Source of the DNA: Dimorphilus gyrociliatus
Lineage: Eukaryota; Animalia; Annelida
Length of the DNA stretch: 64,000 bases
Direction of reading: 5' to 3'
Assembly: GCA_904063045.1 (NCBI GenBank)
Contig: CAJFCJ010000005.1
Coordinates: 3,218,165 to 3,282,164 of the forward strand
Shown: piece by piece, positions 1 to 64,000 of the stretch
Numbering within the stretch: position 1 is the stretch's first letter
How the letters are laid out: every line of letters starts with the position of its first letter
Program-made: the position numbers and the translations under genes
Notes under the pieces: model-generated
The model's input: only the letters and a program-made list of their open reading frames with translations
What the model was told of the DNA's origin: nothing
Database searches by the model: none

Positions 1-1414
1 TCACCCCTCTCTTTTCCCTTATGTCTTAAACTTTGAGATACAACGAAGACAATGGAGAAGGAGTAAAGGTAAACTAAGGGAACATGTTGGTATATCAAGT
101 TTTCCATAATATTAATATACTCTATAGACTAAATATATATTTATCCAGTATAAAATTATAGGGTTAAAGAGTGTTTATAGTGAATTGAATTGACAGATGT
201 TTCCCTTCTTCTCTCTATCCCTCTAGTTCAAGTACTTTGGCAGAGTTGACAGGAAAAAAATTGCCGAATCCGCTTATTGTATAATAAACATGGAAATCAA
301 AACAGTCGTTTATTTATATAGTCGCCTTACAATATAGGATAGAGCTTAAAGTGAAATTTCTTTACCCCCACTGCCGAATAATTCTAAAGTTGAGGTGAAA
401 GAAGACATCCTCCTACTTTTTTTTCTCTATTTCTTTCACTTATTTTTCTCTTTATTTAGAATAACGGAATATTCGAATAGCTGAACTAGTCAGAGCGTGT
501 CTTAAAAGACGGACGAAAGAGAGCTGATAGGTAGTGTTGCAGCGCTTTTTAATAAATGAAAATCCTTTTTTGGATTAGTAGGCGTACAATTGAAATTGAG
601 GCGGAAAAAACTCGATTGTCTCCTCTATAGATATTCGTCGTTTCGCTTAAACGCGTTCGAAAGACGAAAATACTGCTTTATTTTCATAATTAAACCGTTT
701 AAAGTACGTTTTTTAATCTAGCCGGAGGCGATTAGGGAAGAATACTTAGTTCAAGTATATTCGAGAAGCAAATTGTTTTTAGTATGGTTTACTATTCCAT
801 TTTAACACCCAGCTAACCACAAACTTCCCCTAGCATACTCCTCTCTTGCCCCCTACCCTTGCCTTCCACCACCCCTCGCTACAACCTCTTATTTCTAAAC
901 ATATTTTATGTTCTAGACCTTAACACCGTGTCATTTTCTCTATGTAATCTACTACTCAAATATTATCCTGTTAGCAGCTTTTATATGATACATATACATG
1001 GATACGTATATACTGAATACATACTATAAAGATATGTTTAAGTACATCTACTTTAGAGGCTATTAATTAATTTAAACTATGACGTAATAGATGGAGAAAG
1101 AGTATTTTAGAAGCTTTTATAAGCTAATAATTCTATAAAAGTTACGTTCTGACGACAAATGTTAATTGTTTAGAGAACATAGTAATAAAAACGCCAAACG
1201 ACACTCTATAAATAACTTTATAGGATTCATTACTCTCCTTAACTTTAACAACCCTTAAACTTATCTCCACTTTTTCTCACGGCGGACTAGGGATTAGACT
1301 CTCGCAAAAGCGGATTTAGATAGAGCAATAACAAGTGAAAGCGTTCAACGACTAGTCTATAGACCAGTAGAATGAAATATAAATAATAATCCGTAGCAAT
1401 ACAATGCAACTTAC

Positions 1415-4179
1415 CAGAGGAGGGCATGCAATGCCGAGTAGCAGCCATTAATAATTCACAATTAGCCGGAATGGGTTTAGTTGTGTAGAAAAAGATCTGA
1501 AAGTCCACCTGGCAGGCAACAACATTTTGCTCCTCTTCAGAACAAGCTATTTGCACGAAGCGCATCCAGTTAGAGTTTTTAGCTGCTACGTCAATGTAAT
1601 GATAGACGCGATTATCCGTTGTGAACACCTGCGTTTTTTTAAGGAAAATTTTTTTTTTGTTTAGTATAAAACATAATATATATTGTCCCGTTAATTGGGG
1701 ACGCGTGCCGAAAAGCTTACCTTCCAAAAGTGTCCATCTGATTTAGCTTCTGGGGGTACAATCTCACCCTGAAGCGGTCCGAAGCGGGTACCTTTTGGAA
1801 TATATTCTCTACTCCAAACGCCGGAGGGTTGCTGTGTTTAGTCAATGTCAAAATTAGTATATAAAATTCTATATACCTCTTTATTAAATAGATAAATAGA
1901 AATGGACGATAAAAATATTTAATAAATATTATTAATTTAATGTCCGTATCTTTATAAATCACTTATTTTCTATTACAGCTGGTATAAAAGAAAGATGCTA
2001 TACATTGATTCCTTTAGTTGTCTTATAGGCCTTATTTAAAATGCATATACTGTATAACCGACTTTTCTTCGAATTAAAATAAACATAAGTAAACAAATTA
2101 GATAAAGAACTAGATAAAATTAGTTACGTAAGCCTTGGTAAATAGTCGCAAATATATAAGATTCATATTAAACAGTAACAGTAAACAACTTTATATTATG
2201 ATATATATGTACATACACGATATATATATATATATTTGTTTGGATTAGAGAGAGAGAGAAAGAGAAAGAAGCGTGGGGAGTGGGAGATAGATAGATTGAA
2301 TATAAAATATATATCTATATACAACGTACTATCAGAGGAATCGCTTAGAGTATTTATAGAAACTTGTTGATTACGAATATTTTCTATAAGATAACAAAGA
2401 TTCCTTAGTTAAACTTTGTATTAAAAATAGAATATACATATTTTCATTATCGAAGTCTCTTAATTAATTCAATTTTTAAGAAGCTTATAAAAATAATCAA
2501 TAGATATCTCATTTAAATATTGTCAAATGAATTAGGTTTTTTTCAAGTTCAAAGGAAAATTATCTCATCATTGATTTCCTCTTATTTTTTATATTTGTTT
2601 TTTTCGTGTCTATTTTTACTATTTTTAAATGTAAAATATTGATGAGATATGTTGAAAAGATAAAGAATATTTCTTCCTATAAATATGCATAAATTAATAA
2701 AGTGAGCGTGCGATATTTGTATATTTATCAGTTCATTTGAATTAATTTCTGGGTAATTAGTTAACTTATGTTGAAGACATTTATTATTAATAATAAAAAT
2801 TGAAGTTTTATGTTTAAAACGCACTATTAAAAATACAGTAACATCTGCTCCATAAGCCATAATCCTTTTCAAATCCTACTTTACTATTTTAATCTTTCCG
2901 TCTTGAAAAGAAATAAAAATCTGTAACTTTTTTAAATACTTTTAACAAAGAGAAAATCTATGAAATATAATTTTTTGTCTGCTTACAATTTCTTACAAAC
3001 TATATAGCTGACAAGGTGGACAAACAAGAATTGTCGCCGGCGGAAAAAAGGGGAGGAATTATATCGTCGACGTCATACAGTGCTACATGACGCCTTAACG
3101 ACTGGTTTGCGACGTCTGGCGCCTTATGACGTCAGTCTGACGTCACCGAACGCTCATAGATCACATCTTGGTGGGAAAGGCGGGAAGCCAAGAAATTCCC
3201 GCCATATTTGTAACGCTTAATTCTAATCCTCGTATTTTATTTCTCTTTTTCTCTCTTTCTTTCTTTCCCCTCTTATGAAATATTAGAGAGGCGGTGCAAG
3301 TAAAGAGAAAAAGCATTAAAATTGCTTGCAATCGCAATTTAATAATAGTTAAGTAAACACTCAAACAAGGATTAGAGACGTTCTTTTTCAGCTTTCGTAT
3401 TCGCTTTGTCATCTCCTCTTTTTTATCTTTTGCTCAGCAAATAGACAGAGGAATGATAGTCAAAGAATTATCAATAATCTTTCCTTTCTTTCGAAAAAAG
3501 AAAACGTTTCTATCGACGTACAAATAAATAGTGATAATGTTAATGATAGGTATGAGTCAATAATGAAATATAATAAACTAGAAATTGCACTCGTTCAAAA
3601 CACATTCCTCTCATCTTATAACTATAATTTGACCTAAATATTTACTTTACATGCTTTTCAGTTTCATATCACTAAAATATGAGAAAGCGAATACTTCATC
3701 AATGATTAATTTTAATTTAAAACTATGAATATTCATTAAAATAGTAGAACATGTTACACTAGAGACTCACATCGCTTGGTACTATTTTCATATATTATCT
3801 TATCAAAAAAAACTAACGCTATTTTCAATCAGTCCTCGATTTAGAATCCGGGATTGTACTAGGCCTATAAGAAAAGCAATAAAAAAAGAAATAGGGATGG
3901 AGGAGAATGTAATGATCTCAGCGGTGTCATACAGCCCTCCTTTACGCAAGAACGATTCGTCCAGTTAGATTGAAAAACTATTTGATAGTGTCGAATGTCG
4001 ACATTTAGTAGAAAATTTAATACTAACCCTTTCCGATGGTTTGAAAACAAGATTCCTGGGAAGTGTGGCTTGCGCTCGGTTTTCACCCTGACAAAGTCGG
4101 TCCGGCACAAAATACGTAGCTAATTTGTCGATATCACCTTTCGTTAAGCGGCTCAGGTCCCAGCCGTCTTCCATACCGT
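1415..4179 (-). CDS. PRDM1: PR domain zinc finger protein 1 (Blimp-1), partial: three PR/SET exons at 4179-4028, 1831-1721 and 1628-1415; downstream exons lie beyond the left edge
   Basis: The spliced frame reads MEDGWDLSRLTKGDIDKLATYFVPD..AQATLPRNLVFKPSER|QPSGVWSREYIPKGTRFGPLQGEI..HFWK|VFTTDNRVYHYID..NSNWMRFV..EQNVVACQ..IFFYTTKPIPANCELL. This matches the PRDM1 signatures ASLPRNL, EYIPKGTRFGPL, SNWMRYV and YFYTIKPIPANQELL. Junctions are canonical GT/AG and phase-compatible. Confidence 0.9.
3068..3145. promoter_or_regulatory. Cluster of CRE (CREB/ATF) sites in a PRDM1 intron
   Basis: Perfect TGACGTCA at 3127-3134 and 3138-3145; near-matches CGACGTCA (3068), TGACGCC (3088) and CGACGTCT (3110). 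Confidence 0.5.
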
Positions 4180-4895
4180 CTATAATAAAAAATAGAGAAG
4201 ATTTTTAGATAGCATAAAACAAACATATTCATAAATATATAAAAAATAAGGGTATATAGCAAACAATAGAAAATAAAGAAATCTACATAAAATATAGTCA
4301 ATATATAGAGTAAGAATGGTCACTACATGCTCTTAATTAATGTAAAACTTTATTAAATATGCATAACTCCTTACCCCACAGATTTTTAATAAAAACGGAT
4401 ACATTTACATTATAGATTTGAATAGACAAAACACTAGAGTCATGCTAGAAGTCATCAAACATATACAGTCTATACAAATCAATTAATTAAAGAAAAATGA
4501 AAAGACAATGCTAACAATTCCCAAACTCGTAAACAAACATTACAATATATATATATATATATTAGATATATTGTAACTTTTGGTATTATATATACATAAA
4601 TATAAATATAAATGATTGAAAAAGGGCCTTATTGGCCCTCACAATCGATTTATGCTAGAAAAAACGAATAGAAAATAAAATAGAATATAAAGAATATCTA
4701 CCAAGAATCATTTTGCACAGGAACATAGAAACTAAATGGTTTTGAAAAAGAATTTTATTTTTACTTTCTATCAACCGATAAGTTTGATAAGCAGACAGGC
4801 GGCGTATGGTACGGATAAGCCTATTTCGTTCGACTTCTTTCTCGCAAGTACTTTACTGTCGGTGTTGAGGCGATATAGTTTCAAATGGTCGACGC

Positions 4896-5081
4896 TGATT
4901 GGCTACCCCGTTGGCCAATGACAGGGTACGGACGTCCCACGGTATAGACGCTAATTGATGCGCATTATCGTGTGGCGCGGGAATCGTGTCAGGTAGATAG
5001 GAGCGGATTGCATAATCCGGGTTAGAGCGAAATTGGCCGCTATTTCGACGTCTTCAGCACCTGGCCTTTTTGGCGCCAAAA
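4896..5081. promoter_or_regulatory. GC-rich promoter-like island with two CCAAT boxes and an E2F-type palindrome
   Basis: GATTGGCT at about 4897-4904, GGCCAATG at 4913-4920, and the perfect 14-bp palindrome TTTTGGCGCCAAAA at 5068-5081, about 0.7-0.9 kb upstream of the first visible PRDM1 coding exon. Confidence 0.4.
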
Positions 5082-8000
5082 TTTTTACAAGTGCTTATTC
5101 AAATTAGGGCGATTAGTCTTAAAAACTGAATAAATATCATTTAGCTTTTTTTTTTTGTTTCTACAATCCATCAATTCCTTGGACATATTGAAGAATTCAA
5201 AACCAATTAACGCTTTACGATATGCATACCAAAACGATGGTAGTTAACGGTAATTAATTACTTGGGAAACCTTGAAAAGTTTCAGTTGGTGGACGTACAT
5301 GAATATTTAAATATATAGTCTACCCCTCCAAGAGAAATAGAAAGAGAGGAAGATTTTATACTTTTTTCTCTTCGTTTCATTTATAATGAATAAATTAAAA
5401 TAAAATTTGAATAAATTATTAAAAACTCTCTCGTTGTCCCCCATACAAACTAAACTAATAAGTGGACAATCTAAGCATATTAGCATAAACATATATCCTA
5501 ATATCCATATCAATAAATAAATATACGCTCCACAATATATAATCAGTATACGTTAGCATATACACGCATACTTTTATCAACGTAAATAGTATACTTTAGT
5601 AATTGTTACATTAAGGACAGTTTTCTTTATAAGTCTCATTAATCTTGTTAATTTTACAAGGAAATAGTTGTTTGACGTATAGCCGCTTAAATCTAGACTT
5701 TTAATGCTTTAAATCACTAGAATAAGGGACTTTTCTTAAGGAAATATACTAAATAATATTTTGTCAATTTCTATAATTTTTATTTTGAAATATTTCCCCA
5801 ACACAAAAAAACGTCAACAAAGCGACTATTTATACAACAAAAAAAGGCAAGTTGACGGCGATATTACCTGTAGTCTAACCTATACTATTTAAATATTGTA
5901 TATACAAGTATATACATTAACGAAAATTTAAACATATATATAGATATATACTAATCAAAGATGCATAAATCATAATACTAACCGCAGTATTTAGATATAT
6001 TTCACATGACAATGAAGAAAAATTGAAGAAGAGTTTTCGCATAAATGCAATCCTTAAGTTTGATTAAACCGTGAAAGAGCGATGAAAAAGGTGATGAATT
6101 GATTTTTAATTTTGATTGAAGCGCCACTCTTTTTTTTATCTATGCATCTTGTTTATTTATATAAAATTTATAAAAGGTATGCGTCCCTTGTCTAGCTGGA
6201 TGCATAGTCACACGTTAGACGCTTGAACGGAATTGAGCGTTTTTCCTTTATAAAGGCTATACATATATGATACAACGTAGACGTGGGTGATATTCGTAAT
6301 CAATAGTATAAAAAAGAAATTGAAAAAACGTTCTTTACCAACCGTCGATAGTTCGATCCGCGTACTCCTTGGCGGCGATCATAAGATTAAGAAGGTTCGG
6401 CGGCGGCTTGATACAAAGGCGATTTGAATACAAAAGTGAAAGATTTTTCTGTTGTTAGAGGGCACTGCTAAGACCCCCTGCTAGACTTCATTTAGTTATA
6501 GTTCAGTATGTGGCTTATCTTCCTCCCCCCTACTTTTCATTGCACTCCATAAATTATATATTTAGACTCTTTCAGGGGCGATTAACTGAAATAACCGCTT
6601 GCCGCTCCTGCATACAGGCTTCAACTCGTTCCGGAAAGTCAAAAAATAGCCTAGACGATATCGCAGGTGCGCTATTACTATTGAGATGAAAGGGAGAAAG
6701 TCGTCATCCTTTTTTTGTTGAGTTTAGAATGGCGGAGTCTAGGCAACGGCCGTTCGACGGCTATGGTATGCGAGTGAAGCGGAAAGAGCGTCCATTAACG
6801 GAACGAATAAGAAATTTTTAAGCGTCTACAGTAGAAGGCGTTAATTAAGTCATTGCATAACGACGTCGATTGGACACCTTTTGCGGTGACCTTCAGAAGT
6901 CACGCGCGTGTCAAGAACGAGACAAGAGATTATGGTACCGTGGGAGGGCGCTCCCTCAGAGACGGCTGCTTAACGGTGTCGGATAAAGGAAAAAGTTTTT
7001 TCTCTTCCAAAAAAAAAATGAGCGTAGTCCTATTACTTTACACACATTTACATTTTTTCGGGCAATTAGGCCTAAATTCTCGCTCTTCCAGGGCAGTTGT
7101 ATCTTGTCATGGCTCATTTATTTGCTTTACTTAAGATTCTGATAAAATATTTTAAGCCCAATTTACAATATAAACTACTCAAGAGAGGAAAAAACGTAAA
7201 TTTGTAATCAACTTATTAATCATGATTATTTATTAATTCTTCGTCTGTAGTCGTGTGCAAAAAAGAAAAAAAAACAGCGTGATAACTTTGTCATGTAACG
7301 GGAAGCGATGTCGAATGAGACAAAAAACGTTACTTTACGCAAGGAAGTTGCGTGGGACAAGTGGAAATTTCTTTCATTCATTCTCCTCTCTCTCTCTCTC
7401 TTTTCCTTTCCCGTCTTGTTTCCTCTTTTTTTAAGTAGCAATAATTTATTCTCGTATTAAAATCTCTTTAATTATAATAAACTTATGCATATGTATTAAG
7501 AATAGCCCTAATTTCTAGCAGTTTTAAACAGGAGACAGGTTGTATAGTTTGCAATAAAAGTAATTTTTTAGACATTAACTAACCTTTTTTAAAAAATACT
7601 ATAGAAACCGTTAAAAGAAATTGTTGACCTCTTTGTATATACATATCTTGAATGGATAAAGTATGTATATGAATATTCATTAATAATTATTGAATACAAG
7701 ACTAGATATATTTTTTTAAGTTCACACAAGTCGAAAGAAATAAATGACACTAATTATGATCTTTCTTAGGTCTCGTTCAATTCTCATTTTCCGTTCATAA
7801 GTTAATCTATTTTCAATAGAGTCGATTTCTACGTTGAGAATGAATAGGCCTTGGACGTACTTATTTTGCATACATATGAGTTACCAACATTGTAGGAAGT
7901 GATAATCAGAAGGAAATGATAGGAAGCCCCCTGCCTTTTCCTTTTTGTATATATTAAAGCGTCTAATTTACTTTATATTATTTAAATAACGCCCTTGGCC

Positions 8001-9408
8001 TAAAGAATATTCATGAGTTAGTAAATGCGTTTGGGCGTACATGTTTTAACGTATTTGAGCATTTCCTTTGAAAATGAAGACGCAAGGAAACGTAATGGTT
8101 GCTAAAAAGGAGTCATAGGCCCAAATGCATAATTAAGCCTAAGTATCAGAAGAAAAGTCGTTTCACTTTACGACTGTATCTTATCAGAGTCAAAGATCAG
8201 ACAACAAGCGAAATTAAGCAATTAATATCAAAGAAAGACATTTCTAGCATTTTCTATCTCTCGGGATTGGTTATTCACATGATTTTTCTATTATTATTAC
8301 AGCATTTAAGCATCTCTTCAACGGAAGGTTAATGAAGATTAAATGGAAAAAGTTTAGAGTCTTCTTAGCGCTCATTTGAGTAATAAGGTACCGCTCAAAG
8401 ATAATTAATTAGCATAACAGTATTGTTATTGGAGGTATGTGCGACTATTATTACAAGGGGGATTGGTTTGCTTGTAAGGAATGCTTGTATAACACGAGTA
8501 CGTCATATGCTACGAGTGACGATAATGACCAACTACAGGGAGGTGATTACGGGTGACAAATCACCGATGACTCGGAAATTGTAAGGAGAGAAGAAAAGGG
8601 TAAAGAAGGGTTAGGAATAAGGTTACTCGCCCATTATTTCATATATAAAATTATACATATATATAGAAGTTAACTAAGGCAATACTATGCCACTCCGCCC
8701 ATTGGTTTCTGTTCGCATATAGAAATGAAGTTGTCAATTTATCTAACCCTCCAGGAATAAAAGATTGTATTAGCCGGATAATAAAGGGAAAAGAGAAAAG
8801 AAATCGTAAAAAGATACCGAACTATTGGAAAATTGATGTGGAAAATAAGAAACTAGTAGTTTTTAACCCCTGAGGCCACCAACTTCATCGCATTCCCATC
8901 GTCCCGTAATTTCACTCGGCCGCCCGATTAAGTTGAAGTGATTGCCGATGACGGATAGGCTATAAACATGTCAAGAAAGTAGCCTCCCCGAGCCGGCGGC
9001 TAGTTAGAGGCTCCTATAGATAAATTCAAAAGAAGAACAGTGGGGGGTATGAATGTTGAATGAATTTTATTTACTTTAAACAATAGTACATGTAATTTTA
9101 ATGATATTTTACATTAAATCTATAAACTATAGAGATACAGATATTATAGATAATATATATATATATATATATACAGTCTATCTAGTCATAGAAAACAAGT
9201 ATGTAGTGTATATGTCTGAGAAAATACTTGGCAGTGTATGCATATTCAATATACTATATATATATATGTATCTATAGATTTCTCTAAAGAGGCTTTATTT
9301 CTCCTTCATCTAATGCTCCCTCTTCATCTTTCATTCAGGATAATATACTTAAATAAAAAAAAGGTATTCAAAGTGCTTGCCAATAAAAAGATTTGATCAA
9401 CAACTTAC

Positions 9409-9482
9409 GTGTATCGGAATGCTATATTTACATGGAAATATTTCCCTTCATATAGTCCGATTTGCATAAAGAACTCATCCAT
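9409..9482 (-). other. Candidate 74-nt upstream exon, possibly PRDM1 5' UTR
   Basis: On the minus strand, acceptor cctcttccag|ATGGATGAG and donor GATACAC|gtaagt; it is out of frame with the next PRDM1 coding exon. Confidence 0.3.
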
Positions 9483-10460
9483 CTGGAAGAGGCATAAGCA
9501 GATTAAAATTTTCGCCCACCTTTTTATACTATTTACATTCGGCATGTTGGAAATAGCAATAAAGGATTATAGAGGAAGTGATTTAGTTCGATTCGGCAAG
9601 CAGCTGTTGAATTTATAATTCCACAGTTGGCACATATGTTATTCACGAAAACTAGATGAATTTTCTCACTTTCACATAACTACCACCTTCCGGTCTATAA
9701 CAATAAGTACAGATAGGCAATAAAACTATAACTAACGTTATTATTTACAATTTTATAAGGATAGGAAATAGTACTTGGTTAAAGAAAAAGAAGGAGGCAA
9801 AAGAGTAAACACGCTATTGCAAAGTTATAAAAAAGAAAGAAGAAGGGAAACTTATGTAAGGAGTTTTTTCTCCTTCCAGTAGAATTTACTCAACAACTAC
9901 ATAATAGAATTGAATGACTGAATGAGAAATTTTCTTTCAAATAAACAGTAAGTCTCTCTTTCTCTCTTTCTCTTCGGGGCCCCCACTCTCCTCTTTCTTT
10001 CTCACTTTCACAAAAGCTCTAGTTTCCGGTTTATTGAATGAAAAACGAAAACTGTATAATACGGAACAACTCAAATAGAATACTTCAATCAGAAATGCCG
10101 ACAGTTTTTTTTGATATTTTTTACCAACTTCATTCTGATCCTCTCTTTTTCTCTCGTTCTGTTATCTAAGCCGATCCTTTTTTGGAAATAAAAGGTAAAA
10201 GAACTTTATAATTAAAAGGGATTTTTTTCATTGGCAAAATACGAATTGACGAGAGCCATATGCGCAACAAAGACACGAATTTACGCTGTATATCAATCAT
10301 CTGCTAAATGATATATATATATATACGCCCTTTTTCTTGCAGCCGTTTAACGCCGTTGCATTCAAATCGCTTTTCTTCCTCCATCCATTATTATATGTGC
10401 TTATTAGTCGCTACTTTGATCTTTCATTCACGATTTTTTTTATGCAAAGTACTTGTATGT

Positions 10461-10576
10461 GGGGGGGGGGAGAGAGAGAGAGAGAGAGAAAGACATAGAG
10501 AAAGAGAGAGAGGGGGAGGGAGGGAGGGACGGAGGAAGGGAGGGCGGAGAATAAAGGGGCGGGATGAAAAGAGGGC
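10461..10576 (+). repeat. G10 run + (AG)n microsatellite + GGGA-rich polypurine tract with GGGCGG boxes
   Basis: Directly visible: gggggggggg agagagagag...gggagggagggagggacggaggaagggagggcgg...ggggcggg. Confidence 0.8.
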
Positions 10577-12671
10577 AACGTTCGCTGCCATTGTGGCGAC
10601 ATCTATAGTTCTTTTTAAGTGGTTTAGATAATACTCCTCCTCTAATCGCACTTGGTTTAAACAAATTTATCTTCATATCTTCGATAAGTGTACTTCCACT
10701 ACCATTCCATTTCCCTTTTCTTGATTATGAAATATTGAAAAATATTATACATAGTATTTATAATATTCAATACAATATATATAATTTTGAACAATAGGTT
10801 AATTGTCTTCTTTACATTTCATAATAATTAATATTTATCAACTCTTACGTTATTAAGATAATAGAAAGTTGTTGTAAGGATAACAAAATTGAGCAAATAT
10901 TGAATTGTTAATTAGATAAAATTATATCCTAACAAAAAAATCAGGAAAGGTTAATTGATAGTTTCTTTATTATTCACTTAATAAGTATAACAATTGGCTA
11001 ATTAGCAAATATTTTCTCAATAGATGATATATTGCGATATGACCTTTCTATTTCTCTTTTTTCTATACATTTAATACAAAAGTATCTTTACATTGTTTAT
11101 TACTTGGTCATTTATTGCATAGTTACAACATTCATTTAGTTTACTTATTATAATATTAATAATTACACTATTTCCATTTTAATACTTAAAGGTGACTGTA
11201 AGCTTAATAGGTTTACCTTGAACAAAGTCGAAAAAATGACACATTGCTTTCAATTGGGCCTAATAAACAAGCTACTTTGATAAGAAGCATGATAAAAAAA
11301 GTGAAGATCTCACACTTTCTTTTTTATTGTTTAATCTTTTATAATAAAAAAAGAAAGAGAGAAAGAGAAAAGAGTAAAATGAATTTTTGTCTACCCGAAT
11401 TAATTTGTTAAATAAAGAATAAGTTGAAGAGAAGATAATTAATGGACATTCATAATTTTAAGAATATTGACAACGTGTATTGCATATATAAAGTTTATAT
11501 ATGAAATAGATTATATATTGTAGACGTGATACTTTATTCTCTAACAATAAAAAAGAGTTTGAAATAGTTAATCAAATCTAGAGTTTGAACGCGAATGACA
11601 ATACTTGGTAGTGATTTATTAACAACACATATATTACTTATATATCATAGTTATTAAATAAATTTTATTATACTTTTTTGTTTGAAGAGACTAAGGGATA
11701 TTTGTTATTTAGCTTAACCAAAAATACTTAACACATGAACATTTTATCATTGTGTCTCTTTAACTTCATATCGAAATGTTCCTTTTTGAAAATAATCTCT
11801 GTTTCCTTTTACAAGCAGAGAGATTTCTATAAATACATATATATGATATATCAGTTTTTGTTGCACAGTGTGAATATATAGTATATTTGTCAGTAATATC
11901 AATGCGATTGTTCTTATTTCGTCATAGAGACAAAGAGAATTTTGTCCATTAAAGTTAATAAAGAATTAAGGATTACTGGATTTGAATGAATTGTAAAAAA
12001 GAGAAAAATACTGAATATACCCTAAAATAATTTATATAGCGATAGATAAATATTTTCGGCCCGCTATTTGAACTTATAGATCGATTATTTTTTAACATTC
12101 TATTTTCGACATTGAAACACTCTTGACCTTAAATATCTCTTTATAAGGCATTGTAATCTATTCTTATGTCCATTACACTAATACTTTTGTATTTTCTCTG
12201 TCTAATCAGTTAATAACCTTTGCTTATAGAGATATCTTTAATACAACGCTTTCCAATTTTTAAACTAATAAAAACTTTGATAGCGAGTCTAAACTAATCG
12301 AATTGTTTGGTATTTCGCTCAGAATTTTGATTTTTATTATACGTGTGAACTATGTTATTTTTCATTTAAATTAGAAAAGGAAATCAATATATATCTTGAC
12401 AAAACAACAACAACAACAACATAAAATAAAGTTAATATATGAGAATAGTGATAAAACATATCAATAATTTTTCTACGTACACATGAATTTCAACTTGTAT
12501 TGATTTTCTTCTTAAATTAAAAATTAGAATTCTCAGAAGTGGATAATTCATTTTCAATTTTCAAACAGTCATTTTTTATCTCTAGTCTAAATTGTTAATT
12601 TAATATCTTCATTGATCATTTAATACGAAATAGACAAAGCAATGAAGAAAATATCTATTAACAATACCTTC

Positions 12672-15600
12672 TTATTTGTGTTTCTTTTTTGATACTGAAA
12701 ACCAAACAATAGAAAGTTGTTTACAACAATTTTTAATAAGAAATTAATATTTTAATTAGGGATTGTTTACCATTGTTTAATTCTTTTTTCACTTCATTAA
12801 CATCCTTTTCAAGGCCAGTAAGAAATATTTCATTACCAAGACACATTTTATCAACAGTATCACTTTTATTTAAGACGTCTTTATATTGTTGCTGATTGTA
12901 GTCATAAGAAATAAATAATAGATTGGGTTAATATCTCTTTAATTCTTATTCTATTTAATTATTTTTACTTTTTTATTCTGAATACAAGTAGTATTTAAAG
13001 TAATGACAGTAGTTTGCACTTTTTTACAAAGCTTGGTACATTCTTTATTTAATGTCTCTAAATCTTTTCCAATAAATTTCGCTTCATAATAATTATCTAT
13101 TTGTCATATTTATACGTAATTAGCATAAGTAGCATATACTAATCTTAATTTTAAATACTTACAACACTTGTGTAAAGCAGTATCCCTAAAGGCATCCCTA
13201 TCACACTGTTTTCTTGTAAAGAGTTCAATTCTTTTAATGCAAGATAGTTTATTCTTGAAATACATTTCTATAATATTAAATAAATCTGTATGATTTGGTT
13301 GATCGTTCCAAATATTATCTGCAAAAAAACGTAATATATATAAAAAAGAGAAATTAATACAACATTGAATTGGATATTAACCAGCAAAAGAGGGAAAAGT
13401 GATAGAACGTAAGTTATTTTCCTCGGCTGTAGATAAAGCTCTAAATAATTGTTCCTTAATTCCGGATGCCGGTTTTGAGAATATTATTGTTCTTTTGTCG
13501 ATTTTAGTGCAAATTACTTCTTTCTTTTTCAATTCGTTATGATTAAGAAGTATCCTGAAGTGGTTACATATATATTCTGTTATTGGAAGCTTTGGTGAAT
13601 TTGATTCAGGAATTGGACAAATTAAAGCATCCGTTGTGAAGCTTGTTAATTTCAGCTGCTCCACAAATATCTAATTATTCAAAGTGAAAACAGGAAATGG
13701 TTAGAAAGAATATTTTGCAATAGAAAGTAATTACTTGAACTTTGTTGTATAAGAGAAAATGGTCAGTTTTCTCCACCCATGGAAGGATACTTAATTGTTT
13801 TTCTACTTTCTTCGAAAGATAAATAAAAGTATATTAATAAAATATAAAATAGGAGCAAATATATCCTCTCACTTACATTTAGAATGTGTTCGCTTTGTAT
13901 AACAATTGTAACTTTCTCTAAACCATTTTCTCTACCATATTTATCACTTATATGTTTAATAGTATCAATCACATATTCATCTGGATAGTTTAGATATCCT
14001 GCACCAAGGAGAGGAAGAGATAGACTTTTTACTTTCAGTGATTTTGCTTCAGTAAAGCATATTTTTAGTATTTCATCTAATTTCTGAAATATTAATGAGG
14101 GAGAATTTGCGAATACTGTATCGATCAAAAAATGCATTTACCGTATAATTTCTATCTGATGATGATTTTTCTAAATATAAATGAAAGACATATCGACAAT
14201 GGAGTTTAAATCCTTTTGTAACAGTTATGTTTTCCCGAAAATTCCTGATTTTACATTCTTTTTCTAAATCTTCTCCAGCAGCATCACTTAAAGCTTTAGC
14301 AATTCCCTTGTTAAAGTTAAGCGATCTTGAATTGCTATATGCTATTACATCTGCTTTTTCTGACGTAAGATCTCCATATTTAACTTTTAAAATAGAGGGA
14401 GGAAAATCAATATATTCAAATGTATCATAACTTTCTGAATTTTGCAATAAATCATTAACACGTTTATGTAGTATAGGTTTAAAATTTTCAGTAGATTTTT
14501 GGCTGTGTGTGATAATTTGGATCGTTTGCAGGTCCTCAAAATCTAGAGCGAGTTTGTCAATGAAAAGTACTTTGAAAATCAAAGAAACTAAATCCTGGAT
14601 ATGCTGTTGCTTATTAGAGATTTCTTTAGATATTAGAGGTATTTGAATAATTTGTTGCCCGTCTTTATCAATCTTTTTCAAAATTTTTGTCATCTGTGAT
14701 ATTTTTTCAGAATCCCATTTATCTATATAATATGCAGTTGCACCAGATTTTAAAGTAATTTTTTCGCAAGTTTCTGTGATGATATTCCGAATCTCTCGGT
14801 CTTCACCTTCAAAGCAACGTTTTATACAAATATCAGGAAAAATTATCACATCTTTTAGTGCATCTTGTGAAAATTTGTGAGAAATTTGAATTGTCAAGGT
14901 ATCTTTATTATTCTTTATAATTTGTCGATTATGTAATTCACCAATCCCTATATTAACTCCATCCTTTAGTTCAAAAAGTTGACGATTATATGGTGTAAAA
15001 GAAGATTTTAGTAATTTTTTCAAATACTTTGCATGAGATTCGGAAATAATTTTCGAAATTGTAATATCTTTTTTTTCCCTTAATAGTTTTAACTGACAAA
15101 TAAAATCATCAACATCTTTGATCGGACCTTCTATTTCAAGTTTATAAAAATTCTTTTGTTTGGTTTTGGTAAATTCAATATGGTATTTTTTCTCTAATTT
15201 TGAAATATTCTCCTTATTCTTGTCAAAAAATTTAATTTCTAAGTCAAACGATTCGTACTTGAATGATTTTGTTATATTGTCAAATATAGTTTCAATTTCA
15301 GTCGCTATTTCTTTTGATTCTGCAGTTATAAATAAATTCTTCTTGTCGAAGGAGAGAGAATAACTGTTCTTATTGTCTATTTTTTCTTTTAGTTGCTGTT
15401 CAAAAGAAGACCTAGGAAATGAACTAATCGACTTCTTACGAGTGGTGCAATCTCTTAGAAAATAGGTAAGGCTCTTGACAATTCCCTTCCGATTCTCTTG
15501 TACAATTATAATCCCTAATTCAGTTGTGCATTTAGGCTTAGAATCGAAGACAATGATATGATCTTTTCTAAGTATCTTCAAAATATCCTTCTTGTTTAAT

Positions 15601-18568
15601 AAAAATTCTTTATTGCTAGGACTTTCTACATCAAAGTCCATCTCTTTCAAAATATCATGTTCTTGTAATTTGTTTTTTAAAACTTCTTTAATAGTCCTAA
15701 TATCGGTTACTGGACCTTTAAATACAACACAGCAATTCGAATCATGTTGAATTAGAATTCCATCAAGTTCAAATCCATATTTGGTTATAATCTTATAGTC
15801 AGAAGTGGAAAACTTGAAAAGATATTTATCGAGTTTTTTGAAAAATTTGTTCAACTCTGTTTCAACGTCTTCCTTCCATGAATACTGAAGATCACATACC
15901 TTCTCATTATAGTTATACCTTATTTCAATACTGTCATCTACTCTATTAATACTAAACTTTGCTTTGAACTTTCGCAAACAGTCAAAAAGTTTTCTTCTAT
16001 ATTCAACAGAAAAAATAATGAAAGATGTAAACTCTGTCTCATAAAGAAAGCAGTCTACAATTCCGCTTCTTGGTTGGTGAAAAGGGAAATTATGTGGAAT
16101 TTTTCCAAAAGTTTCAATGTATGGAAGAAATTCCAAGACTTTTGATTTATATTTCATTTCATTATTAATAAATAGCTTCAAATCTATTATTATACGTTTC
16201 TTATTGAATACATTTAATAATTTTAATTATAATTTACTAACCTCTTACTCTTTCTTCCTTCAATAAAATTTCAATTTCATCCTCAATTAGCCTTGAGTCA
16301 CATTTGCATATATTATTTTTTTCAAGTGTCACTTTCAAATCTTTAAGTGTTATATTTGAATTGTGGAGACAAAATTTAATTTTACCATCGTCGACTCTAT
16401 CAACAACCAACATTTTACTTTTGAAAGAATGAATTCCAAATCTCAGTTCTAGATTTTCTACATCTGTTTTAAAAACAGGATGAGTCTTAATAATATAAAA
16501 GTGTTCAGTATTTACCTATTGGTTCGTAGAAATATATAAGCGCCTTATATTTATTGGATTCTTTTGGAGAAAAGAATGCTTTGCAATCTGAATTTGTGTA
16601 CTCTCTTAACTTGTTTTTTAATTCATCTATTGTCTCTAGTTTTGGTAGATTACACAGAATAATAAAACTATCAGAGAAACTTAAAGGTTTAGAAGGATTC
16701 GTTAATTGTTTTTGAATATGATAATCTACTTTTTTGCTACCAAGAAATTGTTTTTCTTTCCTTAAAAATTCTTCCAAATCTATAAGAAAATCGTAAGTCA
16801 TATGCAAGTTCAATGAAGTTTAAAATTTACTTGAGTAATTTTTAAAGTTGTAATAAACTTCTGAATCAGTTTCGAAATCAATTTCAAATGTTGAAGAATA
16901 CTCGGCTATTTTTCTTTTTACACCCTCAAACTCGTCATAAAAGCAATCTTTTTCTTGTTTTATCATAAAAGAACATGAGGAATATCCACAACAGTTAGTT
17001 ACCGAGGGAGGTACTTTAATAGGTGCTACTGTTATGTCATTTTTTTCCGCTTTATCAATTTGATAAAGTGCATATTCTTTTAAATCTAATGGAAAGAACT
17101 CTATTTTCATGTAACAAACGATATCGTCCTTCGTTTCAATAAAATACTTTGCATCTTGAGAGTTTGATGAAATTAGAATTTATAACAATTTAAATAAAAT
17201 AATCATTTACCTTCAATCTTTTCAAAAGTGACAAAACTCATTTTAGGTAAAATAATAGTATCTATCACTTTAGCTTGCGATCGTAATATATCCATAACAT
17301 CGTGTAGACGATTTATTACTTTATCTGCCGCAATTATTTTGATTGTTCTTTTAAGAAAACCGCCAGTAACATTAATAGACGCAGGAGAATATATATTGTA
17401 GTCTTTTAGCGCAGTTTCTTTATTCCGACATATGATATGTGTAGCGTCTAAAATGATAATTATGATTAAAAGCATCTAAAAAAATTGAACGTTACGTTGG
17501 TCGTACATTTATCTCTGTAATAATTAATTAAGGCTGAATATTTTTTACAATAGATGTTTTCGATTGCTTGTTTCAAAGTTTCATCCAGCTCATTCCGAGC
17601 TATTTCAAATTTGATCCTCAGATCAAAATCATCTAAATCTGATTCTTTATTCTTTTTTTCAACATAAACGTAATGATTTCCCTCTTCAAGTACATATAAC
17701 ATCCGTTTTTTAAATAAAATTCCTTTGGAGCAAGCCTTCAAAACTTTCCTTGTAACTGAAAATTAAGTTATTATATTTTGAAATTATTGAAATGAAAATT
17801 ACGTTATTATACCATCAAATGATTTATATCGAATGTATACAACTTCAGACTTTCTAACTATTTCATCGAAATCCTCTCCATTTGTTTCTTCAGATGAAAA
17901 TAACTCTTTCAATTCATCAAGTTCTATTTTTTGAGCATTTAAAACAGCTACTCTAGGTATTTCATTCTCAGTGCAGGCTGTTTCTTCATAACCACGTTTG
18001 TGAGTTGTCTTTGCTGGTATATTTTCGTCTTCGCTTTGTTGGTCTAGACAAACAGCTTCGGTGACCGAAGCTTCCTCTCGAATATTGATGTCATTTTTCA
18101 TAGAATTATCTATGATGGGCGTTTCTTTGTCGTGTTCATTTTTACAATTTACTTCTAGACTCACTTGGGAAGTAAATGTACGTTCGTCCTTTAAAATATT
18201 GTCCTGATTATCTGTATACGGAAATATGTTTCGTAATACTAAAAATTTATGACGAATCACAGTTCTAGTTTCGGTTTTAAATGTAAATTACGTTGCAAGA
18301 TATTCATAAATACTGTATATGCTTCATTAAATAGTACATTTGCAGTATACTATTTGTTTTGTTTTGACATCCTTAACTATTTTGTAATAATTCGAAACTA
18401 TTACGATATAAAAGAATAAGCAATAGACTGTAGAACACAAATGTTACCCTCGTTATTTATGCTTGATTGTTGATTTCCTTCCGAAGAACATTTATCATTT
18501 TCCTCCATATTTTTCTCTGTGTTTGAATTCTCCGTTGAAGAATCTGAAGATTTCTGTGCATCGGACAT
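12672..18568 (-). CDS. PARP14-like multidomain protein A (RRM-like/KH-like region + two macrodomains) with no WWE or ART domain; multi-exon, 3' exons approximate
   Basis: ATG at 18568 (MSDAQKSS..). RRM-like segment IILCNLPK..KALIYFYEPI. Large exon about 16.2-14.1 kb. Macrodomain VKYGDLTSEKADVIAYSNS..GIAKALSDAAGEDLEKEC..VTKGFKLHCRYVFH | ..SLSLPLLGAGYLNYP. Second diverged macrodomain ALICPI..RSITFPS. Last exons NEIFLTGLEKDVNEVKKELNN|VSKKKHK*. Confidence 0.8.
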
Positions 18569-19229
18569 ATTTGGAGTTTCCAGTTTCTATTTTCGTTTAG
18601 TTGCTATCCTCCTTTTCAGATTTAACAAATTATATTATTTTAGCTGATATAGTTGTTTAATCATTAAAAAACTCTATAAAGACTCAATTGGGTGAAATGA
18701 ATAGATGCAGCTTTATAGTGTTACTTACAACTCTTATACTAAATCAGAGGAAAAAATAATTAAATTGAACTGTATAGAGGTCGCTTCAAACTTACCAGTT
18801 AATTTTTTTTATGGCGGCAATATTTTTTTTAAACCAATCAGCGTGTTTACAATACTGTACATAGGAAATAAAAAGTCTACATATCTAATCTTATTTGCTC
18901 ATTTACTCGATGATCGTTAAAAGATAAATTAATATAAATTAATACTTATAATTATTAAATTAATAAAAAAATAGATCAATTTATCTGTCATGTTAAAATA
19001 GTAGGAAAACTGCTTATAAGTTGAAAAAAAGGAAATATACAAATAAATAATAAATTAGTGAATAGATAAGAAGATAATTTATAATTTAACTATATCAGAT
19101 AAGAAATATTACAAGTTGAATTCGATTAGAATATCTTAGATGTTATCTATAAATAATGGAGAATAAGATTAATAATCAATAGATTTTATAGAAAAAAATT
19201 TCGTAGAGAGTAACAATTGCAGATATAAA

Positions 19230-21180
19230 ATGGAGGAAAATTCAATGGACACTAAAGATATGATTGATTTAAAGAGAAATAAAGAAAAGAAGAAAATTCT
19301 TAAAAACATAATAATAATTAGCTTTTGCTTCTTATTAAATTTTTCGGCGTTTAATGGATTGGGTCGTCTTCAGGTAGGAACTTTAATGATTCTTTTATTT
19401 TTTTCAAAATACAGTAAACAGTATTCAACATTCTTTATATTGTTAATAACTTCCAGTACTAACTTTCTTTCTATGTTTTAAAAGCATAAAATGAATAAAT
19501 GAAATCTATATTTACGTTCAAGTTATAATAATTATTCATAAATTGTTAAAATATATTGATTTATTTAAATTTTTCTCTATTAAAGAGCTCTCTGCATAGA
19601 TCTCAAAATATGGGAACAACTAATCAAAGTATTCTATACGGTGCATTAGTTCTTTCTTGTCTTCTTCTCCCGAAATTAATGATCAGACTTTTAAAGCACA
19701 AACGTGTTATGGGCTTTGCGTTCATTGGGTATATTTTATGGATGGGTGCTAATGGTGTTGGTGTATGGGGTACCATGGTACCAGCAAGCGTAATTGTAGG
19801 TTTGTTTTGTGAAATTATCAACTTTTGAAAAGAAGAATTGTTACTAGCAATTCGAATTGTAATTACAGGTATTGTAGCTGCACCCCTTTGGACTGCTCAA
19901 TGCTCTTATTTCACCAAAGTTGCTGGAAAGTACTGCAAGTTGGTAAACTGTACTGAAGAGGCTGCTGTTTCCGTTTTCTTTGGAATTTTTTTCTGCTTCT
20001 TCCAAACCGGTAAAGTTTAATGTTTTCTATATTTTAGATAAATAACTCTTTTTAAACCTTAATTTTTAATATAGCTAGTATTCTTGGATCAATTATTTCA
20101 AGTACAGTATTGAGGCCGAGGACTGAAGGTGGAGATAAACCACCTACCCCCGAAGCTCTTGCATATTGTGGATATAGAGATTGTCCCTATCAGCAAGGTA
20201 ACGTGACAAATCCAAATTTAGAGAAACCGAAAAGTTCAGTCATTTGGACGATGGTTGGTATATATATGGGGGTAGCTTTTTGCGCAGTTATCATAATTCT
20301 AAGTCCTCTTGTCGATCCTCTTCAAAGGGAACTGGAAGACGAAAAAAAGCCTCTAAAAGAGGAAGCTTTTAGTTTATTTATAGGAACAGTACGTCATCTG
20401 AAACACAAGAAACAACTATTGTTGATACCTATTACAATGTATTCAGGTTTAGAACAAGCTTTCTTTTCGGCTGAATGGAATAATGTAAAATTTAAATCAG
20501 AACCTTCTAAAAGTGTTTTTAGCTTATTGTTCTTATTTCAGTCATTTATAACATGTACCATTGGGATATGGAAAGTTGGTTTGGCGACACTACCTTTTGG
20601 CGTTGTCAATGCAATTTGCTCATTTTCAAGTGGCAGATTAGTTAAATATATTGGTAGATGGCCTTTCTTTTTGATAGGTTTCTTAATCGACTTTGGTATT
20701 CTAATTGCACTTACAAGATGGAGACCTGACCCTGGTAAAGAGTATCTTTTCTATATCATCTCTGGTCTATGGGGTCTAACAGATGGTATATGGCAAACGC
20801 AGATTAATGGTACGTTTACTCTTGTTTATGCAATTTGAATGTTTAACTATAGAAAAATATATTTAAAATAGCTTTATACGGATGCGCCTTTAAAGATAGT
20901 GAAGCTGCTTTTTCAAACTATCGAATGTGGGAATCATTGGGCTCTATTATTGCCTTTGCATATAGGTATAGTCTCTCTCTCTCTCTCATCTTTTTCACTA
21001 TTAAACTATATATATTGTCTTATAAACAGCAAATATATATGCACAAATGCCAAAATATACGTTCAAATATCTGTTCTCTGCGTTGGTATAATCGGCTACA
21101 GTATAGTTGAGATAATGCTCTACAAGAACAAACGTTTGACAAAAACTACAACAGTTGAACCTGATCAAAATGAAGACTGA
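19230..21180 (+). CDS. unc-93: UNC-93-like MFS membrane protein (UNC93A-like)
   Basis: Motifs ILKNIIIISFCFLLNFSAFNGLGRLQ|SSLH, AAPLWTAQCSYFT, FFGIFFCFFQT, LLLIPITMYSGLEQAFF, GLWGLTDGIWQTQIN and NYRMWESLG; short GT-AG introns join the ORF pieces. Confidence 0.92.
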
Positions 21181-22382
21181 ATATAATTTATCATATTTTT
21201 TATATCAAAATATAAACAACAACGTTGACTTTTCATTATTATTTTTTATAGATGAATATTTAATATACAAGAAATTCTTTACTCTAGTTCTGAGACCTTT
21301 GAATATTTGATCTTGTATTACGAAATTCGCTGTGGTGACTGAGTTTCAATTTATTTTAGCCTCTATCGTTTCTCTCATACCTTTCTGTTGCATTTTTTAT
21401 TTTTTTTATACTTACATTAGGTTCTGTTTGTGTCGCTCAATTGGGTGCTTGACTCTACTCGTCTGTGGTACCACGTCTGCACCGCTTCTTCGGTTTTATT
21501 TACTTGTGACGTGATATCAACTCAAGCTGACCGACAACGATATGAACCCGAGTCACCTATCCTCAACACATGATAAACACTCACTCCCTCTCTTTTGCAT
21601 ACATTTATACTGACTCATACTGACACATAACATAGCAAAAAAGCTTCGTTTTGTTCATTTAATATTGTTAAAAACATAGAAATAATCAATAAATTCTACC
21701 AGTTTGCTTCTGCTATGCCAAAGTTGAAGGCATTGTTCCATCTAGAAAACGAAAGTAAAAATATGATATGAATAATCTGGCCCTGATTTTGCTTTGGTTT
21801 AATAACAATTTTCCTATACTGTATTGTTGAATTGTAGTCAATTTTGTAGTGGTTGTTGTTATTAATATAGATTCCAAGTTTTGTTATTTTCTGTGCCGAT
21901 AGGAGTCACTTTACAATCGAAACTAGAATATAATTCCTTATCCTCGTGAAGTTATGTAATTAAATTTCACTGTAAATCACCATAAGGATAATCCAAAAGG
22001 TAACCAATTAATTTATTAAAGCTTATATAGTTTAAATTGGAAGACAATTTTCAATTCCTTTTACCTTATTAAGCAACAAAAAAGACTTTTAAAAACAGCT
22101 GCATTATGCATTATCGTTCTCTATTGCTTGTATTCAAAAGAGAATAAGATATAAAGATAAAGAAGATTAAACTATGTTAAACTATATAAAAGATAATTAA
22201 GTAAATTGATTTGAAAATGGATAAAAACAAGATTTTCGAAAGAAATAAAGTGTAAAAATAATACAAGTTTTAGTGTAGAGAAATATTGAAAACTAATAAT
22301 TAAATACGTTTCAACAGGAATACGTTGGCTTGTTTCCAATAAGAATTTTATATACAATAGATATTGAAAAGAAGAGTTTGAA

Positions 22383-25300
22383 ATGGATCTTCGCTATAAA
22401 AACCATAAGAGAAGCTATGGTAAAATACATGTTATATTTAAATATTAATAAAATTATTAAGTCAAACAATTAAACATATCATTTAGGAAAAACATCGACA
22501 AAAAAGTCATTCAATTTAGATTGTCCTGTTAATTTAAGATCATTTTACATCTTGAAAGGATTACCCTTAATGAAATTAATATATGAAGTACAGAAATTTT
22601 TGAAAGGTGTAAAATCAACGATGAGATATTTTTTCTCATCTTCTATAGAGAATGAACGTGAGGTTCTTGTATATTTTTATCCGCCGATTGGTAAATATCT
22701 TTTTTGTTATGAATTAAACACTTTTATAATCCTCTTTTATTCGTTTTTCTTCGGATAGACCATAAAGATCTTCTCCATTATTTGAATAAAGCTAATTTTG
22801 GAACAATATCTCTTTATTTGGTACAAGAATGCTCATCATTATCTCTTTACGAGCCTAACCTTACTTATGAGGTAATCGCAAAATTAATGCTGCTTTCTCC
22901 AAATTGTATTATAGAAAAGACAAAAGCAAATCATTTTAAGGTTAACTTTCAAGGAGAGGACGTCGCATGTATGAATATAACAAATCTTCGTTGCATTAGA
23001 TCAGTAACTAATTTTTACTTGTATAGTTTTACGGAAGGTATTGTTGGATAGAATATGGTACCAAGGAAAACCTCTGGATTTTGTTCCAATAATCAGACAC
23101 TTTAAGATTAGTCCAGATAAATTTGACTACTCAATTCCAAGAAATAACATAATTGATCGATTTGAATATCCAACAGAATATGTTTCTTTTATCATATTTT
23201 CTCCCTATTTTCGCAAAAAACTGTTTGATACTTTACGACACCAAGACGCCAATTTTCAAATAAAGAGGATTGATCAGGTTCTTGAAATAACTTACCGTTT
23301 TAAAAGATCAAAGCAAATCTTAAATGAAAATTCGTCACGTATTTGGAAAATAAAAGTAGAAGAGGAATTGGCAGATTTTTTCAAAAAACTAGTGCAAATC
23401 AAAGTTGAAGATGGTTTCTTTTATAAAATACCATCAGGCAGAGATTTGCGTATAAATGGTGTATTAGTTGAATATTGTTCAAATCCTCCTCATATTAAAT
23501 TAACAGGATCACGTGAACATATTGTAAAGATTGAAAAAATTATGAAAAATCTAAACACATCGTGTAAAACTCTTGATATTAATACTAGGGATCCAGCTGT
23601 TAAACAGTTCTTGTTACAAAATGGTCTACTTGATGAACTGAGAAAGAAATATGTAATAGTTTTACTCTTAAATGACGATAATTCTAGAACTTATAGAATT
23701 TTTAGCTGTTCAAGTGATGAACATTCTATAAGGAGCTTTATTCAACAACAAGAAAATTTTATTAAAAGTAGAAAAATTGATGTAATCCACCAAAAACATC
23801 TTCTCAAAAAGTTGAAATTTTTCATAAAAAATGATGAAGACTATTGTTTAATATATGATGAACAGTCCACTTTTATTGCTGCTCAATCAAATGAAACTTT
23901 GGACATTATTGAAAGTTATCTATTGAGTCTTACGTTTGATGACAGTTCTTGTAGCCAAAGTCGTAGAGAGACAGCGATGGAAACGGAAACATATACATCA
24001 AATCCATGTAAGTCTAGTGCTAGCGAGAACGTGAAAGACAATAAATTGTCATATTTCGAAAGACAAATAGAAATATCAGAGGAAACGTACATTAATTGGA
24101 GCTACGAATTGACCCAAATTGAAAATAGTAATCCCATAGAGATATTATACAAAAGAGAACCGAAATTTTATACAAATCTTGTTATACGTGGAGAAGCTAA
24201 ATGTGTTGACAAGACGTATAATTTAATAAATATGTTAAAGTGTGAACAAGTTAATGGAATTTCTAACATATGTAATGATGAGGAGCATATATGTTATTTA
24301 TCCAAACTATACAAAAACAATAATGGTAAAATGGAATATAGATACAAACTTCACTCTCTAAATGATATTACTTATATTATCTGCCCACCATTTATTCAAA
24401 ATATTAGAAAACATAATGATCAAATATGTAAAGTCATAGTTTCTCATCATTTCGATAAGCTTTATACGCAAGCAATTGTAATTAATTCTTATACAAAGAT
24501 CGCTTATTTCTCTAAAGAAGTTAGAAGAAAATTTGAAGAAACAAAAAGCAAACAGAAAGTCATTGATGAGTTTTGTCAACTTCAGCAACAAAGAATATTT
24601 TATATTTCAAACCCTTCTTATTTGAAGAAAGAGAATTTTGAAGATTGTCTCGAAAGATCTAATAAATATCAATATAAATCTATTCAATTTTCATTAATAC
24701 AAGAAACCCACTGTTCCAGAGAAAGTGAATTAACACCTGAAAAAGTTGCTGAAACGATTTTAGATGCTATTTTTTCAAAAATTATATCTTTCAACAGCCT
24801 TGAAATAATTCACATAAACACTCGAAACGAAAAACAAACTAATGACATATTACCATTGCTATTGGAAAGAGTTAACACTCTAACTACTAATACTGATAGC
24901 AAATGTCTTGTAAAATGGTCCAACTATCCATCTTCTATTGTTAACATAGAATATGGCTCACTGAGCGACCAACAAGCAGACATAATTGCCTATGGAGCCG
25001 GGGAACAACTAGAAAGTAGCATACTCTCAAAATTATTGTTGGAGAAGGCAGGATATCAATTACAAACAGAATTTGATTCGAAAAAGTATCAGGAAAAAGA
25101 AATTATTGAAACAAAAGGTTATAACCTTAATTGTAAATATGTTTTTCACACACGTTTTAAACTATACGAATATGACCGAGACCTTTCAGTAAGTTGTACA
25201 TTAAATCATATTTTGTTCCTATATTTTGTTTTTTGTAATCATTTGTCAGAATATGGCTGATGTATTAGCTAAATGCTTTCGGAGAGCAGGGTTACTAAAT

Positions 25301-26418
25301 GCAAAGACTTTTTCTCTTCCACTAGTTGGGTCAGGGATTTTAAAGTATCCAGAGGAAAGTGTAATTAGTTTAGTAAAAACTATTGGCAATACTGTAGGCC
25401 GAAGACATGGTCTGAGAAGGATTACTATTGTGGTTATTGATCCTGGTATTTATAGGGTAAGTAGACATTATATATCTATATATTTACGATTAATCACTAA
25501 AGATTTTTTTGCGAAAGGCATTACAAAATCACGTAAAGACAGTCAGTCCTATTTGGGAAAATTGTTATGATAATTTTATCCTTTATGATAGAATAAATTT
25601 ATATGTAAGTTGTATCCAAGTGGAAAGCTTTTCCTTTTATTGAGCTATATATCTCTATCTTTATAGATTTGCGTTAAGAAAATGACAGAATCAACTTTTG
25701 AAAAAACAGCTTACGTGTACTTTTACCAAAATTCGCAGCATAAAGAGTTTGAGAGAATAGAGCAAATCCATCAAATATCTAGAAAGGAAATTTTGGAAAA
25801 AGCGAAAAAATCGGATACTTTCCTTATAAGTGATAAATGTATTTTTTCGAAATTGGGTAAAGAAAAGAAACAAGAAATATCTACAGTTTTAGACTTTGCA
25901 CATAGACATAAAATAGATTCACTTAGCTTTCCTTATTCATCAAGTAATATTTAACTTATAATAATTCTTATAAATGACAATTTGTTATAATTTTTCCAGT
26001 TCAACACTCAAGTTTGGAACGAAATGATAGTATTAAGGATTTTGTTAGTAATATAGAACATTACTTTAAGACGAAATATATTAGTATATCCATCAAAAGA
26101 ATTAATATAATAGCAAATTGCGGCGAGCAAGCCCGTCAATATACACGAGAAATGTTACTTAAATGTTGTGAGTACATTCAAATAACACCATTAAAGTTTA
26201 TTTGTAAAGATTAATTAATAACAAATTTCATTAGATCAAAATATAGAAGTAAGATTATTCGGAAAAGAATTGAATATTCTTAAAGATAAATTTAAAGAAT
26301 TAGCAGAAGAAATTGATAAAGAAGTTTATTACTAAAAACTGCAAATTGTGACACTATTGTAGGATTTACAAAATTCCATAATATAAATATACTATAGTTT
26401 GTTAATAACATAAAATAA
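22383..26418 (+). CDS. PARP14-like multidomain protein B, inverted paralogue of protein A; macrodomains but no ART domain; 3' end probably frameshifted
   Basis: MDLRYKNHKRSY|GKTS..VLVYFYPPIG| shares an intron position with gene A. The large exon aligns with A (EYVSFIIFSPYFRKKLFDTLR versus EFTSFIIFSVEYRRKLFDCLR). Macrodomain IEYGSLSDQQADIIAY..LSKLLLEKAGYQLQ..TKGYNLNCKYVFH | ..TFSLPLVGSGILKYP. Confidence 0.78.
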
Positions 26419-26922
26419 AGTAAAAGAAATCTGCAGTAAATGCTACAAATTACGAATAAACGAAAGGAACATTTATATCTTGGGATTTATGAATGAAATT
26501 ATGGAATTGAAAAACCTTATCGTAGTATATGTTATTCATTCAGACTCTCTTAATAATCTGTTTATGGCTTGTCCCTCTCATTTTTTAGAAATATTTAAAA
26601 CTATCAAACAATTACGTGACTCTTTAATATTGATATTGATTGAACTTGTTTAAACAAATTAAATGAGGTAAAGCGATTTTTGTGCTATTCCTTTTTCGAA
26701 AAATACTTAATAACAAAATAATAAATCGTTTAAAGGGAATTACACTCTGTCGCTATTTTAGGAAAAAAAAACCCTATTTATTCTTTCAGTTTCAGATTAT
26801 ACAGTATACTGTATATAATCTGCCTAGAATAAGGCAGCTTCATTTAACTTCAAAAGTTAACCATTACTGTTCCTATTGAGAAGGCTGATTAAATTCAGCT
26901 GAAAAAGTGTTAAATTTTCAGT

Positions 26923-29805
26923 ATGTTTAAAATTGGTTCCACATTAATGGGGGCCGGAGTAGGATTTGTTGCAGGTGGCCCAGTTGGAGCAATTATAGGC
27001 GGTGTTACAGGTAGGCTGCTAACATTCGAGAATTATTAGCTTAACGAGATTTATACAATATTCTGAATAGTTATTTTAAAGTCAGAGGAGAAAGATGTTT
27101 TAATTGTTTGATAAATATTAAAATTATTTTTTGCAGGCTTACTTGCAGCAACTGTAAACAAGAATGATGTTTCGAATAGTATGAAAAATTTAAAATTGAT
27201 GTCATTCATATCATTTGTTTATATGAGTAAAAAATAGACAGCTATCCGCAGAAAGTTCATTGTGATCCTACAAAATTGGTCGAAAGTGATAGTGCGTATA
27301 TTTTTAAGAAATACAGCTTTTACATTCAAATTCTACTAATTTAGTAAGCCATAATCTTCATGTTAAGTGTCTTGAGTGTTTAAATAGACAGTAGCTTCCC
27401 GTCATTCTGGCAAGATTCGGACAATAGAATTGAAGATGCCACCGTTTCAGTTTTAAGAGGTTCAAATGAATATGAAGATGTTGAAAGACGAATAGCTAGA
27501 AGTATATCAGGAGAACAATGTGTCACAATTAAAAAAGTATTTTTATTATTCATAACCAACATTTATATTTACTTCATTTCTACTATATTCAGATTTTGAG
27601 AGTACAAAATACAGATCTATTCTCTCAATATCGTTTATATAAAGAGAAAATTGATAAAGAAATTAAGGGAAATTCGGATATAGCGCCAGTTTATCATGGA
27701 ACCGAAGAGGATGTTGCAATCAAGCTATGTTTTAAGGGATTTAACAGAAATTTCAATAAAACGGGTTTGAAAAAAATTTATAAATAAAAATTTATCATCG
27801 TTTAGTAGTTAAATTGTTAATAGGGGCATATGGAAAAGGCTCTTATTTTGCTCGAGATATCAAATATTCACTACGTAATCCATACAGTCCTATAAATGAG
27901 CATGGAGAAAAATTTATTTTCGAATGTCAAATTGTCGCTGGAAAGTATTGTAACGGGCATGGTAAAATGAAAGAACCTCCAGAAGGATATCACTCAACAG
28001 TTGATAACGAGAACAATCCAACATTATTTTCAATTTATCACGATAGTGGAAGTTATCAACTATGGTTAATCATTCTTCAGACTGCATCCAAGCCAATACA
28101 AGGAAATTTGCAAGGTATTTTAATATAATACAAGTTATAAAAACTTTTCAACGAAATGTGAAAACAATTGCAGATCTAGATGAGAGACTTGCCAAAAAAA
28201 TGTCTCCAGCGAAATGGAGGGAATGCCTCGATTGTTAGTAGTATGGATGTTTAAATATCCATTGACAAACTGTACAAATTGTAATTTATCGAAAATTTAA
28301 GATAGAGATATGGATTCACTTACGCTAGAAAATTTGAATTTCCCCGATATTTATAAAAGTAAAGGTAAAGAGGATATACCTTTGACGTGGGAAAAGGAAG
28401 GATCTAGATTGAAAGTTGGACTTGTTGAAATAGGGGCAAACAGCAACGAATTTAATGATATCAGTCAGCGTCTAATAGATTTGTCAAGAAAAAATCGTTT
28501 CACAATAAAAAATGTATAGTTGCTTTTCATAATCCTAAAATAGTAAAATTATATTGTTTATGACCAAAAATAGATTTATAGAAATCAGAATAAGGAGTTT
28601 TATAAACTATACATCGCTAGAAGGAAGGCTGTAGCAAAAAAACGAAATATCAAGAAAGTTGAATGGCCGGGAGTTTATTATGAAACATCTGATATGAAAG
28701 CAGGAAGAAAGATATGCTCCAAAGGATTTAATAGAAGTTTTTCCACAAAAAGTTCTAATCAATTAATAATTTTTTACAATTCAATATTTAAAGAATCTGA
28801 TTCAATATATAAATGCATATAATAATGTTATTCCATATCAAAACTTACTCTATTTAACTTTCTCTTTCCTTTAGCTTATCTTGGAGAGGGAACATACTTT
28901 CATAGGACTTCCGCTGGAGTTCTTAAAGAACAAGAATCTGAAGGTAAACTTGAAGGGCAAAAAATTTTGTTAGAATGTCAAATTATTGTTGGATGCTTCT
29001 GTCAAGGATATCTAGATATGAAAGAGCCTGCTAATAATTGCGACTCCACTGTTGACAATATGGATAATCCAAATGAATTTTCAATTTATCATGATAGTGA
29101 TGCCTACCCAGCTTACTTAATTGTTTTTGAAAATGAAACGGAGCGTATCTTGTATACTTCGTCTATATTCAGAATTGTAAAAGATAGAATTGAAAATCAA
29201 AAATCTGATATAATTGCATATAGCTCTCCTTTTACAATGGATTTAAGCTCAAGTAATATTCCACAGTCCTTATGGAATAAAGCAGGAAATGAATTACAAC
29301 AGGAATGTAAGCAGAAGCAGGGAAGTGTAAAATCTGGTGAAATAATTGTAACTGGTGGTTATAACCTTCATTGTAAGAAAATTTTTCATTTAATGTTGGA
29401 AAAGTGTACCAGTTCGTCTGACCATTCGGTAGGTTTCTTAAATTCGTATAAAGTAAGTAAAATATTCACTTCTAATACAACCATTAAAGAAACTAGAAGA
29501 AATAATAAGAAAATGTGTAAAAAAAGCAAAAGATACGAATGCAAAAAGTTTTTCGATACCTGTACTTGGAACAGGAATTCTTAATTATCCTATAGATCTT
29601 TCTTTAAATACAATTAAGAAAATAGGTGAAGAAATATGTGGAGACGGCAGTTTAGAAATTACCATGGTTATATTCGAAGACGACCCTAAACTCTATGATA
29701 TTAAGGATGTTTGTAAAAATACTTTTCGATATTTGTATAAATATAAGAAATTTTAAAAATGATTTTTTGTTTGAACAGGCAGCTAAGAAAATCTTTGGCT
29801 TTTAA
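26923..29805 (+). CDS. Gly-zipper N-terminus + two tandem PARP/ART catalytic domains + C-terminal macrodomain
   Basis: Spliced model: MFKIGSTLMGAGVGFVAGGPVGAIIGGVTG|LLAATV.. ; ART1 with VYHGT (27689-27703), YGKGSYFARDIKYS, CQIVAG, STVDNENNPTLFSIYHD; ART2 with VYYET, LGEGTYFHRTSAG, CQIIVG, STVDNMDNPNEFSIYHDSDAYPAYLI; macrodomain IVKDRIENQKSDIIAY..VTGGYNLHCKKIFH|..SFSIPVLGTGILNYP..|AAKKIFGF*. All junctions are phase-compatible GT-AG. Confidence 0.85.
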
Positions 29806-30012
29806 GTTGAAAACGGAAGTATTAACATAACACTTTTGATCAGAAAGTACTTTATCCTTATGATAAAATCATATTTTATATTATAACTAGTTTTATTTGT
29901 GAAGGATTGTCTGAAAAATGAAATATTTAACTCTGTTTTAACCATTGCTGTTGCTTTGTATTCAATATATCTTTTTCTTATTTTATCATCAACCGCCTTA
30001 TGAAATAAAATT

Positions 30013-30417
30013 TTATTTCCCCATTTTAATAGGTGTACAAACTTCTATTAAGAAACCGTTTATATCACGAAGATATCCCACCTTTTGACCCCACGGTTTC
30101 TCAATAACACTCTCTGCCAACGTGGCTCCAGCGTTTAAAGCCTGTTGAAAATCTTCATCAATATTTTCAGTTGTAAATGCCAATTCAATACCAAAAGCCT
30201 TTTGATCAAGTGAGCTATGTTGAAAACTATTACCAGACTTTAAATTTTGATTAGCTAATTCAAAATTAGCGAAAGATATTGTTGTTTCACCAGAAATTAA
30301 TTCACCATAATCATTCTCCCCAGTTACAAATTTCTCCTTAAATCCAAAAGCATTTTTATAAAATTCAATTGTTTTTGGAACGTTTGCAACATAAAGAATA
30401 GTATACGCAAATTTCAT
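30013..30417 (-). CDS. Bacterial-type VOC/glyoxalase-bleomycin resistance family protein, intronless (HGT candidate)
   Basis: 134 aa with YTILYV..TIEFYKNAFG, DYGEL.SG.TTISFA, GIELAFTT and KPWGQKVGYLRDINGFLIEVCTP, which are classic bacterial VOC-fold motifs. Confidence 0.9.
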   Translation of the reverse strand: MKFAYTILYVANVPKTIEFYKNAFGFKEKFVTGENDYGELISGETTISFANFELANQNLKSGNSFQHSSLDQKAFGIELAFTTENIDEDFQQALNAGATLAESVIEKPWGQKVGYLRDINGFLIEVCTPIKMGK

Positions 30418-30820
30418 TATATTTGATTTCTTGCCACAATATTTTTCTCTTATAATAAAATAATAAGCGGGCCTATTTCTTATTTTGTAGATATCACGTG
30501 ATCGCCTCCATCTTGTCTTTTAGTATTAAATAAATAAAAAGTTGAGTCTTTTAACAATTTAAATTCTATAGCGTTTAAAGAAGTTACTCTCGATATTTTC
30601 TTCAATAATCATCCATTTATAATAGTCTTCATTGTAAAAAATGGAAAATTTAGGCAGATCTTTCAATTAATCTTATAAAACAATCAGATGTCACATAATA
30701 CAGTATAGGCTTTTATAGACTGAAATAGTGAGAAATTGGAATTTTTCGTTTCTATTTTCGTTTTCTAGTAATCGGTTATTCTGAATAAATTTCTCAATTA
30801 TTTAGATCGCATGAATTAAA

Positions 30821-31800
30821 ATGAACACTTATGGACCTTTAATAGCAGGATTGGTTCAAGGCATTTCTGGAGCTTTAAATGAAGGTTCAGCCGGTCTTCT
30901 TCCTGGATTTGTGCAAGGAGTGCAAGGAGTGCGAGGAGTGCAAGGAGTGCAAGGAGTTTTAAATGATAATATTCATAGGAGGGGGAGAGTAAATGGTAAA
31001 TATAATTTTTGCTTTAGAACCAACAATTTTCAAATAAATTATGATTATTTTTCGGTAAAGCCAGTAGACGAATTTCAAGTGCGCCGACTTCATCCTATCC
31101 AGAATTTGTAGAAGGAGAGATCCTTTTTGATGTAGCTCCTTTCCGAATTGTAAAAGACAGACTCGAGAAGCAAACGTGTGATGTTATAGCATACGCCGCT
31201 CCTTTTTCAATGAATCTAAATGCAACTCCACTATCTAAATTACTGTTGAAAGAGGCAGGACATGAATTGCAGATTTCGTGCAATAGAGCAAAACAGAATG
31301 GTGTATTTGCTGATGATATTATTTCAACTGAAGGTTATAACCTTAAAAGCAAACTAGTTTTTCACATGATGATAGAAAAGAATGCTTCCTCTCGTGGTTA
31401 TTCGGTAAGGTCTTATATCTCTCTATATATTTCTCTTTCGTAAAATACAGTAAGTTTAATTGCTTATGAATGTTTTTAGTATATAAGTAAAATGATAAGG
31501 AAATGCTTCGAAAGAGCTAAGGCTGAGAACGCGAAAAGCATTGCAATTCCTATTATCGGTTCAGGAAAGCTTGGTTATTCCATGGAGGAGAGTTTAAAAG
31601 CAATAAAAGATGAAGGCTTAAAATTAATAAAGCAGTGTCAAGAGTGCTCTTGCTACCCTTTAACTATCACGGTGGTAATATTCGGAGGAGATCCTCAATA
31701 TAATGCAATAAAGAGAGTAAGTACATAATGTTTCTCTATACATATGTTTATTAATGAATCTATAATATAGACAGCTGAACAAATATTCTGCTCTGAATGA
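30821..31800 (+). CDS. Stand-alone macrodomain protein with a Gly-rich N-terminus (4 exons)
   Basis: MNTYGPLIAGLVQG..GVQGVRGVQGVQG..|..FRIVKDRLEKQTCDVIAYAAP..PLSKLLLKEAGHELQ..STEGYNLKSKLVFH..|..KSIAIPIIGSGKLGY..|TAEQIFCSE*. Intron positions match the macrodomain of the 26923-29805 gene. Confidence 0.82.
30911..30956 (+). repeat. Coding 9-bp tandem repeat (GTGCAAGGA)x5 encoding VQG/VRG
   Basis: gtgcaaggag tgcaaggagt gcgaggagtg caaggagtgc aaggag. Confidence 0.9.
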
Positions 31801-32205
31801 TTCATGGATTCTACTTAAATATTTAGATGAAGTTATTTGATTGATCATTTGAAGATTCAATAAAATAGCTGCAAGTTCTTGGAGTGGAATATTTACGCAA
31901 TTTACAAAGTATTTAAAGCATGCATAAAAAAGAATACATTATTCATTTATATACTATATATTGAGTTATTTCAATTCTGTTATATAAATTTTAATAGTTA
32001 TTTTTAGTAATCCGTTAAAATTATTTTAATATCTTTATTGGTGTTTATGAAATGCAAGTTATTGCTAAAGATTTAATGTGTCTAACTCTACCAGTTTTTA
32101 AGTTGCGCTTTTTTTTTTTTGAACGATAATAGACACTTTGCGCCGACCGTAATTTACCGTCATATGACAAAAGGGGAGTAACTTCTAATGTTCTAGACAA
32201 TTAAT

Positions 32206-34438
32206 ATGCCGATTCAGACCTTAAGGCAGTTGAGTCTTCATGCTGTTGGACTAAACTATAAAGAAACCCATCAGTACATTAAAAATTTAGATACAACGCT
32301 TCCTGTATCCATAAGCGAGGAGGTTATTCAATCAATAGATAGCATAAATCGTGGAGTAACGGATAATGATCTACTAGACCTTGGAAGACTAAAATTACAG
32401 TTGACTGAGTTCAAAATAAATGGAGCTAAGATAAAGGACTTGAAAAGTCTATGCTTTTTAAAAACTTATCCTATTCAGAAGCTTGATTTAAAACACTTAA
32501 CTGTTTTAAAATCTCTAGACGATTTGGAACGCATTGTCAATGTAGGAAATTTAAGAGAACTTAGTATAAGTTTCTTAGGTAATTCATTGAAAATTAGCAG
32601 AAGTAAATGCAAACATCTAAAATCTCTTACCAAGTTGTATTTAAACCGAACAAATATAAAAAATCATGATTTTATGATTCTATGCGAAGAACTATCAAAT
32701 TTAGAGGAATTAACAGTAAAAGAGTTTACTAATTTATCTATTCATCGGATATTAAAGTTAAAAAAATTGAAAAGTTTAAAATTCGCTGATACTATGAATG
32801 ATACTGAAACTTTCAACGTTTTACGACAATTGAAACATTTGAAAGAAATTCAACTTGATTGCTATTCAAGAGTGAAAATGGAGAATTTAGAAAAATGCTT
32901 TTTTAACTCGGATTGGCAATTAGAAAAACTTGTAGCTCAAGTTGGAAGATGGGATGAAAATTGGTTAAAGAAGATATATAATAGGTATTTATATTATTGT
33001 TTAATGTTAATATTTATAGTAATAATTAATTAATAAGTAATTTTTTCTTAAGAAATTTAAAGATTGAGAAACCAGAATTGAAATTTTGTCATTTAAGTAC
33101 ATTAGATGATTGTTTTGTCTACAATGGAAAGAATACGTATATATGGCAAAGAATGGTGAATCCAAGCTTTAATGGGGTAATTTGTTTATACTTTGTTTTA
33201 ATTAGTGACCAAAAATTTCATAATAAATTATTCTCTCAATTAACAGACTGGAGATTCCAATGATTTAAATCTTCTTTTAGATGTAGCACACAACCTAAAG
33301 GAGGATAAGACATTTTTTATCATTTATAAATTGAATTATATCTTTGACAATAGAAATGATTTCAACTTAACTGAACAAGACTTGAATACTATTTGGAAGG
33401 TAATCAACTTAAAAATACAACTAATACATTCTTTAATTTCTTTTTAAAATATATTCTACTTTTAACAGATAATCTTTGAAATGATTGATAATCAGAAATA
33501 TGCTCGTAACGTTAAAATCTCCACAGATTTTTATCTTCTCGAATATATAAAGTTAATTAATCGAATGTTGGATAAGTCAAACGACGAATATTATTGGATT
33601 AAGTCAATGAATTTTTTTATTGAACTCTTTGATTGGTGTCAATTTCATACAAGAAATGCAAATTTTTATTGCGAAATAAGTAAAACTCTAATTGAAAAGT
33701 GGAAACTTTCTGATAAGGTTTTCTTTTATTTGATAAATTGTATAATAATCCTTTTTCTATATGAATTCTTTATTTTTTTAGGTCATTTCTAAACATAAAA
33801 TGTTTAAGTTACTTATAAAGTTTTTCTACGAAATTTGCGCTGTAAGTAGAGTTACTCACTGTATATTTATATGATGAAATATATGTTATATTTGCCTATT
33901 TTCTCTACTATTTTTAGGAATATAACATTGAAATTGTTGCTAAACGTGAAAATTTACGTAAGTAGTCAACACTTTGAATTATGTATTGATAATTGTCTTA
34001 CCTATAATAAATTCATTAAAGGTTGTGAAGCAAGAGAAGTTGGTCTAGAAGATGCCATTAATATGTTATCCATATGTTTAGAAAAGATGTCAGTAAATAC
34101 TATACTACAAAAGGTTGAATATATATAACTTTAAATTTATATAAACAAAGTCTTAAGAACATTCTCAATTTTAGCTTTCAATTAGAGAAGCAGTGATAGA
34201 AATTGTTGATATTTGCAAAATGCTCTATCAGAGTAATAAGCCGATGGAATTATCGCCGCTGAAGGAGAGTTTTAAAGCTATACTGGGTTATTATAGGTCC
34301 TGTCTCAGAGATTTTATGATAAATAGATTAAATATCATTCCATGCGACGAAAGTGAAAATCTAATTTCAATAATTAGAAAGTATCAGGAACAAATATTAA
34401 ATTGTTTGCATAAGAGAAAGACTTGTGAGGATACTTGA
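32206..34438 (+). CDS. LRR + helical-repeat protein, ZYG-11/ZER1-like family, copy 1
   Basis: N-terminal TLRQLSL..LPVSISEEVI (BC/cullin-box-like), LxxLxL LRRs (LTKLYL, LEELTV, LKSLKF, LKEIQL), then short helical exons; exon pattern shared with four paralogues. Confidence 0.75.
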
Positions 34439-35625
34439 AGAGAAATAAGCTCACAGATTGATTTATCGTGTCAACAGTTATACAATTTAACATATCTTGA
34501 AAAAATTCTATATATTTCAAATTAAGATTTAGCATTTACTTGAAGTGATCTGCTGCATTTTTTTTTCGTTCAGTGCTATTGTTACTTTATCTGGAGAGTT
34601 AAAGAATACAAAACCTTCAACTATAAACTGCCTTTCAATACGCTATTATCAATAGAATTAGTTATGATCGGTCGTTCATCATCTTTTTACCGAGATAATC
34701 ATATTGACTGCTTTATCGAATCACACTATCACAGCTATATAAATTGATGCTAGCATCTGGCTGGCTATTAGATTCAATTTTCCCAGAAAATGTTCTTGAT
34801 GATTATTATCGGGTTGAACACATCATTTTCAATCCACAGAAGTTATTTGTCCTTATTGGTTTTTCCCTTCTTAGCATATATAGCTATATCAAATTTATAA
34901 ATGGGACTTTATTTAATTTCACGAATATATTGTTACTTCTTGCGGGGCTAGTTGCAGTTTATTAATAACTTTACCCTTCATACAAGATATATTTGATATT
35001 TGGGGATTATTTCAATCTCTTCAGTGGCAAAGTTTAGTCAGAATTGTAGAAAACAATTGTAAATTTCCAAATTTTTAGAATCTTCCTCGTTGAAAAGACT
35101 AACATTGTTTGTTCTTGCATTTACCTAATAAAGTCAGAGCCTAAATCATGATAACTTTTCAGTTCAAGACGCAAACAAATCGAATTATGTCTTCAAAGGC
35201 TCTTGATAGTAAATCGCTATCCTGGTGCTTAGCGTACTTAGCAATATCAGTGATATTATAACCAAAGGTATATCGTAACAATTTCACCAGGCGTTGGAAT
35301 TTGAACTTTCATTATTATTTTTACCTGTCGTATATGAATGTAATATCTCTTATTCCATAAACATTCTATTCTTTTATTGTTTATATCATCTAGCAGAATA
35401 TACTGGAAGGATAAATTAGAATACTACAAATTGACCCTATAATAGGTTTGCCCTACACAATTCTCAAAAAGTAAAACATTTAAGAAGTATCTAAAAATAT
35501 AGGATCAATAAATATAATACAAGATTTATAAAAATCAATTAAAAAAAATGCCTTAAAATTTTCCTCATCAACTGAAAAGTCTAAATATTTTCCGAATTTT
35601 AATGTTCAAAAGTGCATTCAAATCA

Positions 35626-37775
35626 TCAATTCTTTTCTGAGTGTAATAGTTTAATAAATTCAATTTTTCTGCCGTTGGTATCAAATGATTTTGTTTCATC
35701 ATCTCTTCTTTTTCCCGTTGCATCTCTAAGGCAAGAAATGTAATAATCTAAAAATTTCCCTTCGCACGCCAAAAAAAAATCGTACACAAAATAGCAGTGT
35801 CTCTCAAAGATATTTGGAAATTCTCTCAACATAACTTCCATCTGTACCTGTGAACATTTAATTTTAAAAATGATTATTAAATAAAGATATTCTAACCTCT
35901 TCAAAAACGTTCGTTTGTGAAATAGGTTCAAAAATTTCATCACAAATTTCGGTACACCATTTCATACAGTTGAAACTAGTTTCATAGTTTTCGTCAGTGA
36001 CTGAAATACATAGGAAAAGTATAAGTAAGCGAGAAGAGAGACGAAACTAATGAATAAATTATTGCCTACTAAAGCCACATCGACATAGAAATCCGAGATG
36101 GTTTGTTTCCTTAATTGAAAGATTCAAACATTATTAACTTCTCATAATTGAAAAGTCAAACCTACATAGATGATATCATATAAAATTTTCATAATCAACT
36201 TGAATATTTTCCATTTAGGCATAATCTAAGATAAAAGATAACATATATATTATTAATATATATATAGTTAGTTCAATTGTTAATTAATATTTTCAACCTT
36301 TTCCACTAGTTTCCAATTTTTCATTAAGATATTTTTTGTCTCTACAAAGAATTCGTGATTCTCAGTTCTAAATTTATTTGTTTCCAAATGTTCTAAAAGT
36401 GTACTAATTATTTTCAACCAATAAATTTCATTTTTTGAAAATTCAGCCATTCGATTAATTATTTCGAAATAGTATCGAAAATGAAATTGAAAAATACTGC
36501 AAAAATCTCTTTCTTTATACTTCATTACTTCGAAAAGTATCTAAGAGTGTCATAACTTTTATAGAATGTTTAATTGATTATCAAAATATTTACCATCCAC
36601 ACTATTTCTATACTTTCTTTAGAAATATTACAATCAGTAAAATTGTTGAGTAAAGAAAGCACCTTTCGAAATATATAATCGTTTTCGTAACCTTTCAAGT
36701 GTTGGGTTAGCATTAAAAGATTGTAAAGGTTATTTACTTCCGTAGACTATAGAAACAGTTAACTAAAAGTTAAGAAATTGAATATTAATCGAGTAATACC
36801 TCTTGATAATCTTTAGATTGAGGGCATTCTATAGTTAATCCCAATTTTTTATCATATATAAAACATTCTTCAGCTGTTTTAATGTAGAGTATTTTGAAAT
36901 TTGAATATTCAGATTTTATATTTCTATAAGACATACATAAAGAGACTTTATTTGCTAAAATAAACTACAGTATATAATTAACATTGTATTTACCTTGTTT
37001 TCACTATATTTAACCAGATTTCACAAGTTTTTGGTGCTCTTATTAACACTTCTTCCAATATATTTTCTGAATTAAAGAGGAACTCTTCCAACGTTTGAAA
37101 GGTTAATTTTGAAAAGAAATTAATATACAACTTCCTTAAACATTTCAACAATGTTAAATATTCAAACATTTTCTCAGTTGAATAATCTCTTTCTATTTGT
37201 CTATTGTTCTTTCCAATTATTATTTTACCATCTACAAAATCATGTGGAAGTATTTCAGAATTATCAGCCAAATCGATAAAAGCTAACTCTTGTAAATTGT
37301 TCAATTCTTTGCATATTATTTGAAAATCTTTAATTTTTGATTCTTTATAAAATATTTCTAATTTAGTTAGATGTTTCAATTGGTAGAATGGATTTATATC
37401 AAAAGTACAATTAAACGAACCAAGACTTTTTAAGCGTTCAATAGATAAGTAATTAATTAATATATCATTTAATGGAAAGTTAATGTCCATTATTTGAAAA
37501 TGTTCAATTGGATGATTTTTCAGAAAATCTAAACTTGTTAGATTATTTAACTTTTTGCCATTAATTCTTAATTCTCGAAATTGAAAATAGTCTGACTTAA
37601 AACTGATGATTTCTTTGTCTGTTAATCCTTGATTTATCTCATCCATAAAATGAAAAATTTGCTCACTCACTGAAAATGGTAATAATGAACCAGATTTATC
37701 ATGCAATGCATTCACTTCTTTAAACTTTAATCGAATTAGCTCGAGACTAAGTTGTTTTAAAGTTGGTATAGACAT
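35626..37775 (-). CDS. LRR + helical-repeat protein, ZYG-11/ZER1-like family, copy 2
   Basis: MSIPTLKQLSLELI..LLPFSVSEQIF; LRRs; paralogous exons (YFEIINRMAEFSKNEIYWLK, FLDYYISCLRD). Confidence 0.75.
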
Positions 37776-38370
37776 TTTTTACTTTAAGAAACATTTGTTC
37801 CACAAGACCGATGTGGAAAATTATATTATCGCTCAAGGAAATCTGGTAGCTATTCTATTAGTCATTCGGTGAATAAACTCTATAAAATTGGTATTAAAAT
37901 CCTAAATACTATCACATATTTTTACAATTACCACTTAATATTCAACACATCTGAGAAGTTTATAAAGTTTTCTTTCTTAGAAATAAGATAAAAGTCAAAC
38001 TCTAACTGCTTTATCATTTAAGTTGATAAACATTGAAAATTATTGTATAAAAGTTTAAAGAACACTACACAAACTCATAGAACAAATAAGTTAACAAATA
38101 TAAATTCACAGATAAATAGCATAAAAGCTCTAACAGAAGATTTGTTATTATTACATAAGATTGGTAAGTATACACTTTTTTTCATTATTAGAAACATTTC
38201 AAGCAACAAACAAACAGGATCATATTTGTTTGTGTGTTTAAGTTATTCTTTTTTGTTAATTCTTAAAGATATAACTTATTCCTTCATGTTATAAAATAAT
38301 GAATAATATACTAATAATATCTTCTTCCGTTTCTCATCCATCCTCCTTGCCCTCTCTACTACTCTTTCCT

Positions 38371-40611
38371 TTATTTTTTAAGCAATTTATCATGAAACGC
38401 AATCAATGTTAAAATTAGTTTCCTGTTGCTTATATTCCTGCTTTGTACATCATTAAGACATCCTTCCATAGTACTATTTAAACAATCAATATAATAGTTT
38501 AGGTATTTGCGTAATCGATCAATCATATTAGTGTTTATTCTATTATCTTGGTTTCTTTTGAATATATATTGAAATTCCTTTATTGCTTCTGTGAGATTTA
38601 CCTAGAAAATTGAACAAAAGAGAAAAAATTGAATATTTAGAATGATAAACAATTAATATATAGAATAATAGTAAATATAATAATACAACATTTTCGAATA
38701 TATTCAAGTGGGATAGATGTTGAAAGAGCAAATCACAAATTGTTAAGTTTTCTTCCATCCATTTTAAAACGAGTACATATCTATCAGAATTCACTAGAAA
38801 GAGAATATTCAATATAATATATGTTTGATATACGAGATAGAACAATTCCAAGACTTACTAGAGCTATAACTTTCATGGAAACAAATTTCCTAGAAAAGAG
38901 GACAATTTATTTGTTATTTAGATCAATGAAAAACTAATCAAACTTACATTACGTATATCGTAGAAAATTTTAAAAACTAATTGTAGTATTTTCCATTTTG
39001 GAATCACCTGATATTGAAAAAGATAGAGATAATAAAATATATTTAGTAATTAAACGTAAGGATAAGAATAAAGCTAATAAAACAAGTCACTCACCTTTTC
39101 AACTATTATCCAATTGTTTTCCATAACTTTAATTCCTTCGCTGAAAAAAGTCTTTGTATAAGTTGAAAGAACCTCTTCCTGCATGCATTGTGCAAAGAAA
39201 ATAATAAATTTTCCTAAATAGTATCTATTCTTGGAACATTCCAATAATCGATTGAGAAAATTCGAATAAATTTCATGGAATAGAATTTCAACTCTTTCAT
39301 TACGACGGATACTTTTTCTACCATTTAAAACTTCCAAGTGAACCTAGAAATCGTTTAATAGTAGACTCAAAATTTTGAATGTTTTCACAATTAATAATGC
39401 CTACTACCTCCCATATTGTATTGTAAAAGTTTTCCATACTCGTACAATTAGCTATAGAGTTATTATTCATCAATTCGTAGAGTTTATTCACAAGATAGAA
39501 ACTTTCTCGTCCTTTTAAACGTTTGGCAAGCATCAATACACTTTCAGGATTAATTATGTCTTTTGACTATAAAAATTGAATGAACTATAAACAGTATATA
39601 TACTAATAAATAGAAGTTTAATCTTTTTAACCTCTTTATACTCTTCTACGTAATGTATTTCTATATTAAAATTATTTTCTTTATCATAAATAAAACTCTC
39701 ATCGAACGAAGTAAAATACAAAAACTTTAAACTGGATTTAAAGATTTCTAAGCTTCTATAATGGGAAATAAATTGATTTAGAAAAACAATATTCCTATTA
39801 TACTAAACCTTTTCTTTAGATCATTTAACCAATCTTCTATAGAATTTGGTACAACAATCGTTATCTCTTCCAATTGAACTCTTTTATCTAGTAAGTACTT
39901 TATACAATCAAAAAACGTAGTATTTTTAGGATTTGTGAATGTAATGCTTAATTTATTCAAGTATTTCAAATTTTTTAAATCTTTAAAAGTATTGAATTCT
40001 TTTCCATTAAATTTTATCTTCTCATCTTTATTCTTATATCTTTCTGTCTTTCTATTTACCTTATATTTAGTATCGTACGAAATATCTTCCAAATTCATGA
40101 CGGTAAAGTCTGTCAAGTTAACGAGTTCTGAGCATATTAATTGAAATTTATCATATTTCATAATTATATTTCGTATATGTAGACTAGTTAGAGATTTAAA
40201 CATTTGACATGTTTGTCTTTTCAGATCGAATGAATTATCTTGAAAGGAGATACTAAGATTTTGAAGATGTTTAACATTAGTAAATTTAGAAACATCTTCC
40301 AAAGTGTTTCCGGCTCGAAAGTTGATTAATCGAAGATTTTCAATAGTATACCTTTTTAAAAAGTATAAATTTTTAATATTATATATCTTTTGACAATTGA
40401 GATTTAGTTGTTTTAGTTGTAATTTTATTGTATTTAAAAGGATTAAATCATTATCAGTAACTCCATTATTTAGCTCATCCAAAAATTCAATTATATCATG
40501 ACAGATAGTAAATGGAAGAATAATATCAGAATAACCAATAAATCTTTGAACATCTGAGAAATTGAACGCAATGAATCGAAGAGTAATTTGCATTAAAGTT
40601 AAAAATGGCAT
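38371..40611 (-). CDS. LRR + helical-repeat protein, ZYG-11/ZER1-like family, copy 3
   Basis: MPFLTLMQITLRFI..ILPFTICHDII; LRRs; paralogous exons (IYSNFLNRLLECSKN, YLNYYIDCLN..KLLKK*). Confidence 0.75.
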
Positions 40612-40926
40612 ATCTATCACTAGAAAAATGTAATGAAAAGCGTTTTTTTTGAAAAACTTGAGCAGTTATATCTGTTTGTCCTGAATTAAGTAGATATTAA
40701 AGTTAAATAACATGACTCATTTAACCTTTCGTACAGTTTGACTTGTTACGCCTTTACATTATTTATCTTTAAATATTAATCTATTTTCTATTAAAACTCA
40801 TATGATTTTATACGAAACCGTTTATTTTAAACGTTTAAATCCTCTACAGTTTATAACTTACGTAATAAACACTTAGGAACTATATATAAGTTGCATATAT
40901 ACATTATTTATATACAGTATATACAG

Positions 40927-40953
40927 TATATATATATATATATATATATATAT
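40927..40953. repeat. (TA)n microsatellite
   Basis: An uninterrupted TATATA run. Confidence 0.9.
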
Positions 40954-41009
40954 GCATTGAAATAATCGTCATTAAATAAACAAAAACACAAAAATATCTC
41001 ATTTTTCAT

Positions 41010-43250
41010 TTAATAGTTTAAATCCTTCAATATTTCTTCATTATATAACATCAACGATGAAATAGCGTCTTTATTACTAAATTTCTCGGCTGTTATATTA
41101 TCAATAGGCTTTCCTGTAACCTCTCTTATACAGGATATATAATAATTCAAAAATGTACGTAAACTAGCAACCAAATCATTGTGAATATAATCTTTTCGAT
41201 TCCTTGCGAAAAGTTCTTGAAATTCTCTTACAACTACATGCAATTGGACCTAAAAATAAAATGATTAATTGAGATTGAATAAAGAAGATTTACTTAAAAA
41301 AAGACATAGTTTAAATAGTTATAAACACCTTCCGAAAGACGTTAATTGATGAAATATAATCGAAGAGATCGTGACAAATTTTGAAGTTATCTTCAACACA
41401 ACTTACAATAGTTCGAATATGATTTTCGCTTACTGAAAAAACGATTAGATTAATATTTCAAATTAATGTTAAGTATTGTTAATAAAAACGGTATCTTACG
41501 AGATCGTCTTGCCATTTCCACATCGCAGTAACAGGCTTCCTTTGGAAACGTGCATACATACAGTATTATATTTTATATATATATATATTTAAAGAGAATG
41601 ATTTAATAATACTTGAAGAAAAATACTTACTTCGTAAATATCGTAGAAAAGTCTTACAATTAATTTAAATATTTCCCATTTTGGAAAAATCTTCAAATAA
41701 TATTAATAAATTGTATTATTAATATTCAATTAGTTAGATTTAAGGTAGCAAACCTGTTCAACTAAACTCCATTTTTTATCGAGAATTGTAATTCCACTAA
41801 AGAATACTTCGAATGAATCTGTTGCAAAACGTTGTTCGTGGAACCATTCCATTAGGACAATAATTAATTGTCTTAAACGATATTCGCTTTGTGAACATTC
41901 CAACATTCGATTTAAAAACTCTAAATAGATATCATCGTGAAAGAGACCAACGCTATTATTATCGTTCTTTCGATGTTTCATCACTTCGAAATGTACCTAA
42001 AAAGAGAAAGTAGAATTTATTAAATATTACGATTTTATTAAACATTAAGATTACCTGCCAAATAATATCTAAATCCTTATCGGTATTGTTATTATTCAAT
42101 GCATCGGTAATCATACCACGAAGTTTAAGAAAAAAAAATGAACTTTCATGACCTTTTAAACGACCTACAAGCGCCAACAAATATTCAGGATTTGTTATAT
42201 TTCTTGACTGTAACAATAAAAAGAATTTCATTGATCTATTATCTAGTTAATATATTATTACCTCGGTATAATTTTCGAAATTCTTACTATTAATAGTTAA
42301 ATCATTTTCTCTGTCATATATAAAACATCTATCGCTTGAACTAAAATAGGCAAATTTGAATTTTGAACTTGAATCTTCCAATGTTCTGTGTAAACGAAAA
42401 AACGTAGAAACTTTTAATAAATTTCTTCTTTTTTTCAACTAAACTACCTTTTCTTCATTCTATTCAACCATAATCTATTAGTATGTATTACTGTTATTTG
42501 TATTTCTTCTAATTTATGCCTTTTATCAAATACGTAATTTTCACAGTGTAGTATATGATCTAATTCTAATTTTTCAAGTGTAAGATGTAATCTCTTTAAA
42601 CGACGTAATTTTAATAAATCTTTAAATGTATATATCTCAAGATCTCTTCTATAGAATGATCCATTTCTTTTGTCGTAATATTTTTCATATCTTCTACTTC
42701 TTCTATAAAGATTATCTTGAGAAATATCTTCTAAATTCATAATGGATAACTCTTCTAAATTTTTTAACTCTTCGCATATAATTTGAAATTTATCACTCTT
42801 TATAGGACTATACATAATTTCTAATTTAGTTAAAGATCTAAACAATTTACAAGTATTTCTCTTTAGGTCGAAAGTAGGCTTTATTGCAAACATCGAAAGC
42901 TTTCTTAGCGAACCTAAATTGATAAATTTCAATATGTCATCCAATGAATTAATATGTTTAAGATCACTTATACGAAAATCTTTGATCTTATACTTTTTAA
43001 AGAAACTAAGACTTTCAATATTTCTTATCTTTTTACAATTGATACTTAAACTTTTCAATTGAAATTTAATTGTAGCTAAATGTTTGATATCTTCATCAGT
43101 CATTTTTTTATTTAAACTAAGTAAAGATTCCATTATTTCTTGGCTTAGAGATAATGGTAGAGTACCAGAATTACCAAGCACTCTTTGAATATCACATAAA
43201 TTTTGTGAAATAAATTGAAGTGTTAGTTGTTTCAAAGATGAAAACGACAT
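41010..43250 (-). CDS. LRR + helical-repeat protein, ZYG-11/ZER1-like family, copy 4
   Basis: MSFSSLKQLTLQFI..TLPLSLSQEIM; LRRs; paralogous exons (IYLEFLNRMLECSQ, FLNYYISCIRE). Confidence 0.75.
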
Positions 43251-43870
43251 CTTTATTATCTGTAAATAAACTATTTCAATCTCTATGACATTGAAATTAC
43301 CCCAGACGGTCTGGAAACAAAAAAAAATATCTACCAAATTTTTTTTCTGTCAACGAGTCTTACAATGTGTTAAAGCGGATGTACAATATGCTCTGTGATA
43401 GAACTCAGAGCGACTTGACACATTTTATTGTATAGGAACGCAGAAAAAGCCGTTATCCGAACTCATTGGTCATTGACCGTTAAATTTACTAGTATAGTCA
43501 ATTTTTTTATTACGTATAAGCATATATTCAAATCTACATTTATGAGATATTCTATAAATATTACTAATACTAAAATAAGAACAAGTAGTTCATGTATCTC
43601 TTAATTGAAATGGATTTTTCGTTTTTTACAACAAAGTTATAATCTAATTGGTAATCAATTATATATATGAACATCTATATAATTATCAAATTAAGAAATC
43701 ATTTTACATCTATTTAGGTCAAAATACTGAAATTAAAAATTCATAAATAGGCTTTAATTTGTTTTAAAAGAAAATAATTTTATTAATTTATAATTATCTC
43801 TTTTGTTCTATTAAAGCAATAAAATGAAAAATATACCACTTTAATTTTAGTACAACGTAACTTTTACAAG

Positions 43871-44977
43871 ATGATCAAGATGTTTTTATACGTAATTTAC
43901 ATTCTACAATTGAAGTATTATTCTCATTCACTATCTAATCCGCTAGCTAAAACTACATTTGATGGTCTAATTCATGGCAGTCATGCTAGCATACTTTTTA
44001 AACTTTCAAATAGTAATACGCAATATTACGTATATTCTACTGACTATGAAGTTATATCAAGTAATTTTCCTACAAGTAAATCAATACTTAAAAAGGGAAG
44101 CGCAGCTTTTCTAAGTTTAGGAGAACGTAACAATTGTTTTGGTAGTGTGGGAGCATGTTCTAATGGTTTTACCTTTGCAATTTGGTTGAAATTTTACGAT
44201 TTTGCTATTCCACAACAAATTATATTTGAAAATGGTAATATTGCAAAAACCAATAAATTTTTTGTAATAATAAGCAAAATTGGAACAAAATATACTGTAT
44301 ATTGTTTAATAACTGATAAAGACGGACAGTTTATCTACGTTGAAGGTATTGTAAATTCTTTAGAATGGTTTCATTTGGCCATTACATTTGACAGATCTCG
44401 TAAAGAAGCATTTATGTATATAAATAGTATTGAAGTGAATAGATATATGTCGAATATTACACTATACAATTATATTGGTTCAGAAATAGGTTCTGTTAAA
44501 CTTCTTAAACATTTTACGGGCTATGTTGACGAGTTAGCATTTTGGGATAGACAATTATCTGGCGACGAAATAAAAAATCTCTATCTTTCATTTTTCAATA
44601 ACCATGATTGTATTACATTACATCCGACAATTAAAGAAAATGAATGTAAATATGTAACTGAATGGTTTGATAATTCAGAAGATACGTGCTTTTCACCCGA
44701 ACGATTAACTAATAAATTCTGTACTGGATTAGTTAGTGAAAATTTCCAGATAAAGATTGCCTATAAGGGAAATATTACAAAAGATATTTGCCAACAGCAA
44801 AATTTATTAATAAGTCGTTATGATAATTTATTTAGTGAATGTCTATTGAAAAGCGTTTCATTTGGAAATTCAAATTCATATTGTATCTATAATTGTCAAT
44901 GTAAATATCACTTTTGTCAATTAGTTTTCATACATAGTCGAAATGTTATGAATATATGTGAAATTATATTCATGTAA
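43871..44977 (+). CDS. Probably secreted LamG/concanavalin-A-like domain protein with a Cys-rich C-terminus, single exon
   Basis: Hydrophobic N-terminus; LSLG..NCFG....CSNGFTFAIWLK, WFHLAITFD, MYINS and FTGYVDELAFWDRQLSGDEIKNLY are LamG_3 motifs. Confidence 0.8.
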   Translation: MIKMFLYVIYILQLKYYSHSLSNPLAKTTFDGLIHGSHASILFKLSNSNTQYYVYSTDYEVISSNFPTSKSILKKGSAAFLSLGERNNCFGSVGACSNGFTFAIWLKFYDFAIPQQIIFENGNIAKTNKFFVIISKIGTKYTVYCLITDKDGQFIYVEGIVNSLEWFHLAITFDRSRKEAFMYINSIEVNRYMSNITLYNYIGSEIGSVKLLKHFTGYVDELAFWDRQLSGDEIKNLYLSFFNNHDCITLHPTIKENECKYVTEWFDNSEDTCFSPERLTNKFCTGLVSENFQIKIAYKGNITKDICQQQNLLISRYDNLFSECLLKSVSFGNSNSYCIYNCQCKYHFCQLVFIHSRNVMNICEIIFM

Positions 44978-45334
44978 TTAAATAGAATGATTCAATTAAA
45001 CGTTGCCCTTTTGAATTTATTATACTTTTTACTAAATGAAAAAGTAAAAACATGGTAAGAGCTGATGTAAACAGTTAAAGTTTGTTATTATTTTTACCTG
45101 TAAATAGGACACTTTTACTTGTTAGAGAACATTGACTTATTACTCACAAAAGACATTTACATTGACTAAAAATATATGCTTATTCTATTCATAAACAAAC
45201 TTGTGTAACCAACTTCATAACCACACAATCTTAAAAATACAATTTTACCAGTTTTCTTTGAACGATAAATCAGATTGTAAAAAACCCACATCGAACAACA
45301 ACTTACAACTAAACTTTTACCGGAATCGGTAAAA

Positions 45335-47395
45335 ATGTCGATTTTTAATTGTAATCTGTGTAAAAGTTTATTTAAATATCGATATTATCGAAATTTTTAC
45401 AAGTTTATTAGAAATTCAAATAGTGGCTCATCTATTTCTCTGGGTGCGCAAACTATTTTATCTGCAGCTCAACTCAATCATAAGGTTACCGATAAAGATT
45501 TGAACCTGCTTAATCAGTCTGGATCTAAATTGCAAAAATTCAGTATTAATCTAAACGGCATACAAAAACCTGAAAGTTTAAAATTCTTAAAAGATCATCC
45601 ACTGGAAAAACTTGAATTAAAAAATTTCGATGTTCTATATAATCTAAAAGATATTGAAGATTTTATAAATGTTGAAAATTTAACGGAACTTAATCTTACA
45701 TCGCTCTCCTTATCATTTAAATTGAATAGTTCAACATGCAGAAGATTAAAATCACTTAAAAAATTAAATTTGAACGATACAAGACTCGATGATGAAAATT
45801 TTACAATACTTTGTAAAGAATTACCAAATCTTCAAAATTTACAGCTTAAAGCATCGAAAATAAAAAATGAAAGTGTATTAATGGAATTGAAAAAATTACA
45901 AAGTTTACATTTCGACAATGGTTACAACTCTTTGAAACGTCTTCATAACATTCTAATAGAATTAAAAAACTTTAAAGAGCTGGTATTAACTGGAAAATCT
46001 GAAATAAACTTTGACGCTGTAAACAGAATCTTTTTTGAATCTAATTGGCATTTGGAGAAGCTTATTGTCAATGTAAAACACGGAAAATGGTTAGAATGTT
46101 TAAGTAAACGGTTAATTATTTTTTTCTTATTAAATTTTTATATACAGTATATTCTATCAACTTTAATAATATTTCATCATTTTAGAAATCTAAGCGTTGA
46201 AAAGCCTAATTTGAAATTTTGCTGTTTGTATTCTTCTCAAGGAATATTCCTATACGATGGAAAGAATATCATAAAATTCACTTCTGATGATCCTAATAAA
46301 TACGAACAGGTATTCAATTCTTATTTTCTATATGAAGAAAATGTTCTACGTCTAATAATACTGCATTTATTCAATAGATAAAGGAATTGAATGATCCTTT
46401 GTATGTCTTGAATCTAGCTCAACATTTAAAAGGATGTGGAGATTCTTTTATTGTTTATACTTTACAAAGAATGTTGGATTTAGCTGAAAAAGATGATTGG
46501 GACGATGAAAAATTGAATATAATTTGGAAGGTAAAACGTAAAGAAATGGCGATATATATATATTGAAATAATATTACATTCTCTTCACAAAAGATCATAT
46601 TTGCTATGGTTGATATAGAAAATCAAGATTCTACATGGATTTTAAATAATCCTTATTCAACAGATTATCTTAAATTAATTAATAGAATGGAAAACTATTC
46701 AAAGAATGACTTTTTTTGGATAAAAACAGTTGAATCTTGCTGCAGAATTCTCTATTCTTCTAGCATAAATTTCGGATTTAAACAATACTATTCCGAAGCA
46801 ATGAAAATAATCTGTAAGAAATGGGATTTACAAGATAAAGTAGGCCAGCTTATGATTTACTAAAATATTGTTATTGTTAGTTGTTTGTTTTTTGAATAGG
46901 TATTCAAGAAATATAAAATGTTTCGAGTGTACTTGAGATTTTTTATTGCTATAACTGAGGTAATAATATGATCTTATGAATATTCATTAATATTATATTT
47001 GTTTCTTCTATTCCAATATTTTTAGCAATTAAATCCAAAAAATTCCTCATTTTATACAGGTAAATATACATAAATACTGTATATATTTTCTAGAAAAGCA
47101 TACATTATTTGTATTGTATTACTTATTTAATTAAGATCTTGGTCAAGTAGAACTTTGCGTTCAAGAATTATTAAAAGTTCACGAATTACTATTTGAAAAA
47201 ATTGGAAAAGATAATTTTTTAGATAGAGCATCAATTTCTGAAACGCTTAGAGAAGTTAGAAAAATTGAACAATTGCTTTTCAATTGGAATATTCAAATTG
47301 AAGATGAACAATTACAAAATTGTAGAAAATCACTTGAAAATTATTTTAACACTTGTGTTTTAGATTATCTTAAAACTATTGAAAAATCAATATAA
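45335..47395 (+). CDS. LRR + helical-repeat protein, ZYG-11/ZER1-like family, copy 5 (divergent N-terminus)
   Basis: KVTDKDLNLL, LKFLKDHPLEKLEL, LKSLKKLNL, FFESNWHLEKL, exon 1 ending ..SKR|, and YLKLINRMENYSKNDFFWIK all match the paralogues. Confidence 0.75.
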
Positions 47396-47831
47396 GTATG
47401 GGTATTTTTGGATTAAAGTTTCATATAACCATACGCCTGGCTAAGAATTGGAATTCACTTTCTAATAACTGACCTCATTTTTTATTTGATTTCCAACGAA
47501 ATGTTTACGAATCAAATTAAAAAGTATGATTATTCGTCTATTGCTTATAGAATTTTGTATTAACCCTATTAAATGACATAAATTTATTAGCAGTAATAGT
47601 GTACTAGGTGGAAATATGTTTTAATATTTCACGGGCTTCTACTTTCGATTAGCAGGTAGAATATGATTCGTTTGCTAAATAATAAAACAAACATTCAAGT
47701 CAAGTGTTTGTTTGTAATTTAATATTGTTTTTATTAAGAATAGCAATGGACTTTGTCTACTTACTTAGATGAGTTTTCCCCGGAGAGTTAACTTCTCTAT
47801 ATCTATCTTTCATAGTTCGAATTTATTTTTT

Positions 47832-47975
47832 GTTAAGTAGATATTTGATAAGATTTTCAGATGCTTGAAAAAAATGAATAGTTTTTATCCAGAAGACACA
47901 AGGATTGACATTCTTCAATTATCATCTTAAACAATCGTCAATATTTTCTAATGGAGAATTGAAGAAATTTTCAAA
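47832..47975 (-). pseudogene. Possible decayed exon of the LRR/helical family
   Basis: Translates FENFFNSPLENIDDCLR**LKNVNPCVFWIKTIHFF, resembling WILNNPYSTDYLKLINRMENYSKNDFFWIKT of copy 5, with two in-frame stops. Confidence 0.3.
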
Positions 47976-48261
47976 ATTGAATTAAAATCTTAATAAAGCT
48001 CATAATTGATGAGTAGTGTCAAGAGCCCAGATTTAAGACGAAATTAAGACTAGATAAATGTCAATACGAAGAATGAAGAATAAGATACTAATCTAAAGAT
48101 TTCAAGAAAAGTGTCACTATCCAATAACCAATAATGTTCTTTGGTGTTTTTTTCTTTTGTGGAATCTAAGAGAAAGGATAAAAAGTAATATTTCTTTTAT
48201 TAGCTTCATTTATTACATTCATAAGAAAATGACATGAAAAGGGAAAGAATTGTAAAGAAGG

Positions 48262-49559
48262 TTAATTGTAATCGTAACTGAATAAATACTCCGGATAACA
48301 TTGGAGACCGTTGTACACGACATACTCCGATCCATTCCCAATTATACTATCAAAGGTCTTTTTATGATCCACATTTTCGCATGAAGTGTTCTTGCAGGTC
48401 TTGCAAGGAGGCGTTGTAAAAGATTTTCCTGCGTGTGACGTGGAATCATAAGCAACTCCTAGAAGAACTCTCGATAGAAACATATACCGAGGATTTTCTG
48501 AACCGGTGTAGTGATGGGAGAATTTTGGACTATGGGCGTGATAAATACCTTTTCCAAACCAACCAGAACTTGCGACTCGATTATCAAATCCTTTATTTGT
48601 AATTATAAGAGCTTTATTACGAGATGTACCATGAAATAAATACTTTTCATTAATTTCCAGCCTTAAATATTGTCGAAGAGTACTAGGAACCATCAAATCG
48701 ACGGCAGTTTCCCGAAGTTTTATTTTCTCTTTTGTCGAACGTTTTAGCAGGTTTTTACGTTCTGTTGTATAATTTGAAAAGATTTGCGGATTTTCTATCC
48801 TAGTTATCTCTCTAACTGTTATATTTGCATCTGATTCCTTACTTAGATCTTTCCAAGCTTTTAAGAAGAATTTTTCCATTTCACTATATTCAAAAAGAAG
48901 ATTATTGAAAAAATGATAAGAGTTTTTCAATTTTTCATACTTGAATAGATATCCTTCTTTGTTTTTCAAGAAGACAACTTTAGGTTTAGTCTCAAATATA
49001 TCATTCAAAGGACCATAAAAACAAGACCAGTTTTCAGGAGTTTCGTCACACATATCGATTTTCTCCTTTATGAAAAGGAGAAGAAACAGTTAGAGTTATC
49101 ACTCATAACAATAATGATATTATACCTTAATATTCCTGTCATAGTGAGAGTTCATAAGGGAATCTGTTCAAAAGTAAATTATGACAGGAAAAATTTGAAT
49201 AAAAGACTCATTATTGCTGTAAAAATTTAAATCAGTTACTATATCTATTACTTACGAGAAGTTTGTGGTCTGTCAAAAGACAAAGGCAGATTCTGTCTAT
49301 CTGTATCAAATGCTAATTAAAAAAAACTATCATCTTCTATGATAGTAACAGTAAATATAGTATATTATTTATACCTGGCGGATAGCTGTAATAATTTGCC
49401 AAAATTGGATTTTGTTTGTCTATAGAACCACTGAAAATGATTAAGAACATAAAGAATATAGTTTCACTTGTATTCTGGATTATATTACCTTGATCGATTG
49501 GTTCGTCTCGAATTTAGAGGAAATAAAAAGATTTTTGACATATTGAAATTAGAATTCAT
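48262..49559 (-). CDS. Small PARP-family ART with an H-Y-E triad; 5' exons uncertain and possibly extending to about 50.3 kb
   Basis: ITRIENPQIFSNY, NEKYLFHGT, GWFGKGIYHAHSPKFSHHYT, YMFLSRVLLG, FDSIIG, SEYVVY..QCYPEYL. Small phase-compatible exons lie upstream to ATG 49559. Confidence 0.88.
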
Positions 49560-51098
49560 TTGCAAAAATTTTCACTGCATCAAATTAACTAGTAAACAAT
49601 AAACCATGGTTATAAAGAAACATAATACGTAATGGTTATTATTAAGCAACTGTTCATAATTTGAGTAAGAATAATAAGTGGAATAGGGAAGAGCCTGCTT
49701 AACATTTTCGTATACCAGTTTAAAATGTTCTTGAATATTAATTAATTAAATTATATGCAGTTTATTATTAAGCTTCCAATATTTTCTCACTAAGTGATCT
49801 TAGCCTCTCTCTCTCTCTCTTTTCTGTGGAGAATTCAAAATGGAAGCTATTTAGTTAGAAACTGTATTTCTTTGAAGACAATATAAAAACAAATTAAATC
49901 GTATGTTAAATTGATAATTGAATGTTACATAATAATAATATTTATACTAACCGTACTCGATACGTATGGGATAAATAGCTAAGAGAAATAGATATAATAC
50001 ATATACATAACTCTCTTAGTTCAGCCGTTGCGTTTGGTACTGATGACGAAATTTTTAAATCATCTTTTGAGAGAAGTCTAGTTGAATTTGGAAATTTTAT
50101 TTGTAATCTTAACGGTTACGATGGATTTTTCACGTAGACGGAATAAAAATTAAAGGCTTTGTATTACGTCTATACACCCTTTTACTTTACAGTCGTATAT
50201 AGTTTCTGGGATGATAAGGATAATTCAGTAGGCTCTGTTCGATTTCGATATAGCTCTAGACGCTGCTCATACACATAATACAACAAAAAAGAAATATTAA
50301 ATTTAAAATGAAGAAAATGACATATTCTACATTTATAAGCATCTCTTATTCTGTTTCTTTGTTTCTCTCTTTTAGTATGTTTTAAAACGTATATTGTTGT
50401 TCATTAAATATGAATCTCTTCTTATATAATCTTATCCTAATACAAGAGATAAGATATATGACGTCATTTAAAAATTGATGGAATGGTTGTTCACCGATAA
50501 AAACAATAACCGTATTTAAAGGAATATATAAAGTATAAATAAATTGAATTTTGTATCTGACCAGCGTATCATCTTACCCAATCGATTAAAAACATATAGA
50601 AATCTTATTTTCTTTACTGTGATTTATTTAAGATATTCACCAAATTAAAAACGGCTAATGGTCAATGTATAATCAGTTAAAATTTATCTTTATCAGTAAA
50701 AAATCTCTATTTAATATCGTAAAACTCTGCATTTATAGTATTACGCGTGCGCAGTGGATTCTGATTATTATCTAGAGATAGAAGCCTATTAGTTACTTAT
50801 ACCGAGATGAAAGTGAAATCGATCGCATAGCCCTTAGGACAAGAATTATAATATTATATATTAATATTGTATTATCAAACCTTGTTTTATCTTTATCAAT
50901 GATATGCTGATATGAGTACTAAAACCATTAAAGAAACAAATAAGAGATTCCAAATCAAAGATGTTATATATTTATTATTAGGTACTTTTTATTGATAATT
51001 TTTGATAGTCACGTGTTTGTATCTGTGGCCTATTATATAAAAAATATTATCTATATAAGTCCTTTGAGACGTACTAATTATTAAAGTATGCAGCAGCA

Positions 51099-52265
51099 AT
51101 GAAATTAAATGAGCACATTGTAAAAGGGATTGAAAAAGATATTTCTCCTTTCTATTATTACGATTTAAAGGTTTTAGAGGAGACTTTAATGACTGTGAAG
51201 AATGAATCTTCAAAATATAATTACAAAGTACATTATGCTGTAAAAGCAAATTTTAATCCCAAAATTATGCGTTTAATTTCCAATTATGGCTTTGGAGCTG
51301 ATTGCGTAAGTGGTAATGAAATAATTCATGCTTTAAAAATGGGATTTTCAAGTAATGACATCGTTTTGGCTGGTGTTGGAAAAACTGATAGAGAAATTCG
51401 TTTGGCATTGGAAAATAATATATTTTGTCTGAATGTTGAATCTTTGGAAGAATTGAAAATAATTAATAATATTGCTCTTGATATGGGAAAATTTGCTCCT
51501 GTAGCTCTTCGATTAAATCCTAATATTAATGCAAAAACACACCATTATATTACAACTGGTTTGTCAGAAAATAAGTTTGGAATACCTTTAACAATGTTAG
51601 ATAACATTTTGGATGAAATACAAACAATGGATAATATTTATTTGAAAGGATTACATTTTCATATTGGTTCTCAGATAACAGACTTAACCGTGTATGAAGA
51701 TCTTTGTAAGCAGGTTAATGAAATACAAATTGACTTGGAAAAGAGAAACATTAACTTGGATCACATAAACGTTGGTGGTGGATTGGGGATTAATTACAAT
51801 AATCCAGATGATAGTGAGGCTTATAATGTTTCTAATTATTTTGCATTATTTGATAAATATTTGGATAAAAGACCAAACCAAAGTTTACACTTTGAAATTG
51901 GTCGTTCGATTGTTGGAACTTGTGGATCGTTAATTACAAAAGTTCTATTCGTAAAAAAAGGTATACAAACAGATTTTGTGGTAGTCGATGCCGGAATGAC
52001 AGAACTCATTCGTCCAGCACTATATCAATCATATCATCAAATAAATAATCTAAGTTCACTTGATGAAAGTTGTAGATACCATGTAGTAGGTCCAATTTGC
52101 GAGAGTTCCGATTGCTTTGGTAAGAATATTATTTTACCAAAGACAAGAAGAGGAGATATAATTGCAATTCGTAGTGCAGGAGCCTACGGACAAGTGATGT
52201 CCTCCAGATATAATCTTAGGAGTACAGCTCCAGCTCTCTATAGTGATGGTACGTGGGAAAATTAA
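51099..52265 (+). CDS. lysA: Diaminopimelate decarboxylase, bacterial type, intronless (HGT candidate)
   Basis: 388 aa with PFYYYD, HYAVKAN (PLP Lys), GADCVSGNE, GVGKT, NVESLEEL, TTGLSENKFG, HFHIGSQI, NVGGGLG, EIGRSIV, DAGMTELIRPALY, VVGPICESSD and AGAYG..MSSRYN. Confidence 0.95.
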   Translation: MKLNEHIVKGIEKDISPFYYYDLKVLEETLMTVKNESSKYNYKVHYAVKANFNPKIMRLISNYGFGADCVSGNEIIHALKMGFSSNDIVLAGVGKTDREIRLALENNIFCLNVESLEELKIINNIALDMGKFAPVALRLNPNINAKTHHYITTGLSENKFGIPLTMLDNILDEIQTMDNIYLKGLHFHIGSQITDLTVYEDLCKQVNEIQIDLEKRNINLDHINVGGGLGINYNNPDDSEAYNVSNYFALFDKYLDKRPNQSLHFEIGRSIVGTCGSLITKVLFVKKGIQTDFVVVDAGMTELIRPALYQSYHQINNLSSLDESCRYHVVGPICESSDCFGKNIILPKTRRGDIIAIRSAGAYGQVMSSRYNLRSTAPALYSDGTWEN

Positions 52266-52905
52266 AATAACGAATATTTTTTATTTCTAGTTTGTATTGT
52301 TTGGTTTTGTTTTATAAATTGTAAACTCAATTCTTTGCAGTATTATATTAATATTTAATGCAAAATATACTGAATAATCTACTGCATATATTTAAAATTT
52401 GTCACAACAAAACTCTTATTAATTTAATAGTAATTAGTTGTTAATAAAATGAAACTATGCCAGGATATACCGTATGAAAGTAACACACGTAGATTACGTA
52501 CGGTTATTACAGAGATATCATTGACCCAAGGAATTGAACGATTAAGATAAGATAGAAATATTACTCATATATTAGTATCAATAGTCTAATATTGAATCAG
52601 ATCTCATAAATATCAATATCAAATCAGAGTAGCCGAGAATATAAAACAACATCTGTTTTAGATTTTTACAGTTTTACAAGAAATATTCTATATTTACTTT
52701 TGGTAAAAGTAATATTGCAGTTTTACAGTTATAATTCTTGCAAAAGGGGCCTTAAAATTATACACAGTACAAAAACAATAGGCTCTTATGTTTTCTTGGC
52801 TTGTTATTGGTTCAGATTAATGCATTATAAAAAATTCTATTTATTTATTTAAATATAGTCTATAAATGGGCAAAATTGCAATCACAAGCACTTTCACTCT
52901 ACAAC

Positions 52906-53655
52906 ATGAATAAGTTGAAAACGAAAATATCCATAATAATTTTGATGATAATTATTCATTCGTCTAATACCTCAAATACTTGTTCATTAAGGAAAGTTGG
53001 TTTTGATGACAAACAACTATTTCCAGACTCAATTTTCACGGATAAAGATCATTTTTTAACTCCAGCAAGGGCAGCAAGAATGAAACCAACTGCAGGTGTT
53101 TGGTTAGCTTCTAGAGTACCTGGAAGTTGGATTCAAGCAGACCTATGTTAGAAGTAAAATTTCATACAATATAATATTACTTTAAAATGTTGTACAAATT
53201 GTAGTGCGTATCTATGATATATATGGAATAGATATGAAAGGTGGTGATGCAACTAGGTATACTACCAATTTTCATCTCATGTATGGACTCTCCACATCTT
53301 CATTAGTATATTTTAAAGAAGGAAGCAGTAAGAAGGTCTCGTCTATACTATAAATAATTTTTATGTATAATTGTAATTTGAATTTTGGCATTGTTGTAGG
53401 TTTTTAAGGGAAATATTGCATCTAACTGGAACCAATTAATTCATGTGACATTCCCGCAAAAAATTGTAACAAGATATATTAGAATACTTACAAGATCTGG
53501 TAGCCTCTATGCTGGAATTGCTTTCGAACCCTACGGATGCCGTAAGTTATCTTTAATAGATAATACTTACAATTTTTATCATATAAACATATTTTCATTT
53601 TAATTATATTAAAAAAGACAAGACAAACGCATTTCAACTATCTAACTATTTTTAA
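52906..53655 (+). CDS. Secreted single F5/8 type C (discoidin) domain protein; last exon tentative
   Basis: Signal-like KISIIILMIIIHSS; ARAARM..GVW..SWIQADL|..IYGIDMKG..YTTNFHLMYG..|VFKGN..TRYIRI..FEPYGC. Confidence 0.8.
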
Positions 53656-54359
53656 TACTAACAAACAACAAGTCAGTCTTTCTATAACACAGTTACTACA
53701 CTCTATAGTGAATAATAAGCTACTAATAAATAAACTATAAAGATTCACTTATATTCAGTATAAATTACTAACTACTGACGTATGATATTCCACTTAGGTG
53801 ACGAAAATAACTAAGAAAAAATCAATTTTTATACATTAAAGGTTAAATTATTTTATCTGTTAGGCCTATATTTTGACGTTATTAAATTAACCTCATTTAG
53901 GGTGAAAAATAACATCAATACCATTGCCAAACTGTATTAGAATTGAGAAGTTTTAAATGTTTTTATTATTATATAATCAACGTATACAAAGTAAGCACAA
54001 GAGTTTCATATATATATATATATCAAATACATGTATAAATATCTTCGACAATTGAAGACAAAAGCGAAATGAGTATATTTCTTTCAAAAAAAGAAAAAGA
54101 AAGAAAGAAAGAAAACCCGATAATCTCCCAAATCTCTGTCGTAATTATCCCAATTGGGTCAAATGTTACAAAAAAAATAATTCAGAGATTCCACTCAAAG
54201 AGAAGTATTTTTTTTAAGTGTTGCAGTTTTTTTCATCGTAGAGTGTGAATCGTTTAATGGACAATTAAATAATTCAAGAGTATTGAATAAAATAGATTCA
54301 GGATCCAAATGAAAATAATTCCTTCTTATTCAGCAATAATGGTAATATTTATAATTAGC

Positions 54360-56489
54360 TTAATTTTTATAGCCGTTAAATCTGTTTGTATACCGAAAGA
54401 GAAAGTTTGAATCTGAAGATAGCCATTGTTCGTGGGATACCAACTGTGGCGACTTTTCAGCTTGAATGCTATTTGATTGCTGCGTGTGATCCGGTTCTGG
54501 TGTTGCATTAGACTGTGGAGCATAGCTTGGCTCCTCAGTATAATTTGGTTCTTCTTGTGTATAGTAGTTTGCCTCTTGGATATAATTTGCTTCTGGCTCT
54601 AAATCTGCTTCAGGAAGGTTACTCGACTCTTGTGGAAAATTTGGCATTGAAGTTGAATACGGCCCTTGTGCGTAATCTATTTCGTATGTATAAGTTAATT
54701 CTTGCATGTAATTAGGACCTGGAGTTGAATGCAATTCAGATGGGGTCGTTTCTTGCTCCGAATCTGTTTCTTGACCAAAGGTCACGTAATTAAAGAAATC
54801 TGGTGTTTGTATGCGCAACATTTCTTGTTCGTGATTGAACGTCAGTTCTTGGAAATTGTGCTGTGGTGTGGAAAGCAACTCTCGAGGAAAACCGAAATCG
54901 TCGGTGACGTTTAGCTCTTGCGAAATAATTGATTCTTCTGCGGATAGTGCTTCTGATGATAAATTCGGAATAATTAGAGATTCAAGACTACGAGAATTGG
55001 AAAAATCATGTTCGCCAATTTTCGTTCGTTGGGATATTTGCATATCGGTAAACTCATTCGTTTTCCTCTTTCTACAGCCAGCGTCTTTTGATGTAGAAGA
55101 GTCCCACTGTGATTCAATAAATATATTTGCAGAATTTGATGATGTTGAAGAACGAGTATTGTCATCAGCATCATAATTATCATATTCATCATATTCATCA
55201 TAATCATTATTATCATTATTATCATTATTATCATTATTATCATTATTATCATTATTATCATCATTATCATCATTATCATCACTATCATCATTATCGTCAT
55301 TATCGTCATGATCATCATCGTCGTCGTCGTCGTCATCATGACCATAATCAGTACGATTATCACCATCATCATTATCATTGTCAATATCATCATGATCATC
55401 ATCACTACAATCGCTCGAGTTGGCAGAGTACGACGTATCAGAATATGTAGGGGGCGAAAAAGACATTGTTGAGTTATCGTAAAAGTCAAGCACAGCTATT
55501 GTCTCTGAAAAGACTCTTCCAGTATGCGTCTGTGGTGAAAGAGTGTTAATACTATTTTCGTCCGACTCAATTGAAGGTTGAGCAGAATACTCTGGAGAGT
55601 TGCGTTTATGATGGGAAATTTCTTTTTTCGAAACATGATATTGCCCATTATAGAAACTTCGAGTGTTGATTTGAGATAAAGCCGATCGCTTTCCAGTAGT
55701 TTTACTCTTTTCAACAGTTTCCTTTTTTTTAGTATTTGATTGTCTCCTATACTGCGATTCTTGGTTTGTATTGGAGTTTTCTTTCATTTTGTAAAAATCG
55801 TTACAAAAGTCGTCTAAACGATTTCCCATTACTTTCAATTCATCGTAGAGTCTACTATTCTGCTCTATCAACTTATTATTCTGGTTGATGATAACGTTAT
55901 AGTTCAAGTCTTCCATGGAATTAGAAAATACGCATCTTCGGTTAGAACTTTCACCTTTTGGCTGTATATATAGCTTTTGTACGCCATTAATGGTCAAATT
56001 TAAAATTTGAAGAGAAAATGGCGAAATTTTTGTCGATGGGGTATTACGAGGTCTAAATATTACGGGACTATCTTCACTCAATTCTTTTCTAACAAGTTTC
56101 CAATTAGATTTAAGGATATTTTCCAAAATTTCTACGGTTCTAGACAAAGCCGCTTTCGAACCAACAGGAAGTGAGCAAATAGGAAACAATCTAACAAAAA
56201 TTCTACCACACTGACGAATATGTGTCGATAGATTGTCACAATGGTCATTTTCCCTTTTTAAAGAACAGAGAATCCTACTGAATCTAGTACTTAGGGATAG
56301 AGCTGTATAATTAGTAGACAAAAAGGAGCACCTCTTACAAAAAACCACAAAGCAAACGCCTCTTGTTTTACAGGTGAAGTCATCGTTGATGTTGACAGTA
56401 ACTCTACCATCACTTGAACACCATCTTGAACAGCAAACCAAATGAACGCACAAAGGACATTTAGCGATTGAGCACTTTCGAACACCCAT
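54360..56489 (-). CDS. Intronless 709-aa protein: degenerate Penelope-type GIY-YIG/Cys-rich N-terminal domain, predicted coiled coil, and long acidic low-complexity tail
   Basis: Uninterrupted 2.1-kb ORF. The N-terminus KCPLC..INDDFTCKTRGVCFVVFCKRCSFLSTNYTALSLSTRF..LSTHI follows the PLE endonuclease pattern CxxC..I...FTC.T.NVIY.I.CxxC..YIG.T...L..RF..H. No reverse transcriptase is visible nearby. Confidence 0.7.
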   Translation of the reverse strand: MGVRKCSIAKCPLCVHLVCCSRWCSSDGRVTVNINDDFTCKTRGVCFVVFCKRCSFLSTNYTALSLSTRFSRILCSLKRENDHCDNLSTHIRQCGRIFVRLFPICSLPVGSKAALSRTVEILENILKSNWKLVRKELSEDSPVIFRPRNTPSTKISPFSLQILNLTINGVQKLYIQPKGESSNRRCVFSNSMEDLNYNVIINQNNKLIEQNSRLYDELKVMGNRLDDFCNDFYKMKENSNTNQESQYRRQSNTKKKETVEKSKTTGKRSALSQINTRSFYNGQYHVSKKEISHHKRNSPEYSAQPSIESDENSINTLSPQTHTGRVFSETIAVLDFYDNSTMSFSPPTYSDTSYSANSSDCSDDDHDDIDNDNDDGDNRTDYGHDDDDDDDDDHDDNDDNDDSDDNDDNDDNNDNNDNNDNNDNNDNNDYDEYDEYDNYDADDNTRSSTSSNSANIFIESQWDSSTSKDAGCRKRKTNEFTDMQISQRTKIGEHDFSNSRSLESLIIPNLSSEALSAEESIISQELNVTDDFGFPRELLSTPQHNFQELTFNHEQEMLRIQTPDFFNYVTFGQETDSEQETTPSELHSTPGPNYMQELTYTYEIDYAQGPYSTSMPNFPQESSNLPEADLEPEANYIQEANYYTQEEPNYTEEPSYAPQSNATPEPDHTQQSNSIQAEKSPQLVSHEQWLSSDSNFLFRYTNRFNGYKN
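55161..55405 (-). repeat. Coding low-complexity trinucleotide/9-bp repeat tract (Asp/Asn-rich: DDN, DNN, YDE)
   Basis: Arrays of tcattatta, tcattatca and tcg on the + strand. Confidence 0.9.
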
Positions 56490-56538
56490 AAGAGAATGAA
56501 TATCGTTTTTTCATCAACTTGAGAAATTCAAATAATCG

Positions 56539-56576
56539 AATGAGAGAATTGGAATAACTAGCACCCCTTTTATATA
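56539..56576 (-). promoter_or_regulatory. TATA box + initiator upstream of the 709-aa ORF
   Basis: Minus strand TATATAAAAGGGG (56576-56564), followed about 30 nt later by TCATT (56543-56539), about 50 nt before ATG 56489. Confidence 0.55.
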
Positions 56577-58165
56577 GGATTTTTGAGGAGAAGCTCAAGG
56601 GATGAGTAAATACTTTTTGAGAAGTATTCAAGGGAAAAAACACATGTTTACAGTAACTTTTCAATTTCTTAATTAGCTTAAAAGTAATTGAAAGTTTTAA
56701 AGACATAGTCTATTTTGGTCGAAATTAAAAATCATTATCCTTTTACTGGTCGATTAAAAAATGGCTTCGCAAACAACGTTAAAAAATGATTAAAGCTAAA
56801 AAATTGAGCGTTGTGACCTTAGAATACTTCAACTTTAAAAAAGGACACTTTTTTTATTCGCTTTTTTTAGTATAACATTCAAATTTCGATATTATAGTTT
56901 AAATATTATGTTAATATGTTATATATTTAATGAATTATTACTATAATTATTAATATTACAATTAAATTTTATCTGATTATTGAATAATTTCATCATTAAA
57001 TTAGCAAAATAGTTAAAATCTATCATAAAAATTCTTCTCGACTCCTTTCTATATTTCTTTTAACAATAATCAATTAATACTAAATTCATCTTATTATCAT
57101 TAACACTATAGTAGATAATGTTATCTCTCTTATGACCTTGACACTTTGGTATTAAATTCATTTTTCTATCATTGAAATGAACCATCGTCTTTTACGTACT
57201 CATCCCACCTTTTATAGATTGATTTCTATTTGTTCAAATACCTCAAATACTATTTAAAATAACGATTCTATAGACTTTTAAGACAGTAATAGAATGATAA
57301 TTGTTTAGAAATTATCAATTTTTATATAGTTTACTAGTAAAAGTAAAAAACAAAAACCATTTGACAAATATTCTATAGTAAAGCCAATAAACAATATAGT
57401 TTTATTTATTTTATAATTTTTTTGATGAGTGTGTACAAATGTTAAAATCATAAATAACAATCTGTTCTAATTTACGTATGATTGGTAATGTTTGTGATCT
57501 TTTAAAATCATCCTATAATCGACACAATTACAAGACAGGTTGAATAAGAGTCTAAACCTTTCTTTCTTTTTAAGTGTTGTTAATGCCAATTTATACTGAT
57601 TTATAATAATTAATGCTTCTATTTTTGACTAATTATTAAAATATAACTCTTTTAAAGTCACTCTATTAAATGAATTATTAGATAAAGGTAATGGAATGGT
57701 ACAAAAGACGAAAGAATTCTCTGCTATTGAAATTACTCATGTAAACATTATTAGCTTTAGAATATATATAGAATATCTTGCTATTAAATTCAATTAAAAT
57801 TATGAATTACTAATATAGAAATCGTATTCTACAGATACTTTAAGCAAAAATGAACCTTCTTGAGAAAGCTTCTTATACCTTTCTCTATTATTTTTTTTAT
57901 AGAATAGAGAATTGTTAAAGGTGAAACTTTCACCTTATGCTAATTTTAAAAGATCAAACAAATTTGTACTTGCCCTTAACGAATAAACAATTTATGGAAT
58001 TAACATTGTATCAAATATCAAATACTTGACTATGCTCTAAAGATGGCGTTAGTTAAAGGTGATCTTTTACCTTGAAAGAATAAAGATAAAAATATAAAAG
58101 GCGTCCTTTTTTTTCCCTCCTGTTATATAGATACATGAATATTATTAAGTATATTACAACTGTAC

Positions 58166-58187
58166 CTCTCTCTCTCTCTCTCTCTCT
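58166..58187. repeat. (CT)n microsatellite
   Basis: ctctctctctctctctctctct. Confidence 0.9.
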
Positions 58188-59325
58188 GTCTACCTGTCTC
58201 TAATTGAAATAGAATATGTCGCTTTGAATGTTTTGTTTTTTGTTATTTTGTCCGTAATAGTAACTCTATTAATCGGATTTGCATAAACTAAACTATTTAT
58301 AAACCTTTAGATATAACCATCTACAATACTTATATATAGAAAAAAAGAATAGAATGGTAAATGTATACTTTTTATCCAAAAAAACTAAAAAAATCAAAAC
58401 AGGTGTCGAGAGTTATTCATTGCAACTTTTTCTTCATATTTTCGCCTACATAAAGCATTCCTATCTTTTTACTCACCACAATTATACTCAATACAAATAT
58501 TCAAATTAGATTTCTACTAGATTAAACATGAATTTCATTATATTATTATAGTTATATAATTCAAAGATATCCCGCAAAGAAATTAAGTAAAGTATTCAAT
58601 TTCAATGAATTTTCTAATTTATTTATTAAAAATTTGAATATTTCAGATTATTAATAAACTTTTTATATAATAACTTTTTAATAAAGTGAATTGAATATAT
58701 TTTCATTTAATATCTACTTTTTAAAGAATTCTATATAAATGATAGAAAAGTGGGAAAGTATTAGAGAGATGATATATGAAAAAAGAAAAGTCTCTATGAT
58801 CAAAAGAGAATCAATCAATCAATTAATAATTACCTGTCAAAGATTCTACTATCGATAATTTCCTAACAGACTATTGCTTAATACTGTACTTTAACATTTC
58901 TATAATATTTTTTTATTTATAATTTACTTTTAAATGTTTTTCAATAAGATATTTTTTATCTTATTTGATCAGAGACTTTTTTATTAAAGAAAACAAAAAC
59001 AACTACTTTTTTTCCACAGTTAAACTTTGTTATGTTGTTCTAGTTTTATCTATAATTCTACGAGTAGACTGTAACAACTTTATGATTCATTCTTAGAATG
59101 TAAACAAAAGCTTTGAAAAAGATGTAGCAAATCCGTCTATTTGTAATTTTAGAAGGCTTTTAAATAATATACTTGCTTGGCCACGTTTTTCGTAACAAAT
59201 ATCTATAAATATATTGTAGACAGTATTGTTTAACACTTCTTTCTCGTCCAAAGATTATTTTCGTATGTAAAATTTTCTAATGGATACAATTTAGTAAGAT
59301 TCAATGAACTATGAATATTTAGGCA

Positions 59326-62300
59326 ATGGCTCGAAAATTATTCACTAAAGAAGGTTTGTATTATTCTTTTACTAATCGTTTTATTACTACTTATCAATTA
59401 AGGCTTATATCTTTACTTAGAGAGAGATGTACCTTATCTTCTAGTTCAGAATATAAACGATACAATGAAAGATGAACATTTAAAATCTTTGTTATGTCGT
59501 AACGAACAAGTTTGCGGAGGCAATTTAAGTTTCTACCAAAGAGACAATACTACTTTAACGATTAAATACGATTCGGTCGAAAGTAATAAAGAGAATATTT
59601 TCCTTTAATTTTATAGTATTACTATTTATTAATCATCTTTTTTCCTTTCTTGATTGCGTCAAAAAGCTACCTTGAATGTATTGATAAAGTGCTCGAATGG
59701 TTTGAATTTTCAAGGTCAAATTCTTATTATTCATGAAAAAACAAATAAAATGATATTAGTACAGCGGGAATATGATGAATTTGATGAAGATGAATTGATA
59801 ATGATTTTCGGCATACCAATAGATGAGGGTGGTGGTACAAACTTTGGTATAAAAGATCTCTATAGAATAGATAAGAAACATTTAATTATTCAATATATCC
59901 ATGAAAACTGTTAGTATTTTTCCCCGTAGTATTTTGCTAAATGAATGTATAAAAACTCTTTTTAGTTGCGAGTAAACATTTGAAAAAGAGAATGGAAACT
60001 GATGATGAAACTGGAGAAAAATTTCTAATTTATCCACCATCTTTTATTGGAATATGTGATATTCTATGCGAAAGAACAATACAATTATCATATGCAAATT
60101 TGTTTAGTGAGAAAAAATTAGCTAAAACTTTAAAGTTGATTAAATCAGATATAAACCTTATCGAATATAATTATTGGCCCAGAAGAGACATTGGTTTTAT
60201 TAGTCTTAAAAGCTTTGCTGGTTAGGATAAATAAATATCTTATTAAATTATCATTAATTAACAATCAATCGTTTATCGTATTTTAGATGTTAAGTTTCTC
60301 CTTGAAAGAAAAGAAATAAAACTTCGTAATTCAACATTAACGTTTGAAAAATTCAACTTTCTCGATTTCATAAGCTATAAACTTGACGACTTTAAAGACA
60401 AACTTCCTGTTACTTCTGATAAACAATTTGAAAAGAAAAGATTATCCAACATTGATCCTATATATTATACTTATAAATCGGAATTTCATCAATTCGTTAT
60501 CAATTCGACAACTTTTCAAAGCTATTTATCCGAAGAGTTGAAAAGATTCAACTGTAAATTAGCTTTTGATCGAGATAAACCGACGATTGTTGTTTCTTTA
60601 GCTGATGGTAACGATAATGAAAAGATAACTAATGAATTGAATATTCATTTTAAACAATTAACAATTAAATATAGAAAAATTGATAAACTTATCTTTAACA
60701 ATTTAAAATCGGACAAAGTAACAATTAACTACTGCAAAGATACTTCAAAGGCTCAAATAATTGGAAAGTTGGATGACGTTGCACTAATTGTAAAACAAAT
60801 AGAGGATAACATAAAAGAGAACTTTAATAATATTGAATTATTTATCGATGTTAAAGATGAACTCTGTAAAAGATATCTTATCGATAATCTCTTCCTAAAG
60901 CAAATTCAAACTAAATATCCGCAAGTCCAGCTAATCGAAACGAAAAAACCATCAGTAGTTGGTATTTCAGCACCGTCTGCTTGTCATAAACGTATAGAAT
61001 TCGAAATTTTACATCGTTTAGCAAATATTCACTTTACGACAATAAATACTCCTACAGATATACTTAATTTGTGGTCAAATGAATTTATAATTAAAGATGA
61101 ACTTACTAAGAAGTTAGTTCTAGTTGAAAATGCAAAAAATTTCAAGCTATCCGTAACGAAACGTTCATTCATAAACATCATCGCAAATTCGGAGGAAACT
61201 CTAAAAGACATAGAGAATTTGATCAATTCAATTGCCTTTTCTTTTTCAATACCTATTCCAAAGAATATTGGTGAAAGATCAGTAAATTGGTTGGATTTTA
61301 AAAAGGACATTGTCAGATCATTTCAGCCATTGAAACTTACTGAAAATGAATCAGATGTTAATATTATAGCATTTCGAAGTAGCTGTCAAGAAATTTTAGA
61401 TTATATTATTGAAAATTTCAAAATTTTAAACTTGGACTTTGACGAATTTAAAATCCGGCGGTGTATAAAAGGAGATGAATATGAGGATAGTGAGGAGGAT
61501 CTATACGATGTTCACGATGATTCGTTAATCTATTCGTTTATAAATGATAATTTTACTGATCAAGATTCTGAATCAGACAGCGAAAGGGAAGATGAAGAAA
61601 TCGAAAGCAAAGATGAAAATTCTTCTATAAAAACGTTAACGAAAACTTTTTACTGGAAAGAGCATACCTATCCATTAAATAGTAAAAATATGGAAGTGGT
61701 CAATTTGAAGAAGGATATCGAACGACAACATAAAGTTCTAATTGAGAACTTTAACGTAAGAACAATACTTTTAAAGTGTTCAAATGAAAAAACTTGCACA
61801 GTCAGAATAACGAAGAATTGTATTAGTCGGTCATATTCAACAATAATTCTTATCTTTACCAGTTTTGATGATAATTTAAAAAAGAAACTTACCGAATATC
61901 TTGATAAAAATATTAATAATTACTTTAAAGACTTTTCAAAATGTAACAATTTCTATCAAATTCAAGATCAAAATCAGAAGAAACTATACTTTCTATTAAA
62001 CTATTCCAATTCTTCAACAACTTTACTATCCGAACAACTTAAATTATGCTTTAACAGAGTGAATTATGATAGAATAACAATATTACCAAATTTCCATTCA
62101 ACACCATATACATTTTATAAATTTGACGAAATCAACTTATGCATGTTTGAAACAATAGCTGAAATGACTTTAAAGTTATTACCGGAAGAAATTGATATTC
62201 AAATTAAGAGTGTAGCTGAAGAGAATATAACTTTAGCCGTTATGTCTTCGTCACTTTATGGTCTTGTTTATCAACAGGATAAGTTTAAAAAATTAAATCA

Positions 62301-64000
62301 TTGCGTTCCCAAAAAATCTTCTATATTCAACATAATTAAGGGATCAATTACAAAGCAGAAAGCGGATGTTATTGCTAATATATCTAACAAACAAAATTTG
62401 ATTTCAACGCCTATTTCTAAGAAGTTAATAAAGAGGACAAAAGAATTAAAAAACCGTCTGATAAATCATCAAAATGGTTGTTATAATTTTCATAAAAAGC
62501 ATGAAGTACTATTAACAAAAGGATTTGGTTTAAACTGCAAGTTTATATTCCATTCCGCTTTGAAACAGTACTCGGGTAAAGGGGATGAAAAGGTAAGATC
62601 TCTACGAGAATCTTTCAATTTTGATGTAAGAAAGAAACTCTATCTATTTCCTTTTTGAACAGAATTTAATAGATCTGCTTGTTTTATGCTTTGATAAAAT
62701 GAGATATAAGAATTCAAAGAGTATTTGTTTCCCGTCATTTTTCGAAGATGATTTAAACTATCCACCGGAAGTGGTTGCAAGATGTATAGAAGAAATAGGT
62801 TCAAGTTATGGTAAGGAAATGGGTCTTGAAAATATAACGCTTGTAATCTCAAATATTGATATTTTTGAGGTACGTAGTTCTGAAATAAGAAACTAATTGA
62901 TCATTTAATACTAACTATTAGTTATTTAATTAGAAATTTGAGGATTACTTTTACGGTAAACCTTGGAAATATGAATCTGGAAAGTTTAAACTTTATGGAA
63001 ATATACAAATTAATTTGTCTACTAAAACTCTATCAGACACAAAAGCTCAAGCTATAATATGTCCAATTGAATCCTCTCTAGCTCTGGGTGATAATCCCAT
63101 AACCAAAGATCTTGTAGAAAAATATAGTCATTTACAAGATAAAATCAATAAAATAGCCTGTAATGGTGACGTATTTTCCTATAGATTTAATGAAATGAAT
63201 AATACATTATTAATCTTTTGTAAAATTACAAATGGAGGCATAAAAAATCAAATTTTTAAAACTTTATCATATGTTGATGAATTAAATATCAGTTCAATCG
63301 CAATTCCAACAATCAAAGGTTATAATATATTTAAATACGTTTGCTGGACAAACTTTTTAACTTGATTTTTAATTTTTCTTCTCTTTTCTTTATATAGAAA
63401 ACTTTCAAATTAGTTTGTCAGAGTATGAAATATTTTTAATGATTATTGAATCGTACTTTTATGGAATAAAACCTAAAAATCTTCGAAATATTACAATATT
63501 TATGAAAGAAAATGAAAGAAACATTTATAAAGATACTCTTTTAAAAAAGTGTAGTACGTGTTATTATGTAATAATTTAATTGCTTAAATATTAATGTAGT
63601 TCTATTATAGATAATCTAAATTACGTAAATATTTCTGGTTTTAAACAATCGAATATAGTAAAAGCATTTCATGATTTTACATCTGGATTAGAATCTCTTG
63701 TTACTGCATCATCGATGAATTTACCTTACAAATACGATTCCCTTAACGTTAGTTGAATATTGAATGAATAAATTTGCATATTTAATTAATATTTTAATTT
63801 TATTTCAATTAGCCAATCATTAAATCTACTTGCGTATTTTTTCCTGACATAATAACTCAAGTTTATGGAAACGAATTATTCTTTTTTGGCTTTGAAAAGA
63901 GTGTTAAAAACTTAAAAAAGTCTCTTGACTGTATTATTAAACATCACGAACAGAAGAGAATACAAAAAGAACATAGGAATTTATTGCAAGATTGCGTAAC
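59326..64000 (+). CDS. PARP14-like multidomain protein C (RRM-like repeats, KH-like region, two macrodomains); partial, runs off the right edge
   Basis: MARKLFTKE|ERDVPYLLVQNIND..; RRM-like DEDELIMIF..EGGG; macrodomain IIKGSITKQKADVIAN..LTKGFGLNCKFIFH; second macrodomain QAIICPI..SSIAIPTI; last visible exon GNELFFFGFEKSVKNLKKSLDCIIKHHEQKRIQKEHRNLLQDCV. Confidence 0.8.

What the first reader, a model, noticed from the sequence alone, without database searches (positions are those of the whole stretch)
12672..64000. A modular ADP-ribosylation/ubiquitin defence-like cluster: PARP14 parts spread over separate genes, interleaved with E3-receptor-like LRRs, lectins and bacterial genes
Seen: within about 51 kb there are two ART-less reader-type genes, one ART-ART-macro gene, one macro-only gene, one minimal H-Y-E PARP, one longer PARP14-like gene, five LRR-helical paralogues, two secreted lectin folds and two bacterial-type enzymes. 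Knowledge: mammalian PARP9/14/15 cluster with the E3 ligase DTX3L in interferon defence, and ZYG-11/ZER1 are CUL2 substrate receptors. Inference: an invertebrate innate-immunity locus evolving by birth and death, where writer, reader and decoy modules are encoded separately and coupled to a different E3 family.
Basis: inference. Interest (0 to 1): 0.75.

Follow-up and report, generated by a model that had tools for sequence, protein, structure and literature searches.

The report
Split PARP14-like genes beside ZYG11-like genes
In the tiny genome of the marine worm Dimorphilus gyrociliatus, a 51-kb stretch holds a PARP14-like gene family broken into separate "reader" and "writer" genes, next to five copies of an orphan gene that looks like a ubiquitin-ligase adaptor, but nothing yet shows that the two families work together.

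Summary
The window comes from the annelid Dimorphilus gyrociliatus.

- **PARP14-like genes A and B.** They are collinear PARP14 homologues with a KH-like region and three macro positions. They have no WWE domain and no ADP-ribosyltransferase (ART) domain.
- **Gene E.** It looks the same as A and B, but the window end cuts it.
- **Gene C.** It carries an H-Y-L ART, a His-less Y-Y-E ART and a macro domain.
- **Gene D.** It is macro-only.
- **Stand-alone ART.** A 263-aa ORF is an ART domain with an H-Y-E triad.
- **LRR-helical genes.** Five paralogues are real and form an orphan family by sequence. A low-confidence AlphaFold model nevertheless matches ZYG11B-Elongin BC best in the PDB. Four of the five start with a BC-box/Cul2-box-like motif.
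- **Bacterial-type genes.** Both are Bacteroidota-like: a diaminopimelate decarboxylase (lysA) at 55-58% identity and a VOC/glyoxalase-type gene at 66%.
- **Lectin folds.** One is solid and the other is weak.

No evidence links the PARP14-like and LRR families apart from adjacency. I found no shared promoter word, no RING, Deltex or WWE gene, and no pseudogene relics. Conservation in other species and genome-wide family sizes could not be tested.

Verdict: this is a lineage-specific variant of a macro-PARP cluster beside a candidate cullin-receptor array. The immune role and the functional coupling remain inference.

The parts
12736..18568 (-). Gene A (DgyrCDS3849, P0002, 1623 aa). PARP14 homologue with an N-terminal region, a KH-like region, a degenerate macro1, a canonical macro (residues ~1200-1355) and a divergent macro3 position. 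No WWE or ART.
   Evidence: tblastn maps P0002 exons here. Pfam Macro 57 bits and no PARP. PARP14 macro domains E 5e-16. hhalign against the PARP14 profile 98.2%, E 5.4e-14. Name.
22474..26650 (+). Gene B (DgyrCDS3851, P0003, 1027 aa, model 22887-26332). Same architecture as A and ART-less. An upstream exon (22474-22755) and a downstream exon (26414-26650) resemble gene A exons and may belong to it.
   Evidence: Foldseek top match of its model is the PARP14 macro1-2 pair 3vfq (E 4.6e-11). AATAAA lies about 80 bp after the annotated stop.
26924..29753 (+). Gene C. Own ATG exon encoding a glycine-zipper-like segment, then ART1 (H-Y-L, ~27384-28100), ART2 (Y-Y-E with the His lost, ~28301-29150) and a macro domain (~29150-29753).
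   Evidence: Pfam PARP and Macro on exons. Internal paralogy E 5e-22. Triads read from alignments to PARP14/15-like proteins. In-phase GT/AG splice sites read.
30013..30417 (-). Intronless VOC/glyoxalase-family gene of bacterial type. It is a neighbour and is not shown to belong to the system.
   Evidence: Pfam Glyoxalase_2 E 5e-13. 66% identity to a Sphingobacterium faecium VOC protein. GC 32%, like the host. The exact ORF is in the public protein set.
30821..31728 (+). Gene D. Gly-rich N-terminus with a (VQG)5 9-bp repeat, followed by a single macro domain.
   Evidence: Pfam Macro E 2.9e-4 on the first macro exon. Paralogy to the gene C macro exons E 2.8e-27 and 2.9e-15. Tandem repeat.
32206..34438 (+). 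LRR-helical paralogue 1. N-terminus has BC-box-like TLRQLSLHAV and Cul2-box-like LPVSISEEV.
35626..37775 (-). LRR-helical paralogue 2. Motif present.
38374..40611 (-). LRR-helical paralogue 3. Motif present, with Thr at the Cys position.
41010..43250 (-). LRR-helical paralogue 4. Motif present, with Thr at the Cys position.
43871..44977 (+). ConA-like (Laminin_G_3) protein with a hydrophobic N-terminus and a Cys-rich tail. It sits between LRR4 and LRR5.
   Evidence: Pfam PF13385 E 2.6e-12. Secretion is inferred from the N-terminal sequence only.
45335..47395 (+). LRR-helical paralogue 5 (DgyrCDS3855, P0154, 528 aa). The N-terminal motif is degenerate.
   Evidence: Word search self-hit. Exon map. 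AF2 model pLDDT 59. Foldseek rank 1 and 2 are ZYG11B-EloBC.
48262..49053 (-). Single-exon 263-aa stand-alone ART domain with an H-Y-E triad.
   Evidence: Pfam PARP 67 bits against a cut-off of 26.7. PDB best hits are PARP12, PARP14, PARP15 and tankyrase. Triad read.
51099..52265 (+). Intronless diaminopimelate decarboxylase (lysA) of Bacteroidota type. It is a neighbour and is not shown to belong to the system.
   Evidence: NCBIfam TIGR01048 equivalog 394 bits against a cut-off of 298. 55-58% identity to Paludibacteraceae, Flavobacteriales and Marinilabiliaceae. GC 31%.
52876..53600 (+). Three-exon gene with a hydrophobic N-terminus and a possible F5/8-type-C (discoidin) domain.
   Evidence: Only a weak Pfam hit (E 0.056) plus motif reading. 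A PDB search of exon 1 found nothing.
59323..64000 (+). Gene E. Third member of the A/B type, with a 798-aa open frame, a macro domain and a further macro-like region. The window end cuts it, so its 3' domains are unknown.
   Evidence: It is included in profile A7.

Best explanation
The region is a duplication-prone stretch of the Dimorphilus gyrociliatus genome. It holds two lineage-specific tandem gene families side by side.

Family 1 descends from a PARP14-like ancestor by duplication and domain loss.
- Genes A and B, and E as far as visible, keep the KH-like region and three macro positions. Only the middle macro is canonical.
- They end before any WWE or ART domain, so they can at most bind, or possibly remove, ADP-ribose. 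They cannot write it.
- Gene C carries one plausible mono-ART (H-Y-L), a second ART that lost the NAD-binding His (Y-Y-E, probably inactive) and a macro domain.
- Gene D is a lone macro domain.
- A 263-aa gene is a lone H-Y-E ART.
- Writer and reader functions are therefore encoded in trans. In vertebrate PARP14 they sit on one polypeptide.

Family 2 is five LRR-plus-helical-repeat genes. Their overall shape and N-terminal BC-box/Cul2-box-like motif suggest Elongin BC-Cullin-2 substrate receptors of the ZYG11 type.

Shown here: domain content, paralogy, collinearity with PARP14, the catalytic triads, and the bacterial affinity of two inserted genes.

Inferred: ADP-ribose binding or transfer activity, E3-receptor function, and an immune role.

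The adjacency of the two families is best read for now as co-location in a plastic region. That region also accepted two Bacteroidota-derived genes. A demonstrated functional module is not established.
For: - Organism and gene names.
- Paralogy.
- PARP14-type macro domains.
- Relatives named PARP14/PARP15 in fish, octopus and oyster.
- Collinearity with the PARP14 KH region and macro domains 1-3: with a negative control.
- ART domains lie at only three places in the window.
- Triads.
- Gene C has its own start exon, and gene B has a poly(A) signal.
- LRR family: generic LRR hits only. ZYG11B-EloBC is the top structural match, with several F-box/LRR receptors below it. The N-terminal motif is in 4 of 5 copies, occurs in 0.1-0.2% of shuffles, and is in no other ORF start in the window.
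- Acquired genes have host-like composition.
- The genome paper reports few expanded families, mostly local duplicates linked to immunity: PMC7854359.
Against: - The AF2 model behind the ZYG11B match is weak (mean pLDDT 59; helical half 45-65), and TM-scores are only 0.27-0.35.
- No sequence method links the LRR family to ZYG11/ZER1.
- The BC/Cul2-box consensus comes from memory and was relaxed to allow Thr.
- Pfam KH_PARP14 hits are all below threshold (E 0.05-0.19).
- The AF2 model of gene B is poor outside the macro domains (pLDDT 49.5).
- Gene models for C, D, E and LRR1-4 are my own exon reading without transcript data.
- Genome-wide copy numbers are unknown.
Confidence: 0.6

Rival explanations
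1. The two families form one functional ADP-ribosylation-ubiquitin defence module. ARTs mark targets, ART-less macro proteins read the mark, and the ZYG11-like receptors bring a Cullin-2 ligase. This would be analogous to PARP9-DTX3L but with a different E3 family.
For: - The two arrays are tightly adjacent, with about 480 bp between gene D and LRR1. The genome has only about nine expanded families.
- The 263-aa ART lies on the far side of the LRR array, so the LRR genes are embedded within the PARP/macro genes.
- The LRR genes have a cullin-receptor-like shape and motif.
- Vertebrate macro-PARPs are known to cluster with, and work with, an E3 (established knowledge: PARP9-DTX3L).
Against: - No shared promoter word.
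- No expression or interaction data.
- No RING, Deltex or WWE gene in the window.
- Conservation of the linkage could not be tested.
- Unrelated genes are interspersed: an UNC-93-like transporter, lysA, VOC and lectin-fold genes.
Confidence: 0.2
2. The LRR-helical genes are not ubiquitin-ligase receptors. They are a fast-evolving orphan LRR family, for example binding or scaffold proteins. Under this reading the ZYG11B match reflects only a shared LRR-then-helices layout in a poor model.
For: - Pfam LRR_Zer-1 and the F-box families were not hit.
- The best PDB sequence hits are ANP32 and internalin LRRs.
- Profile searches of the N-termini and of a helical exon do not find ZYG11B or ZER1.
- The model has pLDDT 59 and TM-score at most 0.35.
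Against: - ZYG11B ranks first by four orders of magnitude over the next non-ZYG11B chain.
- The N-terminal motif sits at residue 5 in four paralogues that are only 34-39% identical there.
Confidence: 0.15
3. The apparent fission is an artefact of assembly or gene calling. Under this reading B+C, or E plus sequence beyond the window, are ordinary full-length PARP14-like genes, and the bacterial genes are contamination.
For: - Gene models are uncertain.
- The public annotation leaves only three CDS numbers (3852-3854) between DgyrCDS3851 and DgyrCDS3855, where I count eight genes.
- Gene E is truncated by the window.
Against: - Gene A ends with a stop, and no ART-like sequence lies downstream of it.
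- Gene B has a stop followed by AATAAA. Gene C has its own ATG exon with in-phase splice sites.
- The bacterial-type genes have host-like GC and GC3. They sit within a few hundred bases of intron-containing animal genes on a 4.5-Mb contig.
Confidence: 0.05

Closest known systems
Vertebrate macro-PARP locus (PARP14, PARP15, PARP9 with DTX3L)
   Same: Both are tandem clusters of macro-domain PARP genes. The macro domains are closest to PARP14, PARP9 and PARP15. The KH-like region and three macro positions are collinear with PARP14. One ART has the H-Y-L triad typical of PARP14/15 (triad identity from established knowledge), and one ART is degenerate, as in PARP9 and PARP13.
   Different: The ART is not on the same polypeptide as the KH-macro part. 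No WWE was found. Gene C has the order ART-ART-macro. A lone H-Y-E ART exists. No Deltex-type E3 gene was found in the window. Pfam RRM and KH families of PARP14 do not reach threshold.
ZYG11B / ZER1, Cullin-2 substrate receptors for Gly/N-degrons
   Same: Both have N-terminal LRRs followed by a helical-repeat region. ZYG11B-EloB-EloC is the best PDB structural match (9lk2_A E 3.6e-8; 9bid_A 4.8e-5). A BC-box-like and Cul2-box-like motif sits at the N-terminus of four copies (consensus from memory).
   Different: There is no detectable sequence similarity. The proteins are shorter, about 530-620 aa against about 730-770 aa. The model is low-confidence. A degron pocket cannot be assessed. LRR5 lacks the motif.
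Lineage-specific zyg-11-like expansions in Caenorhabditis (for example zeel-1)
   Same: This is a precedent, from my own knowledge, for a ZYG11-like family that expands and diverges rapidly in one lineage and sits in a variable region.
   Different: zeel-1 is recognisably homologous to zyg-11 and carries a transmembrane part. No such homology is shown here.
Bacterial lysA acquired by animals (herbivorous arthropods, whiteflies)
   Same: Both are intronless, bacterial-type diaminopimelate decarboxylases embedded in an animal genome. Precedents are listed in PMC4943190 and PMC4607527 (titles and abstracts only).
   Different: Here the recipient is a bacterivorous marine annelid and the nearest relatives are Bacteroidota. 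A second Bacteroidota-like gene lies 21 kb away. No link to the PARP genes is shown.

Membership tests
PARP (ARTD) catalytic domain | Pfam PF00644 above the gathering score | tested here: met
   The 263-aa ORF scores 67.2 bits against a cut-off of 26.7, covering model positions 3-198 of 199. Gene C ART exons are each below the cut-off (24.9 and 15.8 bits) because the domain is split by introns. They align to PARP14/15-like C-termini at E 1e-17 to 1e-18.
PARP (ARTD) catalytic domain | H-Y-[E/I/L] NAD-binding triad | tested here: met
   The 263-aa ART is H-Y-E and gene C ART1 is H-Y-L. Gene C ART2 is Y-Y-E, with the His lost, so this feature is not met for that copy.
Macro domain | Pfam PF01661 above the gathering score and a macro fold | tested here: met
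   P0002 57 bits, P0003 35 bits, gene C exons 31 and 25 bits, against a cut-off of 22. Foldseek TM-score to PARP9/PARP14 macro domains is 0.73-0.76.
PARP14 orthologue (full architecture) | KH-domain region followed by three macro domains, collinear | tested here: met
   hhalign of A7 against a 13-sequence PARP14 profile gives 92%, E 6.4e-7, 577 columns onto columns 354-1039. P0002 gives 98.2%, E 5.4e-14 onto macro1-end through macro3. The control gives 0.08%. Pfam KH_PARP14 families reach only E 0.05-0.19.
PARP14 orthologue (full architecture) | WWE domain and ART on the same polypeptide | tested here: not met
   P0002 and P0003 have no PARP or WWE hit. ART-like sequence occurs only at 27.5-29.1 kb and 48.4-48.9 kb. 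Gene E cannot be judged because the window cuts it.
ZYG11/ZER1 family | Sequence membership (Pfam LRR_Zer-1 PF25013, or a significant match to ZYG11B/ZER1 chains) | tested here: not met
   PF25013 is in the library (it hits P0001 and P0155). It is absent for all five LRR exons and for P0154 even at E<=10. No ZYG11B or ZER1 chain appears in five PDB sequence searches.
ZYG11/ZER1 family | LRR domain followed by ARM-like helical repeats | tested here: inconclusive
   The AF2 model shows LRR at residues 40-235 and helices at 280-528, but mean pLDDT is 59. Foldseek rank 1 and 2 are ZYG11B-EloBC, with TM-scores 0.27-0.35.
ZYG11/ZER1 family | VHL box (BC box plus Cul2 box) that binds Elongin BC-CUL2 | tested here: inconclusive
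   A motif fitting the remembered consensus starts at residue 5 of LRR1-4. It arises in 0.1-0.2% of shuffles and is absent from LRR5. Binding is not testable with these tools.
Diaminopimelate decarboxylase (LysA) | NCBIfam equivalog TIGR01048 above its cut-off | tested here: met
   394 bits against 297.9. Both Pfam Orn/DAP/Arg decarboxylase domains are hit. AVKAN, HIGSQ, GGGLG and CESSD motifs are visible in the ORF (motif identities from my own knowledge).
F5/8 type C (discoidin) domain | Pfam PF00754 above the gathering score | tested here: not met
   Only 14 bits (E 0.056) on one of three exons. The joined protein was not searched.

The most novel reading that the evidence does not exclude
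An animal has split the PARP14 system into trans-acting parts: ART-less KH-macro readers, a membrane-tethered ART/pseudo-ART/macro protein, and a bare H-Y-E ART. It has also recruited a private, rapidly diversifying family of Cullin-2-type substrate receptors encoded in the same locus. ADP-ribose marks would then be read and converted into ubiquitylation by a ZYG11-like E3 rather than a Deltex-type E3.
Probability: 0.12. Interest if true: 0.8.

Novelty: new variant of a known kind. Interest (0 to 1): 0.45.

Why it matters
Macro-PARPs (PARP9, PARP14, PARP15) are fast-evolving antiviral factors in vertebrates, and their mode of action is still debated. This annelid offers a natural dissection of PARP14. 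The KH-macro part and the ART parts are separate genes, one ART is visibly degenerate, and a bare H-Y-E ART is present. That would allow reader and writer functions to be tested separately in a small, tractable genome.

If the neighbouring LRR-helical genes are Cullin-2 receptors, the locus would be a second, independent example of ADP-ribosylation genes linked to an E3. The first example is PARP9-DTX3L.

Even without coupling, two further points are useful. Several genes here seem to be missing from or merged in the public annotation. Two Bacteroidota-derived genes are apparently integrated in a genome described as conservative.

Tried and rejected
- **Word searches.** The 702-aa gene A exon found nothing and the LRR profile found one weak hit. 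The length window excludes the true full-length proteins.
- **Metagenome scan** with the LRR profile found no relatives.
I therefore could not fetch the contigs of P0010 and P0020, the only outside relatives of the KH-like region, or test synteny.
- **Mixed alignment** of P0154 with 20 exon fragments (A2) was misaligned and discarded. A3 was used instead.
- **AF2 of gene B** was too poor outside the macro domains to call KH folds. Only the repeated strand-strand-helix pattern is suggestive.
- **Pfam scans** of helical exons, N-terminal exons and the 709-aa ORF at permissive E-values gave nothing usable.
- **Promoter word enrichment** across 11 upstream regions was not significant. The best p was 4e-4 with about 3000 tests.
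- **RNA scans** (Rfam, tRNA) found nothing.
- **Rotifer origin.** I first guessed a bdelloid rotifer because of the bacterial genes. One search ruled this out.
- **Joined spliced proteins.** Proteins for genes C, D, E, LRR1-4 and the discoidin-like gene were not built or searched. Only exons by reference and database models (P0002, P0003, P0154) were used.


Full report
**Origin and nature of the window**

The window has 28.8% GC. Its ORFs are split by GT...AG introns of about 60 bp, and it carries a PRDM-type PR/SET exon, so it is from an animal. A word search with the fifth LRR ORF returned its own gene model, DgyrCDS3855 of Dimorphilus gyrociliatus, on a 4.55-Mb contig. Genes A and B are DgyrCDS3849 and DgyrCDS3851. 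The source is therefore the miniature annelid with the 73.8-Mb genome (PMC7854359). It is not human. [quoted passage not shown] Neither the paper nor its supplements name PARP14-like or LRR families.

**The macro/PARP genes**

A self-comparison of all open frames shows the paralogy directly.
- The 702-aa and 739-aa exons of genes A and B are 28% identical over 760 residues (E 3e-53).
- Macro-domain exons of A, B, C, D and E all match each other.
- The two ART exons of gene C match each other (E 5e-22).

A full HMMER search of 1.84 billion representatives with the gene A exon returned several groups.
- The database models of gene A (P0002, 1623 aa) and gene B (P0003, 1027 aa).
- Two unnamed proteins from run assemblies (P0010, P0020) that share the N-terminal region.
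- About 155 proteins that match only the macro part. The ones looked up are annotated PARP14, PARP14-like or PARP15 in fishes, octopus and oyster.

P0002 and P0003 contain Pfam Macro and no PARP domain. The best solved relatives of the macro domain are PARP14 macro domains (E 5e-16 for gene A) and a PARP9 macro domain. The Foldseek top hit of the gene B model is the tandem macro1-2 structure of PARP14.

The part upstream of the macro domain was open after the Pfam scans. Only sub-threshold KH_PARP14_2, _3 and _6 hits appeared. A profile-profile comparison settled it.
- The non-macro N-terminal 600 residues of A, B and E (A7) align collinearly with columns 354-1039 of a 13-sequence PARP14 profile. 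That stretch is the KH region and macro1. Probability is 92%, E 6.4e-7, over 577 columns.
- P0002 aligns with the end of macro1, macro2 and macro3 at 98.2%, E 5.4e-14.
- An unrelated control, the LRR profile, gives 0.08%.

So A and B are true PARP14 homologues with a degenerate macro1, a canonical macro2 and a divergent macro3. They stop before any WWE or ART. ART-like sequence occurs at only three places in the window.

**The ART domains**

I read the catalytic triads from alignments to PARP14/15-like C-termini.

| ART | Coordinates | Triad | Note |
|---|---|---|---|
| Gene C ART1 | ~27.4-28.1 kb | H-Y-L | |
| Gene C ART2 | ~28.3-29.2 kb | Y-Y-E | HGT replaced by YET, so the NAD-contacting His is lost |
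| 263-aa single-exon ORF | 48262-49053 | H-Y-E | Complete PARP domain (67 bits); nearest solved relatives PARP12, PARP14, PARP15, then tankyrases |

Gene C appears to be separate from gene B.
- Gene B's stop is followed about 80 bp later by AATAAA.
- Gene C has its own ATG at 26924 in a glycine-zipper-like exon.
- Two in-phase GT/AG introns lead from that exon into ART1 (my reading).

Gene D is a Gly-rich N-terminus plus one macro domain. Gene E resembles A and B, but the window end cuts it.

**The LRR-helical genes**

Five paralogues are real. By sequence they are orphans.
- Pfam gives only weak generic LRR hits.
- The LRR_Zer-1 family is in the library but is not hit, even at E<=10.
- PDB sequence and profile searches list ANP32, internalins, LGR5 and FBXL17, and never ZYG11B or ZER1.
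- Word and metagenome searches find no outside relatives.

An AlphaFold2 model of DgyrCDS3855, built with the four other LRR exons as its alignment, is of low to medium confidence. Mean pLDDT is 59, the LRR part scores 65-85 and the helical half 45-65. Even so, its best PDB matches are the two ZYG11B-Elongin B/C structures (E 3.6e-8 and 4.8e-5, full-length alignments, TM-scores 0.27-0.35). The next matches are CARMIL, NLRC4 and several F-box/LRR receptors at E of 4e-4 or weaker.

Four of the five proteins begin at residue 5 with a motif that fits the BC-box consensus, followed about 20 residues later by a Cul2-box-like phi-P-x-x-phi-x-x-x-phi. I recalled both consensus patterns from memory and relaxed the BC-box to allow Thr. 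The combined pattern arises in 0.1-0.2% of shuffles, and no other ORF start in the window has it. LRR5 has a degenerate version.

My reading is that these genes plausibly work like cullin-RING substrate receptors. Membership of the ZYG11/ZER1 family is not shown.

**Other genes**

- The lysA-like ORF passes the NCBIfam equivalog cut-off. It is 55-58% identical to Bacteroidota enzymes over its full length.
- The VOC ORF is 66% identical to a Sphingobacterium protein.
- Both are intronless, have host-like GC and GC3, and sit within a few hundred bases of intron-containing animal genes. They look like integrated acquisitions, not contamination.
- The ConA-like lectin fold is solid. The discoidin-like one is weak.
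- An UNC-93-like transporter gene lies between A and B.
- A 709-aa Cys-rich and Asp/Asn-rich orphan ORF lies at 54.4-56.5 kb.

**Is it a module?**

Nothing beyond adjacency links the two families.
- No RING, Deltex or WWE gene was found.
- No promoter word is shared.
- No pseudogene relics were detected.

The region also accepted two foreign genes, which fits a plastic, insertion-tolerant neighbourhood. In a genome with so few expanded families, however, two arrays abutting each other is not trivially expected. The coupled-module reading therefore stays open at about 0.2, or about 0.12 in its full form.

**Limits**

- Gene models for C, D, E, LRR1-4 and the discoidin-like gene are exon-level readings.
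- Secretion and membrane anchoring are inferred from N-terminal sequence only.
- The public annotation leaves only three CDS numbers (3852-3854) between DgyrCDS3851 and DgyrCDS3855, where I count eight genes. The exact lysA and 263-aa PARP ORFs are not in the protein collection. Family sizes cannot therefore be read from protein databases.

**Verdict**

The ZYG11 part is supported only at fold and motif level. The immune, coupled-module claim is untested. This is a new variant of a known kind of locus, of moderate interest.

Noticed in passing
window 51099-52265 (+) and 30013-30417 (-): Two intronless genes whose closest relatives are Bacteroidota: lysA at 55-58% identity and a VOC/glyoxalase gene at 66% to Sphingobacterium. 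Their GC3 is host-like at about 20%. They lie 21 kb apart among animal genes and are likely horizontal acquisitions. I found no mention of them in the genome paper text I searched.
   Followed up: partly
window 26333-45334: The public annotation numbers gene B as DgyrCDS3851 and LRR5 as DgyrCDS3855, which leaves three CDS numbers for what I read as eight genes (C, VOC, D, LRR1-4, ConA-like lectin). The exact lysA and 263-aa PARP ORFs are also absent from the protein collection. Several genes here may be unannotated or merged.
   Followed up: partly
window 54360-56489 (-): A 709-aa ORF with a Cys-rich N-terminus and a long Asp/Asn-rich tract encoded by a 9-bp repeat (27 copies, 55158-55402). 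GC is 36%, higher than its neighbours. It has no family match in Pfam or NCBIfam and may be a remnant of a mobile element.
   Followed up: partly
window 26924-27236 and 30821-31108 (+): Genes C and D both seem to start with glycine-rich, hydrophobic exons. Gene C has a glycine-zipper-like GxxxG run. Gene D has a (VQG)5 repeat from a 9-bp tandem repeat at 30911-30957. This hints at membrane association of an ART/macro protein.
   Followed up: partly
window 45335-45480 (+): LRR5 keeps the position of the N-terminal BC/Cul2-box-like motif seen in LRR1-4 but not its residues. The Pro and the key Leu/Ser are lost, so it may be a non-ligase or decoy copy.
   Followed up: partly
P0010 (709 aa) and P0020 (502 aa), run assemblies, not in the window: These are the only proteins among 1.84 billion representatives, besides genes A and B, that share the KH-like N-terminal region (26-28% identity).
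   Followed up: no
window 1287-1727 (-): A PRDM-type PR/SET domain exon (Pfam PRDM2_PR, E 1.3e-20), followed by about 10 kb with few open frames and GA/CT microsatellites near 10.4 kb. This marks the left edge of the gene-dense cluster.
   Followed up: no
window 19230-21180 (+): An UNC-93-like/MFS transporter gene sits between genes A and B. It is divergent from gene A across about 660 bp.
   Followed up: no
window 30418-30820 and 43251-43870: Two short divergent intergenic regions pair a cluster gene with an unrelated neighbour: VOC with gene D (403 bp) and LRR4 with the ConA-like lectin gene (620 bp). These may be shared promoters.
   Followed up: no

Follow-up and report, generated by a model that had tools for sequence, protein, structure and literature searches.

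DgyrCDS3852 of the annelid Dimorphilus gyrociliatus, a small marine worm, is one expressed, lineage-specific macro-PARP gene whose product of ~681 aa carries, in this order, a Gly-zipper hydrophobic helix, a short linker, a first ART domain (ART1), a linker of ~55 residues, a second ART domain (ART2) and a macrodomain. Gene and organism are identified by the public record. The gene occupies positions 26923-29805 of the + strand of the window, the 64,000-nucleotide stretch of DNA that we analysed, and our corrected model, derived from spliced RNA contigs, comprises 681 codons (2046 nt) in 12 exons. Its exons, all given in window positions, are as follows.

26923..27010, + strand: exon 1, start codon and Gly-zipper leader; in-frame stop at 26911-26913; RNA joint 27010>27137; rungs at Gly residues 10, 14, 18, 22 and 26, rung 30 being the split codon G/GC
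27137..27178, + strand: exon 2, last part of the hydrophobic stretch (LLAATV), then a polar flank; RNA joints and split codons checked
27238..27291, + strand: exon 2b, 18-codon linker exon, absent from the earlier and the public models; RNA joints 27178>27238 and 27291>27388, GT..AG
27388..27536, + strand: exon 3, N-terminal helices of ART1 (P-x-x-W ... E-Y), ending on TIKK in phase 0; aligned to the PARP15 ART from its first residues; RNA joint
27593..27764, + strand: exon 4, ART1 His-Gly (27695-27700) and GFNR Arg (27746-27748, PARP15 R576), ending in phase 1
27824..28114, + strand: exon 5, ART1 triad Tyr (27844-27846), Tyr-Ser (27865-27870), triad Leu (28024-28026) and Asp (28042-28044, PARP15 D665)
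28174..28233, + strand: exon 6, 20-codon linker joining ART1 to ART2 in frame; RNA joints 28114>28174 and 28233>28302
28302..28513, + strand: exon 7, N-terminal part of ART2, ending on TIKN in phase 0 at the same position as exon 3; BLASTP against exon 3, E 9e-6; RNA joint
28574..28751, + strand: exon 8, ART2 with Y-Y-E-T (28676-28687) in place of His-Gly and the GFNR Arg kept (28733-28735), ending in phase 1 as exon 4 does
28875..29152, + strand: exon 9, first half, C-half of ART2, which shares 43% identity with exon 5 (E 4e-25) and retains the triad Tyr (28895-28897) and the Asp (29093-29095), with Gly-Val for Tyr-Ser and with Glu (29075-29077) at triad position 3
29153..29428, + strand: exon 9, second half of the same unbroken exon, N-half of the macrodomain (Pfam Macro 31 bits; PARP14 macro2 E 7e-9); Tyr in the Asn column (29219-29221), Ser in the loop-1 Gly column (29252-29254), K-A-G Gly kept (29285-29287)
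29490..29708, + strand: exon 10, C-half of the macrodomain with the G-T-G phosphate loop from 29568; Pfam Macro 24 bits; PARP14 macro2 alignment
29779..29805, + strand: exon 11, last 8 codons and stop; RNA joint 29708>29779

One spliced gene with two ARTs and a C-terminal macrodomain

The RNA evidence consists of assembled contigs (Logan) of one run, which we took as an RNA assembly because its contigs are without introns; splice joints alone were taken as evidence. The contigs at DgyrCDS3852 extend over adjoining genes, so contig continuity by itself is no proof of one gene, and one assembled run gives no strand, level, transcript ends or isoform ratios. All 11 introns of DgyrCDS3852 are represented by GT..AG joints in these contigs, including those that lead from ART1 through the linker exon into ART2 (28114>28174 and 28233>28302), and the junction between ART2 and the macrodomain lies within a single exon (exon 9), so the order of ART and then macrodomain is real. 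These joints bear out the single spliced transcript that the earlier note had proposed, and they confirm, with exact ends, all ten introns that it had drawn, but its second intron (27179-27387) contains the overlooked 54-nt exon at 27238-27291, which is in phase 1 at both ends. The public model, which is mis-spliced, is 509 aa long and has a single detectable PARP domain; it conceals the architecture of a presumed live/dead ART pair followed by a C-terminal macrodomain.

It is very improbable that two adjacent genes, one for ART1 and one for ART2 with the macrodomain, have been merged here. Contigs that span neighbouring genes would allow such a merger, but in-frame GT..AG joints run from the last ART1 exon into the linker exon and on into the first ART2 exon, and the public annotation likewise has one gene; on these joints we rejected the two-gene reading. 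A fusion with the macro-rich gene upstream was rejected as well: the RNA is unspliced across 26300-27007, an in-frame stop (26911-26913) immediately precedes the start codon, and the public annotation closes the upstream gene at about 26335.

The macro-PARPs PARP9, PARP14 and PARP15 are defined by macrodomain(s) N-terminal to one C-terminal ART, a definition that the ART-ART-macro chain of DgyrCDS3852 departs from. Among the best 150 of 802 database relatives, none besides DgyrCDS3852 has a macrodomain after the ART: every match with both domains, except the public model of DgyrCDS3852 itself, has its macrodomains ahead of the ART, and the architecture that had been called unusual from the sequence recurs in no other of these 150. 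Tandem ARTs are also found in a PARP14-like protein of the amphioxus Branchiostoma belcheri (XP_019644301.1) and in the frog Hyperolius riggenbachi (XP_068101919.1), each with two PARP catalytic domains per chain, as in the worm; unlike ART2, both ARTs of these proteins keep His-Gly, neither protein has the leader, and macrodomains are N-terminal in the amphioxus protein and absent from the frog protein. The public model (P0001), used as query in a word-indexed protein search that is insensitive to distant relatives, retrieved only itself; ESM Atlas look-alikes were PARP+Macro clusters with scores of 0.85 or less and domain order not given; and for tandem-PARP or C-terminal-macrodomain architectures nothing relevant was found in the open-access literature. 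Judged by these searches, ART-ART-macro with a leader appears to be a rare arrangement. Around the gene, macrodomain, PARP14-like and LRR genes form a local cluster to which it belongs.

The ART domains

ART1 scores 56.9 bits with Pfam PARP (PF00644) against a cutoff of 26.7 (public model P0001:30-240) and aligns over the whole domain with the catalytic domains of human PARP15 and PARP14 (ARTD7/ARTD8; PDB 4f0e, 3blj and 3goy; E 1.8e-21 and 3e-19, respectively). The H-Y-L triad, His-Gly, Tyr-Ser and GFNR are common to all three: every residue aligned to PARP15 H559, G560, Y591, Y598, S599 and L659 is present in ART1, which keeps 37 of the 52 strongly conserved family columns. ART1 is, by this complete mono-ART residue set, a putative PARP15/14-type H-Y-L mono-ADP-ribosyltransferase. 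The H-Y-L triad reported earlier stands, but its Tyr had been misassigned to 'IKYS': the triad Tyr is that of G-S-Y-F-A (27844-27846), aligned to PARP15 Y591, and the Tyr of 'IKYS' is the second, nicotinamide-stacking Tyr (PARP15 Y598). Unlike PARP15 and PARP14, DgyrCDS3852 is without N-terminal macrodomains and WWE, KH and RRM modules, has its macrodomain after the ART and carries an inserted second, presumably dead ART as well as an N-terminal hydrophobic leader, and the Pro that is invariant in the C-terminal A-Y-P motif is gone from its ART1.

Exon by exon, ART1 and ART2 are 29% (E 9e-6), 30% (E 7e-7) and 43% (E 4e-25) identical, and, as had been observed before, introns interrupt both ARTs at identical positions and phases, after TIKK/TIKN in phase 0 and in the codon following NKT/STK in phase 1. 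Within the window, ART2 is the sole ART match to ART1, and a quick tree joins the pair to the exclusion of 117 other ARTs (SH-aLRT 91). As judged from these comparisons, ART2 is an internal duplicate of ART1, its closest relative.

The losses of the duplicate fall on exactly the NAD-contacting residues. ART2 lacks the His (present in 114/116 related domains), the Gly (114/116), the Tyr (110/116) and the Ser (113/116), with Gly-Val in place of Tyr-Ser and Y-F-H in place of Y-F-A, at NAD-contact columns that are 95-98% conserved in the 116 relatives. It keeps 33 of the 52 strongly conserved family columns. The triad Tyr (28895-28897), the GFNR Arg and the Asp are present, and the fold-core motifs GFNR, G-x-G-x-Y-F, V/I-L-x-G and D-x-x-A-Y-P-x-Y-L-I-x-F are retained, the C-terminal motif being better kept in ART2 than in ART1. 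No match to Pfam PARP was obtained for ART2 exons 7, 8 and 9, each scanned singly. The earlier note had described ART2 as a pseudo-ART that lacks the YS tyrosine, and both points agree with this pattern; in its comparison of YYET with YHGT, His and Gly are indeed both lost, but reading Y for H and E for G requires a one-residue gap, and the ungapped alignment of the two ARTs puts Glu under His and Thr under Gly. ART2 is predicted to be a catalytically dead ART copy with its fold core. Such a domain resembles the pseudo-ARTs of PARP9 and PARP13/ZAP, which likewise have the ART fold without the triad His and the NAD contacts, and the C-half of ART2 matches ZAP (2x5y) with E 9e-6; unlike these, ART2 appears to have arisen independently, from ART1, and it shares its chain with an intact ART instead of forming a separate protein. 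PARP9 and PARP13/ZAP belong to antiviral, interferon-linked gene families (PMC10221186).

The macrodomain and the leader

Both macrodomain exons pass the Pfam Macro (PF01661) cutoff of 22, exon 9 with 31 bits and exon 10 with 24 bits, and, together with the ART2 junction inside one exon, they uphold the C-terminal placement of this domain in the earlier note. The domain is nearest to PARP14 macro2 (E 5e-9 to 8e-9; PDB 3q71, 5o2d and 3vfq), its best structural relative, a non-hydrolytic domain with which it shares the adenine-contacting Asp, the G-T-G loop and the invariant Gly. The latter is PARP14 G1055 by our own numbering, and mutation of G1055 abolishes binding in PARP14 (PMC5127640, PMC4381061). 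Unlike PARP14 macro2, the worm macrodomain has Tyr for the Asn of V-N-S (column 83% conserved) and Ser for the loop-1 Gly (91% conserved), stands after the ART and is a single copy. In hydrolases, loop 1 is flanked by Asn/Ser and Gly, and loop 2 has hydrophobic and aromatic residues (PMC10221186); these determinants are absent from the worm macrodomain, where Tyr and Ser occupy the loop-1 columns and the sequence of loop 2 is G-T-G-I-L-N. By its residues, the domain is predicted to be macro2-type and non-hydrolytic, not of the PARP14 macro1/MacroD hydrolase type. ADP-ribose binding is plausible for so macro2-like a domain, but the role of product reader once proposed for it is not assured, with Asn changed to Tyr and Gly to Ser in the pocket.

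The leader carries a six-rung GxxxG ladder (Gly 10 to Gly 30 at i+4 spacing) that recurs nowhere else in the window when all six frames are translated; ~1e-5 such ladders are expected there by chance. Its hydrophobic stretch covers ~33 residues, with a mean Kyte-Doolittle hydropathy of 1.3 and G-G-P at its middle; Pfam glycine-zipper families gave E 0.38-0.52 on it, which is not significant. Motif and hydropathy, on which this reading depends, fit the pattern of a transmembrane glycine zipper and suggest putative membrane targeting, and the leader might form a hairpin or act either as a signal anchor or as a signal that is cleaved off. PARP16 (ARTD15) is a mono-ART tethered to a membrane by one hydrophobic helix, as is predicted for DgyrCDS3852; unlike DgyrCDS3852, PARP16 has a C-terminal tail anchor, belongs to another PARP clade and has neither a macrodomain nor a second ART.

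A candidate live/dead ART pair in a single chain

The ART of human PARP15 is active only when dimerised, and a dead H559Y protomer activates the wild type (PMC12572374; Nat Commun 2025), with a salt bridge between R576 and D665 at the dimer interface (PMC12572374), to which helix alpha-2 contributes contacts as well. ART1 and ART2 each have the equivalents of the Arg and the Asp; because these residues are 98-100% conserved family-wide, including in PARP14, which is monomeric in vitro, their presence in ART2 fits the idea of a dimer without being diagnostic of it. As is proposed for ART1 and ART2, the mixed dimer of wild-type and H559Y PARP15 combines one live with one dead ART protomer, the dead one being a His-to-Tyr variant; unlike in the PARP15 homodimer, ART1 and ART2 are part of one chain, are separated by a linker of ~55 residues and are only 30-43% identical.

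On balance, we lean slightly towards reading DgyrCDS3852 as a membrane-tethered mono-ART with dead ART2 as a built-in partner and a macrodomain that holds the products. ART1 would be the sole catalytic centre and would transfer single ADP-ribose units, whereas ART2 would bind no NAD and would serve as a covalently tethered partner protomer, packing on ART1 via the PARP15/tankyrase ART:ART interface. The Gly zipper would anchor the protein in or on a membrane and would probably self-associate, and the C-terminal macrodomain may keep the enzyme on its mono-ADP-ribosylated products or on its own auto-modification, which is the least secure step because the pocket is altered. By analogy with PARP15, the protein might go further and form a natural single-chain live/dead heterodimer, in which ART2 would be an obligate allosteric activator and the unit would be membrane-clustered by its self-associating zipper, a tentative proposal that we place on the unlikely side.

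There is a considerable chance, if one short of even, that the macrodomain is not an ADP-ribose reader, which would be compatible with the membrane-tethered mono-ART reading as such: the domain may accept a ligand other than ADP-ribose (a nucleic acid or related nucleotide) or act purely as a structural or auto-modification module. Changes affect 2/19 strongly conserved macro2/3 columns lining the distal-ribose/diphosphate site, also in the neighbouring paralogue, and macrodomains with other functions are known (PMC10221186); yet the domain retains the adenine-contacting Asp, G-T-G and the invariant Gly, and single catalytic-residue substitutions usually spare reading, as argued in PMC10221186. 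The same pocket changes could be taken as signs of a wider decay, with ART2, and perhaps the macrodomain too, as a passenger of a recent-looking, fast-evolving internal duplication that drifts to loss in a high-turnover, immune-type family in which only ART1 matters. We consider this unlikely. The failure of ART2 to match Pfam PARP (exons scanned singly) is in keeping with such decay, as are the lack of an orthologue with the ART-ART-macro architecture among the best 150 of 802 relatives inspected and a downstream paralogue that is apparently ART-less already, with an 'S-Y-P-E-F' trace left ahead of its macrodomain. Decay is harder to reconcile with a frame that is open over five exons and correctly spliced in RNA, with losses clustered on NAD contacts while fold-core columns are kept and ART2 has the more intact C-terminal motif of the two ARTs, and with macrodomain variants that have been retained since duplication, as Tyr and Ser/Thr are common to two paralogues.

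If the leader were cleaved as a signal peptide or served as a type II anchor, the ARTs would be turned towards the lumen or the outside instead of the cytosol. The leader is N-terminal and hydrophobic, has a basic residue at position 3 and is the only targeting feature seen, but its stretch of ~33 hydrophobic residues is much longer than a signal-peptide core, a similar Gly-rich leader is found on the neighbouring macro gene, and PARP-type ARTs use intracellular NAD, which together make this topology improbable. As for the Glu at the third triad position of ART2, it is present as described (29075-29077), and the earlier note had seen in it and the H-Y-L of ART1 complementary triad remnants that might permit catalysis in trans. 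A precedent is HPF1, which supplies a catalytic Glu in trans to PARP1/2. That this Glu completes the H-Y-L pocket of ART1 in a composite active site is nonetheless scarcely credible: Glu occupies the column in 6/116 ordinary macro-PARP ARTs and is thus normal variation, it lies on a strand in ART2's own cleft, from where ART1 would be reachable only via domain swapping, and nothing indicates a composite site because the cleft that holds the Glu is without its other NAD contacts. The protomers of PARP15, moreover, act independently (PMC12572374), and we rejected trans-catalysis as unsupported, given the 6/116 ordinary ARTs with Glu at this column. As a whole, the features described in the earlier note are present in the sequence where it had placed them, and its interpretation is supported in part, with the reader role and trans-catalysis weakened.

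Mono-ADP-ribosylating macro-PARPs are fast-evolving antiviral and stress enzymes, and their regulation is poorly understood. With a macrodomain after the ART and a putative membrane leader, the worm gene indicates that macro-PARP architecture is not fixed, and it resembles the 2025 PARP15 experiment done by evolution, an intact ART being fused to a duplicate in which only the NAD contacts are lost. If ART2 activates ART1, DgyrCDS3852 would provide a compact monomeric model for ART:ART activation and for the purpose of pseudo-ARTs such as those of PARP9 and PARP13. Were the single-chain live/dead heterodimer true, activation by ART pairing would be old and general among bilaterian macro-PARPs, and pseudo-ARTs could evolve into dedicated activator subunits.

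Gene model and transcript evidence

In the AT-rich window (G+C ~29%), where introns are roughly 60 nt long, frame-by-frame translation of DgyrCDS3852 (26923-29805, plus strand) reproduced the exons proposed in the earlier note, and a protein search retrieved P0001, the public model of this gene (DgyrCDS3852, 509 aa, Dimorphilus gyrociliatus, GCA_904063045.1, CAJFCJ010000005.1). We compared 26300-32200 with the contigs of the one public run that contains this stretch, and since intron sequence is absent from these contigs, the run is an RNA assembly. GT..AG joints were found at each intron of the proposed model, so all of its introns stand, except that the second hides a new 54-nt exon (27238-27291, exon 2b) that divides it in two. 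The RNA-supported model comprises 12 exons and 11 GT..AG introns of 56-126 nt, giving 2046 nt or 681 codons (all intron ends and split codons were checked). Joints 28114>28174 and 28233>28302 link the last ART1 exon, in frame, to a 20-codon linker exon and on to the first ART2 exon, while a single unbroken exon (28875-29428) carries ART2 to its end and continues into the macrodomain, covering its first half. Together, these joints and this junction settle the question of one gene or two and bear out the single spliced frame that had been claimed: DgyrCDS3852 is one expressed, properly spliced gene.

Contig continuity was left out of this argument, because the same contigs extend through neighbouring genes. 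They are unbroken across both intergenic regions (26300-27007 and 29779-30994), joining at least three neighbouring genes, and the 6645-nt contig over 26300-27007 extends ~5.8 kb beyond exon 1 on its upstream side. This continuity could stem from UTRs that overlap, from transcriptional read-through or from an artefact of the assembly.

Relative to the RNA contigs, P0001 is mis-spliced: it omits exons 2 and 2b, joining exon 1 straight to exon 3, cuts the tail of exon 7 and the whole of exon 8, and lacks the core of the macrodomain (about 29372-29624). Pfam detects only one PARP domain in P0001 and scores Macro at 21 bits, under the 22-bit cutoff, and the architecture is therefore not visible in databases.

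The leader carries Gly at residues 10, 14, 18, 22, 26 and 30 (the codon of Gly 30 is split by intron 1) within a hydrophobic stretch of ~33 residues (mean hydropathy of exon 1, 1.3). This ladder is unique in the six-frame translation of the window, with a chance expectation of ~1e-5, and Pfam glycine-zipper families match the leader at non-significant E values (0.38-0.52). Given the G-G-P in its middle, the leader may cross the membrane once, form a hairpin or act as a signal anchor.

A probable internal ART duplication and the loss of NAD contacts

ART1 is recognised as an intact domain (P0001:30-240; Pfam PARP, 56.9 bits) that aligns end to end with the catalytic domains of human PARP15 (E 1.8e-21), PARP10 and PARP14. 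Residue equivalences were obtained by counting along the PARP15 chain.

ART1 residues and their PARP15 equivalents
His: H559; the next Gly: G560
Tyr of G-S-Y-F-A: triad Y591
Tyr-Ser of KYS: Y598-S599
Leu of P-T-L-F: L659

The H-Y-L triad ascribed to ART1 thus holds and both tyrosines are present, but the triad Tyr is that of G-S-Y-F-A rather than the KYS Tyr named previously; judged from this alignment, ART1 is shown to have all mono-ART residues. Its C-terminal motif reads S-Y-Q-L-W (28045-28062) versus A-Y-P-E-Y in the family, in which the Pro is invariant in 116 relatives, so that the supposedly live domain is here more diverged than the dead one.

ART2 is the sole other ART-like sequence within the window and matches ART1 exon by exon in BLASTP (29% identity, E 9e-6; 30%, E 7e-7; 43%, E 4e-25). 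As had been reported, both introns coincide in alignment position and phase (phase 0 after TIKK/TIKN, phase 1 in the codon after NKT/STK), and a quick maximum-likelihood tree built from the C-terminal halves of these two domains and 118 other ARTs separates ART1 and ART2, along with one long-branch sequence, from all others (SH-aLRT 91). The simplest reading of these sequences is that an internal duplication gave rise to ART1 and ART2. We compared ART2 column by column with 116 aligned ARTs taken from the top-matching relatives in the database.

Conserved ART columns, their occupancy in relatives and the ART2 residue
His of H-G-T: 114/116; Glu in ART2 (Tyr if a 1-residue gap is allowed)
Gly of H-G-T: 114/116; Thr in ART2 (Glu if a 1-residue gap is allowed)
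Tyr of Y-S: 110/116; Gly in ART2
Ser of Y-S: 113/116; Val in ART2
Ala of Y-F-A: 97%; His in ART2

His and Gly are lost from ART2, but the YYET previously read in place of YHGT requires the gap, the ungapped alignment giving Glu/Thr. With His, Gly and Tyr-Ser gone at columns kept in 110-114 of the 116 relatives, the proposal that ART2 is a pseudo-ART is well founded. Of 52 strongly conserved columns, 33 are still intact in ART2 and 37 in ART1. ART2 retains GFNR, the G-x-G-x-Y-F and V/I-L-x-G strands and the C-terminal D-x-x-A-Y-P-x-Y-L-I-x-F motif, which it preserves better than ART1; such a pattern of lost NAD contacts and kept core motifs is typical of a folded pseudo-enzyme. The suggestion that complementary triad remnants permit catalysis in trans finds no support, since the third triad position in the relatives (Met 61, Ile 31, Val 6, Glu 6, Leu 4) reveals the Glu of ART2 as ordinary variation. 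The six Glu-bearing sequences also indicate that H-Y-E macro-PARPs exist among invertebrate relatives.

The macrodomain, its paralogue and the apparent rarity of the architecture

Both macrodomain exons pass the Pfam Macro cutoff, and the closest solved structures are PARP14 macrodomain 2, followed by macrodomain 3 and the PARP9 macrodomains. Compared with 147 related macrodomains, 12 of 19 strongly conserved columns are kept, among them the Asp that contacts adenine, the G-T-G loop and the K-A-G Gly, which is conserved at 100%. When the residue indices of the 3q71 and 3vfq chains are mapped, this Gly would correspond to PARP14 G1055; G1055E abolishes mono-ADP-ribose recognition (PMC5127640, PMC4381061). 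Tyr takes the place of the Asn of V-N, and Ser that of the loop-1 Gly, a column with 91% conservation. We looked in this macrodomain for the features that Delgado-Rodriguez et al. (PMC10221186) list as determinants of hydrolase activity and found them absent, showing it, as far as its residues predict, to be non-hydrolytic. The "product reader" assigned to this domain would then be no more than a reader, and one whose pocket is altered at two residues.

Annotated neighbours of DgyrCDS3852 (public annotation)
About 12.7-18.6 kb, minus: second macrodomain-rich PARP14-like gene, without its own ART
22887-26335, plus: macrodomain-rich PARP14-like gene, 1027 aa, ending 588 nt upstream of DgyrCDS3852, without its own ART
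Further upstream than the 1027-aa gene: UNC-93 gene
30013-30417, minus: single-exon VOC/glyoxalase gene, 134 aa (Pfam Glyoxalase), between both leader-bearing genes
30821-31830, to about 34438 in its public model P0097, plus: downstream paralogue, a Gly-rich leader followed by a macrodomain (also in RNA contigs)

The two ART-less macrodomain-rich genes may be partners in function, or else what is left of a PARP14-like gene that was split. The VOC/glyoxalase gene is covered gap-free by RNA contig 29779-30994, the contigs being strandless. In the downstream paralogue, the macrodomain is 44-49% identical to that of DgyrCDS3852, with introns at the same two positions, and has the same Tyr at the Asn column and Thr at the loop-1 Gly column, arguing that these changes are older than the duplication and have been retained since. 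When its macrodomain exon is compared with exon 9 by BLASTP, the match also takes in a few residues that precede the macrodomain, with S-Y-P-E-F of the paralogue facing the A-Y-P-x-Y end of ART2, a trace that hints at descent from an ART-macro gene whose ART was lost. P0097 joins the paralogue to an LRR-helical gene starting near 32197; this fusion is a public-model prediction, and the RNA contig has a joint at 31716>31771 and ends near 31830. Rapidly diverging ADP-ribosylation genes are clustered at this locus.

We used exon 9, with its ART2/macrodomain junction, to search 1.84 billion representatives, and examined the best 150 of 802 matches by mapping ART and macrodomain segments. Among these 150, a macrodomain follows an ART only in P0001 itself, and in the other matches with both domains the macrodomains always precede the ART. 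Two PARP domains per chain also occur there in a Branchiostoma PARP14-like and a Hyperolius protein: P0035 (Branchiostoma belcheri, XP_019644301.1) has macrodomains and then two ARTs, and P0066 (Hyperolius riggenbachi, XP_068101919.1) has two near-identical ARTs only, but unlike ART2 all of these ARTs keep His-Gly. We found no description of the ART-ART-macro arrangement in the open-access literature. The rarity claimed for this order is thus supported, though not proven, by the best 150 of 802 matches, and ART-ART-macro adds a new variant to the architectures of the macro-PARP family.

A tethered ART pair as a possible mechanism

The ART domain of PARP15 is active only as a dimer, interface mutants (R576, D665) being monomeric and inactive, and wild-type activity increases on addition of an H559Y protomer that is catalytically dead, so that one live protomer is enough (Ebenwaldner et al., Nat Commun 2025, PMC12572374). 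In tankyrases, ART domains pair through a homologous contact (PMC12572374). The R576-equivalent Arg (27746-27748 in ART1, 28733-28735 in ART2) and the D665-equivalent Asp (28042-28044 and 29093-29095) are kept in both ARTs, but almost every relative has them too, among them PARP14, a monomer in vitro; they are therefore compatible with pairing without being diagnostic. At roughly 55 residues, the ART1-ART2 linker is of sufficient length for a two-fold pairing. By analogy with the PARP15 dimer (PMC12572374), ART1 would be the sole catalyst and ART2 its tethered partner protomer. The glycine zipper would contribute membrane tethering and self-association, and the macrodomain would, in the least secure step, retain the enzyme at its products.

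Overall, the earlier observation is confirmed with three corrections and its interpretation is partly supported. The main source of interest, a moderate one, is that this ART-ART-macro gene is a natural case in which ART-pair activation and the role of pseudo-ARTs can be tested.

What the first reader, a model, noticed from the sequence alone, without database searches (positions are those of the whole stretch)
51099..52265. Intact bacterial lysA in an animal chromosome
Seen: an intronless full-length ORF with all PLP/catalytic motifs (HYAVKAN, HIGSQ, GGGLG, CESSD, GAYG), no bacterial operon neighbours, spliced animal genes within 0.6-1.5 kb on both sides, and AT-rich codons like the neighbours. 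Knowledge: most animals lack the DAP lysine pathway; lysA HGT is described in sap-feeding insects. The short N-terminus and motifs resemble Bacteroidetes LysA as I recall them. Inference: if the host eats bacteria, LysA alone could turn meso-DAP from ingested peptidoglycan into lysine and perhaps remove a DAP-type immune elicitor, without needing the upstream pathway.
Basis: partly seen in the sequence, partly recalled or inferred. Interest (0 to 1): 0.8.

Follow-up and report, generated by a model that had tools for sequence, protein, structure and literature searches.

The report
Bacterial lysine-making gene kept by annelids
The tiny marine worm Dimorphilus gyrociliatus carries, expresses and has long conserved a gene for the last enzyme of bacterial lysine synthesis, acquired from marine Bacteroidota, which may let it turn a cell-wall component of bacteria into the essential amino acid lysine.

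Summary
Window 51099-52265 (+) is an intact, intronless 388-aa ORF. It passes NCBI's LysA equivalog model (394 bits, cutoff 297.9), folds like solved DAP decarboxylases (TM 0.89) and keeps every named catalytic and meso-DAP-binding residue.

The host is the annelid Dimorphilus gyrociliatus; the identical protein is the unnamed DgyrCDS3857.

It is neither contamination nor a relic:
- RNA assemblies from two studies cover the whole gene unspliced. One contig joins it to spliced exons of the neighbouring PARP gene.
- A second, unidentified relative carries an orthologue (69% aa) in the same gene order.
- dN/dS is at most about 0.09.

The two animal copies are monophyletic (100/99) and nested among Bacteroidota LysA. 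Their nearest sister is an uncultured marine Flavobacteriales lineage with a lysC-lysA operon.

Two corrections. AT-rich codon use is not evidence of amelioration, because the nearest bacterial gene is equally AT-rich. The public 437-aa model is a chimera that wrongly splices lysA into the next gene.

The physiological role is inferred, not shown: salvage of bacterial meso-DAP into lysine, as reported for rumen ciliates. No other DAP-pathway gene could be searched for. lysA transfers are known in hemipterans, corals and protists, and I found none reported for annelids. This is a new member of a known kind.

The parts
51099..52265 (+). lysA coding sequence (388 aa plus stop), intronless diaminopimelate decarboxylase of Bacteroidota origin
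   Evidence: ORF. TIGR01048 at 394 bits, above the 297.9 cutoff. Pfam PF02784 and PF00278. PDB LysA 3e-80. AF2 model with pLDDT 85.7 and TM 0.89 to 2qgh. 90 of 93 near-invariant bacterial columns kept.
50901..52412 (+). Shortest RNA contig covering lysA (run X4, 1,512 nt, unspliced), the best available estimate of the transcription unit. X2 has a longer contig, 49881-52487.
   Evidence: read-laying table 8, with zero mismatches to the window. Contigs cannot fix true 5' or 3' ends or the strand.
52443..52448 (+). AATAAA hexamer 178 nt after the stop and about 40 nt before the end of the longest RNA contig (52487): a candidate polyadenylation signal. It is tentative because such hexamers are common in this AT-rich DNA.
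   Evidence: Sequence; RNA contig ends at 52412 and 52487.
48200..49631 (-). Upstream neighbour, head-to-head: a spliced animal PARP-catalytic-domain gene. Introns are 48884-48940, 49065-49124, 49164-49255, 49313-49374 and 49431-49488. It runs on below 48200.
   Evidence: CT..AC joints in three RNA runs. PF00644 PARP 1.8e-18 on the 48262-49053 ORF. In run X3 the same 6,128-nt contig carries these spliced exons and lysA up to 52248.
52622..53887 (+). Downstream neighbour: a separate spliced gene, probably a secreted discoidin (F5/8 type C)-like protein. Introns are 53147-53204, 53334-53397 and 53542-53797. Its first exon was wrongly fused to lysA in the public 437-aa model.
   Evidence: GT..AG joints, and its own RNA contig starting at 52622. 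Weak PF00754 hint at E 0.023 on exon 3. P0001 C-terminus equals this exon.
41052..52259 (.). Block collinear and co-oriented with contig L001 of a second species, in the order multi-exon gene (-), LRR protein (-), Laminin_G_3 protein (+), LRR protein (+), lysA (+).
   Evidence: tblastn and blastn of L001 against the window. Flanking genes are 26-42% aa identical; lysA is 69% aa and 71.5% nt identical.

Best explanation
This is a genuine, old bacterium-to-animal gene transfer. A lysA gene from a marine Bacteroidota lineage entered the nuclear genome of an ancestor of Dimorphilus gyrociliatus and at least one other related worm. The nearest known sister is an uncultured Flavobacteriales lineage in which lysA sits in a lysC-lysA operon. 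In the worm the gene lost its operon context, stayed intronless, became its own transcription unit between a PARP gene and a discoidin-like gene, and has been kept under strong purifying selection.

Shown here: the product is a full-length fold-type-III PLP enzyme with no N-terminal extension, so it is presumably cytosolic. It retains the Schiff-base lysine (K49), the PLP ligands (D68, H188, S191, E266, Y363, GGG226-228) and the distal-site residues that recognise the L-centre of meso-DAP (R269, R305, and E335 from the partner subunit).

Inferred: it works as a homodimeric meso-diaminopimelate decarboxylase making L-lysine plus CO2. It is the only DAP-pathway gene that the scan's notes record in this genome, but no dedicated search for dapA, dapB or dapF was possible. 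I judge the most likely physiological role, at about 50%, to be salvage of free meso-DAP released from bacterial peptidoglycan (diet or gut flora) into the essential amino acid lysine. That conversion is reported for bacterivorous rumen ciliates.
For: Identity and competence:
- TIGR01048 scores 394 bits against a 297.9 cutoff.
- Best solved relatives are all LysA, at 3e-80.
- AF2 model TM 0.89 to H. pylori DAPDC, and the top 17 PDB hits are all DAPDC.
- 90 of 93 (window) and 93 of 93 (second species) of the columns at least 97% conserved in 158 bacterial homologues are kept. The three changes are conservative: T16S, F244V, I295V.
- The nine active-site residues named for T. maritima DAPDC in PMC8277567 all have counterparts with identical motif spacing.

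Host integration:
- 100% identity to DgyrCDS3857 on a 4.5-Mb D. gyrociliatus sequence.
- RNA contigs from three runs in two studies match with zero mismatches. The X3 contig joins spliced PARP exons to lysA.
- The window is otherwise animal: PARP, Macro, UNC-93, Laminin_G and LRR genes.

Age and selection:
- The orthologue P0002 lies in collinear context on L001.
- pS 0.72 (saturated) and dN 0.215 give dN/dS of at most about 0.09.
- Five shared animal-specific residues, including the C-terminal G-T-W.

Donor:
- The animal pair is monophyletic at 100/99 and sister to P0020/P0029 at 84/86 (95 in the quick tree), inside a Bacteroidota radiation.
- P0020 sits in a dense bacterial TARA scaffold with lysC overlapping lysA.
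- The adjacent RuvB is 85-88% identical to marine Flavobacteriales MAGs.

Role precedent:
- 'DAP is converted to lysine by protozoa' (PMC7058926).
- lysA is listed among LGTs of detritus-feeding ciliates next to peptidoglycan-degrading genes (PMC13198582).
Against: - No enzyme assay exists, and no tissue or stage localisation is known.
- RNA evidence comes from assembled contigs only, so true transcript ends, strand, polyadenylation and expression level are not established.
- DNA-read bridging failed technically: run X1 gave only 20-25-nt pieces.
- The sister relation to the TARA lineage has moderate support (84/86), and the exact donor family is unresolved.
- The second species is unidentified, so the age of the transfer cannot be dated.
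- Absence of dapA, dapB and dapF rests only on the scan's notes holding no such word. That is weak evidence.
- Releasing free meso-DAP from stem peptides needs peptidases that were not examined here.
Confidence: 0.85

Rival explanations
1. Shared-pathway model, as in mealybugs and whiteflies. The host LysA completes a lysine pathway whose earlier steps run in resident symbiotic or gut bacteria, rather than harvesting DAP from digested cell walls.
For: This is the documented use of horizontally acquired lysA in animals: B. tabaci from Planctomycetes and P. citri from alpha-proteobacteria (PMC4943190). A lone terminal enzyme fits this model equally well.
Against: The genome paper mentions no obligate symbiont of D. 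gyrociliatus. The animal is a free-living grazer (general knowledge). Nothing here can separate the source of the DAP.
Confidence: 0.15
2. Neofunctionalised enzyme. The protein is kept for another reaction (for example D-ornithine/D-lysine or another D-amino-acid decarboxylation) or for removing DAP as an immune signal, not for lysine supply.
For: Wild-type T. maritima DAPDC already shows slight D-ornithine activity, and single changes at Glu315 shift specificity (PMC8277567). Five residues are specific to the animal copies (L90, T274, G384, T385, W386).
Against: All distal-site residues (R269, R305, E335) and 90-93 of the 93 near-invariant columns are unchanged. The DokD model scores far below its cutoff, 166 against 700 bits. 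The protein lacks a secretion signal-like extension and acts on free DAP, not muropeptides.
Confidence: 0.07
3. Expressed but functionless relic: a neutral insertion that happens to remain open.
For: Many HGT candidates in animals are non-functional. The scan's unchecked note s1-080338 describes a degenerate murA in the same genome.
Against: Two lineages with saturated synonymous divergence both keep a full ORF. dN/dS is at most about 0.09, catalytic residues are intact, and flanking host genes diverged to 26-42% while lysA stayed at 69%.
Confidence: 0.03
4. Bacterial contamination or a chimeric assembly joining a bacterial read to worm DNA.
For: The gene is intronless, and the closest bacteria are equally AT-rich, so composition filters such as BlobTools would not flag it. 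DNA-read bridging could not be shown.
Against: Independent RNA assemblies from two studies reproduce the gene plus 1.2 kb of non-coding upstream sequence, and join it to spliced PARP exons. An independent DNA contig of another species shows the same gene order. No bacterial neighbour genes are present. The nearest bacterial protein is only about 60% identical.
Confidence: 0.02
5. A divergent eukaryotic ornithine decarboxylase rather than LysA.
For: It belongs to the same Pfam superfamily.
Against: ODCs match at about 1e-8 to 1e-10 against 3e-80 for LysA. It has Glu, not Asp, at the distal-amine position, and both distal Arg residues are present.
Confidence: 0

Closest known systems
Bacteroidota LysA (short-N-terminus diaminopimelate decarboxylase, TIGR01048), e.g. 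uncultured marine Flavobacteriales (TARA scaffold L044), Marinifilum, Paludibacteraceae
   Same: 57-62% identity over the full length, the same length (about 385 aa), the same domains, and all catalytic and substrate residues. The animal genes nest phylogenetically among them.
   Different: The worm gene is monocistronic in animal chromatin, has no lysC partner, lies between spliced animal genes and is transcribed in the worm. It carries five animal-specific substitutions, including a G-T-W C-terminus.
Horizontally acquired lysA of sap-feeding Hemiptera (Bemisia tabaci, Planococcus citri)
   Same: A bacterial lysA integrated and expressed in an animal genome, as the terminal lysine-pathway step (PMC4943190, PMC4607527).
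   Different: The donors differ (Planctomycetes and alpha-proteobacteria against Bacteroidota), so the transfers are independent. In the insects lysA accompanies transferred dapF or dapB and complements obligate endosymbionts. Here it stands alone in a free-living marine annelid with no known symbiont.
lysA acquisitions and DAP-to-lysine conversion in bacterivorous protists (anaerobic APM ciliates, rumen ciliates; choanoflagellate candidates)
   Same: A phagotroph of bacteria holding a bacterial lysA. Biochemical conversion of bacterial DAP to lysine is reported for rumen protozoa (PMC7058926). lysA is listed with peptidoglycan-degrading LGTs in PMC13198582, and flagged in S. rosetta (PMC7971027).
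   Different: Those are unicellular eukaryotes with intracellular digestion. This one is a bilaterian animal, and the link between gene and activity is untested in both.
Coral and diatom lysA of foreign origin
   Same: A eukaryotic lysA gained by transfer (Seriatopora entry in PMC4878875; Phaeodactylum PtLYSA, bioRxiv 10.1101/2020.10.01.322594).
   Different: The coral gene is of chlorophyll-c-algal origin. The diatom enzyme is plastid-targeted within a full DAP pathway.

Membership tests
Diaminopimelate decarboxylase LysA (EC 4.1.1.20; TIGR01048) | Scores above the curated equivalog cutoff of the family model | tested here: met
   394.1 bits against a cutoff of 297.9. All other decarboxylase models score far below their cutoffs.
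Diaminopimelate decarboxylase LysA (EC 4.1.1.20; TIGR01048) | Fold-type III PLP architecture: N-terminal TIM barrel plus C-terminal beta-sheet domain | tested here: met
   PF02784 and PF00278. AF2 pLDDT 85.7 and pTM 0.87. Foldseek top 17 hits are all DAPDC, with TM 0.89 to 2qgh.
Diaminopimelate decarboxylase LysA (EC 4.1.1.20; TIGR01048) | Schiff-base lysine and PLP ligands (Tm K46, D65, H179, S182, E246, Y343; Gly-rich phosphate loop) | tested here: met
   K49, D68, H188, S191, E266, Y363 and GGG226-228 are all in invariant columns. Residue roles are taken from PMC8277567. Correspondence is by motif and spacing, not by superposition.
Diaminopimelate decarboxylase LysA (EC 4.1.1.20; TIGR01048) | Distal site for the L-centre of meso-DAP: two Arg for the carboxylate, and Glu (not the Asp of ODC/ADC) for the amine | tested here: met
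   R269 (EIGR), R305 (LIRPALY) and E335 (CESSD), in both animal copies (PMC8277567).
Diaminopimelate decarboxylase LysA (EC 4.1.1.20; TIGR01048) | Catalyses meso-DAP to L-lysine plus CO2 | not testable with these tools
   Needs an enzyme assay or complementation of an E. coli lysA mutant.
Bona fide functional bacterium-to-animal HGT | Physically contiguous with undoubted host genes | tested here: met
   An RNA contig (X3, 6,128 nt) joins spliced PARP exons to lysA. Collinear context is seen in an independent DNA contig of a second species. Raw genomic long-read bridging was not obtained, because X1 was uninformative.
Bona fide functional bacterium-to-animal HGT | Nested within donor-group phylogeny, away from vertically inherited animal genes | tested here: met
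   the animal pair is supported at 100/99 inside Bacteroidota LysA, with a marine Flavobacteriales-context gene as sister.
Bona fide functional bacterium-to-animal HGT | Transcribed in the animal | tested here: met
   Unspliced RNA contigs cover the whole CDS in X2, X3 and X4, from two studies. The same runs show spliced neighbours, which proves they are RNA. Polyadenylation and cell type are unknown.
Bona fide functional bacterium-to-animal HGT | Maintained by purifying selection in more than one species | tested here: met
   dN 0.215 with saturated pS 0.72. 90-93 of 93 invariant columns are kept.
Hemipteran-type host-symbiont shared lysine pathway | Obligate symbiont supplying DAP and lacking lysA; host gene expressed in symbiont-housing cells | not testable with these tools
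   No symbiont data are available here, and none is mentioned in the genome paper.
Eukaryotic ornithine decarboxylase | Closest similarity to ODCs; Asp at the distal-amine position | tested here: not met
   ODC E-values of about 1e-8 to 1e-10 against 3e-80 for LysA. Glu335 occupies that position.

The most novel reading that the evidence does not exclude
Dinophilid annelids have partly escaped the animal-wide lysine auxotrophy. A Flavobacteriales-derived LysA lets them decarboxylate meso-DAP freed from the peptidoglycan of the bacteria they graze. It may work as one piece of a horizontally assembled peptidoglycan-catabolism toolkit; the scan's unchecked notes list an intron-bearing anmK and a VanX/DdpX-like dipeptidase elsewhere in this genome. 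This would be the first case of an animal making an essential amino acid from a bacterial cell-wall component with its own nuclear gene and without a symbiont.
Probability: 0.35. Interest if true: 0.75.

Novelty: new member of a known kind. Interest (0 to 1): 0.55.

Why it matters
Animals cannot make lysine. The known exceptions involve sap-feeding insects that share a pathway with endosymbionts. Here a single terminal enzyme has been kept for a long time under strong constraint in a free-living, bacteria-grazing marine worm that is a laboratory model with a 74-Mb genome. That makes a simple nutritional hypothesis directly testable in a tractable animal: lysine salvaged from bacterial cell-wall DAP. 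The case also adds a well-documented annelid example to the debated catalogue of functional bacterium-to-animal transfers. Finally, it corrects a public gene model, since DgyrCDS3857 is a lysA/discoidin chimera.

Tried and rejected
1. Composition as evidence of amelioration is rejected. The closest bacterial lysA (GC 0.29, GC3 0.17) is as AT-rich as the host.
2. DNA-read bridging failed.
3. Identifying the second species (SRR23372229 / SRR23372231) failed. Accession and Dinophilidae literature searches found nothing, and the annelid mitogenome study is not the source.
4. Remnants of the bacterial operon (lysC, ruvB, flavoprotein) around the animal genes: none found.
5. Bacterial promoter and terminator scan: 16 sigma-70-like sites against 14.4 +/- 3.9 expected, and no plus-strand terminator after the gene. 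This is uninformative, as expected in AT-rich DNA.
6. Pfam on single exons of the downstream gene gave only a weak F5/8-type-C hint (E 0.023), so 'discoidin-like' stays tentative.
7. Search for other DAP-pathway genes in the genome: only the scan's notes could be queried. They hold no 'diaminopimelate' or 'dapA' entries, which is weak evidence of absence.
8. Ricard et al. 2006 on rumen-ciliate HGT does not mention lysA or DAP. The DAP-to-lysine statement is cited from PMC7058926 instead.
9. The large representative-protein search was not run, because the family assignment was not open.

Full report
**Observation.** The five motifs quoted are all present, at residues 45, 188, 226, 334 and 361. 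Pfam finds both halves of the Orn/DAP/Arg decarboxylase architecture (PF02784 at 5.5e-53, PF00278 at 9e-26). NCBI's LysA equivalog model TIGR01048 scores 394.1 bits against a curated cutoff of 297.9, while every other decarboxylase model stays far under its cutoff. Among solved structures the best matches are bacterial and archaeal LysA (3vab at 3e-80, and more than ten others). Plant LysA scores about 1e-56 and eukaryotic ODCs only 1e-8 to 1e-10. An AlphaFold2 model built on a 30-sequence alignment (pLDDT 85.7, pTM 0.87) matches DAP decarboxylases in the first 17 Foldseek ranks, with TM 0.89 to H. pylori DAPDC 2qgh.

**Host.** The word-index protein search returned a 100% identical protein, DgyrCDS3857 of Dimorphilus gyrociliatus, on a 4.5-Mb sequence. 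This is the miniature annelid with the 73.8-Mb genome (PMC7854359). The rest of the window is animal-like. It is 25-35% GC and holds PARP catalytic and macro domains, UNC-93, a Laminin_G_3 protein and a tandem LRR family. The genome paper never mentions lysine or DAP. Its only 'horizontal gene transfer' occurrence was not among the passages shown to me, so I did not see its context. Searches combining DAP decarboxylase, HGT and annelids found no paper.

**Is it really in the animal, and is it used?** I laid four public runs on 48200-54150.
- Three runs (X2 and X4 from a 2020 study, X3 from a 2017 study under another organism label) are RNA assemblies. Their contigs carry canonical splice joints in both neighbours: five CT..AC introns of 57-92 nt in the minus-strand PARP gene, and three GT..AG introns of 58-256 nt in the plus-strand downstream gene.
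- In all three runs lysA is covered end to end by unspliced contigs with zero mismatches: X4 at 50901-52412, X2 at 49881-52487 and X3 at 49489-52248.
- The X3 contig (6,128 nt) continues from lysA into the spliced PARP exons. This ties the bacterial-type gene to an intron-bearing animal gene in a data set independent of the genome assembly.
- In X4 the intergenic stretches on either side have no or only thin contigs, so the pattern is that of a discrete transcription unit rather than genomic DNA carry-over.
- Contigs cannot give true ends, strand or level. An AATAAA at 52443-52448 lies about 40 nt before the end of the longest contig, but in this AT-rich DNA that is only suggestive.
- The fourth run (X1, probably the source DNA) gave only 20-25-nt fragments, so genomic read bridging remains untested.

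**Gene model.** The public 437-aa model drops the last three codons (W-E-N) plus the stop. It uses a GT at 52253 as a donor to splice into the first coding exon of the next gene. No RNA contig shows that joint. The lysA contigs end at 52412-52487, and the downstream gene has its own contig starting at 52622. The orthologue in the second species also ends ...DGTWEYKK. The 437-aa model is therefore a chimera of two genes.

**A second species.** The next-best database hit (P0002, 389 aa, 69% identity) comes from Logan assemblies of SRR23372229 and SRR23372231, on an 18.7-kb, 27% GC contig.
- That contig (L001) is collinear and co-oriented with window 41.0-52.3 kb. The shared order is a multi-exon gene, an LRR protein, a Laminin_G_3 protein, another LRR protein, then lysA.
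- The flanking proteins are only 26-42% identical, and non-coding DNA does not align. This is a clearly different, fairly distant relative. I could not name it.
- Between the two lysA copies, synonymous sites are saturated (pS 0.72) while dN is 0.215. dN/dS is therefore at most about 0.09.
- Of 93 alignment columns that are at least 97% conserved in 158 bacterial homologues, the window copy keeps 90 (T16S, F244V and I295V are the exceptions) and the second species keeps all 93.
- The two share five residues almost never seen in bacteria, including the C-terminal G-T-W.
- Monophyly, synteny and shared derived residues together indicate one transfer before the two lineages split, followed by long purifying selection.

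**Donor.** All named close relatives are Bacteroidota or neighbouring FCB lineages: Marinifilum, Adhaeribacter, Flavobacteriales, Paludibacteraceae, Marinilabiliaceae, Rikenellaceae and a Chlorobiota MAG.
- In a 160-row quick tree and a 58-row LG+C20 tree the animal pair is monophyletic (99; 100/99). It is sister to P0020/P0029 (SH-aLRT 95; UFboot/SH-aLRT 84/86) inside a poorly resolved Bacteroidota radiation.
- P0020 lies on a TARA Oceans scaffold packed with bacterial genes. Aspartate kinase overlaps lysA's start by one base, and RuvB, cytochrome oxidase, an alternative complex III and Omp28 are nearby.
- The RuvB beside P0029 is 85-88% identical to uncultured marine Flavobacteriales MAGs.
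- The best current statement is therefore 'marine Bacteroidota, nearest to an uncultured Flavobacteriales lineage'.
- That lineage's lysA has GC 0.29 and GC3 0.17, against 0.31 and 0.21 for the worm gene and GC3 of 0.18-0.30 for host ORFs. AT-rich codons therefore say nothing about amelioration.
- No trace of lysC, ruvB or the flavoprotein gene survives near either animal copy.

**Catalytic competence.** The engineering study of T. maritima DAPDC (PMC8277567) assigns these roles: Lys46 forms the internal aldimine; Asp65 and Glu246 act on the pyridine nitrogen; His179 stacks on PLP; Ser182 and Tyr343 bind the phosphate; Arg249 and Arg285 bind the distal carboxylate; and Glu315 binds the distal amine. 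ODC and ADC carry Asp at that last position. By motif and identical spacing these correspond here to K49, D68, E266, H188, S191, Y363, R269, R305 and E335. All lie in invariant columns. Both animal proteins start and end within a few residues of their bacterial relatives. There is no presequence, so a cytosolic location is the default inference.

**Mechanism and role.**
- Shown: an intact, expressed, constrained LysA-type gene.
- Inferred: it decarboxylates meso-DAP to L-lysine as a dimer.
- LysA needs free meso-DAP. The scan's notes for this genome record no other DAP-pathway gene (weak evidence). The substrate most plausibly comes from bacteria, either digested prey cell walls or resident microbes.
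- Precedents: rumen protozoa convert bacterial DAP to lysine (PMC7058926). A 2026 survey lists lysA among genes laterally acquired by detritus-feeding ciliates, beside peptidoglycan-degrading enzymes (PMC13198582).
- In hemipterans, acquired lysA instead completes a pathway shared with endosymbionts (PMC4943190). That rival cannot be excluded here.
- The immune-elicitor idea is unlikely for a cytosolic enzyme that acts only on free DAP.

**Verdict.** This is a real and well-supported bacterium-to-animal transfer of lysA. It is old, expressed and under strong constraint. It is new for annelids as far as the searchable literature shows, but it is of a kind already known from insects, corals and protists. 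The interesting, testable part is the possible symbiont-free salvage of lysine from bacterial cell-wall DAP. 

Noticed in passing
window 52252-52265 and 52876-53151: The public protein DgyrCDS3857 (437 aa) is a chimeric gene model. It splices lysA, minus its last three codons, into exon 1 of the neighbouring discoidin-like gene. No RNA contig supports the joint, and the two genes have separate RNA contigs.
   Followed up: yes
window 30013-30417 (-): An intronless 134-aa ORF with Glyoxalase_2 / VOC domains (5e-13) lies between macro-domain genes. Only the Pfam assignment was checked.
   Followed up: partly
window 49489-51098: RNA contigs run continuously across the 1.4-kb spacer between the head-to-head PARP and lysA genes (X3 fully, X2 from 49881, thin contigs in X4). 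This could be a long or alternative lysA 5' UTR with several upstream ATGs, divergent promoter transcripts, or an artefact of unstranded assembly.
   Followed up: no
window 32206-46381 and L001 452-7763: A tandem family of roughly 265-350-aa LRR proteins and a Laminin_G_3 protein is syntenic between the two species but only 26-42% identical. This is far faster evolution than the adjacent lysA. In the window, but not in L001, a PARP gene sits between this block and lysA.
   Followed up: partly
window 54360-56489 (-): A 709-aa ORF with a long Asp/Asn-rich low-complexity tract has no Pfam hit.
   Followed up: no
L044 3370-5840: In the closest bacterial relative (uncultured marine Flavobacteriales, TARA scaffold), lysC and lysA overlap by one base. 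This is a tight operon of which only lysA reached the worm.
   Followed up: partly
other pieces of the same genome (scan notes s1-082428, s1-084888, s1-080338, s1-081136): Unchecked scan notes list an intron-bearing anmK, a VanX/DdpX-like dipeptidase, a degenerate murA and another intronless bacterial-type PLP decarboxylase in this genome. Together with lysA these might form a peptidoglycan-salvage set. None could be examined from this window.
   Followed up: no

Follow-up and report, generated by a model that had tools for sequence, protein, structure and literature searches.

The window analysed here, a stretch of 64,000 nt from the annelid Dimorphilus gyrociliatus, has the character of an AT-rich, compact animal genome, its introns measuring about 57-92 nt. 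It contains the gene of a protein, P0001, whose parts are listed in Table 1. A preliminary description of the locus had seen in it an intact and intronless frame, with its own TATA box and initiator and with no reverse transcriptase (RT) nearby. The frame is indeed intact, and its 709 aa far exceed the 161 aa reached at most in 500 shuffles. Its GC3 (0.30, vs 0.18-0.28 in eight other ORFs of the window) and its codon index (0.66, vs 0.66-0.76 in the same eight) place it at the edge of the range of the window's ORFs. The neighbours, at 0.6 and 2.5 kb, are spliced host genes; the macro-domain gene among the listed features is presumably PARP14-like.

Table 1. Features of the P0001 gene and of its surroundings (window positions; residues numbered as in P0001).
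Feature	Position	Strand	Basis or remark
P0001, 709-aa ORF	54360..56489	(-)	open-frame translation, no internal stop, no intron seen
PLE-type GIY-YIG pseudonuclease domain (predicted), aa 1-130	56100..56489	(-)	profile, structure, alignment
Predicted zinc site 1, CX4CxxC...C (C6, C11, C14, C40), Neptune/Nematis/Naiad linker motif	56370..56474	(-)	invariant 6/6
Predicted zinc site 2, C51xxC54...H90xxxC94	56208..56339	(-)	invariant 6/6
Family-specific alternating hydrophobic stretch, aa 158-173	55971..56018	(-)	alignments; absent from PLEs
Predicted coiled coil, aa 197-235	55785..55901	(-)	heptad pattern and shuffles
Tail motif common to P0001 and P0003, aa 324-335	55485..55520	(-)	pairwise comparison
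9-nt tandem repeat, Asp/Asn tract	55158..55402	(-)	repeat search; not in P0003
RKRK, NLS-like, aa 473-476	55062..55073	(-)	pattern
WLSSxSNF motif near terminus, also in P0003, aa 689-696	54402..54425	(-)	pairwise E 0.002
TATA box candidate, TATAAAAG	56567..56574	(-)	sequence; starts at 56574
Initiator candidate, TCATTC	56538..56543	(-)	31 nt after TATA
AATAAA, candidate poly(A) signal	53962..53967	(-)	near end of high-depth X2 contig
Spliced convergent gene, discoidin-like by eye, no Pfam match	52622-53800	(+)	X2 joints
Macro-domain gene	from ~59037		X2 and sequence

Two sequencing runs, X1 and X2, matched the window. X2 has no library record; because it contains splice joints in the neighbouring genes (GT..AG and CT..AC, 15 of the 22 joints being listed), we take it to be RNA-derived. 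Two of its contigs span 54121-55162 and 55412-56786 with 0 differences and 0 joints, figures to be read with the possibility that X2 comes from the same source material as the window. The piece between them (55163-55411), which holds the D/N repeat, was passed over by contig matching, and the joint-free statement covers the remainder of the ORF: the claim of an intronless gene stands for that remainder, and an intron is possible in the piece passed over. Around P0001, the flanking X2 pieces are all short or low-depth. X1, with a share of 0.05, has two short contigs in the gene, one coding (2 differences in 168 letters) and one mostly in the 3' UTR (6 differences and 4 gaps in 239 letters), which is not enough material to build on. 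The P0001 gene is transcribed, as seen in one RNA-type run whose contigs cover it. Candidates for both promoter elements are present as described, and counting both strands of the 64 kb, pairs like theirs occur at only four sites (five matches); since the X2 contig extends past the TATA box to 56786, the start site is a candidate one. An upstream out-of-frame ATG at 56514 (-) opens a frame of 17 codons (56461-56514) that overlaps the P0001 start, with a possible damping effect on translation of the gene. From 54220 onwards, another X2 contig follows part of the 3' UTR and continues with 206 unrelated letters, which makes this piece either a short repeat or a stretch common to another transcript.

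The window has other features of its own. An intronless, bacterial-type diaminopimelate decarboxylase gene, lysA, lies at 51099-52265 (+) (TIGR01048, 394 bits for a cut-off of 297.9) and shares an RNA-type contig with spliced host exons; the animal has likely acquired this lysine-biosynthesis gene by horizontal transfer and transcribes it. An intronless gene for a 134-aa glyoxalase/VOC protein at 30013-30417 (-), bacterial-looking by eye, is possibly a second gene transfer. Macro-domain and PARP genes, which we take to be PARP14-like, are locally expanded (13763-29584, 48262-49053, and 59037-64000), and about five diverged leucine-rich-repeat genes, presumably ZYG11/ZER1-like and alike at their N-termini, stand in tandem at 32206-46381. 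A single 6.1-kb X2 contig (46000-52248) joins a spliced plus-strand gene, a spliced minus-strand PARP gene, and lysA, which suggests overlapping transcripts.

The preliminary description placed in the first 125 residues or so of P0001 the scaffold of the GIY-YIG endonuclease of Penelope-like elements (PLEs). Pfam and NCBIfam hold no family matching P0001 or its head, the Pfam GIY-YIG models included; a PDB sequence search with P0001 returned chance rows only, word-based homologue searches found nothing, and no relatives of P0001 were found in metagenome contigs. The ESM Atlas gave a feature match of 0.95 to clusters partly labelled GIY-YIG (19% of members) and, for aa 1-134, structure matches with TM 0.67-0.74 to RT/HTH_animal/GIY-YIG clusters; aa 140-345 had no usable match there. 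Searching 1.84e9 representatives with aa 1-240, phmmer found 22 matches: five RT-less relatives, 16 PLE-type endonucleases (13 with Pfam GIY-YIG and four with RVT_1, at E <= 0.01), and one artefact. The latter, P0007, matched through tandem repeats and was excluded from the family. The profile of the family matches that of the PLE endonucleases at 98.5% (E 2.2e-15, aa 2-111). A PLE HMM scores the six members, P0001 included, at 40.8-67.6 bits (reversed sequences at most 7.3, 500 shuffles of each at most 7.4) and a family HMM built without P0001 recovers every one of the 16 PLE domains, with 24.8-64.6 bits where shuffles reach no more than 12.3, for a PLE comparison set that was selected by likeness to P0001. 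The head is 20-27.5% identical to PLE endonucleases, 27.5% being the maximum among those found.

Structure models agree with this assignment. AlphaFold2 reached a pLDDT of 86.8 with a 22-row alignment that includes the PLE rows, and 35.8 from the single sequence. The top Foldseek rows are I-TevI, Hpy188I, and T4 EndoII, none at E <= 0.001. Among 48,161 chains compared by VIA-align, I-TevI comes top (Z 7.0, a middling value, rmsd 2.2 over 81 residues), tied with EndoII (6.4). Residues 43-127 of the model lie on residues 2-83 of the I-TevI chain, and if the ends are ungapped, V45-C46-F47 then falls on GIY and V119 on Glu75, in agreement with the sequence alignment. Profile and model alike thus identify residues 1-130 of P0001 as a PLE GIY-YIG endonuclease domain of the two-zinc-motif type, and the scaffold proposed at the outset, motifs included, is borne out.

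The tyrosines of both signature strands have a functional role in GIY-YIG nucleases. In the available text of PMC8557442, PLE endonucleases are defined by a CCHH motif together with the catalytic R, H, E, and N, to which Neptune, Nematis, and Naiad add a CX2-5CxxC linker; that text assigns the zinc motifs no established role, and proposes that the linker motif aids in recognising (TA)n targets. Aligned with the 16 PLE endonucleases, P0001 has V45-C46-F47 for GIY and S58-T59-N60 for YIG, the same VCF and STN that were read from the sequence alone, and I73 for the His of RxxxH. Its other motifs are FTC40, R69-F70, and H90. A first His had been reported lost from the domain, and so it is; yet that His belongs to the catalytic set, and zinc motif 2 is complete as CxxC...HxxxC (CCHC), enclosing the dead GIY and YIG strands and the position of the lost His. 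The HxxxC form occurs in nine of the 16 PLE endonucleases (P0008, P0011-P0016, P0018, and P0022) and is thus a CCHC variant of the 'universal' CCHH.

The six heads together keep the predicted ligands in 48 of 48 alignment cells, and the catalytic residues in 3 of 36, vs 117/128 and 90/93 in the PLE endonucleases; six catalytic columns were counted (two Tyr plus R, H, E, and N), that of Asn being loosely aligned. Across the family the Arg is retained in two members and the His, Glu, and Asn in none; the GIY Tyr persists in one of six, the YIG Tyr and Gly in none. P0001 itself retains R69 only, one of the two cases of the Arg. Its E120 lies one residue off the Glu column and is replaced by S, K, N, N, and W in the other five. 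All eight ligand columns are invariant, vs 5 of the 125 other ungapped columns (Fisher p 7e-10), and these five are M1, W23, D27, P103, and I104. Under a simple neutral model of decay to 41% identity, an open frame survived in 0 of 3000 runs and the full set of ligands in 1 of 3000. Such sequence patterns argue for purifying selection on the family at the protein level. With 48 of 48 ligands kept and only 3 of 36 catalytic positions, they point to a pseudonuclease that was domesticated long ago and whose family diversified afterwards.

The family consists of P0001 and the five relatives P0003, P0004, P0005, P0006, and P0009 (281-478 aa), which align from their first residues; its size is at least six, since an alignment-based search recovered no more than two of the rows put into it. 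All six members start at the zinc motif, and no Pfam RT was found in any of them. P0004 and P0006 are unannotated proteins of D. gyrociliatus. CAD5122298.1 and CAD5126942.1 (DgyrCDS14951), uncharacterised proteins of this species, belong to the family; over the head their identity to P0001 is 32% and 24%, and their tails are shorter and unrelated to its own. Pairwise identity among the six heads ranges from 17.5 to 42.7%. P0003, 41% identical to P0001 over aa 1-234 and with tail motifs in common, is a candidate orthologue. In the trees, which are unrooted and in which long branches may inflate the clade, the family lies on one side of a branch with support of 100/99 (all rows) or 100/100 (minus four long rows). 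The net charge of the head is +11 in P0001 and +1 to +16 in the family, P0009 being near neutral (+1). None of the five relatives shares its 90% cluster with another protein; together with the uniform X2 contigs, this is an indirect sign of single copy.

Beyond the head, an alternating hydrophobic stretch specific to the family is likely a beta hairpin, judging from its pattern. The coiled coil that follows had been predicted before and reappears here: I, L, V, M, F, Y, or N fills 13 of its 14 a/d positions, its coiled-coil score was equalled by 4 of 300 shuffles, and a signal above shuffles is present in five of six members, the exception being P0005 (64/300). The RKRK patch was also found as described, and NLS-like basic patches, by pattern, occur in four of the six tails. 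Of the acidic tail, put at about 450 aa, aa 351-445 carry a net charge of -47 and aa 446-709 one of -27, but aa 251-350 are neutral. Tails vary widely among members and do not resemble PLE proteins; only P0001 has the D/N tract. The motif at aa 324-335 ends in what we take to be a SUMO-interacting-motif-like (SIM-like) pattern, present in three of six members. P0001 and P0003 have tail motifs in common, and therefore parts of the disordered tail are probably constrained as well.

Around the gene we looked for the marks of a mobile element. When 25 PLE proteins were compared with the window by tblastn, only the endonuclease region (56025-56504) was matched, apart from a weak match at E 0.027, so that the earlier remark on the missing RT holds. 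No long repeats, be they pseudo-LTRs or tandem or inverted copies, were found in 49000-64000, and no Rfam ribozyme in 46000-64000; a bare hammerhead-core-like string at 59999 is far from P0001. The sequence of P0001 thus lacks the RT, the repeats, and the ribozyme of an EN+ Penelope-like retroelement, and there is around it no giant telomeric retroelement, Athena RT, or ribozyme as in a Terminon.

P0001 is very probably a member of a domesticated PLE pseudonuclease family. The case made in the preliminary description, for a domesticated gene of PLE-endonuclease origin that has lost its catalytic residues, is supported by profile and structure, by transcription, and by diverged relatives showing the same residue pattern, and no outcome that it had named as refuting came up in the comparisons made here; that description was of a single gene, and the six-member family and the completeness of both zinc motifs had escaped it. 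Given such a family, a role as DNA-binding regulator is reasonably probable. Composition and ancestry suggest that the protein binds DNA, is nuclear, and forms dimers. We would put slightly better than even confidence in the whole of the reading, i.e., a transcribed, RT-less PLE pseudonuclease of a family of at least six members, domesticated long ago and acting as a dimeric nuclear DNA-binding adaptor.

Several other readings have to be set against this one. The pseudonuclease could act in transposon defence, as a dominant-negative decoy on PLE target DNA or on element RNA or protein that recruits silencing. Members diverge fast (18-43% identity) and three of six carry the SIM-like motif, and SUMO is linked to silencing. 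The linker zinc motif proposed for (TA)n target recognition (PMC8557442, available text) would suit a decoy, and the donor class is present at a low level in a TE-poor genome: Penelope-like repeats make up 0.44% of the D. gyrociliatus assembly and TEs 4.87% of the genome, according to the accessible parts of PMC7854359 and its supplement. Yet no PLE endonuclease found exceeds 27.5% identity to the head, so that mimicry of a current PLE is doubtful, and we consider a decoy unlikely. Reuse of the zinc-stabilised fold to bind protein or RNA, not DNA, would account for a poorly conserved surface, with few invariant residues besides the ligands, and for head charges that vary as widely as they do in the family; it is also unlikely, given that most heads are basic, that four of the six tails bear NLS-like patches, and that the ancestor binds DNA. 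An active nuclease with a site rearranged around R69 and E120 could invoke the retained Arg and a Glu beside its column, but both Tyr, the YIG Gly, the His, and the Asn are gone, E120 is not conserved in the other five, and R69 is kept in two of six, which leaves this reading very improbable.

It might also be argued that P0001 never left the mobile world, either as an accessory ORF moved in trans, in the manner of a non-autonomous PLE or a Terminon, or as a decaying TE fragment joined to low-complexity sequence. Terminons do carry stand-alone endonucleases with both zinc motifs (PMC8557442, available text), rotifer Penelope ORFs are described as capturing long in-frame Asn-rich segments (PMC3846280, available text), and P0001 has no introns seen among spliced neighbours. 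Against this, RT remnant, long terminal repeat, and ribozyme are all absent within the ranges searched, spliced host genes adjoin on both sides, the relatives are sole occupants of their clusters, near-identical expressed copies are contradicted by long unbroken contigs with 0 differences, and neutral decay does not reproduce the pattern; we regard a mobile or decaying element as quite improbable. An endogenous viral gene, the alternative offered in the preliminary description, would agree with an intronless gene with a TATA box, and viral GIY-YIG proteins are given as the nearest outgroup of PLE endonucleases in the available part of PMC1564403. Relatives are nevertheless absent from IMG/VR contigs, phage records gave one chance row (E 6), no viral genes were recognised among the 10 window ORFs scanned, and the available text of PMC8557442 states that homing endonucleases with these zinc motifs were not found. 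A viral origin is thus largely excluded, and we give it hardly any credence.

The domesticated pseudonuclease could have arisen in a few steps. A 5'-truncated PLE copy, reduced to the C-terminal endonuclease, would have acquired, at the linker zinc motif, a start codon from which reading continued into new sequence. Selection against cutting might then have removed catalysis while the zinc-stabilised fold was retained, and gene duplication and divergence would have produced the family. In the resulting protein, the basic head would bind DNA without cutting it, the coiled coil would join two heads, and the disordered tail, with its NLS-like patch, SIM-like motif, and acidic tract, may recruit chromatin or transcription factors. 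Chances are about even that this is the first PLE-derived domesticated family, one of lineage-specific dimeric chromatin or transcription regulators with a double-zinc DNA-binding head that possibly guard a compact, TE-poor annelid genome against PLEs.

Hosts are well known to have domesticated transposases, gag, env, and LINE proteins. In the titles and abstract openings searched, those of open-access papers, we found no domesticated or inactive PLE endonuclease and no such family. For Adineta vaga, Arkhipova et al. 2013 state in the available text (PMC3846280) that strong evidence for exaptation of Penelope ORFs was not seen. P0001 fits among domesticated TE proteins, a known kind, and it is the Penelope endonuclease as donor for which no literature report was found. 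A family in which both zinc motifs persist while the catalytic residues are gone sets structure apart from chemistry in PLE endonucleases; it also supplies a candidate for a new DNA-binding domain, along with a gene set open to testing in an animal that can be cultured and whose genome is compact.

Among known systems, the endonucleases of the EN+ PLEs Neptune, Nematis, and Naiad (cd10442; PMC8557442, available text) have in common with P0001 the CX2-5CxxC linker, the CxxC between the strands, the later His, and the fold. P0001 is unlike them in that the GIY-YIG signature and the catalytic His, Glu, and Asn are gone, that it has no RT, pseudo-LTR, or ribozyme, and that its domain begins at residue 1 of an ORF of host type and is followed by a family-specific segment, a coiled coil, and a disordered tail. 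The stand-alone GIY-YIG ORFs of Terminons are, like P0001, RT-free and endowed with both zinc motifs, and are described in the accessible parts of PMC8557442 and PMC6431247 as lying inside giant telomeric retroelements and carrying large insertions themselves; they are thought to aid integration. P0001, in contrast, has host genes around it and is without the catalytic residues. In its predicted layout, P0001 has a parallel in CENP-B, which has a DNA-binding head, a dimerisation region, and an acidic tail; domesticated TE proteins are often without catalysis, and the THAP and BED finger proteins are likewise domesticated transposon DNA-binding proteins. The CENP-B-related proteins, derived from pogo transposases, are an example of a TE enzyme kept by the host for DNA binding (PMC4231638, available text). 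The donors of the CENP-B, THAP, and BED proteins are DDE transposases, whereas the donor of P0001 is the GIY-YIG endonuclease of a retroelement.
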